NCBI GenBank assembly: GCA_902385255.1
Contig: CABMEV010000001.1
Coordinates: forward strand, 50,496-82,495
Direction: 5' to 3'
Length of the DNA: 32,000 bases
Source of the DNA: Candidatus Tiddalikarchaeum anstoanum
GTDB lineage: Archaea; Nanobdellota; Nanobdellia; Tiddalikarchaeales; Tiddalikarchaeaceae
In this document: positions 1 through 32,000 of the stretch, piece after piece
How the letters are laid out: the number at the start of each line of letters is the position of its first letter
How positions within the stretch are numbered: position 1 is the first letter of the stretch
Notes under the pieces: generated by a model
What the model was told of the DNA's origin: nothing
The model's input: only the letters and a program-made list of their open reading frames with translations
Databases searched by the model: none
Made by a program: the position numbers and the translations under genes

Positions 1-344
1 TTGGAGATTCCGAGTATTATCTCGTTATTTTTCATGAGCGCTATTTATGTTGCGAATAAAGGGAGATTTCTCATATAATTCTTTGTTCCGTCAACGGGGT
101 CAATAATCCATTTATACTCAGATTCGGATTTAGTTCTTCCTAATTCTTCTCATATGAATCCGTGTTCCGGGAAAGTTTTCTTTATAGTTTCTATTAATAT
201 TTTTTCAGCTTCTATTTCAGCAAGGGTTACCGGCGACTTGTCTTCTTTTAAATCAGCGCTAGTTTTGCCATAATACTTCATGATTAATTTTTCTGCCTTT
301 TTGACTGCGAGGAGTCCGACTTTCAAGAATTCGCTTTTTGGCAT
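1..344 (-). pseudogene. Inositol monophosphatase/FBPase (SuhB-like) family gene, 5' part (runs off window start), interrupted by in-frame TGA (150..152) and TAA (45..47)
   Basis: One reverse-strand frame reads ...TFPEHGFI*EELGRTKSESEYKWIIDPVDGTKNYMRNLPLFAT*IALMKNNEIILGIS. This contains the IMPase WxxDPxDGTxN metal-binding motif and the FAxSIAL segment. The two stops sit where family members usually have G/S and S. Confidence 0.7.
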
Positions 345-390
345 AAAACTATCTGATAATTAAATAGAATAAAAACTTTTAGCTTTATTT

Positions 391-1035
391 TTATATGAAT
401 TTAAAATCAAAATATTTTAGTTCATTTTCGTCGTTCTTGTATTTCTTGCTTAGTTCCAAGGCTGAAGATAGTAATATTTTCTCTCCTTCGGTTAATATCT
501 TATCATGTTCAATAATCCATCCTTTGAAGAATGATTCGAACAGGAAAGACTGTATATTCTCAATTAGTGTTGTGTCGCCGTAGTAATCCTTAAGCACGAT
601 ATGTGTGTTTTTCATGAGTGTGTAAGCATCTCTGAATGAAACTGGTGCGTATTTAGAATACTCCCAGTCAATAACTCTTATTTCAGTTAAGTCTTGGTTT
701 AATATTATGTTGCTTGCTTCGAAATCATTATGTTGTACTCCTATCTTGTTAAAGAAACAGCAGACGGAGCCTATTTTTTCATATATGTTTAATAAATTTT
801 TTACGTCTTTGGGTTCGAATTCGTCATATTTTAGAAGAGACATTATTTCACTATTATGTTCAAGTATCTTGTTTAGTCTGTATCCATTAATATGTTCGGT
901 GTATACTTTGCCTTGCCTGAACGTTAATATCCTAGGTATAACTCTTTTTTCGCTTAAGTAAGCTAAGTGGGGTATCTTGTTCTCGTTTTCAATTTTCAAA
1001 TAAGGAACTATTAACTCCTCTAATATTCCATCCAT
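391..1035 (-). CDS. Choline/ethanolamine-kinase-like phosphotransferase (APH/ChoK fold)
   Basis: 214-aa ORF with VQHNDFEASNIIL...VIDWEYS, matching the HNDxxxxN catalytic loop plus IDWEY motif of the LicA/choline kinase/APH family. Confidence 0.6.
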   Translation of the reverse strand: MDGILEELIVPYLKIENENKIPHLAYLSEKRVIPRILTFRQGKVYTEHINGYRLNKILEHNSEIMSLLKYDEFEPKDVKNLLNIYEKIGSVCCFFNKIGVQHNDFEASNIILNQDLTEIRVIDWEYSKYAPVSFRDAYTLMKNTHIVLKDYYGDTTLIENIQSFLFESFFKGWIIEHDKILTEGEKILLSSALELSKKYKNDENELKYFDFKFI

Positions 1036-1135
1036 AATTTCCCTATTTTAATTGGATTAACGCCCTTATAAAACTTATTAATTAGTTAGACTAAATAGGA
1101 ATTTTTTTAAGTAAAAAAACTTTGAGTTCATTGAT

Positions 1136-1489
1136 GTGATGAATACTCCAAGAAATAGTATAAATCTTAATTATAGGAGTTCTTATAGTCTTATCCTAAC
1201 TGATGAATGCATTTCAGATTTGTTATGCGAATATTTGAAAGAGACTTTGCCAAAATATTTTAATAAGAATTTTACACTGTTAAGTGTTAAGAATAATCCT
1301 TTGATGAAAGGGCTGGTTGACAAGGACTTGGCTGATTTCTGCTATGATTATAACGGTGTGTTAATAACTGCCGATAAAGGTTTTTTTAACAAATATCTAG
1401 GTTATAAAATATTTTATTACGATGGATTATCATGGCGAAAGATAGTGCAAAAAACAGTCAAATATTTAACAATTAATTCTTTAAATTAA
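1136..1489 (+). CDS. Hypothetical protein, possibly a PIN-like DUF5615/Mut7-C-type domain
   Basis: 117-aa ORF. The pattern LILTDECIS...G..DKDL...GVLITADKGF resembles the small PIN-like family (DE..., then xLxTxDkdF). No partner antitoxin ORF is visible. Confidence 0.35.
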   Translation: MMNTPRNSINLNYRSSYSLILTDECISDLLCEYLKETLPKYFNKNFTLLSVKNNPLMKGLVDKDLADFCYDYNGVLITADKGFFNKYLGYKIFYYDGLSWRKIVQKTVKYLTINSLN

Positions 1490-1511
1490 AATCTTAAAAA
1501 AAGTTATCAAA

Positions 1512-1799
1512 TTATGCAGTTCTCTTTATCACGTGGTATCCGAACTGGGTTTTTACTGGCGCCTGAGTTATCTCCCCATTTTTCAGCTTTAACACTGCAG
1601 CTTCAAACTCTGGAACCATGTCGCCGTCATTGAAAACTCCCAAGTCACCGCCCTTCGCTTTGCTTGGGCAGATGGAATATTTCTGGGCAAGAAGTTCGAA
1701 CGCGTTAGGCTCTGTTGGGTGCTTCTTTAAATAATCAATTATAGCCTTAGCTGTCGCTTCATCCTTAACAAGTATATGGCTTGCTTTCATAATAGTCAT
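1512..1799 (-). CDS. Parvulin-type peptidyl-prolyl cis-trans isomerase
   Basis: 95 aa: ASHILVKDE...[20 protein letters not shown]...[13 protein letters not shown], a typical PpiC/parvulin single domain. Confidence 0.85.
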
Positions 1800-1899
1800 A
1801 ATGAAAGAAAAATAAATCCGTAAATGTTTAAAAAATTATAGATTAGCTAGAAAACTTTATAACCAGCATATTCTAGATAATATTTCATGGACGAAACCT

Positions 1900-2691
1900 G
1901 TGGTCGCATTCCTATCCGACAATAAATCTTATTTAACTGACTTGTTAGACAATTATTCTGGTAAAAAATTCATTATCAAAATAGGAACGGAATCAGTGAA
2001 TAACATTAATATAGCCCGTTTATGCGACGTTACCAAATACGTAAACGAGAGAGGCGGAAGAACAATCATAGTCACATCAGGAGCAAAAGCAGCAGGTGAA
2101 ACAAGCCTAATCAAGCACGGAATAGATATAGAAAAAGAGGCATCTGAAGAGATAATACGAAAACAATTATGCTGCGCAGTAGGCCAGCCTTCGCTAATCT
2201 CAAAATACTCAGTAATGCTTGAAGAGTTCGGATACGTAGTAAGCCAGTATCTTCTCCCAAGCAACTTATCATACCTGCCTGCATTAAAGTTTAACCTGAA
2301 ATTTAAGAATATAATACCTGTCCTTAATTTTAACGACCCGTTGGAGAACTTGGAATTAGAAAATGTGAAATTACTCTCGGACAATGACCGGCTGGCAGCG
2401 ACTGTAGGCGCAGTAATTAATTGCGACTTGTTAATATTACTCACGAGTGTTGGAGGACTGTTCGAACATTACAATGAAAAAAATCAAACCCTTGTGAACA
2501 TGATTCATTACATGGATGCTAAACTCTTAGTTACAGACAGTAAGACTAATAACGGCACAGGCGGAATGGCGTCGAAAATAGAAGCATGCGAGATATTCAA
2601 AAAAGACGTGCTCATAACAAGCCCTGAAAACTTATTAGACGTGTTAAAATTTAACAGCGACAAGTACACCATACTAAGATATAAGAAATGA
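1900..2691 (+). CDS. proB: Glutamate 5-kinase-like amino-acid kinase (no PUA domain)
   Basis: FIIKIGTESV, IIVTSGAKAAG, AVGQPSLI, LNFND...SDNDRLAATV...DLLILLTSVGGLF and GTGGMASKIEA match ProB motifs. GTG start; no proA adjacent. Confidence 0.7.
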   Translation: MVAFLSDNKSYLTDLLDNYSGKKFIIKIGTESVNNINIARLCDVTKYVNERGGRTIIVTSGAKAAGETSLIKHGIDIEKEASEEIIRKQLCCAVGQPSLISKYSVMLEEFGYVVSQYLLPSNLSYLPALKFNLKFKNIIPVLNFNDPLENLELENVKLLSDNDRLAATVGAVINCDLLILLTSVGGLFEHYNEKNQTLVNMIHYMDAKLLVTDSKTNNGTGGMASKIEACEIFKKDVLITSPENLLDVLKFNSDKYTILRYKK

Positions 2692-2749
2692 ATAATAAAA
2701 AAAATATTAATAAAAAATTTTCTTATTAGATAAGAACTAATTTCAGACT

Positions 2750-3094
2750 TTATTCTTCTGAGTCTTCACTGTCTTCTTCTAAATCTTCTGATTCTTCACT
2801 TTCGAACTCGTCTTCTTTAGGTTTCTCTTTCTTCTCTGTTTTTTCGAATGATTTTTTAGGTGCGAAAGATTCTCTTGGTCCTGATCCTGAACTGCCTTTG
2901 TTCTTTAAATAACATTCTTTACAGTAAACAGGTGCTCCTTCTCTAGGTTTGAAAGGTACTTCTGCATCTTTTCCGCAAGCTGTACATTTTACTTTGTGCA
3001 TTTCTCTTGGTCCGCCGAAGCTTCTTCTACCGCCAAAGCCGCCGCTTCTACCGCCGCCGCCAAAACTCTTTCGTTCTCTTCCTTCGTAAGGCAT
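2750..3094 (-). CDS. CxxC-x17-CxxC zinc-ribbon protein with RGG-rich N-terminus and acidic C-terminal tail
   Basis: KCTACGKDAEVPFKPREGAPVYCKECY core, flanked by GGGGRSGGFGGRR and EDEFESEESEDLEEDSEDSEE. Confidence 0.7.
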   Translation of the reverse strand: MPYEGRERKSFGGGGRSGGFGGRRSFGGPREMHKVKCTACGKDAEVPFKPREGAPVYCKECYLKNKGSSGSGPRESFAPKKSFEKTEKKEKPKEDEFESEESEDLEEDSEDSEE

Positions 3095-3199
3095 AACTAA
3101 ACTTTAACCCCCTTTAAATAAAAAGATACTATCAAGTCATTTATAAAACCTGCTATTCAATAATATTAATAAATATACAACGCCTTAAAACGCATAATT

Positions 3200-4474
3200 A
3201 TGAGATATGAAGACTTCATAAACTTAAAATACACCCCTAAAAGTGACGATTTAATCTGTTTATTCAGAATAACACCAACTAATGAGTTTACCTTGAAAGA
3301 AGCAGCGATACGCGTCGCCGCAGAATCAAGCAATGGCACATGGAGCGACTTGAAAGTCCCGGAGCATATTTACGAATTAAGCGCTAAAGCTTATGAAATC
3401 AAAAAAGACTTTGTCAAAATCGCATACCCAGTAGACTTGTTCGAACAAGGAAACATGCCGCAGATTTTGTCATCAATAGCCGGAAACATATTCGGAATGA
3501 AAGCAGTATCAGGCCTCAGGCTTGAAGATGTGAAATTCCCGGAGAAAATTATAAGGAGTTTTAAAGGACCGCAGTACGGCATCGACGGAGTACGTAAAAT
3601 ATTAAAAATAAAAAACAGGCCTATAACTATTACTGTTCCAAAACCAAAAGTAGGATATTATCCTGAAGAGCATGCCAAGATAGCATATGAAGCGTGGACT
3701 GGAGGAGTAGACTTGCTAAAAGATGACGAGAACTTGTCAGACCAGTCATTCAACAGGTTTGAGAAAAGACTAAAACTTTGCATGAAGATGAGGGAAAAAG
3801 CCGAGAAGGAAACGGGCGAAAAAAAAAGCTATCTGATTAATATCACTTCCGAAACTAATGAGATGATAAGGCGCGCCAAAATGGTCAAAGATTATGGCAA
3901 CGAGTATATAATGATAGATACTTTAACTGCAGGCTGGGCAGCAACCCAGACAGTAAGGGACGCTTGCCAGGATTTAAAACTAGCCATGCACGGCCACAGA
4001 GCATTTCATTCAGCATTTGACAGGAACCCTCTTCATGGTTTAAGCATGAAAGTGGTAACCAGCGTTGCAAGGATGCAGGGAATAGACCAGCTGCATATTG
4101 GAGGAATGGGAAAACTTGCAGGCGATGAGGAAGAGGTTGAATCAAATTTTGAAAAGTGCTAATTAGATTCGAACGCTGAAAATGAAACAATGCTGCCGCA
4201 GGAATGGTTCGGCAAGAAGAAGATGCTAAGCATATGCTCAGGAGGGCTTCATGTCGGAATATTAAAACCAGTATTCGACCTCCTTGGAACTAATATTGGA
4301 GTTCAGATAGGAGGAGGCATACACAGCCACCCTGATGGGACTCACGCAGGAGCAATGGCAGTCAGGCAAGCAATCGATGCTTACATGAAAGATATTGCTA
4401 TAGAAGAATACGCGGAGAAGAATAAGGAGCTCAAAAGAGCATTAGACAAGTGGGGAACAAAAGTATACGAATAA
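3200..4474 (+). CDS. rbcL: Form III-type RuBisCO large subunit, interrupted by one in-frame TAA at 4160..4162 (ORF segments 3200..4162 and 4190..4474, same frame)
   Basis: N-terminal YxxFxxLxYxPxxxDLI, PKPKVG (KPK), LLKDDENL, HGHRAFH, GMGKLAGD. After the stop: SGGLHVG and GGGIHSHPDG. Codons 4163..4189 (LDSNAENET) are open in the same frame. Confidence 0.85.
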
Positions 4475-4479
4475 AATTT

Positions 4480-5142
4480 TTAGATGTATTTTAATACATC
4501 ACTTATCTTATTCAATTCATAATCCGCTTTTTCTTTACCTTTTATGAACTGCCCATACTTTGCAAGGGCAGTTTTCATTCCTATCTTTTTCCCGCCCTTA
4601 ATATCCCTGTTTGGATTATCGCCAACGAATAATATTTCACAAGGTTTGATATGCAGTGTATTAACAACTTTCTTGAAAGGAATAAGATTAGGCTTCCTGT
4701 GGCGCGTATCTTCGAAAGTGATTACGCAGTCGAAATAGTCAACTATTCCAAGATTAGTCAGCCTCACCCAAGCCTTCACTTTAGGAGTATCAGTTAACAC
4801 TCCGAGCTTTATGCCTTTTTTCTTAAGCGCTTTCAAAGTCTTAACGACTCCATTGTAAGGCTTTACGACAAAATACCTTATCTGCCTATACGCTACGATT
4901 GCAGCGCCGAGTATCTTATAATCAACTACGCCGTTTACGTGTTTTAAGAACGCCTGAAAAATAGTCTTGCTCTCGTAAAAACTTTTCCTATAAATCTTCA
5001 TCAGAATGTCATAAGCATCCTCGCTGTCCATCTCTAAACCTGCCTTAATCATAGCTTTAATAGCTGCATTTACGCAAGCAGTTTTTATCTTAACATAATC
5101 AGTCAAAGTATTGTCTATATCAAAAAGGACAGCGCGTATCAT
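4480..5142 (-). CDS. HAD-superfamily hydrolase (subfamily IA-like phosphatase)
   Basis: MIRAVLFDIDNTLTDY (DxDxT), GVLTDTPK, VGDNPNRDIKGGKKIGMKT. Start placed at the Met just before the DxD motif. Confidence 0.8.
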   Translation of the reverse strand: MIRAVLFDIDNTLTDYVKIKTACVNAAIKAMIKAGLEMDSEDAYDILMKIYRKSFYESKTIFQAFLKHVNGVVDYKILGAAIVAYRQIRYFVVKPYNGVVKTLKALKKKGIKLGVLTDTPKVKAWVRLTNLGIVDYFDCVITFEDTRHRKPNLIPFKKVVNTLHIKPCEILFVGDNPNRDIKGGKKIGMKTALAKYGQFIKGKEKADYELNKISDVLKYI

Positions 5143-5179
5143 ACTATTTATTAAAATACAAATTAACATTAAGAATATT

Positions 5180-5773
5180 ATGATTAATCCAAAAAGGTTC
5201 GAGCAGATAAAGAACCAATTAGAAAAGAAGTATCCTTTGTTTGAATTTTTAGGAACGGGAATGCGAAGCGAGGTTTACAGATTAAACAAAAATCTTGTTG
5301 TTAAGATTGAACGTGACGATACTGATTCAAAAGACAGGATTAAAAACGAATACGACACCCTGAACATTTTAAAGAAGTATAAGTATTTTCCGAAACCATT
5401 TGACTATAATCCGAAGCTCAAGTATTTGATAAGAGATTACGTGGGCGGCGATTTGATAAAGGATGTCTTTGATAAAGAGATTTTCATAAACTGCTTAAAA
5501 TTGTGCAGGTGCCTTGACACTGAAGGGATTAACCAGTCCGAATTAAACAATCCTTACAAGCACATATTTATTGCAAAAGATAAGATTATGATGATAGATT
5601 TCGAGAGGGCAAGAAAGATGAAGAACCCGCATAACGTTTCACAATTCATAGCTTACATAATGAAAAAATACAGAATAAAGGATGACATCCTGATAAACTT
5701 GGTTAAGGAGTATAAGAAAAAATATGATGAGGCTAGTTTTAAGCGCATACTAGAACGAATTACTTCTTTTTAA
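5180..5773 (+). CDS. Small RIO/Bud32-like putative Ser/Thr protein kinase (archaeal COG2112-type)
   Basis: LGTGMRSEVYRL..VVKIER, GINQSELNNPYKHIFI, MMIDFERAR. Start placed at MINPKRF rather than the longer ORF start that overlaps the divergent HAD gene. Confidence 0.6.
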   Translation: MINPKRFEQIKNQLEKKYPLFEFLGTGMRSEVYRLNKNLVVKIERDDTDSKDRIKNEYDTLNILKKYKYFPKPFDYNPKLKYLIRDYVGGDLIKDVFDKEIFINCLKLCRCLDTEGINQSELNNPYKHIFIAKDKIMMIDFERARKMKNPHNVSQFIAYIMKKYRIKDDILINLVKEYKKKYDEASFKRILERITSF

Positions 5774-6023
5774 TTTCATCATTATTCTTGATACGTATAC
5801 CATACATTGAGAAGTACGCATATCCTGCGATTAATCCTGCAATGTAAGCTATTAAGGCTTCAAGTATTATCCAGAACAGGAATATGTACTTGTAAGTAAT
5901 AACGCTTAAAGAGCCGGCGAATAATGACAAGAAAACCAGTATTACTGATATGAACCCGACTAGTTCCGCCTTTATGTTAACATTCTTATTTATCCAATTT
6001 ACTATTTTTTTCCCAAAAACCAT
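5760..6023 (-). CDS. Small membrane protein (2-3 predicted TM helices)
   Basis: 87-aa ORF dominated by hydrophobic stretches; no recognisable family. Confidence 0.45.
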   Translation of the reverse strand: MVFGKKIVNWINKNVNIKAELVGFISVILVFLSLFAGSLSVITYKYIFLFWIILEALIAYIAGLIAGYAYFSMYGIRIKNNDEIKKK

Positions 6024-6094
6024 AAAAAGTACTAGATGCCTGTTATTTATAAAAATTGAGTAGGTTTAAAAATAATCATACTTTTCTTTAAATT

Positions 6095-7093
6095 GTGGAA
6101 AATAAAAAAACAGTGTTCTCGATATTCACTCTAATTCTGGGTATACTGCTTTTTATAATAACAGGCAGGTTCATCATCATAATACTGACTAGTATTTTCA
6201 TAAGTTTCCTAATCAGGCCGTTGTATAAATTAGTCAAAAAAGCAATCAAAAACAGCACCATAAGCGCAGTAGTGTCCGAACTATTAACACTATCCTTAAT
6301 ATTTTACATAACCTTCTTCGTATTCAACAGTGTATATTATCAGATAAAACTCCTTGGTTCATCATTCATAACTGAGACATTATTCAACGTTAACGAGTCA
6401 TTGTTTAATAACTCTGCAAATCTGGATTTTAACAACTTATTAACACTTGAAACTTTTAACAACTCGCTTAGTTTCCTGCAAAGTGTAATAACCAATACGC
6501 CACTCCTCATACTTGACATCTTCCTAATCATCTTCCTGTCTTATTATTTCATAAAAGACTCTGAATTAATCCAGGATACTATTCTTAACATGATTCCAGC
6601 CAGGCATAAAGAGCCGATAATACGATTTTTAAAAAGGTCAAAGAGCATCAGTGAAGAAATACTTTACAGTTACTTCCTAACTGCATTATTCGTCGGATTA
6701 TTATTGTTCATACTGTTAAACATGCTGAACGTTCATTTCTCGCTTGACTATGCAATCTTTGCAGCTATCGCTTCGTTGTTCCCGATTATAGGCACGTGGA
6801 TAGTGCCTGTCTTTTTGGCAATTTATTTCTTTTTCAGAAGCAATTACTTTGTCGGAGTTATATTATTGATTTACGCAGTCCTCATAGTGTACATAACTAA
6901 TGTTTTCAGGTTTATTATTAAACGAACGCATGAAAAAGTCCACCCTTTGCTTTTCATAATGGGTGTATTCGTCGGATTTTATTCGCTGGGCTTTCTCGGA
7001 TTCCTGACTGGCCCTATAATTTTTGGAATACTGCAAATAGGATTTGAAGAAGTTTTCAGGGAATACCTTAAAAATGCCAAGAAAAAGCCTTAG
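6095..7093 (+). CDS. AI-2E family (PerM/UPF0118) transporter-like membrane protein
   Basis: 332 aa, multi-TM, with a C-terminal G-rich helix region FIMGVFVGFYSLGFLGFLTGPIIFGIL typical of the family. GTG start, TAG stop. Confidence 0.55.
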   Translation: MENKKTVFSIFTLILGILLFIITGRFIIIILTSIFISFLIRPLYKLVKKAIKNSTISAVVSELLTLSLIFYITFFVFNSVYYQIKLLGSSFITETLFNVNESLFNNSANLDFNNLLTLETFNNSLSFLQSVITNTPLLILDIFLIIFLSYYFIKDSELIQDTILNMIPARHKEPIIRFLKRSKSISEEILYSYFLTALFVGLLLFILLNMLNVHFSLDYAIFAAIASLFPIIGTWIVPVFLAIYFFFRSNYFVGVILLIYAVLIVYITNVFRFIIKRTHEKVHPLLFIMGVFVGFYSLGFLGFLTGPIIFGILQIGFEEVFREYLKNAKKKP

Positions 7094-7135
7094 AAAGGTT
7101 TAAATAAGAGGTCATACATATCTATTCTTTTTATT

Positions 7136-7303
7136 ATGAAGTGCGATATTTGCAAGAAAGGTAAAAGAAAAGTTTACAAGTGCAAGGAATGCAACCAGTT
7201 ATTTTGTGACGAGTGCGGGGACGCTAAACAACCAATGTGCGAGTTCTGTATAAAGTTCCAGGAAAATCAAAAATATACGGAAGAAATACCTCAACAAGAA
7301 TAA
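7136..7303 (+). CDS. 55-aa four-CxxC zinc-finger protein (below ORF-track cut-off)
   Basis: ATG 7136; translation MKCDICKKGKRKVYKCKECNQLFCDECGDAKQPMCEFCIKFQENQKYTEEIPQQE; TAA at 7301..7303. Eight Cys in four CxxC pairs. Confidence 0.55.
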   Translation: MKCDICKKGKRKVYKCKECNQLFCDECGDAKQPMCEFCIKFQENQKYTEEIPQQE

Positions 7304-7336
7304 AATATATAAAAGACGCATATGTATTAAATTCTT

Positions 7337-7576
7337 ATGACTAGTGGACCTACTTCAAAAGGATGGATTGTTAGATTAATTCTTGGTTTGATTATTTTTA
7401 CACTCATAGTAAGTGTTAAAATGATAATAATGGCTAATTTGGAGAGATTAGGATTTTCTTTCTTTGACGCAAATGCCATTAGAACAACTTGGAACAGCTT
7501 CAGCTTAGAGTTAGTATTCTATCTGATCGCAATGCTTATAAGTATGATTTCAGCGTTGTTAATAAACATTAAGTGA
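7337..7576 (+). CDS. Small membrane protein
   Basis: 79-aa ORF with two hydrophobic helices. Confidence 0.45.
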   Translation: MTSGPTSKGWIVRLILGLIIFTLIVSVKMIIMANLERLGFSFFDANAIRTTWNSFSLELVFYLIAMLISMISALLINIK

Positions 7577-7589
7577 ATGTTTTAATAAA

Positions 7590-7769
7590 ATGAAGAATAT
7601 CCTTGTATTAATCGGGGCTGTAATATTCATAGGCCAGGTGATGGTATGGTTTGTACTATCTTCGCTGCCTATAGTCAGAACACTGCCCTTAATCGTATTC
7701 GCACCATTAACGGGGTTGTCACTATTATTCTTTATTAGTGCTTCAACTCCACCCAATCTTAACAGATAA
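7590..7769 (+). CDS. 59-aa membrane peptide (alternative to antisense ORF 7559..7786)
   Basis: MKNILVLIGAVIFIGQVMVWFVLSSLPIVRTLPLIVFAPLTGLSLLFFISASTPPNLNR. Two clean TM helices, same strand as the preceding membrane ORF. The antisense 75-aa ORF starts at TTG and looks non-protein-like. Confidence 0.35.
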   Translation: MKNILVLIGAVIFIGQVMVWFVLSSLPIVRTLPLIVFAPLTGLSLLFFISASTPPNLNR

Positions 7770-8312
7770 CATTTTCTTTTTAACAAGATTTATTTCTGCA
7801 ATTATTTCTTTCTTTCTTCTTTCATTATTAGCCTCTGATAATGGTTTAGAACAGTTTATGCATAAGAAATTATTATTAACTGCTTTTTCAAAATTAAGTA
7901 TGTTTCTGCACGTGCTGCACTCATATGTTTGTTCCGGTGTTTCTAAACAGTCAAGTTCGTCATATAATGATTTAATATAATTGTTGTAGTTCTTGATGGA
8001 CATGTTAAGCAGGTCGTCAACATGCAGGCTCCACTCGCTGTCATGGTTGTTAAAACGGGAGTTTAACACTTTCTCGCACTTAATGTATCCTTTATTGTAA
8101 AGGTCATATATTGTGTTCTTTGATAATGAATCATTGCAGAATGAGACATCGTTGAGAAAGAAGGATAACTTTTTTTTATCCAACTCTATCTCTGCCGAGT
8201 TTCCTTTAACCAGGAAATTATATTTCTGGCTGCATTTTTCACATGAGAATTTGAAGTCTTCTAAGTCAATTTTTAATACAAGAGGGGTTTTACATTTTAA
8301 GCAAGTGACCAT
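7743..8312 (-). CDS. Zinc-ribbon protein with a TFE (TFIIE-alpha)-like C-terminal ribbon and an extra N-terminal ribbon
   Basis: C-terminal YECSTCRNILNFEKAVNNNFLCINCSKPL matches the TFE pattern YxCxxC...F(E/D)xA....FxCxxC..L. The N-terminus has CLKC...CEKC. Confidence 0.4.
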   Translation of the reverse strand: MVTCLKCKTPLVLKIDLEDFKFSCEKCSQKYNFLVKGNSAEIELDKKKLSFFLNDVSFCNDSLSKNTIYDLYNKGYIKCEKVLNSRFNNHDSEWSLHVDDLLNMSIKNYNNYIKSLYDELDCLETPEQTYECSTCRNILNFEKAVNNNFLCINCSKPLSEANNERRKKEIIAEINLVKKKMLSVKIGWS

Positions 8313-8361
8313 ATTAATTTACTTCTAGTCCAAGTTAAGAAAAAAATCTCTTTAAATACTT

Positions 8362-8559
8362 TTAGTCCTTGAAGAACGCGTTTCTCACTGAATTCTTTAT
8401 CATTTTAAGCAGGAAATGCCAAAGCATGCTTAGTGTTAAAGGGAAAAGAATGTCTTTAATCAATGCAAATCCTATGACTGCAACTATTATCGCGATTATT
8501 GATATTATAAGCATGGTATAAAAGAATTTTGTATTATTCACTTTTTTTTTAAAGAACAT
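8362..8559 (-). CDS. Small membrane protein
   Basis: 65-aa ORF with two hydrophobic segments. TTTATAAAA box at 8582..8590, about 27 nt upstream of its ATG. Confidence 0.4.
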   Translation of the reverse strand: MFFKKKVNNTKFFYTMLIISIIAIIVAVIGFALIKDILFPLTLSMLWHFLLKMIKNSVRNAFFKD

Positions 8560-8746
8560 AACAATATAATGTTGCTGGATATTTATAAAATTATTCTATA
8601 GAAACTTTTTTAAACTTGAACATTTCTCTTTCAAATTCTAAGTTATCGCAGCCATTAACCATTTGGAAAGGGGGTATTTTATACCCCCAATCCATACTTT
8701 TTTTTTAAATAAGTTATTTAATTAGTGCTTTATTCTCTATTATTTT

Positions 8747-9985
8747 ATGGATTTCAAGAAAATAATGCCTTATCTTTGTTTAATTATCCTGTTAGCCTCG
8801 CAATTCATTTTTGGCACTGATTTAACGCATCACCTTCATAACGCTTGGATTTATAATACCATGATTAAAGAGTGCAGGTTTATCCCGTACGATCCTTACC
8901 TATTGAACGGCGAGCAGATAACATTCGCTTACGGGCTTGTTGCATACCCTGTTGCTGGACTTGTCTGGTTCCTGCTTGGTGAGTACACTATTGATGTATT
9001 AATGGCTCTTTCTTCTATTGCCATTTTTGTAATACTGAAGATGCTGGTTAAGAATGATTTGCCTGTTAGTATTCTTACTTTGGCTATGTTATTTCACACG
9101 TTAGGTGACACTTATGTCTTTTATATCTCTAATCTATTATTCTATCTCGGATTATTATTGTATTATAAACACGTAAAGTTTTGGCAAGTTCCGATTATAC
9201 TGTCTTGCATAAACCACCCTATTGCCATCCTCCCTGCTATTTATTTCATTTTCAAGGATAAGAAATTGTTCGCGGTCTTGTCAACTGTAATTGTTTATTT
9301 TTTAGTAATCACTTTTCTTTTTTCTAAAAGTGCGAGTATGACCCCTTATCTTCCTTTGGTTATAATAGCGAGAACGTTTCTGTTATTATTCCCTGTTTTC
9401 ATAATTGAAGATTTGTATAAGGGGTTTAATAACGCTGCTGATAATATTCATACTAAAATAGCTGCTTATTCCAGGAATAGGACTGTAACGAATATTTCAA
9501 AGAAGATTATAACTTCAAGCAAGAAGAATATTTCTTTTTTTAAGAAATTATTCGATTTTAAGGTCCCGTTATTATATGTTATCGCAATGGTTTTAATTTC
9601 CATGTTCTCTGTGCTTATTCTTTCTCAAATATATTTCCAGACGTGGAATTATTCCTTATACGCTTTTAATGATAAATTATTTTATAATTTTCCAAACATA
9701 TCCGGAAGCGTCCGCGTTGTTGATTACAACTGGCTGCCTGCATTATTATTCACTCCGCCTAATGTTACTTTTTTTGGCGGGAGCTTCAGGGAGAATAATA
9801 ATATTGATTTCTCAACCCATGTTTGGGATAATTCTTCGTATTATTCTTTTTTGGTTAATAACAGTATTAATTACGTATTGGTCTGCAAGCAGTGCAATCT
9901 CCCTACTAATGAGCCGATTATAGTGCGTACTTTTTTTTCAAAATATTGGGAAAATGATTATTATACTTTGTATATTGTTAGATGA
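8747..9985 (+). CDS. Polytopic membrane protein with a C-terminal non-membrane domain (function unknown; GT-C-like topology is only a guess)
   Basis: 412 aa. About 8-9 hydrophobic helices in the first ~220 aa, one more near residue 280, then a soluble region rich in NxS/T sequons. Confidence 0.5.
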   Translation: MDFKKIMPYLCLIILLASQFIFGTDLTHHLHNAWIYNTMIKECRFIPYDPYLLNGEQITFAYGLVAYPVAGLVWFLLGEYTIDVLMALSSIAIFVILKMLVKNDLPVSILTLAMLFHTLGDTYVFYISNLLFYLGLLLYYKHVKFWQVPIILSCINHPIAILPAIYFIFKDKKLFAVLSTVIVYFLVITFLFSKSASMTPYLPLVIIARTFLLLFPVFIIEDLYKGFNNAADNIHTKIAAYSRNRTVTNISKKIITSSKKNISFFKKLFDFKVPLLYVIAMVLISMFSVLILSQIYFQTWNYSLYAFNDKLFYNFPNISGSVRVVDYNWLPALLFTPPNVTFFGGSFRENNNIDFSTHVWDNSSYYSFLVNNSINYVLVCKQCNLPTNEPIIVRTFFSKYWENDYYTLYIVR

Positions 9986-10027
9986 TAAGTTTTAAAAAAG
10001 TAGAATTGCCCTCATTATACTAGTTTT

Positions 10028-10144
10028 GGGCGGGTAGCTCAGTCTGGTGGAGCGCTAGTCTTATAAGACTTGCACTAGTACAAAAAGTTTTTGGCTCAAG
10101 TCTGAGTCAACTAGTGGCCGGGAGTTCAAATCTCCCCCTGCCCA
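10028..10144 (+). tRNA. tRNA-Ile (anticodon UAU, 10062..10064) with a 43-nt intron at the canonical 37/38 position (about 10066..10108)
   Basis: Acceptor GGGCGGG/CCTGCCC, D arm GCTC-AGTCTGGTG-GAGC, anticodon stem CTAGT/ACTAG with loop CTTATA|A, T arm GGGAG-TTCAAAT-CTCCC. Intron has internal helix AGACTTG/CAAGTCT. No encoded CCA. Confidence 0.8.
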
Positions 10145-10209
10145 AATTATTTTAAGTAATAATCTATGTAATTATGCCTTTTGCTGAATATTTTTTCTAA
10201 GAATAGATT

Positions 10210-10515
10210 CTAATTTCTTAAGTCATATTTTTCTTTTATTAGTTTAACGAAGTTAAGATGTTTTTCTTTTTCTTCAGGCGTCATATTTGTTAAAATCTGA
10301 TTATACTCTTTTTTTATTTTTTTGTAATCAAAAGTTATTAAATCTTCTTTAAAAGCCTCGGAAAGATGATATACAAATAGTTGGTTATATTGTATCTTTT
10401 TTTCCATATATTTTAAAAATAACGGATCAAACTGGTTTAAGATTTTTTCAAGAAAATTAAAGGGTTTAAAGCAGTCAGCTAATGGTGCTTTTTGGTATTC
10501 AATTATTTCAAACAT
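10210..10515 (-). CDS. Hypothetical protein
   Basis: 101-aa ORF, Lys/Glu-rich, no recognisable motif. Confidence 0.4.
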   Translation of the reverse strand: MFEIIEYQKAPLADCFKPFNFLEKILNQFDPLFLKYMEKKIQYNQLFVYHLSEAFKEDLITFDYKKIKKEYNQILTNMTPEEKEKHLNFVKLIKEKYDLRN

Positions 10516-10663
10516 AACTCAATAAATTGAAAATAACCTACTTATAAGACTTTTGCAGCAAAATCTTTTTTGAGAGTGAGTATAACTTCTATCCTGCTCA
10601 AAACTCTATTAATAATGTGTAAAAACGTTTTTAAACAGCATTTTTTCTAAGCTATTATTAGAT

Positions 10664-11074
10664 ATGATTGAAAAAAGTAATTTGTTCAAAGGATTGGCTT
10701 TAGACTCCGTATTATGGAATAAGGGCTTCTCAATTTCAACAACAGTCGGCGATGCGAGAATAGTATACTTTTGCAACGATAAAAATATCAGCGTATACTT
10801 AGAGACTAATAATGACTCCATGAGAATCTGGAATTATAATTCAGCCACGCCAACAATATTAGTTGATTATGCAATAATGGATTACGCTTCAGACTGCCAA
10901 GTTGATAATAACTCATTTGTATACACATTAAGCGTTGAAGAATTAGCCAGAGAAGTTAATGATTTAATGCCTTTGGACAAACTGGATAATATAATTGATA
11001 CCCTGATAAATTACACTAACAATAAAGAATTCGTAGGATACCAGGCTGAAGCAAAGAATATGCCTTTTCTTTAA
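10664..11074 (+). CDS. Hypothetical protein
   Basis: 136-aa ORF, no recognisable motif. Confidence 0.4.
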   Translation: MIEKSNLFKGLALDSVLWNKGFSISTTVGDARIVYFCNDKNISVYLETNNDSMRIWNYNSATPTILVDYAIMDYASDCQVDNNSFVYTLSVEELAREVNDLMPLDKLDNIIDTLINYTNNKEFVGYQAEAKNMPFL

Positions 11075-11086
11075 TAAAAAAAATTG

Positions 11087-11761
11087 TTATCTAATCTTGA
11101 TATAATCTGCTTTTTTAGGCATCAAAAAAGAGTGTATGGAATTCGTCATGAATTTCACTAATCCTAATTTCTTAATTTTCCTGTCACTAGTGCGAACGGA
11201 TGTGTTAATAATCTTAAACTTGTATCCTCGTTTAAGCAGTTCTAAATGCATCTTCCTATCCTCATTCATCAGATAATTCTCATCAAAACCGTTTAATTCG
11301 TTAAACGCGTCCTTGGAGATTGCCATACAACACCCCCCGATTAATCCCAGCTCAGGCATGTTTTGCAGCAGAAACTTGTTGAATTCTAAAAAAGCGCGCA
11401 TGCTTTTATTGTTGTACATCTGAATCGGCGCGCAGAATGCAGTTTTTTTATTTATTGTCTTGCTTATAACTTTTAGCAGGTTAGGCTTAACAATAGTGTC
11501 AGCATCGACGAATACTAATATTCTGCCTTTTGCAATCTTTGCACCATTGTTCCTAACTTTGCTTATTGACTTTTGCTTGGCAAGGTTCAATACTTTGTCG
11601 GCGTATTTTTCAGAAAGCCCGCACGTATCATCGCTGGATGCATCATTGCATACAATAATCTCATAAGAACCCCTGTTAAGCGTCTGCTTATTAAGCGACT
11701 TTAATGTTTTCTCAATATATTTTTCCTCATTATGTGCAGGTATGATTACACTGATTAGCAT
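11087..11761 (-). CDS. Family 2 glycosyltransferase
   Basis: ISVIIPAHNEEKYIEKTL...YEIIVCNDASSDDT...VFVDADT, a GT-A fold with DxD. Paralogue of 16495..17199. Confidence 0.8.
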   Translation of the reverse strand: MLISVIIPAHNEEKYIEKTLKSLNKQTLNRGSYEIIVCNDASSDDTCGLSEKYADKVLNLAKQKSISKVRNNGAKIAKGRILVFVDADTIVKPNLLKVISKTINKKTAFCAPIQMYNNKSMRAFLEFNKFLLQNMPELGLIGGCCMAISKDAFNELNGFDENYLMNEDRKMHLELLKRGYKFKIINTSVRTSDRKIKKLGLVKFMTNSIHSFLMPKKADYIKIR

Positions 11762-11845
11762 ATATTAAAAAGTAAGTTATTTATTGTTTAAAAACAGTTA
11801 GCATAATATTTAAAAACTCCTTAATTGCTTATTTAATTAATACTT

Positions 11846-11920
11846 GCCCCTGTAGTCTAGTTCGGTTAAGGACTTTGGCCTTTCAAGCCGAAAACCTGGG
11901 TTCAAATCCCGGCGGGGGCA
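11846..11920 (+). tRNA. tRNA-Glu (anticodon UUC)
   Basis: 75 nt. Acceptor GCCCCTG/CGGGGGC, anticodon arm TTGGC-CTTTCAA-GCCGA, T arm CTGGG-TTCAAAT-CCCGG. Confidence 0.85.
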
Positions 11921-11932
11921 AACTATTTTTTT

Positions 11933-12265
11933 TTAAATATAATACCAATCTGCCGTGCAGCTCATACAATTATACGCGTTGTCAAAGAAGAAACCTACTT
12001 CAACATTAAAGATTTCACCAACATGCTCGCGGTTATAATTATCCCCCTCCCTAATCCTGCAGAGAGCCAAATAAACTGTTTTTTCACTATTATGCGCTTC
12101 TAAAAAAGTTAAGAACTCTGATACGTCATTAACATCATTTATCTTCCTCCAGAATATAGCCTTATCTTTATGAACTTGGGAAGGCGGATTATCAGCATAA
12201 AAAATATCAAACTTGCCTTTGCAAAAATCTTCCACCATAACCTTTACCTTGTCCAACTCTTCCAT
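11933..12265 (-). CDS. Hypothetical protein
   Basis: 110-aa ORF, no recognisable motif. Confidence 0.4.
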   Translation of the reverse strand: MEELDKVKVMVEDFCKGKFDIFYADNPPSQVHKDKAIFWRKINDVNDVSEFLTFLEAHNSEKTVYLALCRIREGDNYNREHVGEIFNVEVGFFFDNAYNCMSCTADWYYI

Positions 12266-12402
12266 AATAACCTTAATATATTCAGTTAATTAGTTTAAAG
12301 TTTATGTTGTACTCGAAAAAGAAATAGACAATTATCGAACTTTAAAAAACTAACTGTTTAAAATAGGTTTAAAAAAATGGGAATTACAGTCTTTACTATA
12401 GT

Positions 12403-13320
12403 ATGAAAGTGCTCGAAGTGAACCATTTCAAAAATATGATTAACGAGACGGTTAAAGTCATCGAGGACAAGAAGGACTACTTAAATTATATAAATGTATA
12501 CCCAGTCAGGGACGGCGACACCGGAAACAATTTATTATCCACATTTAAGAATACAAGATTGTTGAATGAGAAGGCAAACGTCAAGGATTTCCTGATAGAC
12601 CTGAAAAAATTAGTATTAACCGGAGCCAGGGGAAACAGCGGAGTAATAATCTCACAATTCTACAAAGGATTCTGCAACCACCTCATTGGGTCCAAGAATA
12701 TTGGCACTTTCGAATTCGCAAAAGCAATAGAGAACGGCTACTACCAAGCGTACAACTCCGTAAGTAAACCTGCCGAAGGCACAATGCTCAGCGTGTTAAA
12801 AGGAGCAAGCATAGGTGCTATCAAAGTATTAAAGAAAAGCGAATCAGTAATAGATGTATTGGAGAGCTCATTCAAATCAGCGCAAAAATACTTAAAAAAA
12901 ACTGTGAAACAGATTCCCATACTTAACAAGTCAGGTGTTGTAGATGCAGGCGGCTTGGGTGTTGTCTACATGCTCGGCGCATGGATGCGGGCAATAGGAG
13001 TACTGCCCAAATATGACCCTTCAATTAACAACTTGATATTAAAAGAGCCGCTTAGCAGCGGGATCAAAAATAAGTACTGCATATCAGTCTTAATTAAAGA
13101 CTGCAAGCATGAAAAAGAGCTGAAAGACCTTCTTAACTCACTTGGTGACTCATTGGACATAGGGGGAGACATTAATGCAGTCAAAGTTCATATTCACGCC
13201 AATGATTACGAAAACGTTAAGGCTGTATGTTCAGCATTTGGTGAATTATCAAGTTTCGAATATGACAATATGATGGAGCAAAATGAGAAAATTAGAGAAT
13301 ATAAAAATAATAACGGATGA
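12403..13320 (+). CDS. fakA: Fatty-acid kinase FakA-like protein (Dak2/DhaL kinase domain plus central domain; lacks the usual C-terminal domain)
   Basis: INVYPVRDGDTGNNL, GARGNSGVIISQFYKGFC, KPAEGTMLSV, GVVDAGGLGV and GDSLDIGG..VKVHIHA...YDNMMEQNEK line up with staphylococcal FakA residues ~1-330 as I recall that sequence. Confidence 0.8.
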   Translation: MKVLEVNHFKNMINETVKVIEDKKDYLNYINVYPVRDGDTGNNLLSTFKNTRLLNEKANVKDFLIDLKKLVLTGARGNSGVIISQFYKGFCNHLIGSKNIGTFEFAKAIENGYYQAYNSVSKPAEGTMLSVLKGASIGAIKVLKKSESVIDVLESSFKSAQKYLKKTVKQIPILNKSGVVDAGGLGVVYMLGAWMRAIGVLPKYDPSINNLILKEPLSSGIKNKYCISVLIKDCKHEKELKDLLNSLGDSLDIGGDINAVKVHIHANDYENVKAVCSAFGELSSFEYDNMMEQNEKIREYKNNNG

Positions 13321-14104
13321 GACTATTGATTTTTATCCAAGCTTTAATGAAAAAGAAATAGTCGTAATCAAAAACCACTTATTCCTGAACGGCAAAGAAG
13401 TTAGCCTGACAAAAAAAGAATTCTACGAGAAGATAACCGACAAGAAAAATCATTTCACAACAAGCCAGGCAAACCCTGAAGATTTTCTTGAAGTATTCAA
13501 AAAATATTCGGATTATAAAATTATAGTGATAACTGCGACTTCCAAGATGAGCGGCATAAACAACAGCGCAAACATTGCAAAAAAAGAAATGCCAAATAAT
13601 GATATTGCAGTAATAGACTCGGAGTCGTTAAGTGCAGGCCTCTCAATACTGGCAGATTTAGGATTACACCTAATCAAAGAAGGAGAAAGTTATGATAATA
13701 TTGTTAAAAAACTTGAAAACTTAAAACATAAGATAAAACTATTCTTCTTATTGACAAACCTTGACTACCTCGTGTCAAGCGGCAGGGTGAATAAAATAAT
13801 CGGATTCCTTGGAAAAGTAGTCAATATGAAACCCTTATTGGAGATTAAGGAAGGTGTGTTAACCAGCGCAGGAGCAATGATATTATCAAAAGATATGGTT
13901 AACTCTTTTTATGAATTCCTTGAAAATAAAATAAGAAATACGCATAAGATATTTATCATACACAACAACTTGGATGCTGAAATGAGGGCGCTGAAAAGTA
14001 AACTGGGACGAGGATATGACATTGAAATCATAAACTTCTTAAACACGCTTCTTGGCGTTTACAGCGGACCTGAATGCTTGGCAGTAGGATGGGTTGAAGA
14101 ATGA
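13283..14104 (+). CDS. fakB: DegV-family fatty-acid-binding protein (FakB-like)
   Basis: IKIITDETIDF, TTSQANPEDF, ATSKMSGINNSANIA, VIDSESLSAGL, LDYLVSSGRV, KPLLEI, GVYSGPECLAVGW. GGAG lies 5 nt before the ATG. Overlaps fakA by 38 nt. Confidence 0.88.
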   Translation: MRKLENIKIITDETIDFYPSFNEKEIVVIKNHLFLNGKEVSLTKKEFYEKITDKKNHFTTSQANPEDFLEVFKKYSDYKIIVITATSKMSGINNSANIAKKEMPNNDIAVIDSESLSAGLSILADLGLHLIKEGESYDNIVKKLENLKHKIKLFFLLTNLDYLVSSGRVNKIIGFLGKVVNMKPLLEIKEGVLTSAGAMILSKDMVNSFYEFLENKIRNTHKIFIIHNNLDAEMRALKSKLGRGYDIEIINFLNTLLGVYSGPECLAVGWVEE

Positions 14105-14697
14105 CATACGGCATTTTCTTGTCATGCATAATCAGCTACATTTTAGGCAGTTACCCGACTGCTTATTTCATAATCAGGATGTTTGAAAGAAAAAACATAT
14201 TCGAATCAGGTGATAAGAATATGGGCGGAACCAATGGATTAATAATATCCAAATCATATAAAATATTTTTCCTGATAGGACTAGTTGATATCTTAAAATC
14301 TTTTTTCGCAGCAGTAACATCTTACTACATAATTAAAGATTTCTGGCTGGCAGCTTTATTATCCGGGATATTCAGCACTCTTGGCCATAACTACAGCGTA
14401 TTTAAAAATTTCAAGGGAGGAAAAGGTGCGAGCACTAATGCAGGAACATTCTTTTTCATAAATCCATCAATGATGGTTTTATTCCTGCTAAGCATAATGG
14501 TGTTATCATTAAGCAATAAAAAATTAAATTTTACGAATAATGAATTCGTCGAGTCAATATACAGGATGATATTATTTTTAACGCTAACATCACTATTTTT
14601 TCCAGACTTCTTCATTCACGCATTAGTGCTGCAATCATTGTCTGTTTTAAAATACGCAACTGAAGGACAGTTTAGCAAAAAAATTCTAGAGTTTTAG
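14101..14697 (+). CDS. plsY: Acyl-phosphate:glycerol-3-phosphate acyltransferase PlsY
   Basis: YILGSYPTAY, GDKNMGGTN (aligns without gaps to GSGNLGATN), DILKS, LGHNYSVFKNFKGGKGASTNAG. ATGA start/stop overlap with fakB. Confidence 0.85.
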   Translation: MTYGIFLSCIISYILGSYPTAYFIIRMFERKNIFESGDKNMGGTNGLIISKSYKIFFLIGLVDILKSFFAAVTSYYIIKDFWLAALLSGIFSTLGHNYSVFKNFKGGKGASTNAGTFFFINPSMMVLFLLSIMVLSLSNKKLNFTNNEFVESIYRMILFLTLTSLFFPDFFIHALVLQSLSVLKYATEGQFSKKILEF

Positions 14698-14728
14698 CAA
14701 CTTTTAATAATATGGCGCGTTTTTTTTA

Positions 14729-15427
14729 ATGAAAATGATATCTGACCAGATGCAGCCTTTCTCAATGATTTATTACTTATTCTTGTTTTTGCTTATCATA
14801 TTTACTCCAATGCTGATACTCTCGCCGTTATTGCACTTAATCCAGTTAAACTTAGCATTTTTATTCCCGTTCATAATGATAATAGTATACTTACTCGGGG
14901 TCAGTTACGCATTCTTGTTCCTGTTAGAATCATGGCTTATACTGAAAGTTTTATACAACCCTAAGAATAAGGAAGGCGAATTCCCAATAAACTCTACAAA
15001 TCCTGCAGTGATATACTGGGCTTTGAATGAGTTATTGATGCACATGAATGAAAAAATATTTTCAATGCTACTAATACCCATATCAGTTTATTCAGAACTA
15101 ATATTCTTTGTTTTCGGATTAAAAAAAGGAAAACGCATCCAGCTTAACCCGATAAATGACCCTTACCTTACCGAGATAGGTGACAATTTCATGATGGGGC
15201 TTGGAGCATTAATATCAGGCCATCACATAATAGGCGGAAAGATTTACATCAAAAAAATTAAGATAGGAAAAAATGTTACCATAGGTGCGAATGCACTTAT
15301 CAGTCCTGGCGCAGTCATAGAGGATAACGTGGTAGTCGGAGCTAACAGTTTCGTAAAAAAAGATTCAGTGCTCGAGAAATCTTCATTTTATGCCGGAACG
15401 CCTGCAAAATTAATAAAAAAAATCTAA
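14729..15427 (+). CDS. Membrane-anchored hexapeptide-repeat (left-handed beta-helix) acyl/acetyltransferase
   Basis: N-terminal ~130 aa hydrophobic (3-4 TM). C-terminal IGDNFMMGLGALISGHHIIGGKIYI..IGKNVTIGANALISPGAVIEDNVVVGANSFV shows hexapeptide repeats. Confidence 0.65.
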   Translation: MKMISDQMQPFSMIYYLFLFLLIIFTPMLILSPLLHLIQLNLAFLFPFIMIIVYLLGVSYAFLFLLESWLILKVLYNPKNKEGEFPINSTNPAVIYWALNELLMHMNEKIFSMLLIPISVYSELIFFVFGLKKGKRIQLNPINDPYLTEIGDNFMMGLGALISGHHIIGGKIYIKKIKIGKNVTIGANALISPGAVIEDNVVVGANSFVKKDSVLEKSSFYAGTPAKLIKKI

Positions 15428-16425
15428 TACTTGCCCAAGTTTCCAACTTCCTTAATTAAAGGCTTTAATGATTTTGCACCATGGAAGAATATGCTAAAAT
15501 CTCTATACCAGCTCATATTGCATTTATTGCAAGGCATCTTTTTGAAATCTGATGGTTTCAAATCCAGGACGTCGCCGAAACTCTTAGCCAGATGCATGCA
15601 AGGGTAAACCTTGAAATTCCAGGCGACGAATAATGTCAGGTATCCTCCAAGGCAAGGATAAGGAGGTGTTTCTTTCTTAAGATAAGATATTATATTATTC
15701 AATGAGTCAACAGGGTTTACTATCTTAAACTCTTTCTTTAACTTGATGACTTCTTCCAGTGCTTTTATCACCTGAACATTTGTTAATTTTATTGCTTCAC
15801 CGCCAAGAGTGTAAACAGGGGATTCTGAAAACTCCGGATAATTAACTGCGATGGTGTCAAATCCAAGCTCTTCACATTTTTTGAATAATTTTCCAAGACA
15901 ATTATGATTAAAATTAGATATTAAAATTGAAGCTACTGTTTTAATCTTGCGTTTTTTTAATTCAGACACTGCTTTCTTAATATGGTCCAGTAATCCAGGT
16001 ATCTTCCTTGATTCAAACTCCACCTTATTAGTGTAATGGTCAACAGATATCGCCACATAATCCACTTTTGCCCTCTTTAATGCATCAAGCCTTTGCTCAG
16101 TAAAAAGCCTAGCATCCGCGTTTAATATTGACGTAATAATATTCTCCTTCGAACATTCTGCAGCTATCTTTTCAAAATTAGGATGAAGCAAAGGCTCACC
16201 GCCTGTTAAAGTAATAAATCTAACACCCAGCCTTGACAAATGCCTAACTGCCTTAATTGCTTTTTCAGTATCTACTACAACTTTTGGCTGCTGTTTCCAA
16301 ATCGTGCAGAAAGAGCATTGAGCACTGCAGATATTAGTGAGTGCGAATTCACAGACCTTGATTTTATTCGTTAATATACCCTTTATTACAGATAATTTTT
16401 TGCCCATTTCTGTAAACGATTCCAT
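15424..16425 (-). CDS. Radical SAM enzyme with a C-terminal Cys-rich (SPASM/twitch-like) region
   Basis: CSAQCSFCTIW (CxxxCxxC), ITLTGGEPLL; C-terminal PCLGG...YPCMH...MPCNKCNMSW. TAG stop. Confidence 0.75.
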   Translation of the reverse strand: MESFTEMGKKLSVIKGILTNKIKVCEFALTNICSAQCSFCTIWKQQPKVVVDTEKAIKAVRHLSRLGVRFITLTGGEPLLHPNFEKIAAECSKENIITSILNADARLFTEQRLDALKRAKVDYVAISVDHYTNKVEFESRKIPGLLDHIKKAVSELKKRKIKTVASILISNFNHNCLGKLFKKCEELGFDTIAVNYPEFSESPVYTLGGEAIKLTNVQVIKALEEVIKLKKEFKIVNPVDSLNNIISYLKKETPPYPCLGGYLTLFVAWNFKVYPCMHLAKSFGDVLDLKPSDFKKMPCNKCNMSWYRDFSIFFHGAKSLKPLIKEVGNLGKY

Positions 16426-16494
16426 ATTTCATTATAAACTTTTTTGTTTAAAAAAATAAACTTATTTAAATGCGCAGTTCTTTTCATCAAAAAC

Positions 16495-17199
16495 ATGGCA
16501 GTGTTGCTATCTATAATCATACCCTCGCATAATGAGGAAAAATATATTGGTAACACGTTGAGGCACGTGTTAAAACAGACTATGCAGAGGGACAAGTATG
16601 AAATCATTGTAAGTGATGCACACTCAACTGATGCTACATTTAAGGTAGCAAAAAAATATGCTGACAAAGTTTTATTGGCAGACACGCATAATGCTGCAGA
16701 AGGCAGAAATTACGGTGCAAAGTATGCAAAAGGAAAAATTTTGCTGTTCCTTGATGCGGATACATTGCTTGGAAAAGAATCATTAACCAGGATTGAAGAG
16801 TTCATAAACAAAGGTTATGGCGGAGGGACGTTCACACTCTTAGGACAGGAGTCTAATTTCGTGGACAAGTTATCACTTAAAATACTTGAAATTATAGAAA
16901 TATTATCCGCGTATGTTGGAATAGCTTACACTAACGGCAGCTGCACTTTCGTAACCAGAGAAGGATTCGATAAAACCCACGGCTTCAATCCGAAAATAGA
17001 TGTCGGAGAGGATAATGATTTCATAAGACGGGTTTCGAAATTTTATAAGACTGGATTAATCAAGTATTATGCAGAGATAAGCTTAAGGCGTATTCATAGG
17101 AAAGGCTGGATTCCATTATACTGGTTATGGGCGAAGAGTTTCTTTAAATCACTATTTTCAAGGGAGATAAAGAATAAGGAATACTGGGAGGACAGGTAA
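16495..17199 (+). CDS. Family 2 glycosyltransferase
   Basis: LSIIIPSHNEEKYIGNTL...YEIIVSDAHSTDAT...LFLDADT. ATG at 16495 preferred over the upstream TTG at 16444. Confidence 0.8.
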   Translation: MAVLLSIIIPSHNEEKYIGNTLRHVLKQTMQRDKYEIIVSDAHSTDATFKVAKKYADKVLLADTHNAAEGRNYGAKYAKGKILLFLDADTLLGKESLTRIEEFINKGYGGGTFTLLGQESNFVDKLSLKILEIIEILSAYVGIAYTNGSCTFVTREGFDKTHGFNPKIDVGEDNDFIRRVSKFYKTGLIKYYAEISLRRIHRKGWIPLYWLWAKSFFKSLFSREIKNKEYWEDR

Positions 17200-17202
17200 G
17201 TT

Positions 17203-18591
17203 TTGAAAATTGCTTTCTTCACTGATAGTTTCCTGCCGAACACAGATGGTGTTGCAGTCGTAACTGATGAGATTGCACAATACCTGGCCAAGAAAGGCCA
17301 TAAGATAACAATCGTATGCCCCGGCAATACGACTGAGATAGTCAAACAGAGCGGCTATAAAGTCATCAGGATAAAATCTTACAGCATAAAATTGTATGAA
17401 GAGCACAAAGTCTGTTTTAAAACACCAGAGTATCTCGAGCAACTGGATGATTTCTCAAAATATGACTTAATCCATTTGCAGACTAACGTAACACTTGCAT
17501 CAATAGGATTCATGGTCGCCTTAAAATATAATAAGCCGATAAGCTGCACTTTCCATACTAACATCGCTGACTTTGTGACTAGTTTTTTTGACGAGAACGT
17601 ATTGATGGGCAAGAAAAATATAATGTATGACTTAATCGGAAAAAACAAGATAATATTATCCATTTTAAGGAAATTCTCAGACAGCATAATGTGGAAACTA
17701 ACAAGGGATTTCCATAACGCTGTGCCTTCAACGTCCGTCCCGTCACATTATTGCAAGGCGCTCCTGAGGAAGAAGGGAGTAAAGAATGACATATTTGTGA
17801 TTCCAAATCCAGTAAATCCATCGCACAGCGGCCGCGAATATTTCAAGAAATTCCCAGTTAAAGACAAATTCGTACTGCTTCACGTCGGCAGGTTAAGCGT
17901 TGAAAAAAGGGTCAACCTGTTAATAGAAGCCGCAGCGGAACTTAAAGACAAGATTCCTAATCTGCAGATTATTATCTGCAGCGAAGGCCCTATGAGAAGT
18001 TATCTTGAACGAATTGCAAAGAGGAAACACGTGGAAAAAATAGTCAAGTTTACAGGATGGGTTTCAAGGGATGAGTTAAACTTTTTGTACGAGCAGTCAA
18101 GCATAGTGACAGGCTTCGGGCTTTTTGAAACGTTCAATCTCTGCATTGCTGAAGCATTAATTTACGGAAAGCCTGTAGTGGTTAGTGACGCTGGACCTTT
18201 AAGTGAATTCGTCAACAATAATGGTTTTGTGGTTCCTGTTAATAATGAGGAAGTTGTTAAGATATCAGAAAGCATATTAAAATTATACTCTAATAAGTCA
18301 TTGTATAACAAGTATTCATTAAACAGCAGGAAATTAGGCAAGGCTTACAACTATGATGACACCATGACTGTTTTTGAAAATTACCTGATTAATTCGGAAA
18401 AGGCCAATAAGATATTGTTTAAACATTATGTGAATTATATACGATACGTTTCCTCAATAAGTGCTGCTATTAACACGTTATTCTTCACCTTAAGCCTTAA
18501 GTTTAAACAGTTTGATAAGATACAAGAAGCCATGGATGACTTTATAAAAAGTGTCAGTTCCTCACTGCCTAAGTTTAAGAAATCTTTTTAA
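17203..18591 (+). CDS. GT4-family (GT-B fold) glycosyltransferase with a ~80-aa C-terminal extension
   Basis: MKIAFFTDSFLPNTDGV start, HVGRLSVEKR, FETFNLCIAEALIYGKPVVVSD (EX7E-type region). TTG start 4 nt after the GT2 stop. Confidence 0.8.
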   Translation: MKIAFFTDSFLPNTDGVAVVTDEIAQYLAKKGHKITIVCPGNTTEIVKQSGYKVIRIKSYSIKLYEEHKVCFKTPEYLEQLDDFSKYDLIHLQTNVTLASIGFMVALKYNKPISCTFHTNIADFVTSFFDENVLMGKKNIMYDLIGKNKIILSILRKFSDSIMWKLTRDFHNAVPSTSVPSHYCKALLRKKGVKNDIFVIPNPVNPSHSGREYFKKFPVKDKFVLLHVGRLSVEKRVNLLIEAAAELKDKIPNLQIIICSEGPMRSYLERIAKRKHVEKIVKFTGWVSRDELNFLYEQSSIVTGFGLFETFNLCIAEALIYGKPVVVSDAGPLSEFVNNNGFVVPVNNEEVVKISESILKLYSNKSLYNKYSLNSRKLGKAYNYDDTMTVFENYLINSEKANKILFKHYVNYIRYVSSISAAINTLFFTLSLKFKQFDKIQEAMDDFIKSVSSSLPKFKKSF

Positions 18592-18617
18592 AACCACCCA
18601 TTATTAGTTTTGGAATA

Positions 18618-18734
18618 ATGAAGAGAAATTCAAGGCGCTGGAAAAAGTACCTGCAATCAAGATGGAAGTGGCAGAAGAAGCGCATTAAAGACCGAAAGCA
18701 CAGAAGACAACAGAGAAAGGCTAGAACAATCTAA
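18618..18734 (+). CDS. rpl41e: Ribosomal protein eL41 (38 aa; below ORF-track cut-off)
   Basis: MKRNSRRWKKYLQSRWKWQKKRIKDRKHRRQQRKARTI, which has the archaeal eL41 pattern MKR..R.WKK....RWKW.KKRI+..K+.R as I recall it. Confidence 0.65.
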   Translation: MKRNSRRWKKYLQSRWKWQKKRIKDRKHRRQQRKARTI

Positions 18735-18739
18735 ATCTA

Positions 18740-18801
18740 GTTATACCTTAAAAATAAGACCTTTCTAACCAGAAGAGGTATAACAAAAATTTCTTTTTTT
18801 T
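18740..18801 (+). terminator. Hairpin plus T-run downstream of rpl41e
   Basis: GTTATACCT (18740..18748) pairs perfectly with AGGTATAAC (18776..18784). Followed by TTCTTTTTTTT (18791..18801). Confidence 0.4.
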
Positions 18802-18873
18802 AATTGAAAACTATATAGTTTAAAGCTAATCTTTTATAAATAAAAGATACCCTAATAATTAATCATAAAATCT

Positions 18874-18957
18874 GCGGGGTTGCCGGAGTGGTCAAACGGG
18901 CATGGCTAAGGACCATGTGGCTTAGTGCCTACGCGAGTTCGAGTCTCGTATCCCGCA
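18874..18957 (+). tRNA. tRNA-Leu, anticodon AAG (long variable arm)
   Basis: Acceptor GCGGGGT/ATCCCGC, anticodon arm CATGG-CTAAGGA-CCATG (U33, AAG, G37), 15-nt variable arm TGGCTTAGTGCCTAC, T arm GCGAG-TTCGAGT-CTCGT. Confidence 0.75.
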
Positions 18958-19185
18958 CTAATTCAAAATTTTTAGTTTTTTAAGCTCCGTTTGCAGTTTA
19001 TACTCATTAAACCAAATTATTCCTGCAACAAGTAATAACAGGAATAGTCCGAATCTAGGCACGAATAGGAGCGCCCATGAGAATATGGAATAATACCTTA
19101 ATTGTTTAATCTTCTTTTTGACTTCTAATACTTTTTCGTGCATGTTAAACAAACAGGGTATAAACTCCTTATTAAACCTTTCCAA
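18958..19185 (-). CDS. Hypothetical small membrane protein (start uncertain: TTG at 19185 or ATG at 19143)
   Basis: 75-aa ORF with one long hydrophobic segment SIFSWALLFVPRFGLFLLLLVAGIIW. Confidence 0.35.
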   Translation of the reverse strand: MERFNKEFIPCLFNMHEKVLEVKKKIKQLRYYSIFSWALLFVPRFGLFLLLLVAGIIWFNEYKLQTELKKLKILN

Positions 19186-19224
19186 AAAAGATTAAAAAAC
19201 ACTCATGCTTTGTTAAAATAGTTC

Positions 19225-19560
19225 ATGAACAATAAGAAATTAGCGCTAAAAATCAAAAGCGTATTATGCTACTCAGGACTGCCTGCGTTTATATTCCTAA
19301 ATTCCAAGGAGAATATAATAAGATTCCATGCTAAACAAGGAGTTTTACTGTTCATAACCGCGGTTTTAGCGCTTTTCATACCTATAATCGGGTGGATACT
19401 GGTTTGGCCCTTCGTTTTTGTAAATTCTTTCATAGCTGCAGTCAAAGCGTGGGATTTAAAAATGTGGAGCACGCCTATTACTAACATTGTCAAAACATTC
19501 AAATTTAATACGGAGGTGAAATGTTTTGGTTTCAAAAAAAGTAGCAAAAAAAGAAGTTAA
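19225..19560 (+). CDS. DUF4870-like membrane protein
   Basis: FHAKQGVLLFI motif and 3 TM helices. Paralogue of the next gene. Confidence 0.6.
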   Translation: MNNKKLALKIKSVLCYSGLPAFIFLNSKENIIRFHAKQGVLLFITAVLALFIPIIGWILVWPFVFVNSFIAAVKAWDLKMWSTPITNIVKTFKFNTEVKCFGFKKSSKKRS

Positions 19561-19870
19561 AAAAGCAGTAGTAAAAGAGGAAAATGCAAGTAAAGGAGAC
19601 GTTGAATCAGGAAAGACTCTTGCAGTAGTTTCATACCTCTGGATTGCAGGTTTTATAATCCTGTTCACAGAGAAGAAGAATAAATTCGTAATGTTCCACG
19701 CTAAACAAGCAGCAGCACTAGCAGTAGTAGAACTAATACCTGTAGTGAATTTTGTTGCGGCAATAGCAGGACTGTACGGAATAATAACTGCCTTGCAAGG
19801 TAAACAGGTAAGAATTCCTTTAATGTACGAATTCGGAGAATGGATTTACAAAACGTTAAATCCTCAATAA
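19526..19870 (+). CDS. DUF4870-like membrane protein (tandem paralogue)
   Basis: FHAKQAAALAV motif. TTG start 9 nt after GGAGG (19512..19516), which is complementary to the 16S 3' end. Confidence 0.6.
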   Translation: MVSKKVAKKEVKKAVVKEENASKGDVESGKTLAVVSYLWIAGFIILFTEKKNKFVMFHAKQAAALAVVELIPVVNFVAAIAGLYGIITALQGKQVRIPLMYEFGEWIYKTLNPQ

Positions 19871-19920
19871 AAAGGTAAATTTTTTTTTACCTTCTTATTT
19901 TTTATTTTTTTTAAAATAGT

Positions 19921-20433
19921 ATGTTAACTTATTCTGATGCATTAACACTGCTCAAAGCCGTCGGCTGCTCGGAGCATGTAATAAATCACTGCAAACAGGT
20001 TAGCGAGAAAAGCAAAGAACTAGCTTTGAAACTGTTATTAAAAAGCCATAAAGTTGATGTTGAACTCTGCACCATCGGAGGATTATTGCATGACATTGGA
20101 CGAAGCAAAACGCATTCAATAACTCATGGCGTTGAAGGTGCAAAACTGCTTGAAGCTTATCCTAACCTGGCAAGGATTGCAAAGACCCATACAGGTGCAG
20201 GCATTGATAAAGCGGAGGCAAAAAAGTTAGGACTGCCTCCTGGTGATTATATTCCAAGAACAGTTGAGGAGAAAATAGTCTGCTACTCGGACAAGCTCAG
20301 TGATAATGGTAAAATATCAGATAATGTTATCCCAAGGGTAAAAAGGATGGAAAACGAGTTAGGCAAAGACCACTCTTCAATTCAAAGATTAAAAAAATTA
20401 GAAAAAGAAATAAAAAAATTAATTACTCCTTAA
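19921..20433 (+). CDS. HD-domain phosphohydrolase (small archaeal HD family)
   Basis: H...LLHDIGR...HGVEGAKLL...KTHTGAG...YSDKL. Confidence 0.75.
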   Translation: MLTYSDALTLLKAVGCSEHVINHCKQVSEKSKELALKLLLKSHKVDVELCTIGGLLHDIGRSKTHSITHGVEGAKLLEAYPNLARIAKTHTGAGIDKAEAKKLGLPPGDYIPRTVEEKIVCYSDKLSDNGKISDNVIPRVKRMENELGKDHSSIQRLKKLEKEIKKLITP

Positions 20434-20609
20434 AGATTTATCGGGCTTCTGCAGTAGATGCACTTTGCATTAGTTTTATTTTTGTAATCTACTTTTGTTG
20501 GCTTAGCTTTAGTATCTTTTGATTCCTGCAAAGCAATTTTTTCTAATCCTGACAGTCCCGTAATTAGAATAGGTGCCATGCATTCATTACACGAATAAAG
20601 TTTTTCCAT
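20430..20609 (-). CDS. 59-aa zinc-ribbon protein (below ORF-track cut-off)
   Basis: Reverse translation MEKLYSCNECMAPILITGLSGLEKIALQESKDTKAKPTKVDYKNKTNAKCIYCRSPINL, with CxxC at both ends. Its stop overlaps the HD gene stop. Confidence 0.4.
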   Translation of the reverse strand: MEKLYSCNECMAPILITGLSGLEKIALQESKDTKAKPTKVDYKNKTNAKCIYCRSPINL

Positions 20610-20686
20610 TCATTAATTGTTAAAATATCTTATTTAAAAATATTATTATTTAAAAAAAATTAAAGAAAAAAAGATTAAAATTATTT

Positions 20687-21238
20687 TTAAAATTCAACTT
20701 TTGGAGTTTTCTTCTCGGTTTCTGAAACTTGGAATAATTCCCTTGCTTTTAAGCTCATCATGCCTGCAACTATATTGTCAGGGAATTGAGCTATCTTAAT
20801 GTTGAATGTGTTTACGCTGTCGTTGTAAGTTTCTCTTCTTCCTGCAATGTCAGTTTCCAGTGTTGAAATTCTTCCTTGCAACTGCATGAAGTTATCATTA
20901 GCTTTAAGTGTAGGATAGTTCTCTGCAACCGCAAACATAGTCTTTAATGCACCATTAAGCATTCCTTCAGCGTGCGCTTTTTCAGGGATTGATTTTGCTT
21001 TGCTCCAAGCGCTCCTAGCTTCAGTTATTGCGGTCAATGTGTCTTTCTCGTGCTTCATGTATCCTTTGACAGTGTTTACAAGGTTTGGTATCTCATCAAA
21101 ACGCTGCTTAAGCAGGACATTTATATTGCTCCAAGTCTTGTCTATCTCGTTTCTTAATGTTACAAAATTATTGTAAATTGAAACGAAATATAATGCTATT
21201 CCAAGTAGGATTACTACAGGTATTACGATTTCTAACAT
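20687..21238 (-). CDS. lemA: LemA family protein
   Basis: N-terminal TM helix, then YNNFVTLRNEIDKTWSNINVLLKQRFDEIPNLVNTVKGYMKHEKDTL, the LemA signature region. Confidence 0.85.
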   Translation of the reverse strand: MLEIVIPVVILLGIALYFVSIYNNFVTLRNEIDKTWSNINVLLKQRFDEIPNLVNTVKGYMKHEKDTLTAITEARSAWSKAKSIPEKAHAEGMLNGALKTMFAVAENYPTLKANDNFMQLQGRISTLETDIAGRRETYNDSVNTFNIKIAQFPDNIVAGMMSLKARELFQVSETEKKTPKVEF

Positions 21239-21325
21239 GGTTTAATCAAAAGGCTGTAATAATTAAAAAGATTTACTTTAAGCAGTTTAAGAAAGTTTTA
21301 AAAGAAATATTGGTTAATACTTTTT

Positions 21326-22627
21326 ATGAACCGCGTTTTAATAAAAGACTTGAAAACAGGCGAGAAGCAGGTAATTTATGGCTTCGTTCAGGAAGTAAGG
21401 GAGCTTAGCAGCATCATTTTCTTGGTTATCCGCGACGTCAGCGGAATACTACAAACTGTTGTTAAAAAAGATAATAAGATTTTATTCGACTTGGCTAAAA
21501 AAATAAATAAAGAATCAGTAGTCTCAGTTTCAGGCATCGTTAATGCAAGCAAACAAGCACCTGGCGGGAAAGAATTAGTCATTGAAAATTTGGAAATAAT
21601 AAGCAGGGCTGAAACACCATTACCTATCCCTGTTATTGAAAAAGGTGAAGTAACGACTGCACTCGATAAAAGATTTGACTGGAGATTCCTGGATTTAAGA
21701 AAAGAAAAGAATACTCTGATGTTCAAAGTGTCTACTGCTGTTGAAAAAGGAATGAGGAATTATTGGAACACGAACGGTTACATAGAGATTCATACGCCTA
21801 AGATTATAGGAACAGCATCCGAATCAGGCGCTGAAGTTTTCATGCTGCCTTACTTTGGAAGGGAAGCATTCTTGGCGCAGAGTCCGCAGTTTTACAAGCA
21901 GGAAGCGATGGCTGCAGGTTTTGAAAAAGTCTTTGAAATAGGCACAGTGTTTAGAGCTGAGAATAGCCACACGACCAGGCACTTAACAGAGATTGTAATG
22001 ATTGACATGGAAATCTCATATATTAAGGACCATTTCAGCGTAATGGATGAAGAAGAAGCCATGCTGAAACACATGCTTAAAATAGTCAAGGAAGAATATG
22101 GCAGCGAGATAAAAAGAGTCTTTAACATCGATATTAACATCCCTGCCAAGTTTCCAAGAATCAGCTTCGCTGAAGCCAACGAGATTATAAAGAAGATGAA
22201 AGGCGAAGTTGAAGAGAATGACTTAACAAGCGCTGGTGAAAAGATGCTTGGAGAGTGGGCTAAAAAAGAACATGGCAGCGACTTCTTATTCGTGTACAAT
22301 TATCCTTGGGCTAAAAAACCATTCTATCACATGAAGGATGATAAGACACCTAACACTACAAAGAGCTTCGACCTGTTATATAAAGGATTAGAAATAACAT
22401 CAGGCTCGCAGAGGGAACACAAGTATGAAATATTAATCAAGCAAGTTAAGGAGAAAAAACTAAGCGAAGAGCCGCTTAAGGATTACTTAAACGCTTTCAG
22501 GTATGGAATTCCGCCTCATGGAGGTTTGGGTATAGGTCATGCCAGAGTCGTCCAGCAAATGCTCGGATTGGAGAACGTGAGAGAAGCAACATACATACCA
22601 AGAGACACGGAAAGAATAACACCTTAA
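21326..22627 (+). CDS. aspS: Aspartyl-tRNA synthetase (archaeal class IIb)
   Basis: N-terminal OB fold, LAQSPQFYKQ, FRAENSHTTRHLTEIVMIDME, GGLGIGHARVV..LGLENVREATYIPRDTERITP. 433 aa, the expected length. Confidence 0.88.
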   Translation: MNRVLIKDLKTGEKQVIYGFVQEVRELSSIIFLVIRDVSGILQTVVKKDNKILFDLAKKINKESVVSVSGIVNASKQAPGGKELVIENLEIISRAETPLPIPVIEKGEVTTALDKRFDWRFLDLRKEKNTLMFKVSTAVEKGMRNYWNTNGYIEIHTPKIIGTASESGAEVFMLPYFGREAFLAQSPQFYKQEAMAAGFEKVFEIGTVFRAENSHTTRHLTEIVMIDMEISYIKDHFSVMDEEEAMLKHMLKIVKEEYGSEIKRVFNIDINIPAKFPRISFAEANEIIKKMKGEVEENDLTSAGEKMLGEWAKKEHGSDFLFVYNYPWAKKPFYHMKDDKTPNTTKSFDLLYKGLEITSGSQREHKYEILIKQVKEKKLSEEPLKDYLNAFRYGIPPHGGLGIGHARVVQQMLGLENVREATYIPRDTERITP

Positions 22628-22669
22628 AAAATAACATTTTTAAATACGTTTTTTTTGTTTATTTAACTG

Positions 22670-23296
22670 ATGAACACGGACCAGGTATTGTTCTACAAAT
22701 GTTTAGGGACGTTGGATAAAAATTTAGGTGACCATATTCATTATTGTATAGAGTGGAATAAGGTTACTGAAAAACTGATTGATTGTGTAAACAATCTTCT
22801 TCCGGAAACTGTCCAGTACTTATTTGAAACTGTTGAACAAAAATACAAAGAAAACAAATTTGAAGTTACATCTGCGGATTTTGAAGTGTGCTACAAAAAC
22901 CTCGAAAAAATATTAACGCTAACAATGCCGGTGCTAAAAAGAAAAATATACGAACAGTTTAACAATAGGGCGAAATATATGAATTTTATGGATGATTTTG
23001 TCACTAAGGTGGACATAACTCCAAAACAAGTGGTTGATATTTGTAATATTTTAACCAGGAATGAAACGAGATGTTATGTATCAATATTATCTTATTATAT
23101 TAAAAATAGAAGTGACGCGAAAGCGTTTAATATTATTAGCAAGAAATTTGAAAACAAGCCTATAAAAACAGTAATGGCAGATATAGCAGACACTCTCGAT
23201 GATAATACTAGGTTCTTCTCTCCTACAACAGTGGAATCTTATTATATTCAGGCGTTGATGGATAATCTTATAGCGAATCCTATTTTTAAACGATAA
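22670..23296 (+). CDS. Hypothetical protein
   Basis: 208-aa ORF, no recognisable motif. Confidence 0.45.
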   Translation: MNTDQVLFYKCLGTLDKNLGDHIHYCIEWNKVTEKLIDCVNNLLPETVQYLFETVEQKYKENKFEVTSADFEVCYKNLEKILTLTMPVLKRKIYEQFNNRAKYMNFMDDFVTKVDITPKQVVDICNILTRNETRCYVSILSYYIKNRSDAKAFNIISKKFENKPIKTVMADIADTLDDNTRFFSPTTVESYYIQALMDNLIANPIFKR

Positions 23297-23395
23297 TTAT
23301 TTTTTTTCAAAACGTTTATAAATAAAAAAGATACAATAAATGCTTAGTAAATCTATGTGTAAGCTCATCCACGCGTATGTTGGGCTTACGAAATA

Positions 23396-23403
23396 TTTAT
23401 AAA
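23396..23403 (+). promoter_or_regulatory. Candidate TATA box for the 16S rRNA transcript (second TTTATAAATA at 23315..23324)
   Basis: TTTATAAA lies ~70 nt upstream of the processing-stem arm and ~190 nt upstream of mature 16S. A leader hairpin sits at 23435..23459. Confidence 0.35.
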
Positions 23404-23470
23404 CGATTCAAGTACTTTTTTAGTATTACGTGAGTATCATAAAAGCGATTTTTATGATATGAATATTCAT

Positions 23471-23491
23471 AGTGGTTGATTGTGTCGCAAG
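23471..23491 (+). other. Pre-16S processing stem, 5' arm (pairs with 25155..25176)
   Basis: AGTGGTTGAT-TGTGT-CGCAAG is complementary to CTTGCG-TACAAC-ATCAACCACT downstream of the 16S (10 bp + internal loop + 6 bp). Confidence 0.6.
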
Positions 23492-23592
23492 AGAAAAATT
23501 CGGTTTTTTCCGCGAACAGCAATAAAAAACAATTCCTAAATAGTTTAATAAACCAAAAAACCCAGAGGGATCAAAAAAAAATTATGGAAGCA

Positions 23593-25060
<1,468 letters not shown>

Positions 25061-25154
25061 TTTATTTTCTTTTTCTCGAGAATTTTTCGAGAAACTGGGA
25101 AAAAGAAATATATACCTTATTTATTTAGATGTGTGTGTAGAAGTGGAAAAAACA

Positions 25155-25176
25155 CTTGCGTACAACATCAACCACT
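25155..25176 (+). other. Pre-16S processing stem, 3' arm
   Basis: Complementary to 23471..23491 (see that feature). Confidence 0.6.
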
Positions 25177-25250
25177 TACTTTTTTATTTTTACAAAACCT
25201 AGCGAGAGCTAGCAAAAACCTTATAAGCATCTTTTTTTAGTTCAATTATT

Positions 25251-26249
25251 ATGTTAAAATCACAGGAAGAATCCGCCTTAGAAAGAGTATTATATACTTT
25301 ATCTTTAGATAGTGATTTTAGTCAAGCTATACGTTCATCAAAAAGTACAGAGTATTTATCTGAAAATCCATATATACTACTTCATTCTATGCCTGCTTTT
25401 AGAGAATCATTTTTTAAAGTATTCCTTGACCAGCAGTACAGAATTTTTTCTAAAGGTGTAGATACAAATGAAGCAGATAAAGATAGAAATTACGCTTATC
25501 ATCTGCTTTCCAGGATTTCAAACATTGAAGAGTTAGCAAAGATGTTAAAATTAGAATTGCCTAAAGAGTATTTCGAAAAAAGAGCAATGTTTTGCAAAGA
25601 GACAAAAACATCAATGATAAGTTTACTGTTTAAAGAGTCAAACTTAGATACACCTAATTGTTCTTTTGGTTTTGAATCTCTTTTTAGCGGATTAAAAGCT
25701 ATTTTTGAAGCAGCAAACACTGCAATTCCTAATCTGGATGATGCACGAAAAGAGACATATAAATTACTTATTCCTAGATTAGAAGAATGTATTAGTACTA
25801 ACTTAGCCAGGAAAAACATGTTTCTTCAAGATATTATTGCATTTTCTTGGGAATTTACTTATTTAAATCATATGCTTAAATATATTGGCGCAAAGATTGA
25901 TGAAAAAGGTATGAAGTTAAGAAATGATGTGTTTATACAAGTAGCGGATGATTTAAAAATTAATCAATCAAAAATTGAGGATATTTATAGACTATCTGCC
26001 ATTTATAACTTATTTACTAAGCTTATTATACAATTAAAACCAGATTTTAATAATGCTGAATTAAAAAATGCATTTTCAAAACTAGTATCAGTTGAAAAAA
26101 ATGAAGTAACTTATGACTGCACATCTAAATTTTATCAAGATTTAGAGATTCTAGCTGAAAATAAGTTTAGTTTAGATACAAGTCTTGACGATGAAACTAA
26201 TGAACTTTTACTCGGCAAAGTAGACAATCTTAAATTTATAAAACAATAA
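25251..26249 (+). CDS. Hypothetical protein (AT-rich, probably helical)
   Basis: 332-aa ORF, no recognisable motif. My hand count of the first 100 nt gives 30 G+C. Confidence 0.5.
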   Translation: MLKSQEESALERVLYTLSLDSDFSQAIRSSKSTEYLSENPYILLHSMPAFRESFFKVFLDQQYRIFSKGVDTNEADKDRNYAYHLLSRISNIEELAKMLKLELPKEYFEKRAMFCKETKTSMISLLFKESNLDTPNCSFGFESLFSGLKAIFEAANTAIPNLDDARKETYKLLIPRLEECISTNLARKNMFLQDIIAFSWEFTYLNHMLKYIGAKIDEKGMKLRNDVFIQVADDLKINQSKIEDIYRLSAIYNLFTKLIIQLKPDFNNAELKNAFSKLVSVEKNEVTYDCTSKFYQDLEILAENKFSLDTSLDDETNELLLGKVDNLKFIKQ

Positions 26250-26300
26250 AAGTTCTAAATCATTATCCTTATAATAGCAAGGATTTCTTTAATTTATTTT

Positions 26301-26660
26301 ATGATATTTTATATTCACAAGCCTATTCAGCTGCGTGTATACGCAAGCAGAAAAAATATTAATAATTATTTTAAGTATAATGTCAGGGAGTTGGAGCGTG
26401 AAGTGCTGGTTCCAAGATGCATTGAGGAAGAATTAATACCCTATAATGACAAAAAAGTCTTAGTGAATGTTATGGGTTTAAACGAAAGAAATATTGAATT
26501 CCTGCTTATTTACGGATACGTATCAAAAGAACGCGTCTTTAGAACTAATGAAGGAGTGGCATTATTTGCCAAAGAGATACCAAAATCAGATATTGAAGGT
26601 GTTAAAAAAGCAGTGCTAAATTATTACAATTTTGAGAAACCTCTATCTTTCATAGACTAG
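26301..26660 (+). CDS. Hypothetical protein
   Basis: 119-aa ORF, no recognisable motif. Confidence 0.4.
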   Translation: MIFYIHKPIQLRVYASRKNINNYFKYNVRELEREVLVPRCIEEELIPYNDKKVLVNVMGLNERNIEFLLIYGYVSKERVFRTNEGVALFAKEIPKSDIEGVKKAVLNYYNFEKPLSFID

Positions 26661-26701
26661 AAAACCTTTTTTAATAATTAATAAGTTAAGTATTCTTTAA
26701 T

Positions 26702-27028
26702 TTGAAAGCGGAAATTGCGTCAAAACCTGAACCTGAAGAGATAATAGTGGATGCTGCAAAGCATAAGAGTCCTTCAAAAAGCGAAGTGAAATCCGACACG
26801 TTCACCCATAATAGAGATAAGGTTATTTCCTTTCTAAGGATTTTACTGCTCACAATGCTGTTTATAGTTGTTATTTTCTCATTGTTAATAACTAAGATGT
26901 TATTCTCGCCTAATCCTAATCCATGGGTACTCTTTGGCATGATAGCAGTAATGGTATTGCCAACAATATTCGTAATGGCCTTCCTGTTCAGGTTTTTAGT
27001 GAATTATATGGGCATGAAGAAGGATTAA
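26702..27028 (+). CDS. Hypothetical membrane protein (2 TM), TTG start
   Basis: 108-aa ORF with a charged N-terminus and two hydrophobic helices. Confidence 0.4.
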   Translation: MKAEIASKPEPEEIIVDAAKHKSPSKSEVKSDTFTHNRDKVISFLRILLLTMLFIVVIFSLLITKMLFSPNPNPWVLFGMIAVMVLPTIFVMAFLFRFLVNYMGMKKD

Positions 27029-27681
27029 AGAGGAATGGAAATTAGAACTTTTTTTTAGCAGAGCAGCAACACATTTTTTTTGAACTAAGTTTGAGTAGTT
27101 CTTTGTTTATCGCGTAGTTGCGAATCTTTTTCGCTGGATGCTTTTTTAAGCTCTTTTTCTCCATTCCTCCTTAACTCTTTTTTTTGGGTCCATGTAATTA
27201 AAAAATAAAAAATTAAAAAATGTTAAATTTTTTTAGTTGAGTTGAAAAATAAAATAAGTGCAATTTTAGCATAGTTAGTTTTTCGTTTTAGTACAGAGCA
27301 AGACAGTAATTAAGCAAGTGTCGCTTTTGACTTGGGTCCCAAACAATTTCAGGGGACTGGTCGTTTTCGATTACATTTTTTTTCTTGGATTTACTAATCT
27401 AAACTAGTCATGCTGTTCTTTAATTGCAAATATTTTATTTTTTTAAAACAACCCTCGAGAAATTCTTAGAAATTTTGTGCTTTCATCGGGTTAGTATCTT
27501 GAAAAACATGATGTTATGGCGCCTGCTACTTTAATGAGCCATACACATACGTGATTCAAGTTATTAACCACAACTTAAAAGTTAAACGCTAGTTATATAA
27601 AAAACCTTCGAAGTAATATATCGAGTCACTAAATAGTTATTAAAAATGTTTATATACGTTAATCCTTTTTGCATCTAAAAT

Positions 27682-28971
27682 ATGCACCTCGAAAACTTGC
27701 TGAAGAAGGTTACTACGAAAAAGTTAATCTCATTTTATAATATTGTTGAGAAATTAAAAACTACTATGAGGTATGATAACCAGGAGGGTATTGCTGACTC
27801 TGTTGCTGACCATTCTTTCAGGCTGGGTGTCATGGCATACTTAGTTGCCGAGCATTATAACCTTGATATTGACAAGACTAAAGCGGTTGATTTGGCTTTA
27901 ATTCATGATATGGGCGAGTACTTGCATGGTGATGTGGACCAGAGAAAGATAAGGGAGGGAGTGGTTTCGAAGGATGATAAGGAGAAGCTTGAAGAGGAAG
28001 GTTTAAATGAGTTAAAAAAAGCTCTTCCAAGGACTATGCGTAATTATCTGTCGAATTTATGGGAAGAATATAATTCTTTGTCAACTCCTGAGTCAAAGTA
28101 TATTAAGGCGTTGGATAAGTTGGAGAGTATGCTTCGCATATCCAACAAGGGGTATAAAGTGTTTATGCCTTCATTCACTGGCGAGAATGATGGCGCCCAA
28201 GCGAAGCTGATAAATTACGCGGATAATGCTGTCCGCTCATATCCACCTCTTGCCTGTTTGAATTCTATTGTTAAGAATAGGATTAAGTCAGAGTTTGACA
28301 AAGTGGGTTTTTCGTGGCCTAGTTCCTGCAATGAATTCCTGGATTCCGGATGCTCTGATGATTTGGTGCAGATTGTTTCCTTCCTTGATACTATTGAGAA
28401 TTTAAAGTGCGAGCTTAGGTATGGCAAGGTTAAGACTAGTATGAGCGAGTCTGTTGCCGGCCACATGTTCAAGCTTGCAGTTATGACTTTCAGTTTCGCT
28501 AAGCAGTACGATTTGAAGCTTGATGTTTATCATGCGTTAAAGCTTGCTTTAGTTCATGACTTGGGTGAGTGTTTCGAGGGTGATATTCCTGCTGCTGACG
28601 TCCACTTGGGTGAGATTTCCAAGGAGGAGAAGTTCTCTATTGAAGAACGCGGTTTTAAAAAACTCTGAGGGTTATTGCCTGAGAATTTAGGCACTGATAT
28701 TTTAGATTTATGGAAGGAGTATGAGGTCGGGGCGACGATTGAGTCGCAGTACGTTAACGCATTGGATAAATTGGAGGCCCAGCTTCATGTCTGCAGCGTT
28801 GGGGAACATCGTTTATTGAAGAGTTACAGTCTAACTCCTGTTTATGCTGACAAGGCAGTTCTTAGGCTTAATATATTTAAGGATATGCTGCAGAGTATTA
28901 AGATTACTATGAGGGCGCAGTTTGAGAATGAAGGTTTAGAGTGGAAGAAGGATTATAACCTGTTTATGTAA
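27682..28971 (+). CDS. Tandem-duplicated YfbR-like HD-domain phosphohydrolase (5'-nucleotidase-like), interrupted by one in-frame TGA at 28666..28668 (ORF segments 27682..28668 and 28675..28971, same frame)
   Basis: Repeat 1: ADHSFRLGVMAYL...LIHDMGEYLHGDV...YIKALDKLES. Repeat 2: AGHMFKLAVMTF...LVHDLGECFEGDI...*...YVNALDKLEA. Confidence 0.75.
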
Positions 28972-29360
28972 TTGTTTTGTTTTAATTCCCTGTATTGCCT
29001 GTACCACTCGTCAACTCTTTTGCAGTCCAGTGTCGGGTTCATCTCAATGTGTGGTTTTAATGCTCCGCTGAATGTTTTTGGGATGTGTAATAATTCATGT
29101 ATTAATACTTTAACTTTGTCATCTTCGTTCAGGTTCAAGTATTTTGAGTATAATAATTCTATTACATATTTTGGGCTGCTGTTGAATGCTGCTGTGAAGA
29201 TTCTTGGAGTGCTCCATATCCTGGCGAGTGCTCTGCTTGTGCTGTTTTTTGAGAATACGCATCTTACGAATTCGGTGTTGATGTGGTCCCAGCCTAGTGT
29301 TTCAACCAAGTCTTTCATCTTTTGTTCTGCTTCATCTGCGCGTATAAAATCAAGATTCAT
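28953..29360 (-). CDS. Small predicted zinc metallopeptidase (HExxH)
   Basis: 135 aa with ARIWSTPRIF...YVIELL...VLIHELLHIP. Resembles the archaeal predicted-metallopeptidase family. Confidence 0.55.
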   Translation of the reverse strand: MNLDFIRADEAEQKMKDLVETLGWDHINTEFVRCVFSKNSTSRALARIWSTPRIFTAAFNSSPKYVIELLYSKYLNLNEDDKVKVLIHELLHIPKTFSGALKPHIEMNPTLDCKRVDEWYRQYRELKQNNYINRL

Positions 29361-29454
29361 TACTGTTAAAGGTTTATCAGCTTCTCTTTTTAAATTAATA
29401 TATCTTAAATTGATAATCTTTTTAAACCGCTCAGTCTCTAAATTATTTTATTCC

Positions 29455-29526
29455 GGGCTGGTAGCTCAGTAGTAGAGCGCCGCATTTGCAATGCGGAGGT
29501 CCAGGGTTCGAATCCCTGCCAGTCCA
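29455..29526 (+). tRNA. tRNA-Ala (anticodon UGC)
   Basis: 72 nt. Acceptor GGGCTGG/CCAGTCC with G3:U70, anticodon arm CCGCA-TTTGCAA-TGCGG, T arm CAGGG-TTCGAAT-CCCTG. Confidence 0.9.
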
Positions 29527-30920
29527 TTAAAAACTATTTAAAGACATTTATTTCTTAATTCTTAAATGGTTAATCAAAAAATTTATACTTTAACTAATGG
29601 GTTATTAGTAGGATTAGAGAAAGATGATTCTAAAATAGTGTCAGTTAAGTTAATTTTGAATACAGGTTTGTTAGATGAACTTCCTGGAGATGAAGGAATA
29701 TCACATTATGTTGAACATATGATAATTAGAGGGGGGTCCAAAAAATATACACAAACAAAGTGTGATGAAATTAATCGTTCATTTACTTATAATGCTACTA
29801 CTTATTCTGATAAAACTGAATATATAGGTTCGTTCTTAGCAGAAGATACAAATCTTTTTATAGATTACTTATCAGATACAGTCTTTAATCCAATATTTGA
29901 TAATAATAAATTAGAAGAGGAACGTAAAAGAATATTACAAGAAATTTCTGATAAAAAGGGAGATTATGTTTTTAAAGATTTTAAGTTATTTTATGATGAA
30001 CTTTTTGGAAAATATGCAAATCATAATTATGACGCATCACTTGAAAAATCAGTAATTTCTTCAGCTACTGTTAAACAACTTAAAAAATTTCACAAAAATA
30101 ATTATTTACCTGGAAATAGTAAATTAATAATTAAAGGAGACTTCCCAGATAATATTGAAGACTTAATAATAACTAATTTTGGAGACTTAAAAGGCAGTAA
30201 AAAAAAGATTATTCACCAAACTCCTCAAAATATAAATGGACCTAGAATAATTCATACTAGAGCTACCGAAACTGAAAGTTTAGTTATAAAAATAGGTATT
30301 CCTATATATTCAGATAAAAAAGAGGAAAAAACATTAATAGATCTAATTTCATACATTTTAGGAGGAGCATATAATTTTGAATCGGAATTATTTAATTCTT
30401 TAAGTTTAAAAAAAGGTTTAGTATATTCTATTAATGTTAATTATAATAATAACTGTATTTTTATAAATTGCAGAACAAATCCTAATAATAAAGAAGAAAC
30501 AATTGATGCAATATTTTCATCTTTTGAGGATATTAGAACAAAATTAATACCTGAAGACAAACTTAATCATATTAAGAAAAAGGCTAAATATGGAATTTTA
30601 TTAATTAATGAATTGAGTAAACATAGTTTTGAAGGATTAGAAGACAAAATTAATGGAGATAATTTTGATGAAAACATAGATATTATTAATAATGTAACAC
30701 CTGAAAATATAAAAGAAACTGCAATAAAATTCCTTCCTGAAAATAAGAATGGTAATTATGTAATGTTATTAAAAGACCCATTAAAAGAATCAGAAACTAA
30801 TCAATCTGATTATACAATTTAAGCTTAATATTTTTTATTTTAGAATAGTAACTCATTTAATGAAATTTAATCAATTTATCTGATTTTTTTAATGTTAGGA
30901 TTGAGCAGCTTCCGAGGCTT
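29527..30920. mobile_element. Possible remnant of a tRNA-Ala-targeted insertion (bounded by the tRNA 3' end and its 17-nt duplicate); no integrase present
   Basis: Exact repeat GAATCCCTGCCAGTCCA at 29510..29526 and 30921..30937. The enclosed gene is visibly AT-richer: my hand count of its first 100 nt gives 24 G+C. Confidence 0.3.
29566..30822 (+). CDS. M16 (pitrilysin) family zinc peptidase-like protein
   Basis: Inverted zinc motif HYVEH (HxxEH) near residue 47, and LEEERKRILQEI about 70 aa downstream. 418 aa, the typical two-lobed M16 size. Confidence 0.7.
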   Translation: MVNQKIYTLTNGLLVGLEKDDSKIVSVKLILNTGLLDELPGDEGISHYVEHMIIRGGSKKYTQTKCDEINRSFTYNATTYSDKTEYIGSFLAEDTNLFIDYLSDTVFNPIFDNNKLEEERKRILQEISDKKGDYVFKDFKLFYDELFGKYANHNYDASLEKSVISSATVKQLKKFHKNNYLPGNSKLIIKGDFPDNIEDLIITNFGDLKGSKKKIIHQTPQNINGPRIIHTRATETESLVIKIGIPIYSDKKEEKTLIDLISYILGGAYNFESELFNSLSLKKGLVYSINVNYNNNCIFINCRTNPNNKEETIDAIFSSFEDIRTKLIPEDKLNHIKKKAKYGILLINELSKHSFEGLEDKINGDNFDENIDIINNVTPENIKETAIKFLPENKNGNYVMLLKDPLKESETNQSDYTI

Positions 30921-30937
30921 GAATCCCTGCCAGTCCA
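30921..30937 (+). repeat. Direct repeat of the tRNA-Ala 3' end (att-like)
   Basis: 17/17 identity with 29510..29526. The preceding ~17 nt (TTCCGAGGCTT...) resemble the T arm only loosely: one T-stem mismatch and a non-canonical T loop CTTGAAT. Confidence 0.7.
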
Positions 30938-31206
30938 AATCATTTATTTATTAAATAGGATTAATGCTCCTGGTGAAGTGGAACAAATAAGTTTTAAAGG
31001 TATTAATACTAAGTTAAAGAAAGGAGGATTGTTTTAATTATGGTATTCAAAAAGAAAGAAAAGAAAGAAAAGAAATAATTTTAATCTATACTATTGTTAA
31101 TTTTTATTATTGTAAGTATTCATTTGCAAGTAAGTACTATCCTATAATTTAAAGGTGCAGATGAATTCTTTATATTTTAAAGAATCAGATAACTAAATAT
31201 TACTGT

Positions 31207-31446
31207 TTAATTCTTTTTTTGAATATAATTCTCTGCTTCTGAATAAGTAATATTAAGCGAGCAGCTTAATTCCTTGCATAAAAAGTCTTTATACTTGACG
31301 TTCAGCTTATCCTTATTGCCTTTATAGAATTCTATAAAAGTAACCTTGAATATGTCCATTTTTTTGGTTAATTTATCCTTATTATTTGAAGCATCTAATA
31401 CTAATTCCTCTAATCTGCTTATTTCAACATTAGCTAATCCGTTCAT
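31207..31446 (-). CDS. Hypothetical protein
   Basis: 79-aa ORF, no recognisable motif. Confidence 0.35.
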   Translation of the reverse strand: MNGLANVEISRLEELVLDASNNKDKLTKKMDIFKVTFIEFYKGNKDKLNVKYKDFLCKELSCSLNITYSEAENYIQKKN

Positions 31447-31567
31447 TCAAAAAATAATTCGAAAATTTAATAGTTATAAGGCTTTTCTTTAAACAATACA
31501 CATTTAATACATTATATAAAAAGCAACACTTTTAATGTAAAAAAGTTAGTAAAATTAACGAATTTTT

Positions 31568-32000
31568 ATGAACAACGCCGTTGAATTAGTGCATTATCAC
31601 ACAGAATGGTGCGATTCAAGTGTAAGCAACCTCAACCAAGTCTTGGTCAAAGCCTGCTGCGAGGCAGAAAAAAACAGCGCCCAAAAATATAAGAATTATT
31701 TTCTGAATAACTTCAAAGAGCTTAACTTAGTGCTTGACTTATTATATGATGAACTGCTCGACGCTTACATTAAGGGAGAAAGCAGTAATTCTTACTATCT
31801 TGAACGCTTATTTGAGGAAGCAGTCAAGAAGTACGAGTTATGTCTTGACAACCCAAAAGAAATAATTAAAAAATCGAAAAAAGAACTGCACTCATCAATG
31901 CTATGGAAGTACTCTAAAATGCTTGACTTAGTTGACGAATACAAAAAAGAAAAAATAGACATGGGCTTCCTGTTAAATATGAAATCATTCTTCGAATCCC
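31568..32000 (+). CDS. Hypothetical protein, 5' partial (open to window end; absent from ORF track because no stop is reached)
   Basis: ATG at 31568, then 144 open codons: MNNAVELVHYHTEWCDSSVSNLNQVLVKACCEAEKNSAQKYKNYF... Confidence 0.45.
   Translation, partial: MNNAVELVHYHTEWCDSSVSNLNQVLVKACCEAEKNSAQKYKNYFLNNFKELNLVLDLLYDELLDAYIKGESSNSYYLERLFEEAVKKYELCLDNPKEIIKKSKKELHSSMLWKYSKMLDLVDEYKKEKIDMGFLLNMKSFFES

Follow-up and report, generated by a model that had tools for sequence, protein, structure and literature searches.

The window, a 32,000-nucleotide stretch of DNA, derives from MAG LFW-252_1 of the DPANN groundwater archaeon "Ca. Tiddalikarchaeum anstoanum", an organism described as host-dependent, with heavily reduced biosynthesis (PMC8561730). 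LFW-252_1 is a MEGAHIT v1.0.2 co-assembly of four time points with Q2-Q3 coverages of 2.1, 1.8, 2.9, and 4.6x, which sum to approximately 11.5x. Coding and RNA sequences together cover only about 85% of the window. Three enzyme genes, for an IMPase/FBPase-family protein, a form III RuBisCO large subunit, and a tandem HD-domain hydrolase, are interrupted by in-frame stop codons. All four stops were found where the original prediction had placed them. Its further claims, that the lesions are exclusively nonsense and that the motifs on either side are preserved, were borne out: the flanks of each stop share one reading frame, so that no frameshift is needed to join them, and Pfam domain matches cross every stop. 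The resulting fragments were deposited as separate predicted proteins of an 88,051-bp contig (P0001, P0121, P0166, and P0373).

Three interrupted enzyme genes

The IMPase gene lies on the reverse strand. Its N-terminal 114 codons occupy positions 1 to 344, with the ATG at 344 and the 3' part beyond the start of the window, and the Pfam model Inositol_P (PF00459) matches residues 4 to 113 (E = 4e-25) across both stops. The remainder of the gene is P0373, an intact 149-aa ORF on the same contig; the whole gene therefore carries only two lesions. Alignments were made with PDB and metagenome homologues, 25 of which formed a close set, and the relatives include CPR bacteria. The TGA (150 to 152, reverse strand) replaces the residue just before the metal-binding EE motif, at a column occupied by Gly in 19, Ala in 3, Ser in 2, and Cys in 1 of the close homologues. 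Relatives carry GGN at this site; one G-to-T substitution converts GGA into TGA. The TAA (45 to 47, reverse strand) falls within the motif LFAT*IALM, where the same homologues show Leu (12), Gln (5), Glu (5), Phe (2), or Val (1). CAA was present in four of the six relatives' loci at which codons were read, and CAA, GAA, and TTA are each a single step from TAA. The two stops are 105 nt apart. The C-terminal part deviates at three columns that are at least 85% conserved, and most homologues deviate at 0 to 6.

The RuBisCO gene (3200 to 4474, forward strand) comprises 424 codons, including one stop, and matches RuBisCO_large_N and RuBisCO_large. The latter match spans residues 127 to 418 (E = 6.5e-82) and crosses the stop at codon 321, a TAA at 4160 to 4162 (forward strand). 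Serine occupies this column in 14 of 18 homologues. The nearest intact homologue is 72% identical, and TGC TAA TTA in the window corresponds to TGC TCA TTA in the nearest relative, a single C-to-A change. Both upstream and downstream of the stop, every invariant catalytic column is preserved. The ratio of C-terminal to N-terminal identity is 0.80, compared with 0.75 to 0.84 in intact homologues, so conservation downstream of the stop is normal. Two private deviations occur at otherwise invariant columns; the 18 homologues show 0 to 3, except for the two most divergent. Nine codons past the stop, an ATG at 4190 encodes the conserved Met of the motif MLxQxW and is not preceded by a Shine-Dalgarno motif.

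The HD hydrolase gene (27682 to 28971, forward strand; 429 codons, including one stop) belongs to the YfbR-like 5'-nucleotidase family and contains two domains, matched by the Pfam models HD_3, YfbR-like, and HD. Full-length homologues with two domains are 413 to 428 aa long and 30 to 33% identical. Codon 329 is a TGA (28666 to 28668, forward strand) inside the second HD domain, upstream of the last conserved metal-ligand motif of that domain (ALDKLE), and the HD_3 match at residues 238 to 373 crosses it. The corresponding column is variable among homologues (Ala, Ser, Ile, Lys, or Arg). A GAGG-like motif overlaps the TGA, a TTG follows at 28675, 6 nt after the stop, and a 7-bp hairpin (z = -2.0) lies 8 nt downstream.

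Intact homologues elsewhere match each of the three frames along its entire length, and the stops within them are premature. The nearest relatives, 60 to 72% identical, carry sense codons at the aligned sites. The ancestral codon is one substitution away in the RuBisCO gene (TCA to TAA) and at both IMPase sites (GGN to TGA; CAA, GAA, or TTA to TAA); at the HD site, homologues vary. Since the residues aligned with the two TAA codons differ, no single recoded amino acid fits, and together with the one-step ancestry this favors point substitution over decoding as one defined amino acid. With the codon usage seen here, 13.2% of G:C-to-T:A and 10.6% of A:T-to-T:A changes produce stops, 2 to 2.5 times the 5.4% of an average substitution. 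Extra decay, sought as frameshifts and as missense changes at conserved sites, was at background level only, a result that fits only very recent events.

No frameshifts were apparent among the Pfam-annotated genes of the window. A hidden frameshift between the FakA-like and DegV genes was considered and rejected; the two genes overlap in different frames, yet DegV alone fits a full-length model. The noncoding segments at 27029 to 27681 and 30823 to 32000 were considered as older pseudogenes, but they contained nothing recognizable, with dense stops in all six frames and no match to an RNA family. The same split-ORF scan revealed no evident nonsense-split conserved genes in 198 kb of relatives' contigs. 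Since these comparable contigs lack splits, the pattern is not generic MAG noise. Under an even distribution of the three events across 230 kb, the chance of all of them falling in these 32 kb would be p ~0.003; their clustering exceeds chance.

Stop-codon usage and the genetic code

All three stop codons are genuine terminators in this genome, as originally proposed, and each ends conserved genes at model-complete length. The TGA of the DegV/FakB gene (14102 to 14104, forward strand) overlaps the ATG of the PlsY gene (ATGA), and the DegV model is matched to position 279 of 280 at residue 272 of 273. The AspRS gene ends in TAA (22625 to 22627, forward strand), with tRNA-synt_2 matched to 307 of 308 at residue 427 of 433, and the PlsY gene in TAG (14695 to 14697, forward strand), with G3P_acyltransf matched to 157 of 164 at residue 185 of 198. 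TAA also terminates the LemA gene, whose Pfam model is complete (149/149), TAG the radical-SAM gene, and TGA an amino-acid kinase gene. Across approximately 42 ORFs of the window, TAA is used 29 times, TGA 7 times, and TAG 6 times. Because all three codons end conserved genes at normal length, the code is standard. In-frame stops number only 4 per ~8,340 sense codons of the window. Genome-wide codon reassignment, which had been judged unlikely from the outset, is opposed by both results, and the organism uses the standard code. The annotated genes of the window other than the three interrupted ones, AspRS among them, are intact, information-processing genes are free of in-frame stops, and no conserved gene of the window contains an in-frame TAG.

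Several specific forms of recoding were rejected. Serine at TAA would suit the RuBisCO gene and distant IMPases from the PDB, but the 25 closest IMPases carry Leu, Gln, Glu, Phe, or Val, and we know of no prokaryotic code in which TAA is a sense codon. A relic of a code-25 donor, with TGA read as Gly, is at odds with there being a single such TGA, a TAA in the same gene, and termination of neighboring genes by TGA. Selenocysteine (Sec) and pyrrolysine (Pyl) are known from other archaeal lineages. For Sec, the TGA columns are Gly (Cys in 1 of 25) or variable rather than catalytic Cys, and no Rfam match to a SECIS or other RNA element of this kind was obtained in the window. Pyl requires an in-frame UAG, of which the conserved genes have none. 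Machinery for Sec or Pyl is mentioned neither in the window nor in the published description (PMC8561730).

The 16S rRNA gene (23593 to 25060, forward strand) carries a decoding-site variant, comprising C1404U at 24934 and G1497A/U1498A/A1499C at 25017 to 25019 in the Rfam alignment. The original prediction had speculated on a link between this variant and the stops. The variant is, however, present verbatim in 64 other metagenome contigs from distant DPANN lineages, whose 16S sequences are 69 to 87% identical. None of those contigs had an evident split gene, and the link was abandoned.

Origin of the stops

The three explanations that had been left standing, recent gene loss, sequence artefact, and readthrough, form a correct list, and our analysis shifts their weight toward recent loss, with artefact as the main rival and readthrough unsupported. 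We consider the best explanation, at about even confidence, to be that the stops are real and very recent single-base loss-of-function alleles in an organism using the standard code. The alleles would then probably be real and either fixed or in the majority, and their products nonfunctional. Single-base nonsense substitutions would have hit three nonessential enzymes of sugar-phosphate metabolism and nucleotide catabolism, the affected RuBisCO being of form III and part of the AMP-salvage route. Translation would terminate at each stop, leaving a 64-aa stub of IMPase, a 320-aa RuBisCO without its phosphate-binding loops at the C terminus, and an HD protein of 328 aa in which only the first domain is complete. 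On this view, a DPANN archaeon that depends on a host and has a small population would be showing gene erosion at its earliest visible stage. A mutation spectrum dominated by base substitutions and biased toward AT may account for the presence of nonsense changes and the absence of indels.

Some observations bear on recent loss from either direction. In keeping with it, each of the three genes has an accessory metabolic role. Against it, the stop-bearing genes show no decay other than the stops, and the IMPase gene has acquired two nonsense changes within so short a distance while otherwise undamaged. Four nonsense changes and no frameshifts are atypical of generic pseudogenization, three young pseudogenes among ~40 genes are many for a DPANN archaeon, and the summed coverage of the MAG is low.

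This coverage keeps an artefact in play. On that account, substitution errors or k-mers of minor variants entered a low-coverage MEGAHIT co-assembly of four time points, and the true genes are intact; we regard this as possible but on the whole unlikely. Errors of Illumina sequencing and de Bruijn assembly are overwhelmingly substitutions, which fits the excess of nonsense over frameshifts. The two IMPase stops lie within one read length, and the odd A34 anticodon of a tRNA-Leu in the window could be another substitution. However, given that 5.4% of random substitutions yield a stop, four stops imply that the 27 kb of coding sequence contain ~70 errors. Such a rate (~0.3%) is, by our own estimate, one to two orders of magnitude above the usual error of short-read assemblies and thus implausibly high. 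With 0.1 to 0.5 nonsense errors expected, the probability of at least four is 4e-6 to 2e-3. RuBisCO and IMPase show only background numbers of private deviations at conserved columns, and similarly assembled contigs of relatives show no splits. The compensated 16S pair C1404U/G1497A, together with a variant common to 64 other contigs, also indicates good sequence.

Tolerated or programmed readthrough, in which a suppressor or near-cognate tRNA usefully decodes these UGA and UAA codons and selection maintains the downstream parts of full-length enzymes, strikes us as very improbable. It gains from downstream parts conserved as in intact orthologues, from lesions that are nonsense only, two of them in one otherwise perfect gene, from the position of all four stops at columns variable among homologues, and from the hairpin behind the HD TGA. 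Yet the four tRNAs of the window (Glu-UUC, Leu-AAG, Ala-UGC, and Ile-UAU) include no suppressor. The +4 bases (G, A, T, and G) define no common leaky context across the four sites, and fold z-scores of +0.9, -0.5, +1.2, and -2.0 reveal no shared downstream structure, three of the four regions folding no better than shuffled sequences and only one having a modest hairpin. The different residues at the TAA sites, the sparseness of the stops and their absence from information-processing genes, and the clade-wide 16S variant, whose other carriers lack evident split genes, count against it as well. That the archaeon tolerates sparse in-frame UGA and UAA through ribosomal readthrough and still makes all three enzymes at full length is rated very improbable. 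Readthrough recoding in archaea is documented only for Sec at UGA and Pyl at UAG (PMC8211752). The remaining option, functional split genes in which termination is followed by re-initiation and two polypeptides form the active enzyme, as in the split genes of Nanoarchaeum, we hold to be extremely unlikely. Candidate restarts are the ATG at 4190 in the RuBisCO gene and the TTG at 28675 in the HD gene, and Shine-Dalgarno motifs do serve internal operon genes here, such as GT4 and orf114. However, only the HD site has a candidate start signal of its own (Shine-Dalgarno-like motif plus TTG), and the RuBisCO ATG is merely a conserved Met lacking such a motif. The breaks lie inside domains and not at their borders, the IMPase pieces would be 64, 34, and 149 aa long, the middle one lacking a start codon, and no split homologue was found.

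Should the alleles be real, DPANN gene loss has been caught at its first step, including loss of the form III RuBisCO/AMP-salvage route that often serves as a basis for inferring DPANN metabolism. Metabolic reconstructions of this type genome would then score broken genes as present. Should they be artefacts, caution is due for type material that rests on an 11.5x MAG. Only under the unlikely readthrough reading would knowledge of archaeal translation be altered; it would be the first readthrough in Archaea of a stop as neither Sec nor Pyl, and the first for UAA.

Comparison with known systems

The IMPase TGA at a conserved Gly column, in a gene with CPR relatives, resembles code 25 (UGA = Gly) of Gracilibacteria and Absconditabacteria. 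In contrast to code 25 and to code 4 (UGA = Trp), TGA here terminates the DegV, amino-acid kinase, and other genes, only two in-frame TGA codons occur per ~8,340 codons, and TAA is found in frame too. Archaeal Sec and Pyl recoding likewise places an in-frame stop inside an otherwise intact enzyme gene, but the TGA columns here are Gly or variable, in-frame TAG is lacking, and TAA is involved. In the context-dependent codes of Condylostoma and Blastocrithidia, all three stops terminate genes and some also occur in frame, as here; those genomes have many in-frame stops per gene, whereas the 32 kb of this window contain four, all of them within three genes. Young nonsense pseudogenes of host-restricted bacteria and symbionts differ from our case in that frameshifts, IS elements, and deletions are missing here, density is high (3 in ~40 genes), one gene bears two stops without other decay, and the source is an 11.5x MAG. 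They share with it single-base stops in accessory genes, intact flanks, the standard code, and a small, AT-rich, host-dependent genome.

In-frame stops in three conserved enzyme genes

Three conserved enzyme genes in the window were found to be interrupted solely by in-frame stop codons, and all four stops of the original prediction were confirmed. The IMPase-family gene on the minus strand, which begins at 344 and extends past the first base of the window, carries a TGA at 152..150 and a TAA at 47..45. A single TAA (4160-4162) interrupts the form III RuBisCO gene (3200-4474), and a single TGA (28666-28668) interrupts the tandem-HD hydrolase gene (27682-28971). Pfam domains extend across the stops in each case, with E values of 4e-25, 6.5e-82, and 1.3e-62, respectively. 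The absence of frameshifts also held, as the flanks of each stop share one frame, and none of the annotated genes of the window had the appearance of a frameshift. The four stops occur among approximately 8,340 sense codons in the window.

Homologues were compared at the interrupted positions. The RuBisCO stop column holds Ser in 14 of 18 homologues. The nearest homologue (72% identity) has TGC TCA TTA at this site and the window has TGC TAA TTA, so that one C-to-A substitution separates the two. Alignment of the 25 closest IMPases gave the composition G19/A3/S2/C1 for the TGA column and L12/Q5/E5/F2/V1 for the TAA column, with relatives using GGN at the former site and mostly CAA at the latter. 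The stop column of the HD gene is variable. A single substitution thus separates each stop from a plausible sense codon. Judged from these alignments, no single amino acid would match both TAA sites.

Outside the stops, the genes resembled intact ones. All invariant columns of RuBisCO are intact on both sides of its stop, and its ratio of C-terminal to N-terminal identity (0.80) falls within the range of intact homologues (0.75 to 0.84). It has two private deviations at otherwise invariant columns; the same count was 0 to 3 in the 18 aligned homologues, except for the two most divergent. The rest of the IMPase beyond the window (predicted protein P0373) is one intact open reading frame (ORF) of 149 aa, located on the 88,051-bp contig to which the window belongs, with an end like that of homologues and deviations at background level. 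The nearest genomic relatives of this IMPase (1-344, minus strand; loci L004-L011) include Patescibacteria/CPR MAGs, at 55 to 62% identity, as well as DPANN archaea, a mixture suggestive of gene transfer between the domains among ultra-small organisms. Only the TGA of the HD gene has a nearby signal of any kind (28666-28693, plus strand): a GAGG-like motif overlaps the stop, a TTG follows 6 nt on, and a hairpin of 7 bp is found 8 nt downstream (z=-2.0).

Genetic code and 16S rRNA decoding site

The standard code is in use. The DegV/FakB gene, matched to position 279 of a 280-residue model, ends at a TGA overlapping the ATG of PlsY; TAA terminates LemA (model 149/149) and AspRS (307/308), and TAG terminates PlsY and the radical-SAM gene. 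Stop usage in the window is 29 TAA, 7 TGA, and 6 TAG. As each stop codon terminates conserved genes, reassignment, previously called unlikely, is excluded.

The 16S rRNA gene (23593-25060) carries a variant at universally conserved h44 bases, consisting of C1404U, the compensating G1497A, U1498A, and A1499C (24934 and 25017-25019). Exactly the same variant was found in 64 JGI metagenome contigs, which derive from groundwater, marine, and sediment samples. The 16S sequences of these contigs are only 69 to 87% identical to that of the window, and many of them also diverge in the 1390-1400 region. The variant is therefore shared by diverse DPANN archaea and not peculiar to this genome, and appears to be a deep lineage trait. 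Split-ORF scans revealed no evident nonsense-split conserved gene in the variant-bearing contigs outside rRNA or in 198 kb of relatives' loci. The excess of nonsense splits in this genome (p ~0.003) is therefore genome-specific and unconnected with the 16S variant, and the link that had been raised as speculation was abandoned.

Genome source and other features of the window

The window is archaeal, with a GC content of ~35%, four tRNAs, and one 16S rRNA. It belongs to MAG LFW-252_1 (ERS2655302, CABMEV01, GCA_902385255) of 'Candidatus Tiddalikarchaeum anstoanum', the species to which NCBI assigns P0373, from trench water of an Australian radioactive legacy site (PMC8561730), which was co-assembled from four time points with MEGAHIT v1.0.2 and annotated by Prokka. 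Its Q2-Q3 coverage was 2.1, 1.8, 2.9, and 4.6x per time point, or 11.5x in sum. The species description makes no mention of pseudogenes or stop codons, and the terms "pseudogene" and "internal stop" were not found in its supplementary files (PMC8561730). No same-species sequence was found in the genome and metagenome collections searched, where the closest 16S was 86% identical.

Coding and RNA density is only ~85%. Two stretches (27029-27681 and 30823-32000) are unusually long and ORF-free, with a GC content of ~0.29, stops dense in six frames, and no Rfam match. A bacterial-type fatty-acid/phospholipid cluster with overlapping reading frames (12403-14697, plus strand) comprises DegV/FakB, PlsY, and a FakA-like gene with Dak2 and middle domains and without the C-terminal domain. 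The tRNA-Leu (18874-18958, plus strand) has intact-looking stems and the anticodon AAG (A34), unusual for an archaeon, which could be a real oddity or an anticodon substitution. An intron-containing tRNA-Ile (10028-10144, plus strand; 44-nt insert after position 37), detected by Rfam and overlooked by ARAGORN, has the anticodon UAU, implying that AUA would be decoded without agmatidine.

Origin of the in-frame stops

About half of our confidence goes to loss-of-function point mutations that are real and very recent. Stops result from 13% of G:C-to-T:A and 11% of A:T-to-T:A changes, compared with 5.4% of random substitutions; the occurrence of nonsense changes and not of indels would thus be accounted for by an AT-biased spectrum dominated by substitutions. 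The interrupted genes are all accessory. The lack of other decay and the two hits in one gene fit less well, so that the mutations would have to be very recent. Assembly errors, which the low coverage of the MAG makes conceivable, are the main rival, if a less likely source. At the random stop yield, four stops imply ~70 errors in the window (~0.3%), which we estimate to be far above ordinary short-read assembly error, and the probability of at least four is 4e-6 to 2e-3, given 0.1 to 0.5 expected nonsense errors.

Functional split genes are highly improbable, as the breaks sit within domains and none of the homologues is split. Tolerated readthrough is improbable: the window tRNAs (Glu-UUC, Leu-AAG, Ala-UGC, and the intron-containing Ile-UAU) include no suppressor, the +4 bases at the four stops are G, A, T, and G, and only one of the four downstream regions folds better than shuffled sequences. 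Known archaeal readthrough is documented for Sec and Pyl only (PMC8211752).

Follow-up and report, generated by a model that had tools for sequence, protein, structure and literature searches.

The type III RuBisCO gene of Candidatus Tiddalikarchaeum anstoanum is interrupted by one in-frame TAA codon, and the deposited sequence probably represents a null allele that is real and very young and that has either become fixed or still segregates in the population sampled. The gene lies in a stretch of 32,000 nucleotides, referred to below as the window, which has a G+C content of about 33% and contains a complete archaeal 16S rRNA gene (23593..25060). The source genome, MAG LFW-252_1, belongs to a DPANN archaeon (Nanoarchaeia, order CG07-land/Tiddalikarchaeales) from the groundwater of a radioactive-waste trench (PMC8561730). 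The study describing this MAG counted form III RuBisCO in 19 MAGs and included the Calvin cycle (abbreviated as CBB) in the cell model of LFW-252_1; the paper and its supplements make no mention of an interruption of RuBisCO or of partners in the AMP pathway (PMC8561730).

The split into two coding sequences is already present in the GenBank annotation. The 320-aa piece located before the stop is 100% identical to VVB74224.1, and the 94-aa piece located after it shows the same full identity to VVB74226.1. Both entries, placed on an 88-kb contig, are labelled 'Ribulose bisphosphate carboxylase [Candidatus Tiddalikarchaeum anstoanum]'. A survey of 2026 reported rbcL/RuBisCO in seven of the seven high-quality Tiddalikarchaeales MAGs, so a loss of this enzyme would be unusual for the lineage. 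The survey contains no mention of the truncated allele deposited for the type genome.

Gene Layout and Assignment to Type III RuBisCO

The gene constitutes a single frame of 424 codons on the forward strand (3200..4474), where TAA at 4160..4162 is the sole interruption. The ORFs 3200..4162 (320 aa) and 4190..4474 (94 aa) share this frame, since their starts are separated by 990 nucleotides (3 × 330). Codons 1–320 (3200..4159) encode the N-terminal domain and barrel strands β1–β6, matched by PF02788, by positions 1–194 of the PF00016 profile and by positions 1–323 of the TIGR03326 profile. The stop is followed by nine open codons, LDSNAENET (4163..4189), which align to LNENKEKED of the closest relative, P0002, and correspond to the α6–β7 connection of intact relatives. 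Codons 331–424 (4190..4471), beginning with an in-frame ATG at 4190, encode β7, α7, β8, α8 and the C-terminal helices (PF00016 profile 213–299, TIGR03326 profile 334–426). The natural TAA terminator of the gene (4472..4474) is located where the homologues also end in the alignment (...KVYE). A putative TATA-like box, TAAATATA, is found on the same strand at 3170..3177, which corresponds to −30..−23 from the ATG of the RuBisCO gene. The ORF coordinates and the translation thus agree with the original prediction of one frame obstructed only by the TAA, with the nine following codons open.

The same prediction placed the motifs KPK, KDDE, HxHRAxH and GKLxG before the stop, and SGGxH and GGGxxxHPDG after it, and this distribution holds. 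The N-terminal piece carries KPK (148–150), KDDE with the carbamylated lysine (174–177), HGHRAFH (264–270) and the loop-6 motif GKLAG (304–308), and the 94-aa piece carries the phosphate-binding motifs SGGLH (347–351) and GGGIHSHPDG (371–380). In the alignment with 20 homologues, K148/K150, K174-D175-D176-E177, H264/H266/R267/H270, H299, K305, S347-G349 and G371-G373 all occupy invariant columns. With catalytic residues on both sides of the stop, neither piece would be sufficient alone, as had been supposed.

The Pfam search assigned RuBisCO_large_N (PF02788, E-value 5.7e-42) and RuBisCO_large (PF00016), the latter in two parts, with profile positions 1–194 before the stop (E-value 7.5e-55) and 206–299 after it (E-value 8e-23). 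The NCBIfam model TIGR03326 (rubisco_III) matched the N-terminal piece over profile positions 1–323 with 467.7 bits and the C-terminal piece over 334–426 with 116.8 bits. Each piece alone falls below the curated cutoff of 497.45 bits, and their sum of 584 bits exceeds it; intact P0002 scores 581 bits. Among the other models, the N-terminal piece obtained 189 bits with form II and 106–133 bits with RLP/MtnW, leaving rubisco_III as the best family. The best matches among solved structures are archaeal type III enzymes, namely 6HUN (E-value 1.5e-136) and 3WQP/1GEH of T. kodakarensis (about 1e-128), and the top database protein matches are named type III. The profile matches found for the two pieces indicate that the likeness to RuBisCO is beyond chance. 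Judged by sequence, the gene can be assigned to type III RuBisCO in all but continuity, and it groups with type III rather than with forms I, II, II/III or IV, in agreement with the form III assignment made originally.

The gene shares both Pfam domains and all catalytic and phosphate-binding motifs with RbcL of T. kodakarensis (PDB 1GEH/3A12/3WQP; TIGR03326), which acts in the AMP/pentose-bisphosphate pathway, and its 424 codons equal the length of intact DPANN relatives. It differs from these archaeal type III enzymes in that the frame is broken at codon 321 and each piece stays below the equivalog cutoff. It is a type III large-subunit gene of the kind that acts in AMP/nucleotide salvage. 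No small-subunit gene was found near the RuBisCO gene, and no genes for AMP phosphorylase or ribose-1,5-bisphosphate isomerase were found within the 32-kb window.

Origin of the Stop Codon

The closest relative, P0002, has a protein identity of 72–74% and is represented by three independent CG07-land contigs (L081-83) and by a fourth contig from a GenBank MAG. Around the site P0002 reads TAT GAA AAA TGC TCA TTA AAT, and the window reads TTT GAA AAG TGC TAA TTA GAT. TCA is likewise present in the next relative, L001 (TGT TCA TCA). None of the 72 aligned relatives among the matches listed has a stop in the column of codon 321, where T, R, S, E, A, Q and other residues occur. These comparisons show that the TAA at the position of Ser321 is a single C>A transversion, at 4161, away from the TCA of the nearest relatives; translation by the standard rules would then end after residue 320. 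The alignment of P0002 with the gene is gapless over all 424 codons, so there is neither a frameshift nor a second lesion, as the original prediction had stated.

One contig of a CG07_land relative (L015) ends two codons before the equivalent site. The contigs L081-83 of the same population, differing by one to three mismatches, continue intact, and the end of this contig is an assembly coincidence. A search for other copies of the gene from the population of LFW-252_1 gave no proteins of more than 74% identity except the MAG's own entries, and the search of JGI metagenomes with an exact-flank DNA pattern gave no matches.

The AlphaFold (AF2) model of P0002, whose residues are numbered as in the window gene, shows a mean pLDDT of 91.4. 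In this model, barrel helix α6 comprises residues 310–321 and strand β7 comprises residues 343–346, so the stop is predicted to replace the last residue of α6; codon 321 maps to S340 of T. kodakarensis RbcL. The 320-aa product would keep the N-terminal domain and (βα)1–6 and would lose β7, β8, the SGG and GGG phosphate-binding loops and the C-terminal helices. Lacking these strands and loops, it is predicted to be catalytically dead; by the established knowledge of RuBisCO catalysis, the truncated product should be inactive.

Constraint After the Stop and Age of the Lesion

The part of the gene located after the stop bears no signs of decay. Identity in the C-terminal part divided by identity in the N-terminal part gives 0.79 ± 0.08 for the window gene, compared with 0.79 ± 0.07 for other pairs, and the relative-rate counts against P0002 are balanced. 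The invariant columns are kept at 19 of 19 positions in the C-terminal part and at 92 of 93 positions in the N-terminal part, the exception being W113F. Identity to P0002 at the first, second and third codon positions is 0.74/0.86/0.44 after the stop versus 0.78/0.85/0.44 before it. In simulations, at least 12–17 random substitutions in 309 nt (4–5%) left the sequence with no new stop and no invariant residue struck in fewer than 5% of trials. Thus, neither relaxed constraint nor a further lesion was detected in the 103 codons past the TAA by invariant columns, codon-position identity or simulation.

The preservation of these 103 codons indicates that the lesion is young. The stop would be either very recent relative to the history of the gene or else not disabling, and the undecayed state of the downstream part is as compatible with a gene that still functions as with a young pseudogene. 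The gene resembles an ordinary young pseudogene or null allele in having one disabling point change that is found in no relative and is one step from the ancestral codon. It differs in showing no relaxation downstream, which suggests a lesion that is very recent, polymorphic or not disabling.

A Second Split Gene in the Window

A lone nonsense codon occurs in two of approximately 31 genes of the window. The second is a tandem HD_3 (YfbR-like 5'-deoxynucleotidase) gene on the forward strand (27682..28971) with an in-frame TGA at 28666..28668, inside the second HD_3 domain; this gene was absent from the original prediction. The Pfam HD_3 profile matches two stretches before the TGA and resumes at positions 92–137 straight after it, and HD_3 homologues of 415–432 aa run uninterrupted across the column of the TGA. 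No frameshifts were found among the Pfam-assigned genes of the window. Since a second gene is split alike, the phenomenon belongs to the MAG rather than to RuBisCO.

Other candidates were rejected. The ORFs at 16444 and 17203 encode two different glycosyltransferases that merely abut, those at 19225 and 19526 are tandem paralogues, and at the stop at 7091 a gene ends normally. Among the other genes of the window, only the HD_3 gene is truly split. For a DPANN genome, which is compact, two genes split by nonsense codons among about 31 are many, and this counts against a null allele.

Alternative Explanations of the Interruption

The main rival to a null allele is an artefact of the consensus. 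In this case, the organism would carry the serine codon TCA at codon 321 and encode an ordinary intact RuBisCO, and the A at 4161 would stem from an error in sequencing or library preparation or from an unrepresentative minor variant taken up during assembly. The MAG was obtained from NextSeq 2 × 150 Illumina reads by MEGAHIT v1.0.2 co-assembly with no polishing reported, and its coverage at the four time points was 2.1, 1.8, 2.9 and 4.6× (11.5× summed). Both the low summed coverage and the unpolished co-assembly favour an artefact, and a depth of about 11 reads is too small to tell whether the allele at 4161 is fixed. C>A is also the class of change made by oxidative damage during library preparation. 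The RuBisCO gene is flawless otherwise, the second lone nonsense codon within 32 kb could mean an assembly-wide quality problem, and the searched databases hold no independent assembly of the population for a cross-check. However, MEGAHIT drops singleton k-mers and resolves bubbles to the deeper path, so a consensus base represents several concordant reads, which random Illumina errors or low-fraction damage rarely give. By this reasoning, the base at 4161 is probably real in the DNA; about 20 Pfam-assigned genes of the window, moreover, have no frameshifts or other defects. An artefact is considered unlikely, though it has appreciable weight.

It is rather improbable that the TAA leaves the enzyme alive, whether as a two-chain RuBisCO, that is, a split gene at its birth in which one C>A change made both the stop and a TATA-like element, or by readthrough of UAA along with readthrough of UGA in the HD_3 gene. 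For the former, the 320-aa piece (the N-terminal domain and (βα)1–6) and the 94-aa piece ((βα)7–8 and the C-terminal helices) would assemble non-covalently into an active barrel, the smaller piece being made either through reinitiation after termination, 27 nt past the stop, or from a leaderless mRNA using the mutation-created TAATTA at −30..−25. TIM barrels tolerate fragment complementation, and the break falls exactly at the end of α6, before an irregular and variable connection of 21 residues. To our knowledge, however, there is no precedent for a two-chain RuBisCO large subunit. Nanoarchaeum equitans possesses genuine split protein genes, and, similarly, the host here is of the nanoarchaeote type, the break lies at a secondary-structure boundary and an in-frame ATG is close by. 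In N. equitans each half is a gene by itself, usually unlinked to the other and expressed from its own signals, whereas the present pieces adjoin in one frame, no convincing expression signal accompanies the second and the split is unique to one MAG. Among the matches listed, the split was seen in none of about 80 relatives; the full-length relatives are all single ORFs, and two of the approximately 80 listed loci end at contig ends.

For expression of the 94-aa piece, the in-frame ATG at 4190 lies nine codons past the stop, and coupling by termination-reinitiation does occur in archaea (PMC6728339), but initiation there would face competition from an out-of-frame ATG at 4182. No Shine-Dalgarno sequence precedes ATG 4190, although the 3' end of the 16S rRNA is ...GATCACCTCCT (also given as ...CACCTCCT). 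An A/T run of at least six bases within −36..−21 was found for 23 of 25 window genes (92%) and GGAGG for almost none; by their promoter layout, with the A/T run at about −30, most window genes look leaderless, including RuBisCO, which has no Shine-Dalgarno sequence. Through the C>A change, the A/T run at −30..−25 of ATG 4190 grows from four to six bases, but a run of at least six bases is also present at 29% of internal ATGs. The resulting likelihood ratio of about 1.6–3 hints weakly at a promoter created by the mutation for the 94-aa piece. The parallel split of the HD_3 gene has only a TTG and no ATG past its stop. Even with an intact downstream part, which suits this explanation, an active two-piece enzyme is improbable.

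Readthrough, the least probable of these explanations, would require a near-cognate or suppressor tRNA decoding UAA at some frequency, so that full-length RuBisCO of 424 aa would be made in lowered or regulated amounts. The frame is open before and after the TAA and the downstream part is intact, but the stop at codon 321 is kept in none of the 72 relatives among the matches listed, and TAA is the main terminator in the window, ending 20 of 31 genes, RuBisCO included. The latter observation, together with the conserved C-terminus of RuBisCO itself ending at a TAA, led us to reject a reassignment of TAA to an amino acid. The base after the stop is U, and the context UAA-U is one of strong termination in bacteria, which argues against readthrough. 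No stimulatory RNA structure was found after the TAA, the RNA 3' of it folding no better than shuffled sequence (z-scores +0.38 and +0.97). The HD_3 gene would require the same explanation for its UGA, which has a 7-bp hairpin 8 nt 3' with a marginal z-score of −2.2, but the two different stop codons would need two different mechanisms. Of the four tRNAs in the window, namely Glu-UUC, Leu, Ala-UGC and Ile-UAU, none is a suppressor; a tRNA found by Rfam only (10028..10144), examined as a candidate suppressor, proved to be the intron-containing tRNA-Ile(UAU). Demonstrated cases of archaeal readthrough are confined to UGA/Sec and UAG/Pyl (PMC8211752, PMC8037382), and UAA lies outside them.

Bypass of the stop by frameshifting or hopping was also rejected, as the +1 frame closes at TAG 4164..4166 and the +2 frame at TGA 4177..4179, within two to six codons, and there is no slippery run. 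The gene shares with recoded archaeal genes (UGA/Sec, UAG/Pyl and the −1 frameshifted fucA1 of Saccharolobus solfataricus) an interrupted ORF with halves that jointly make a complete enzyme (PMC8211752, PMC1616953). It differs from them by its UAA codon, for which archaeal recoding is not known, and by lacking a conserved signal, a slippery site and an RNA structure. The slippery sequence and stem-loop of fucA1 are reported in a review to be conserved, whereas the RuBisCO stop is not common to orthologues.

The original prediction had offered a very recent nonsense mutation, a consensus or assembly error and stop-codon readthrough as alternatives. The nonsense mutation fits best, being a single C>A change from TCA with no relaxation downstream, and a consensus error keeps its standing in view of the unpolished assembly at about 11.5×. 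Readthrough is disfavoured by the unconserved stop, the use of TAA as the main terminator and at the end of the RuBisCO gene, the lack of a stimulatory structure and the restriction of archaeal cases to UGA/Sec and UAG/Pyl.

Implications for RuBisCO in Tiddalikarchaeales

An enzyme working in two pieces or by readthrough would be new biology, and nothing in the present analysis points that way. As a null allele, the gene would be either a nascent pseudogene or an allele still segregating in the sampled population, and it may be one step in a continuing loss of genes for nucleotide salvage from an archaeon that depends on a host. Should the allele be real and fixed, the gene would exemplify such a loss under way, with two genes of this kind struck within 32 kb. 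The finding is accurate yet ordinary, and its chief practical value is a warning for RuBisCO presence calls: calls made from HMM or KO matches in MAG surveys, such as the seven of seven reported for Tiddalikarchaeales, can overlook truncated alleles.

RuBisCO gene and its surroundings

The type III RuBisCO gene (3200..4474, + strand) encodes Phe (TTC) at codon 113 (3536..3538), a position occupied by an invariant Trp in 20 aligned homologues. The change from Trp to this Phe codon requires two base substitutions and is therefore not explained by a single-base error. The W113F replacement is a conservative one, at a residue that is not part of the active site.

The RuBisCO stretch of L015, a relative's contig from the CG07_land MAG (GenBank PEWF01000036.1, positions 3042..3998), reaches the contig end two codons ahead of the position matching the in-frame TAA of the window gene (codon 321, 4160..4162). 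This coincidence was judged to be without meaning, since three JGI contigs of the same population (L081-83), which differ from L015 by 1-3 mismatches, carry the gene intact past that point.

Downstream, only 5 nt separate the stop at the end of the RuBisCO gene from a convergent gene of a HAD phosphatase (4480..5169, - strand). The predicted protein passes the cutoff of the TIGR02253 family; the runner-up families, among them ribulose-1,5-bisphosphate 5-phosphatase, pyrophosphatase PpaX and phosphoglycolate phosphatase, all score far below their own cutoffs. This phosphatase might have a functional link to RuBisCO, or might provide a bypass.

Interrupted nucleotidase gene

The second domain of a tandem HD_3 / YfbR-like 5'-deoxynucleotidase gene (27682..28971, + strand) is cut by a single in-frame TGA (28666..28668). 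In distant homologues of 415-432 aa the same column is uninterrupted, and the GenBank annotation covers the first 328 aa only. The gene is of the nucleotide-salvage type, as is RuBisCO. A 7-bp hairpin, UGCCUGA/UUAGGCA (28676..28693, + strand), lies 8 nt past the TGA. The 100-nt stretch containing it has a more stable predicted fold than shuffled sequence (z -2.2, equalled by 7 of 200 shuffles), which is a marginal signal.

Other protein-coding genes

A fatty-acid kinase and acyltransferase cluster of bacterial type is present in this archaeon (12403..14697, + strand), in the order YloV/FakA-like, DegV (FakB-like), PlsY. The YloV/FakA-like protein matches only profile positions 1-302 of 530, comprising the Dak2 and middle domains without the C-terminal domain. 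Two adjoining small membrane-protein genes in different frames (19225..19870, + strand) share an FHAKQ motif and represent tandem paralogues rather than a single frameshifted gene.

RNA genes and translation signals

A tRNA gene with a 44-nt insertion past anticodon-loop position 37 (10028..10144, + strand) was revealed by an Rfam match and missed by ARAGORN. Its anticodon is UAU (Ile), as in Nanoarchaeum equitans. The 16S rRNA gene (23593..25060, + strand) stands alone. The rRNA genes appear unlinked, since no 23S gene was found in the remaining 7 kb of the window and protein genes intervene between the 16S gene and the sole tRNA-Ala, 4.4 kb downstream.

The operon-internal gene at 17203 is preceded by GGGAGG. 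Window-wide, almost none of the 25 gene starts has a Shine-Dalgarno sequence, and 23 are preceded by an A/T run of at least six bases at -36..-21, which suggests that the mRNAs encoded here are mostly leaderless.

Follow-up and report, generated by a model that had tools for sequence, protein, structure and literature searches.

A FakA-like kinase, DegV and PlsY-fold operon in the DPANN archaeon Candidatus Tiddalikarchaeum anstoanum, with a probable role in fatty-acid salvage

Results

Gene layout and archaeal setting

We analysed a stretch of 32,000 nucleotides from Candidatus Tiddalikarchaeum anstoanum, referred to here as the window. The preliminary description had placed in it an operon of bacterial-family Fak, DegV and PlsY genes, which we regard as genuine in this tiny, host-dependent DPANN archaeon. 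The features discussed below are as follows.

12369..12378, + strand: TATA-like A/T-rich box 'tttaaaaaaa', by reading of the sequence, about 25-34 nt 5ʹ of the first ATG
12403..13320, + strand: short FakA gene, 305 aa, with Dak2 and FakA middle (Cys-His-His) domains
13283..14104, + strand: DegV/FakB-type gene, 273 aa, putative fatty-acid-binding protein
14101..14697, + strand: gene for a PlsY-fold putative membrane acyltransferase ("type b"), 198 aa
14719..14726, + strand: T8 run separating the PlsY stop from the hexapeptide gene, by reading of the sequence
14729..15427, + strand: hexapeptide transferase gene, 232 aa (Pfam Hexapep 2e-9)

The 38-nt overlap of the kinase and DegV genes and the ATGA overlap of the DegV stop with the PlsY start were both present as first described, and a GGAG Shine-Dalgarno-like motif was located 5 nt upstream of the DegV start. 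The A/T-rich box is a possible archaeal promoter, in which case the leader would be short or absent, and the T8 run may be an archaeal terminator with which the three-gene unit closes.

The archaeal markers reported around the cluster were largely recovered: the window contains an archaeal SSU rRNA gene (23593-25060, 1401 bits), a tRNA-Ile(TAT) gene with a 43-nt intron (10027-10145) and a weak match to TFE-alpha, but the tRNA-Glu gene, also described as intron-containing, has no intron. The GC content across the cluster was flat (0.33-0.39). An AA-kinase ORF at 1900-2691 was considered as an isopentenyl-phosphate kinase and rejected as ProB-like.

The FakA-like and DegV proteins

The kinase of the window is 100% identical to P0001, 'DAK2 domain protein [Ca. 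Tiddalikarchaeum anstoanum]', and matched the Pfam families Dak2 (2.1e-29) and FakA-like_M (PF21645, 3.9e-15). It aligned only to positions 1-302 of the 530 positions of TIGR03599 (YloV) and scored below the curated NCBIfam cutoffs (239 vs 396 bits for TIGR03599, 163 vs 975 bits for NF038248). No Pfam match to the FakA_C domain (PF13684) was obtained, and the protein ends at residue 305. In bacteria, FakA_C is the domain on which FakB docks; the expectation that the three proteins work as they do in Firmicutes was therefore not borne out for this FakA.

All nine catalytic residues were kept, namely the Dak2 Mg/ATP ligands N31, D37, D39, T40, N78 and D181, invariant in 11-12 orthologs, and C226, H263 and H265 of the middle domain, invariant in the clade. 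Their counterparts among the catalytic residues of S. aureus FakA are Asn32, Asp38, Asp40, Thr41, Asn82 and Asp185 as Mg/ATP ligands and Cys240, His282 and His284 in the middle (FakA_L/M) domain (PMC9136124). According to the same study, kinase activity was restored by FakA_N together with FakA_L, without FakA_C, and in sedimentation no complex of FakB with FakA_N or FakA_L alone was detected (PMC9136124).

The second protein was matched over its full length by the DegV family (PF02645, 1.4e-54, 185.8 bits vs a cutoff of 27; TIGR00762, 191 vs 99.7 bits) and was below the cutoff of the FakB1 equivalog (NF038249, 69.8 vs 350 bits). Its nearest solved relatives were the DegV-family proteins 2dt8 and 1mgp. 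The carboxylate-binding Thr/Ser pair (T60, S90) and R168 were conserved in 8/8 archaeal copies. R168 is the counterpart of FakB Arg173, described as essential for phosphotransfer (PMC9136124). The position of the FakB His is occupied by Tyr, and this position varies among bacterial FakBs too.

The PlsY-fold protein and its acceptor pocket

The third protein matched the Pfam family G3P_acyltransf (PF02660, 1.7e-25, 90.5 vs 24.1 bits), and it fell below the TIGR00023 equivalog cutoff (91.2 vs 137.2 bits), with only positions 5-138 of the 196 in the model covered. Its AlphaFold model (pLDDT 87.9) had the seven-helix PlsY fold, with a TM score of 0.75 to 5xj7 over 191 columns and of 0.70-0.76 over 188-195 columns to the set 5xj5-5xj8. 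The acyl-phosphate site (Asn37, Thr41, His92 and the GGKG loop Lys104-Ala107) was kept, and N40, T44, H96 and G106-G109 of the window protein were invariant across the subtype.

The pocket for glycerol-3-phosphate (G3P) was different. Four of its six residues were replaced (Ser35 by D38, Arg45 by a gap or Ile, His177 by Y185, Asn180 by E188), only Lys104 was kept and the Ser142 region was not alignable; the residue states from MAFFT and from a canonical-PlsY HMM were concordant. In Aquifex PlsY, mutation of Ser35, Arg45, His177 or Asn180 severely impairs the enzyme: S35C and S35T keep 4% and 17% of the activity, R45K loses >90% and N180D >95%, and His177 tolerates no substitution (PMC5700162). 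Since four of the six residues that hold G3P are replaced, the acylation of sn-glycerol-3-phosphate, at first ascribed to this enzyme, is not established. The statement that each protein carries its family motifs is not upheld, because the entire FakA_C domain is missing from FakA and the G3P-clamp residues from PlsY.

Among the best 150 representatives, many PlsY homologs also lack Thr41, Arg45 or Asn180, and the Aquifex residues may therefore not be universal. The canonical PlsY motifs were found in 24/24 PlsYs located beside bacterial Dak2-DegV fusions vs 0/10 in the core archaeal loci; the more distant archaeal loci L009 and L011 carry one canonical PlsY. The acceptor pocket of the window protein was unlike that of every characterised PlsY, and D38, E148, R155, H173, Q178, K184, Y185 and T187 were invariant in the clade. 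The loss of the phosphate clamp, together with these new invariant residues, suggests selection for a different pocket.

Distribution, phylogeny and neighbouring genes

The module was found in nine archaeal loci, in varied contexts and gene orders, with archaeal genes for MCM, RPA, aIF5B, TFIIB, L7Ae, S8e and L37ae as flanking genes. Because these loci represent at least five different archaeal neighbourhoods, an assembly error is excluded for practical purposes, in agreement with the earlier opinion that a chimeric assembly is not the obvious explanation. A PlsY-like gene adjoined the FakA/DegV pair in all nine of them vs 0/39 canonical bacterial FakA loci, and the linkage of the Fak, DegV and PlsY genes is far beyond chance. 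One to three tandem PlsY paralogs were present in L001, L007, L009, L011 and L094, whereas the window has a single PlsY-like gene.

We also asked how common the module is. Among 1.84 billion representatives, about eleven clusters of the kinase and three 50%-identity clusters of the PlsY subtype were counted, so the gene cluster is not commonplace. A genome scan with a single protein gave no match, and its alignment-based repeat retrieved three archaeal species representatives only. The catalytic and ligand residues were invariant across orthologs of 41-63% identity, which indicates purifying selection.

In the phylogenies, the archaeal proteins formed their own deep clade apart from all bacterial ones (core bootstrap 100), and no bacterial donor could be identified. 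An origin of the archaeal module by fission of a bacterial Dak2-M-DegV fusion was unsupported (9/100 in the DegV tree, 0/100 in the N+M tree), the archaeal clade being equidistant from the fused and the canonical forms (1.55 vs 1.54). A position of the full-length archaeal FakA of L009 as sister of the short clade received a bootstrap of only 3-15/100.

CarS-like and CDP-OH transferase genes adjoin the module in L009 and L013, and a bacterial-type GpsA gene lies ~4.5 kb downstream of it in L001 and L094; these neighbours tie the module to phospholipid assembly. Archaeal CarS is known to prefer DGGGP over bacterial phosphatidic acid. As first noticed, there is no PlsC-type enzyme in the window, and PlsC, PlsX and ACP genes were found neither there nor in the flanks of the nine archaeal loci. 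A search within the window for a second PlsY and for CarS, CDP-alcohol transferase, GpsA and UbiA homologs gave none. The hexapeptide transferase, proposed earlier as a source of a second acylation, was rejected in this role: its gene is one of a distinct conserved set of three (hexapeptide, radical SAM, GT2) that occurs elsewhere on contigs without Fak genes.

Discussion

A model of fatty-acid salvage

On balance, we think that the three genes at 12403-14697 probably form an operon that salvages exogenous fatty acids into membrane lipid. The fatty-acid-scavenging lipid role proposed at the outset remains the reading that we favour. In the first step, DegV would bind a free fatty acid through its Thr/Ser/Arg carboxylate site, and the FakA without the C-terminal domain would then phosphorylate the DegV-bound fatty acid to acyl-phosphate, kinase activity without FakA_C being predicted from the domains and residues kept. 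Because FakA_C is absent and the kinase and DegV genes are translationally coupled, we infer that DegV may dock directly on the kinase domain, by analogy with DhaK on DhaL, and the DegV domain of the bacterial fusions would have to dock likewise. However, no binding of S. aureus FakB to FakA_N or FakA_L alone was detected in the sedimentation results cited above, so direct docking would need features that are putative. In the last step, the PlsY-fold enzyme would transfer the acyl group from acyl-phosphate to a membrane-lipid precursor. As the presumed acceptor, from which the lipid product would follow, we consider a glycerol-phosphate backbone or a lyso-lipid, bound in the remodelled pocket, to be the most probable. 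In the relatives, the CarS-like and CDP-alcohol transferase enzymes encoded nearby would then receive the product. As part of the best explanation, the operon would have been maintained vertically in a small DPANN clade comprising Tiddalikarchaeales/CG07-land and neighbouring 'Woesearchaeota/Nanoarchaeota' MAGs.

Comparison with known systems

The FakA/FakB/PlsY system of Firmicutes (S. aureus, S. suis, B. subtilis) consists of the same three protein families as the archaeal operon. Shared features are the ATP-Mg ligands of Dak2, the middle domain with its Cys-His-His residues and the Thr/Ser/Arg site of DegV. The archaeal operon is also predicted to follow the same chemistry, in which fatty acid and ATP give acyl-phosphate and a PlsY-fold enzyme then transfers the acyl group. 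They differ in that the archaeal FakA lacks FakA_C, the G3P pocket of the archaeal PlsY is replaced, the archaeal genes form one overlapping operon with PlsY (PlsY is nearby in none of the 39 canonical FakA loci), no PlsX or PlsC is seen at the archaeal loci, the FakA, FakB1 and PlsY equivalog cutoffs are all missed, and the host is an archaeon.

The nearest analogue of the module is a bacterial operon in which a fused Dak2-FakA_M-DegV protein (~600 aa) is followed by PlsY. Such fusions were found in MAGs of Neomarinimicrobiota, Aminicenantes, Acidobacteriota and Bacteroidota (loci L017-L021, L053, L074 and others). Like the archaeal pair, they lack FakA_C and combine N and M with a complete DegV; 63/63 retain the Ser and Arg of the DegV site, and PlsY is directly downstream in 14/39 scorable loci. 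They are, however, one polypeptide rather than two overlapping ORFs, and the PlsY beside them has the complete canonical motifs (GSGNAGGTNxFR and HRSNIxR), unlike the archaeal one. As phylogenetic affinity is lacking (bootstraps given above), we treat the fusion as an analogue and not as a demonstrated ancestor. The DhaL-DhaK pair likewise has a Dak2 (DhaL) nucleotide-binding subunit and a separate EDD-fold substrate-binding subunit, as proposed here for FakA and DegV, but its substrate is dihydroxyacetone instead of a fatty acid, the FakA middle domain is missing from DhaL, DhaM is absent from the archaeal locus and DhaK is only distantly related to DegV.

Alternative explanations

The module could simply follow the canonical Firmicute route, in which acyl-phosphate from FakA/FakB is used by an ordinary sn-glycerol-3-phosphate 1-O-acyltransferase to give lysophosphatidic acid. 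Membership of the third protein in the PlsY Pfam family and fold, GpsA near the module in two loci, the canonical PlsY of the distant loci L009 and L011 and the many homologs without Thr41, Arg45 or Asn180 are consistent with this, and bacterial PlsY is reported in the literature to read backbone stereochemistry loosely. We consider the route unlikely in view of the four replaced pocket positions, whose substitution in Aquifex costs most of the activity, the score of 91 vs 137 bits against the NCBIfam equivalog and the confinement of canonical motifs to the fusion-adjacent PlsYs as opposed to the core archaeal ones. The altered clamp and the new invariant residues would fit a lipid-remodelling enzyme that re-acylates scavenged lyso-lipids or another non-G3P acceptor (monoether glycerol phosphate, glycolipid or amine), with paralogs a and b, where both occur, performing two successive acylations in place of PlsC. 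The tandem paralogs and the absence of PlsC, PlsX and ACP genes from all loci point the same way, as do the published view that DPANN and CPR organisms acquire lipids from outside and modify them and the enrichment of lysolipids in CPR bacteria. This reading is purely inferential, the window has one paralog, and the nearby GpsA suggests a supply of free G3P; its probability is low. Moreover, we know of no characterised PlsY-family enzyme that acylates anything beyond glycerol phosphate.

A non-lipid or decayed function, where Dak2/DegV would phosphorylate a small molecule other than a fatty acid (a carboxylate or a hydroxyl compound) or the diverged PlsY would be an inactive relic, might account for the missed equivalog thresholds and the large divergence from characterised enzymes. 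The FakA-specific middle domain with its Cys-His-His residues, the purifying selection on invariant residues and the survival of the operon linkage through rearrangements make it very unlikely. Mis-joining of a bacterial fragment into an archaeal contig during assembly or binning, which the overwhelmingly bacterial distribution of the three families could suggest, is extremely improbable, as the GC content is continuous, archaeal rRNA, intron-bearing tRNA and TFE-like genes lie in the same window, eight other independent contigs carry the module beside archaeal MCM, RPA, aIF5B, TFIIB and ribosomal protein genes, and the proteins form a strongly supported clade distinct from all bacterial ones.

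Significance

Bacterial-family PlsY and PlsC homologs are on record from MAGs of Asgard, Marine Group II/III and DPANN archaea and were interpreted as horizontal acquisitions (Villanueva 2017; Coleman 2019, PMC6431249); since 2017 they have figured in discussions of the lipid divide and of how eukaryotic membranes arose. Those studies dealt with the presence or absence of PlsY/PlsC without a source of acyl-phosphate, whereas the PlsY described here shares an operon with a putative fatty-acid kinase. PlsY without PlsX is a noted puzzle in archaea and CPR bacteria: because PlsX is absent, no acyl-phosphate source had been identified for archaeal PlsY, and the present operon couples a PlsY-family enzyme to a predicted generator of it. 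Our literature search turned up no account of a fatty-acid kinase in archaea (the DPANN literature has generic mentions only) and none of DegV or FakB in DPANN, and the paper on Ca. Tiddalikarchaeum anstoanum mentions neither lipids, PlsY nor DegV. No description of the module in this lineage was found.

The operon raises the question of whether FakA can function without its FakB-docking domain; this may represent an ancestral-like DhaL/DhaK arrangement, of which several bacterial phyla have the fused form. It also raises the question of which acceptor is used by a PlsY with a replaced glycerol-phosphate clamp. A bolder proposal, to which we give little credence at present, is that the members of a small DPANN clade make glycerophospholipids of ester or mixed ether/ester type without ACP or CoA. 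Acyl-phosphate from the minimal two-subunit kinase would be the sole donor of acyl groups, PlsY paralogs of types a and b, diverged and altered in their acceptor pockets, would perform both the PlsY and PlsC acylations or acylate G1P/ether-lipid acceptors, and the products would pass to CarS-like and CDP-alcohol transferases. The three-protein system can be expressed, and it would allow one to ask directly whether some DPANN archaea build fatty acids into their membranes, and onto which backbone. If the acceptor were ordinary G3P, the operon would encode no more than a diverged version of a known type of salvage pathway, found in an uncommon host; if the route free of ACP and CoA were true, an archaeal lineage would have crossed the 'lipid divide' in nature, with a new acceptor specificity in the PlsY family.

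Gene cluster and its genomic setting

The four open reading frames (ORFs) of the cluster were confirmed on the forward strand, each of the first three scoring on its expected family model:

12403-13320, +, short FakA, 305 aa, a Dak2 kinase domain (N; Pfam Dak2, 2e-29) followed by the FakA middle domain (M/L; FakA-like_M, 4e-15)
13283-14104, +, DegV, 273 aa (Pfam DegV, 1e-54)
14101-14697, +, PlsY-like protein, 198 aa (Pfam G3P_acyltransf/PlsY, 2e-25)
14729-15427, +, hexapeptide transferase, 232 aa (Pfam hexapeptide repeats)

As read from the sequence, the FakA and DegV ORFs share 38 nt and the DegV and PlsY ORFs are joined by an ATGA overlap. Across the window (13283-13320) and the corresponding junctions in the compared loci L001, L005, L007, L013 and L094, the DegV/FakA overlap was 20-38 nt, and the DegV ORF lay in the +1 frame relative to FakA in six of the seven overlapping archaeal loci.

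A GenBank protein with 100% identity to the window FakA comes from Candidatus Tiddalikarchaeum anstoanum, a 1.16-Mb DPANN metagenome-assembled genome (MAG) from Australian groundwater (Nanoarchaeota, order Tiddalikarchaeales = CG07-land); lipids, fatty acids, PlsY and DegV go unmentioned in the paper describing this organism. The archaeal markers named in the preliminary description were in part recovered: an archaeal 16S rRNA (1401 bits), a weak TFE-alpha match, and a tRNA-Ile(TAT) at 10027-10145 (+) with a 43-nt intron, found by Rfam and ARAGORN -i and missed by default ARAGORN. No intron was detected in the tRNA-Glu of the window, which had been described as intron-bearing. GC across the cluster was flat (0.33-0.39) and the module of FakA, DegV and PlsY-like genes was present on eight more independent archaeal contigs, so that a chimeric assembly, already doubted, is not the explanation.

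Further features of the window were noted. No 23S gene was seen in the ~7 kb (to 32000) after the 16S gene (start 23593), and thus the rRNA genes appear unlinked; protein-coding ORFs come next, with a tRNA-Ala 4.4 kb downstream. A form III-like RuBisCO large-subunit gene at 3200-4474 (+) contained one in-frame TAA (4160-4162), its two ORFs (3200-4162 and 4190-4474) being in the same frame and jointly spanning the Pfam model; a pseudogene, a sequencing error and stop-codon read-through are all possible explanations. A RuBisCO gene neighbours the module in L007 too.

Recurrence and linkage of the module

The survey of related genomes proposed earlier placed the module in nine archaeal loci. The gene orders in the other loci were as follows:

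L001/L012 and L094: aIF5B, short FakA, DegV, PlsY, PlsY, unknown, oxidoreductase, pyruvate kinase, GpsA
L003: short FakA, DegV, PlsY, HD
L005: ribosomal L13/S9, PlsY, short FakA, DegV, HSP20, TFIIB
L007: PlsY, PlsY, short FakA, DegV, UbiA, RuBisCO
L009: CarS-like, CDP-alcohol transferase, PlsY, PlsY, full-length FakA, DegV
L011: short FakA, DegV, three PlsYs
L013: MCM, RPA, CarS-like, CDP-alcohol transferase, short FakA, DegV, PlsY

A PlsY-like gene adjoined the FakA/DegV pair in all nine archaeal loci, versus none of the 39 scorable canonical bacterial FakA loci. The module is no artefact, and the linkage of FakA/DegV to PlsY is selected. The module is rare: we found it in three archaeal species representatives (GTDB) and one further locus in JGI metagenomes, short FakA formed about eleven 90%-identity clusters among 5.8 billion proteins, and the window PlsY subtype only three 50%-identity clusters among 1.84 billion representatives. 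The short FakAs (P0001, the window protein, to P0011) formed one clade with a neighbour-joining bootstrap of 100/100.

Short FakA and its DegV partner

Bacterial FakA (~530-550 aa) has an N, an M/L and a C domain. FakA_C binds FakB and also, in an arrangement like that of DhaK and DhaL, pairs with the partner protomer's kinase domain. The window FakA ended after the M domain, matching positions 1-302 of 530 in TIGR03599 and failing to match PF13684. Since eleven orthologs were all 292-305 aa long, each followed by an overlapping DegV gene, the short form is not a truncation artefact. All nine catalytic residues of S. aureus FakA had counterparts invariant across the short-FakA clade (S. aureus = window: Asn32 = N31, Asp38 = D37, Asp40 = D39, Thr41 = T40, Asn82 = N78, Asp185 = D181, Cys240 = C226, His282 = H263, His284 = H265). 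The earlier assignment as a FakA-like kinase thus holds for the Dak2 and M domains and the catalytic residues, whereas the architecture had been misjudged, FakA_C being absent. According to PMC9136124, FakA N + L retains kinase activity without C. A bacterial 316-aa match (L010) was rejected as a short FakA, since it is the N+M part of a FakA whose FakA_C part is encoded separately.

The window DegV is a full-length DegV and not a FakA_C (186 vs 22 bits, Pfam), with the DegV-family proteins 2dt8 and 1mgp as nearest solved relatives. The carboxylate-binding Thr60 and Ser90, and Arg168, the counterpart of the FakB Arg essential for phosphotransfer, were conserved in 8/8 archaeal copies; the His position, occupied by Tyr in the window, is variable in bacteria too. 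Judged by its sequence, the protein is a genuine FakB-like protein, as first proposed.

Donor site and acceptor pocket of the PlsY-like enzyme

The AlphaFold model of the window PlsY (pLDDT 87.9) superposed over its full length on Aquifex PlsY with a TM-score of 0.75, and the acyl-phosphate site was complete and invariant (Asn37, Thr41, His92 and the GGKG loop; Aquifex numbering). The fold and donor site expected of PlsY were therefore found, whereas the pocket for sn-glycerol-3-phosphate (G3P) was largely replaced, which makes G3P no more than a possible acceptor. In Aquifex crystal structures this pocket consists of a phosphate clamp (Ser35, Arg45, Lys104, Asn180) plus Ser142 and His177. The window protein has Asp in place of Ser35, a gap or Ile aligned with Arg45, Tyr for His177 and Glu for Asn180, leaving Lys104 as the only pocket residue; the same outcome was obtained with phmmer, with MAFFT and with a canonical-PlsY HMM. 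Mutations in Aquifex PlsY are severe at these positions: S35C leaves 4% activity, R45K loses >90% and N180D >95%, and no replacement of His177 is tolerated (PMC5700162).

The window protein scored under the PlsY equivalog cutoff. Its subtype has an invariant residue set of its own (D38, E148, R155, H173, Q178, K184, Y185 and T187), which argues for an acceptor pocket that was remodelled and selected, not decayed. The core archaeal loci contained two divergent PlsY subtypes, type 'b' (the window form) and type 'a', in which Thr41 is replaced and the C-terminal His retained. Arg45 and the HRxN motif were found in none of the ten PlsY copies in these loci, and canonical PlsYs, one each, only in the outlying archaeal loci L009 and L011.

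Among the best 150 PlsY representatives, other homologs also lacked part of the residues named above; they show that the Aquifex clamp is not universal within the family, and its loss alone is therefore no proof of a new substrate. Moreover, bacterial PlsY uses both sn-glycerol-1-phosphate (G1P) and G3P in vitro. Candidate acceptors are G3P or G1P bound in a new pocket, a lyso-lipid or another molecule. In the same 150, the homologs P0140-P0149, P0153 and P0169 carried GSGNxGAMNS[FY][DE] (Thr41→Met, Arg45→Asp/Glu) and a C-terminal 'KH' in place of HRxNIxRL.

PlsY and PlsC homologs are known in DPANN, Asgard and MGII/III MAGs and were read as transfers from bacteria (PMC6431249); in the literature their function 'remains to be elucidated', and the absence of PlsX has been remarked on as a puzzle. 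Our literature search, of incomplete coverage, found nothing on DPANN with DegV or FakB and nothing describing FakA in archaea.

The hexapeptide gene

The hexapeptide gene had been considered a possible part of the lipid route, a proposal that did not survive comparison. Its orthologs (47-63% identity) have the same neighbours as the window gene, a convergent radical-SAM gene and a GT2 gene, and their contigs carry neither Fak nor PlsY genes; one of these contigs came from the metagenome of L003, whose Fak module lies on a different contig. The gene was absent beside the module in all other archaeal Fak loci compared, and a T8 run lies between the PlsY stop and the gene. It is a neighbour of the module, not a member.

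The conserved trio (window 14729-17199; related DPANN contigs L092 519-2947 and L093 3336-5800) comprises a membrane-anchored hexapeptide (LbH) transferase, with the Pls/PosA NRPS C-terminal domain as best NCBIfam match (5e-16), a convergent PTO1314-like radical-SAM gene and a TIGR04283-like GT2. A paralog of the LbH protein, P0293, is encoded at another site of this genome. An AI-2E-family transporter gene (window 6095-7093, L001 15696-16637, L092 4215-5198) lies <10 kb from a Fak module or the trio in three loci, which may be coincidence. The GT4 glycosyltransferase at 17203-18591 (+) best matched the NCBIfam alpha-monoglucosyl-diacylglycerol synthase (1.5e-28), scoring 100 bits where the cutoff is 400; a connection with the module through glycolipids is possible, although relatives do not keep this gene next to the module.

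Bacterial fused analogues and ancestry

Scanning of 160 loci with custom HMMs, confirmed with Pfam, revealed bacterial proteins of ~600 aa that combine Dak2, FakA_M and full DegV without FakA_C, in Neomarinimicrobiota, Aminicenantes, Acidobacteriota, Bacteroidota and other MAGs (L017-L021, L025, L034, L053, L074 and others, from GTDB). A fully canonical PlsY directly followed the fused gene in 14 of 39 scorable loci. Unlike the archaeal module, they are single chains, and the PlsY beside them is fully canonical. A FakA that lacks FakA_C, is in stoichiometric coupling with DegV and has a link to PlsY is thus a recurring design, which supports the idea that DegV would occupy the usual place of FakA_C.

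The trees gave no backing to a derivation of the archaeal module from these fusions, with values of 9/100 for DegV and 0/100 for N+M. The archaeal proteins formed their own clade, equally distant from fused and canonical forms, and the phylogenies proposed for finding a bacterial donor allow none to be named. Reverse-order DegV-Dak2 fusions of ~775-785 aa with no FakA_M match (L095/L096 7074-9425; L124, L129, L131, L135) were also seen, followed by an ORF matching the PlsY model without any canonical PlsY motif.

Proposed route

CarS-like and CDP-alcohol transferase genes adjoin the module in L009 and L013, and GpsA is nearby in L001 and L094, which ties the module to glycerophospholipid assembly and G3P supply. 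The original suggestion, salvage of fatty acids into lipid in a DPANN archaeon, was right in outline; three of its details, namely how FakA is built, G3P as the acceptor and the part given to the hexapeptide gene, are wrong or in doubt. Most likely, DegV would bind a scavenged fatty acid, short FakA would dock directly on DegV with formation of the acyl-phosphate, and the PlsY-like enzyme would move the acyl group onto a glycerolipid precursor.

Follow-up and report, generated by a model that had tools for sequence, protein, structure and literature searches.

A single in-frame TGA interrupts a tandem HD_3 gene, and a single in-frame TAA a form III RuBisCO gene, in a DPANN archaeon

In a DPANN archaeon, a gene for a protein made of two fused HD_3 units is interrupted by one in-frame TGA, and a gene for the form III RuBisCO large subunit is interrupted by one in-frame TAA. 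Both lie in the 32-kb stretch of DNA that we analysed as a whole (hereafter, the window). On balance, we favour the reading that these are two independent single-base nonsense lesions, that is, recent loss-of-function alleles, either fixed or segregating, in a reduced symbiont. We infer that the alleles are real rather than artefactual.

Results

The tandem HD gene lies on the forward strand. Its ATG at 27682 begins an ORF of 328 codons that ends at a TGA (28666-28668), past which the same frame stays open for 100 codons more, up to a TAA at 28969-28971. The whole frame is 429 codons long with the TGA as codon 329, and the residues flanking that codon read KKL-X-GLLPENLGTDILDLWK. At the base composition of the window, a frame would stay open for 100 codons with a probability of about 4.5e-4. 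The G+C content (0.41) and GC3 (0.47) of the gene both fall within the range of the window, its codon usage also fits, and at its 3′ end it shares 19 nt with a convergent gene. A preliminary description of this DNA had placed a tandem HD protein here, and its coordinates and contents all proved exact on re-reading. It had also reported a single in-frame TGA with conserved sequence past it, and we likewise find D362 and the ALDKLE motif of the second half beyond the stop; the Lys that it set opposite the stop in a gap-free alignment of the two halves is Lys112.

Pfam matches, alignments and the helices of a predicted structure divide the protein into two units. Unit 1 (residues 1-222; 27682-28347, forward strand), matched by Pfam HD_3, YfbR-like and HD, consists of an HD core and a C-terminal tail. 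Its H..HD..D metal ligands are H44, H75-D76 and D145, with E79 and D84 following the HD and the pair R30-Y31 near the N-terminus. By Pfam and alignment, the part of unit 2 that precedes the stop (residues 223-328; 28348-28665, forward strand) holds R246-Y247, H261, H292-D293, E296 and D301. The part that follows it (residues 330-429 plus the TAA; 28669-28971, forward strand) aligns with relatives through the conserved residues Y347, E354, D362, which is the fourth metal ligand, K363 and E365, and ends in the tail ...LEWKKDYNLFM. The metal ligands are present in both halves (H261, H292-D293 and D362 in the second), as are the ExxxGD and ALDKLE motifs, and the halves are 39% identical to each other.

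Pfam finds two HD_3 (PF13023) stretches in the read-through protein (E 1.3e-62; 210.9 bits against a cut-off of 22.5), and the better of them, residues 238-373, spans the TGA codon. The YfbR-like family (PF12917) also matches in two stretches (E 3e-27; 95.9 bits against a cut-off of 25.9), and Pfam HD is matched too. The preliminary description had suggested predicting the structure of the fused protein; AlphaFold2, given an eight-sequence alignment, returned a compact, all-helical and confident model (pLDDT 87.5, pTM 0.90). When this model was compared with the PDB by Foldseek, the neighbours were single-domain chains only (HDDC2 4dmb, 1xx7, 3kh1, 2cqz, YfbR 2paq, OxsA and YGK1; TM 0.6-0.79, normalised by target length), with no solved tandem HD_3 structure among the matches. 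Human HDDC2 (4dmb) is the best solved relative by sequence, at E 4e-20 in an alignment that crosses the stop and sets the TGA opposite a Thr, and it is also the best fold match (TM 0.72-0.76, normalised by target length). Each half of the query shares with HDDC2 and the HD_3 family the all-helical HD fold, the H..HD..D ligands, ExxxGD and LDKxE. However, HDDC2 is one unit of about 200 aa, whereas the query gene encodes two units in one frame, the second of which is broken by the TGA.

The protein also resembles the 5′-deoxynucleotidases E. coli YfbR (2paq) and yeast YGK1 (5yox), through its YfbR-like Pfam match and its four-ligand mononuclear metal site. It scores 65.9 bits against the YfbR equivalog NF003009, below the cut-off of 122. 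YfbR is a dimer with the ligands H33, H68, D69 and D137, and replacement of any ligand abolishes its activity (PMC8177086). As YfbR is dimeric, the tandem fusion could mimic the YfbR dimer, and the label 'covalent pseudo-dimer' given to it in the preliminary description is a reasonable one (PMC8177086). Of the YfbR specificity residues R18, W19 and D77, mapped by motif, the Arg and Asp are kept in both halves (R30/D84 and R246/D301). In contrast, the Trp, which in YfbR excludes ribonucleotides (PMC8177086), is replaced by Tyr in both (Tyr31 and Tyr247), so the substrate preference may differ from that of YfbR.

The preliminary description had named, as an outcome that would refute it, relatives that encode only a single-domain protein, with the downstream part non-conserved. 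Comparison with orthologues shows otherwise: two-unit relatives exist, and the downstream part is conserved. These full-length relatives are 413-437 aa long, align at 23-33% identity across 82-97% of the query and carry full motifs in both halves. Together with the two HD_3 units, the full ligand sets and the confident model, they uphold the description of a fused tandem YfbR/HDDC2-like protein. An exhaustive profile search returned 588 representatives (at 50% identity) with E <= 1e-30, and in the top 150 there are about 60 with lengths of 380-445 aa. Many others have a single unit, span 200-215 aa and align from end to end with one or the other half of the profile, and one of these (P0284) ends in ...DWKKEYDLFM, the same C-terminal tail as the query. 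Thus, what was duplicated is an entire small protein.

Among the best 80 loci in a scan of reference genomes, the matches of two-unit length all come from CPR bacteria: Saccharibacteria (L001, which is also P0003), Gracilibacteria (L003) and Nealsonbacteria (L028 and L029). None of the archaeal matches among these 80 loci is of two-unit length; they are of single-unit length. We found no conserved gene neighbourhood among the relatives. The two-unit proteins of the CPR/Patescibacteria (P0003 from a Ca. Saccharibacteria MAG, L003 from Ca. Gracilibacteria, P0002 and P0008) have the same architecture and length as the query, but they are uninterrupted and, where the organism is named, bacterial, whereas the query is archaeal and interrupted by TGA. 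Tandem HD_3 proteins are a real but uncharacterised family, mostly of CPR bacteria, and the query is a new archaeal, interrupted member of this existing two-unit architecture.

We placed the halves of two-unit proteins and the single-unit proteins in one bootstrapped neighbour-joining tree. The halves of the P0008 group formed a clade with one single-unit protein (100%), the halves of P0062 paired with each other (100%), and the P0002 group split into separate clades of first halves (100%) and second halves (96%). These groupings of halves indicate that tandem duplication has occurred more than once in the HD_3 family. For the two halves of the query, a grouping as exclusive sisters has only 21% support.

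Opposite the TGA, 19 two-unit relatives have Arg (eight), Ala, Ile, Lys and Val (two each), and Ser, Leu and Gly (one each). Codon 329 is thus a variable surface position, mostly Arg in relatives and never Cys, and the model puts it in the loop that joins helix 314-327 to helix 334-349. None of the 19 relatives has a stop at the site or any other interruption. In the window, AGA (92 occurrences) and GGA (157) are both common codons, and each is a single substitution from TGA. We saw no sign of decay in the 100 codons past the TGA: the key residues are all kept, and the match to the family consensus at conserved columns is 59% after the stop, as against 59-69% in the other segments. A copy of the codon from the same species was found neither in the protein database nor in reference genomes nor in JGI metagenomes (by a degenerate DNA pattern), a look-up with the protein of the window itself gave no result, and in the protein database only the window's own truncated ORFs, for the tandem HD and RuBisCO proteins, carry these alleles.

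Several features crowd around the stop, all on the forward strand. A GAGG at 28667-28670 weakly resembles a Shine-Dalgarno (SD) motif: it pairs with the 16S tail at -6.1 kcal/mol, and -6 is attained at 17% of random sites. A TTG at 28675-28677 (Leu331), 6 nt past the TGA, is a candidate reinitiation codon for a C-terminal fragment of 98 aa. An 11-bp hairpin (28671-28698; -10.5 kcal/mol) begins 3 nt after the TGA and is among the top 2-3% in stability of 45-nt coding windows here.

The window (G+C 34.7%) contains an archaeal 16S rRNA gene at 23593-25060, and its RuBisCO is 70-72% identical to proteins labelled Candidatus Nanoarchaeia or Nanoarchaeota, from which we take the host to be a DPANN archaeon of Nanoarchaeota type. 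Among 35 ORFs tallied, 24 end on TAA, six on TGA and five on TAG. The DegV gene ends on TGA with positions 2-279 of the 280-position profile covered by residues 7-272 of its 273, and the AA_kinase and Dak2/FakA_M genes end on TGA with complete domains. As these genes end where their families predict, this genome uses TGA as an ordinary stop codon. Moreover, no other real gene in the window becomes longer when TGA is read as sense. The Gracilibacteria homologue L003 gives the picture of true reassignment: translated with the standard code, it shows 13 in-frame stops, of which several take the place of the conserved HDxxExxxGD Gly in the two halves, whereas the query gene has one TGA, at a variable site. 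The tRNAs found in the 32-kb window (Glu; Ile(UAU), with a 44-nt intron; Leu(AAG); Ala) include no suppressor.

Annotation of the remaining genes of the window also revealed the interrupted gene for the form III RuBisCO large subunit (3200-4474, forward strand). This second stop, 24 kb from the HD gene, is absent from the preliminary description. A TAA at 4160-4162 breaks the gene into two ORFs in the same frame, 3200-4162 and 4190-4474, and the residues across it read NFEKC-X-LDSNAENETMLPQEWFGK. Read through, the protein is 424 aa long (421-425 aa in relatives), matches solved form III enzymes at E 1e-136 and keeps every catalytic motif. Ser occupies the site of the TAA in 17 of 19 close relatives, and Tyr in the other two; TCA, the commonest Ser codon in the window, is one substitution from TAA. 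The query deviates from its relatives at one of 135 columns that are invariant among them, and relatives tested in the same way deviate at 0-4. By this test, the RuBisCO gene shows neither decay nor a raised load of errors.

A relaxed same-frame scan of the window found no interrupted gene beyond the tandem HD and RuBisCO genes, and no frameshift or partial domain was seen in the other ~20 Pfam-supported genes (about 22 are annotated). Inspection by eye of six-frame translations of the 650-bp upstream gap and two other gaps showed no decayed remnants, and Rfam at a relaxed threshold gave nothing credible. We looked for a signal common to the two stops in their context, in hairpins and in a depletion of the CTCA motif, which would have pointed to a systematic error tied to methylation, and found none; the sequence after the RuBisCO TAA is at the 74th percentile for structure and forms no hairpin. 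In complete Nanobdellota genomes, roughly 0.4% of loci are split or truncated (bioRxiv 10.64898/2026.05.13.725050). The window, with two interrupted loci among ~35, lies far above this figure.

Discussion

Could the two stops be errors of assembly or sequencing, or a minor strain allele that became the consensus, over a real HD gene of 429 uninterrupted codons and an intact RuBisCO gene? Both genes are perfect apart from their stops, each stop is a single substitution from the codon expected there, and the alleles are found on one contig only. Had the stops arisen from GGA and TCA, the two changes would both be G:C to T:A, a known class of oxidative-damage artefact. We nevertheless think such an origin unlikely. 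The lack of frameshifts and truncated domains elsewhere argues against an error-prone assembly, as no sign of a frameshift or of poor consensus was seen in about 22 annotated genes, and changes at invariant sites are no more numerous in RuBisCO than in its relatives. Two nonsense codons by random error would also need tens of substitutions per 32 kb, a rate far above that at which short-read assemblies carry substitution errors in their consensus. A different class of explanation takes the stops at face value but keeps the genes working. In a functional split gene, translation would stop at the TGA and restart at TTG 28675, yielding a fragment with the N-terminal peptide MPENLGTDILDLWK that joins the 328-aa product non-covalently and restores unit 2; in RuBisCO the restart would be at ATG 4190. 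Termination-reinitiation is documented in archaea (PMC6728339), SD motifs are in use for within-operon genes of the window, and here a start codon follows 6 nt after a stop that the GAGG overlaps, with undecayed sequence downstream and the stop falling, in the model, in a loop between helices. We consider it decidedly unlikely all the same. The SD pairing is weak, being equalled at 17% of random sites, and the TTG is buried inside the hairpin. The TTG (Leu of 'LLP') and the RuBisCO ATG (Met of 'MLxQ') encode family-conserved residues, and so are not evolved starts. Finally, no relative of either the HD or the RuBisCO protein is split, and the relatives listed include no stand-alone C-terminal fragment of ~100 aa, the smallest being 160 aa.

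Programmed or leaky read-through of the UGA by a near-cognate or suppressor tRNA, perhaps aided by the hairpin, would instead supply some 429-aa enzyme. UGA is generally the leakiest stop codon, and a hairpin of high stability and conserved, undecayed sequence both lie just past it. Even so, we judge read-through very unlikely: a stop at the site is seen in 0/19 relatives, the RuBisCO stop is a TAA with no hairpin and no context in common, and none of the window tRNAs is a suppressor. In Archaea, moreover, the demonstrated cases are limited to Sec and Pyl read-through and one -1 frameshift (PMC8211752, PMC8037382). The archaeal recoded genes (S. solfataricus fucA1, with its -1 frameshift, and the Sec and Pyl cases) do resemble the query in being conserved genes interrupted ahead of intact coding sequence, but they have defined signals and conserved interruptions (PMC8211752), whereas the query stop is absent from relatives and has no signal in common with RuBisCO. 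More broadly, we give little credence to an archaeon that keeps its HD and RuBisCO genes interrupted by stops yet expressed, by suppression or by two-piece reinitiation, with the stops tolerated or regulatory; that tandem fusion of the HD unit arose repeatedly, in separate lineages, is better supported than this. That TGA is sense here, as selenocysteine, under code 4 or 25, or as a remnant of transfer from a donor that uses code 25, is extremely improbable, even though the nearest relatives are mostly CPR bacteria and Gracilibacteria, in which TGA codes for Gly, have related two-unit genes. Codes 4 and 25 are rejected by the DegV, AA_kinase and Dak2 genes, which end on TGA, and by the lack of any other gene extended by a sense TGA. 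Selenocysteine is rejected because Cys is found in 0/19 relatives; in addition, Rfam gives no SECIS match in the window, and the 19-nt convergent overlap leaves no room for a SECIS in a 3′-UTR. Transfer from a code-25 donor is at odds with a lone TGA at a site that is Arg in L003 and Lys in P0005, with native composition and with an identity of 33% or less to CPR proteins.

Our data are most consistent with two recent nonsense lesions. In this model, a native DPANN gene would have encoded two whole units of about 205 aa, fused head to tail, each of them, by homology, a putative HDDC2/YfbR-like metal-dependent nucleotide monophosphatase. Each unit is predicted to bind one divalent metal (Co/Mn) through H..HD..D and to hydrolyse 5′-(deoxy)nucleotides, and the two probably pack like the dimer of single-unit enzymes. 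One base substitution would then have created the TGA at codon 329, most likely from AGA or CGA (Arg) or from GGA (Gly). The main product would be 328 aa long: unit 1 would be whole, and unit 2 would end four or five helices early, without Asp362. We expect unit 2 to be inactive, as it loses its fourth ligand and replacement of a ligand abolishes activity in YfbR (PMC8177086). The 100 undecayed codons downstream indicate that the lesion is recent. In RuBisCO, an independent lesion of the same kind would have turned TCA (Ser) into TAA.

Some observations sit less well with recent nonsense lesions. For ordinary decay, it is odd to find two nonsense codons in 32 kb but no frameshift. Both genes are also otherwise pristine, as they would look if the stop were tolerated or decoded, and a fairly stable hairpin lies directly past the TGA. 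The rate of interruption, with two of ~35 loci set against roughly 0.4%, is the sole feature that keeps the less ordinary readings alive.

As it stands, the interrupted HD gene is of little significance overall, and the annotation that the locus calls for is that of an HD_3 family (pseudo)gene disrupted by a nonsense codon rather than a case of recoding. It does offer a clean example of how an ordinary nonsense codon can be told from code reassignment, with the Gracilibacteria homologue as the positive control. If the alleles are real, a nucleotide-salvage gene and a carbon-salvage gene have been caught at the first step of inactivation, which bears on the ongoing loss of genes in DPANN symbionts. 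Beyond this genome, the tandem HD_3 family, mostly from CPR bacteria and evolved more than once, could show how homodimers become fused pseudo-dimers.

Genomic context of the tandem HD gene

The tandem HD_3 phosphohydrolase gene (window 27682-28971, +) converges with a gene that has a PhageMetallopep match (window 28953-29360, -; PF18894, E 1.7e-16), and the two overlap over the last 19 nt of the HD gene. Immediately upstream of the HD gene lies a 650-bp stretch with stops in all six frames (window 27029-27681), a long gap in so compact a genome. It contains no ORF of at least 40 aa past 27164, and a search of the same interval against Rfam gave no credible match. Five protein genes, the HD gene among them, separate the 16S rRNA gene (window 23593-25060) from tRNA-Ala(UGC) (window 29455-29526). 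As no 23S gene follows the 16S gene within the window, the rRNA genes appear to be unlinked. A second, single HD-domain protein of 170 aa (PF01966, E 6e-13), unrelated to the HD gene product, is encoded 7 kb upstream (window 19921-20433, +).

Other features of the window

The form III RuBisCO large-subunit gene (window 3200-4474, +) is also broken by a single in-frame stop, a TAA at 4160-4162, where 17 of 19 close relatives have Ser. Apart from this codon the gene is intact, with a read-through length of 424 aa. G+C and GC3 are markedly low in three ORFs of the window, in which most genes lie at 0.35-0.47: an M16 peptidase gene (29566-30822, +; GC 0.24, GC3 0.11) and the ORFs at 25251-26249 (+; GC3 0.18) and 10210-10515 (-; GC3 0.22). 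These three may be recent acquisitions.

The anticodon loop of tRNA-Leu (window 18874-18957, +) reads CUAAGGA, giving the anticodon AAG; A at position 34 is unusual in archaeal tRNAs. A 117-nt tRNA-Ile(UAU) (window 10028-10144, +), detected by Rfam and missed by ARAGORN, is interrupted after the anticodon loop position by an intron of 44 nt. Elsewhere, this archaeon has a bacterial-type fatty-acid/phospholipid gene cluster (window 12403-14697, +) whose overlapping, operon-like genes encode a Dak2+FakA-middle domain protein, DegV (FakB-like) and the G3P acyltransferase PlsY. A small uncalled ORF at about 7136-7303 (+) encodes a zinc-ribbon protein with four CxxC motifs (MKCDICKKGKRKVYKCKECNQLFCDECGDAKQPMCEFC...).

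Relatives of the tandem HD protein

Read with the standard code, the homologue in a Ca. Gracilibacteria MAG (JBAZXZ010000005.1; locus L003, 5950-7300) has 13 in-frame stops, several of which fall on a conserved Gly (code 25). Trp stands at those sites in the database proteins P0005 and P0006, which were thus evidently translated with code 4; these Trp residues are spurious. On another relative's contig (L084, 5001-7075), a tandem HD_3 gene is directly followed by a second HD_3 gene fused to DUF1653, a combination also present in the Woesearchaeota protein P0039.

In a bootstrapped neighbour-joining tree of tandem halves and single-unit proteins (alignment A3), the halves group by lineage, not by position. 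The halves of the P0008 group cluster with a single-unit protein at 100% bootstrap, and the two halves of P0062 group together at 100%. This lineage-wise grouping implies that tandem HD_3 proteins arose by repeated, independent tandem duplication, or else have undergone concerted evolution.
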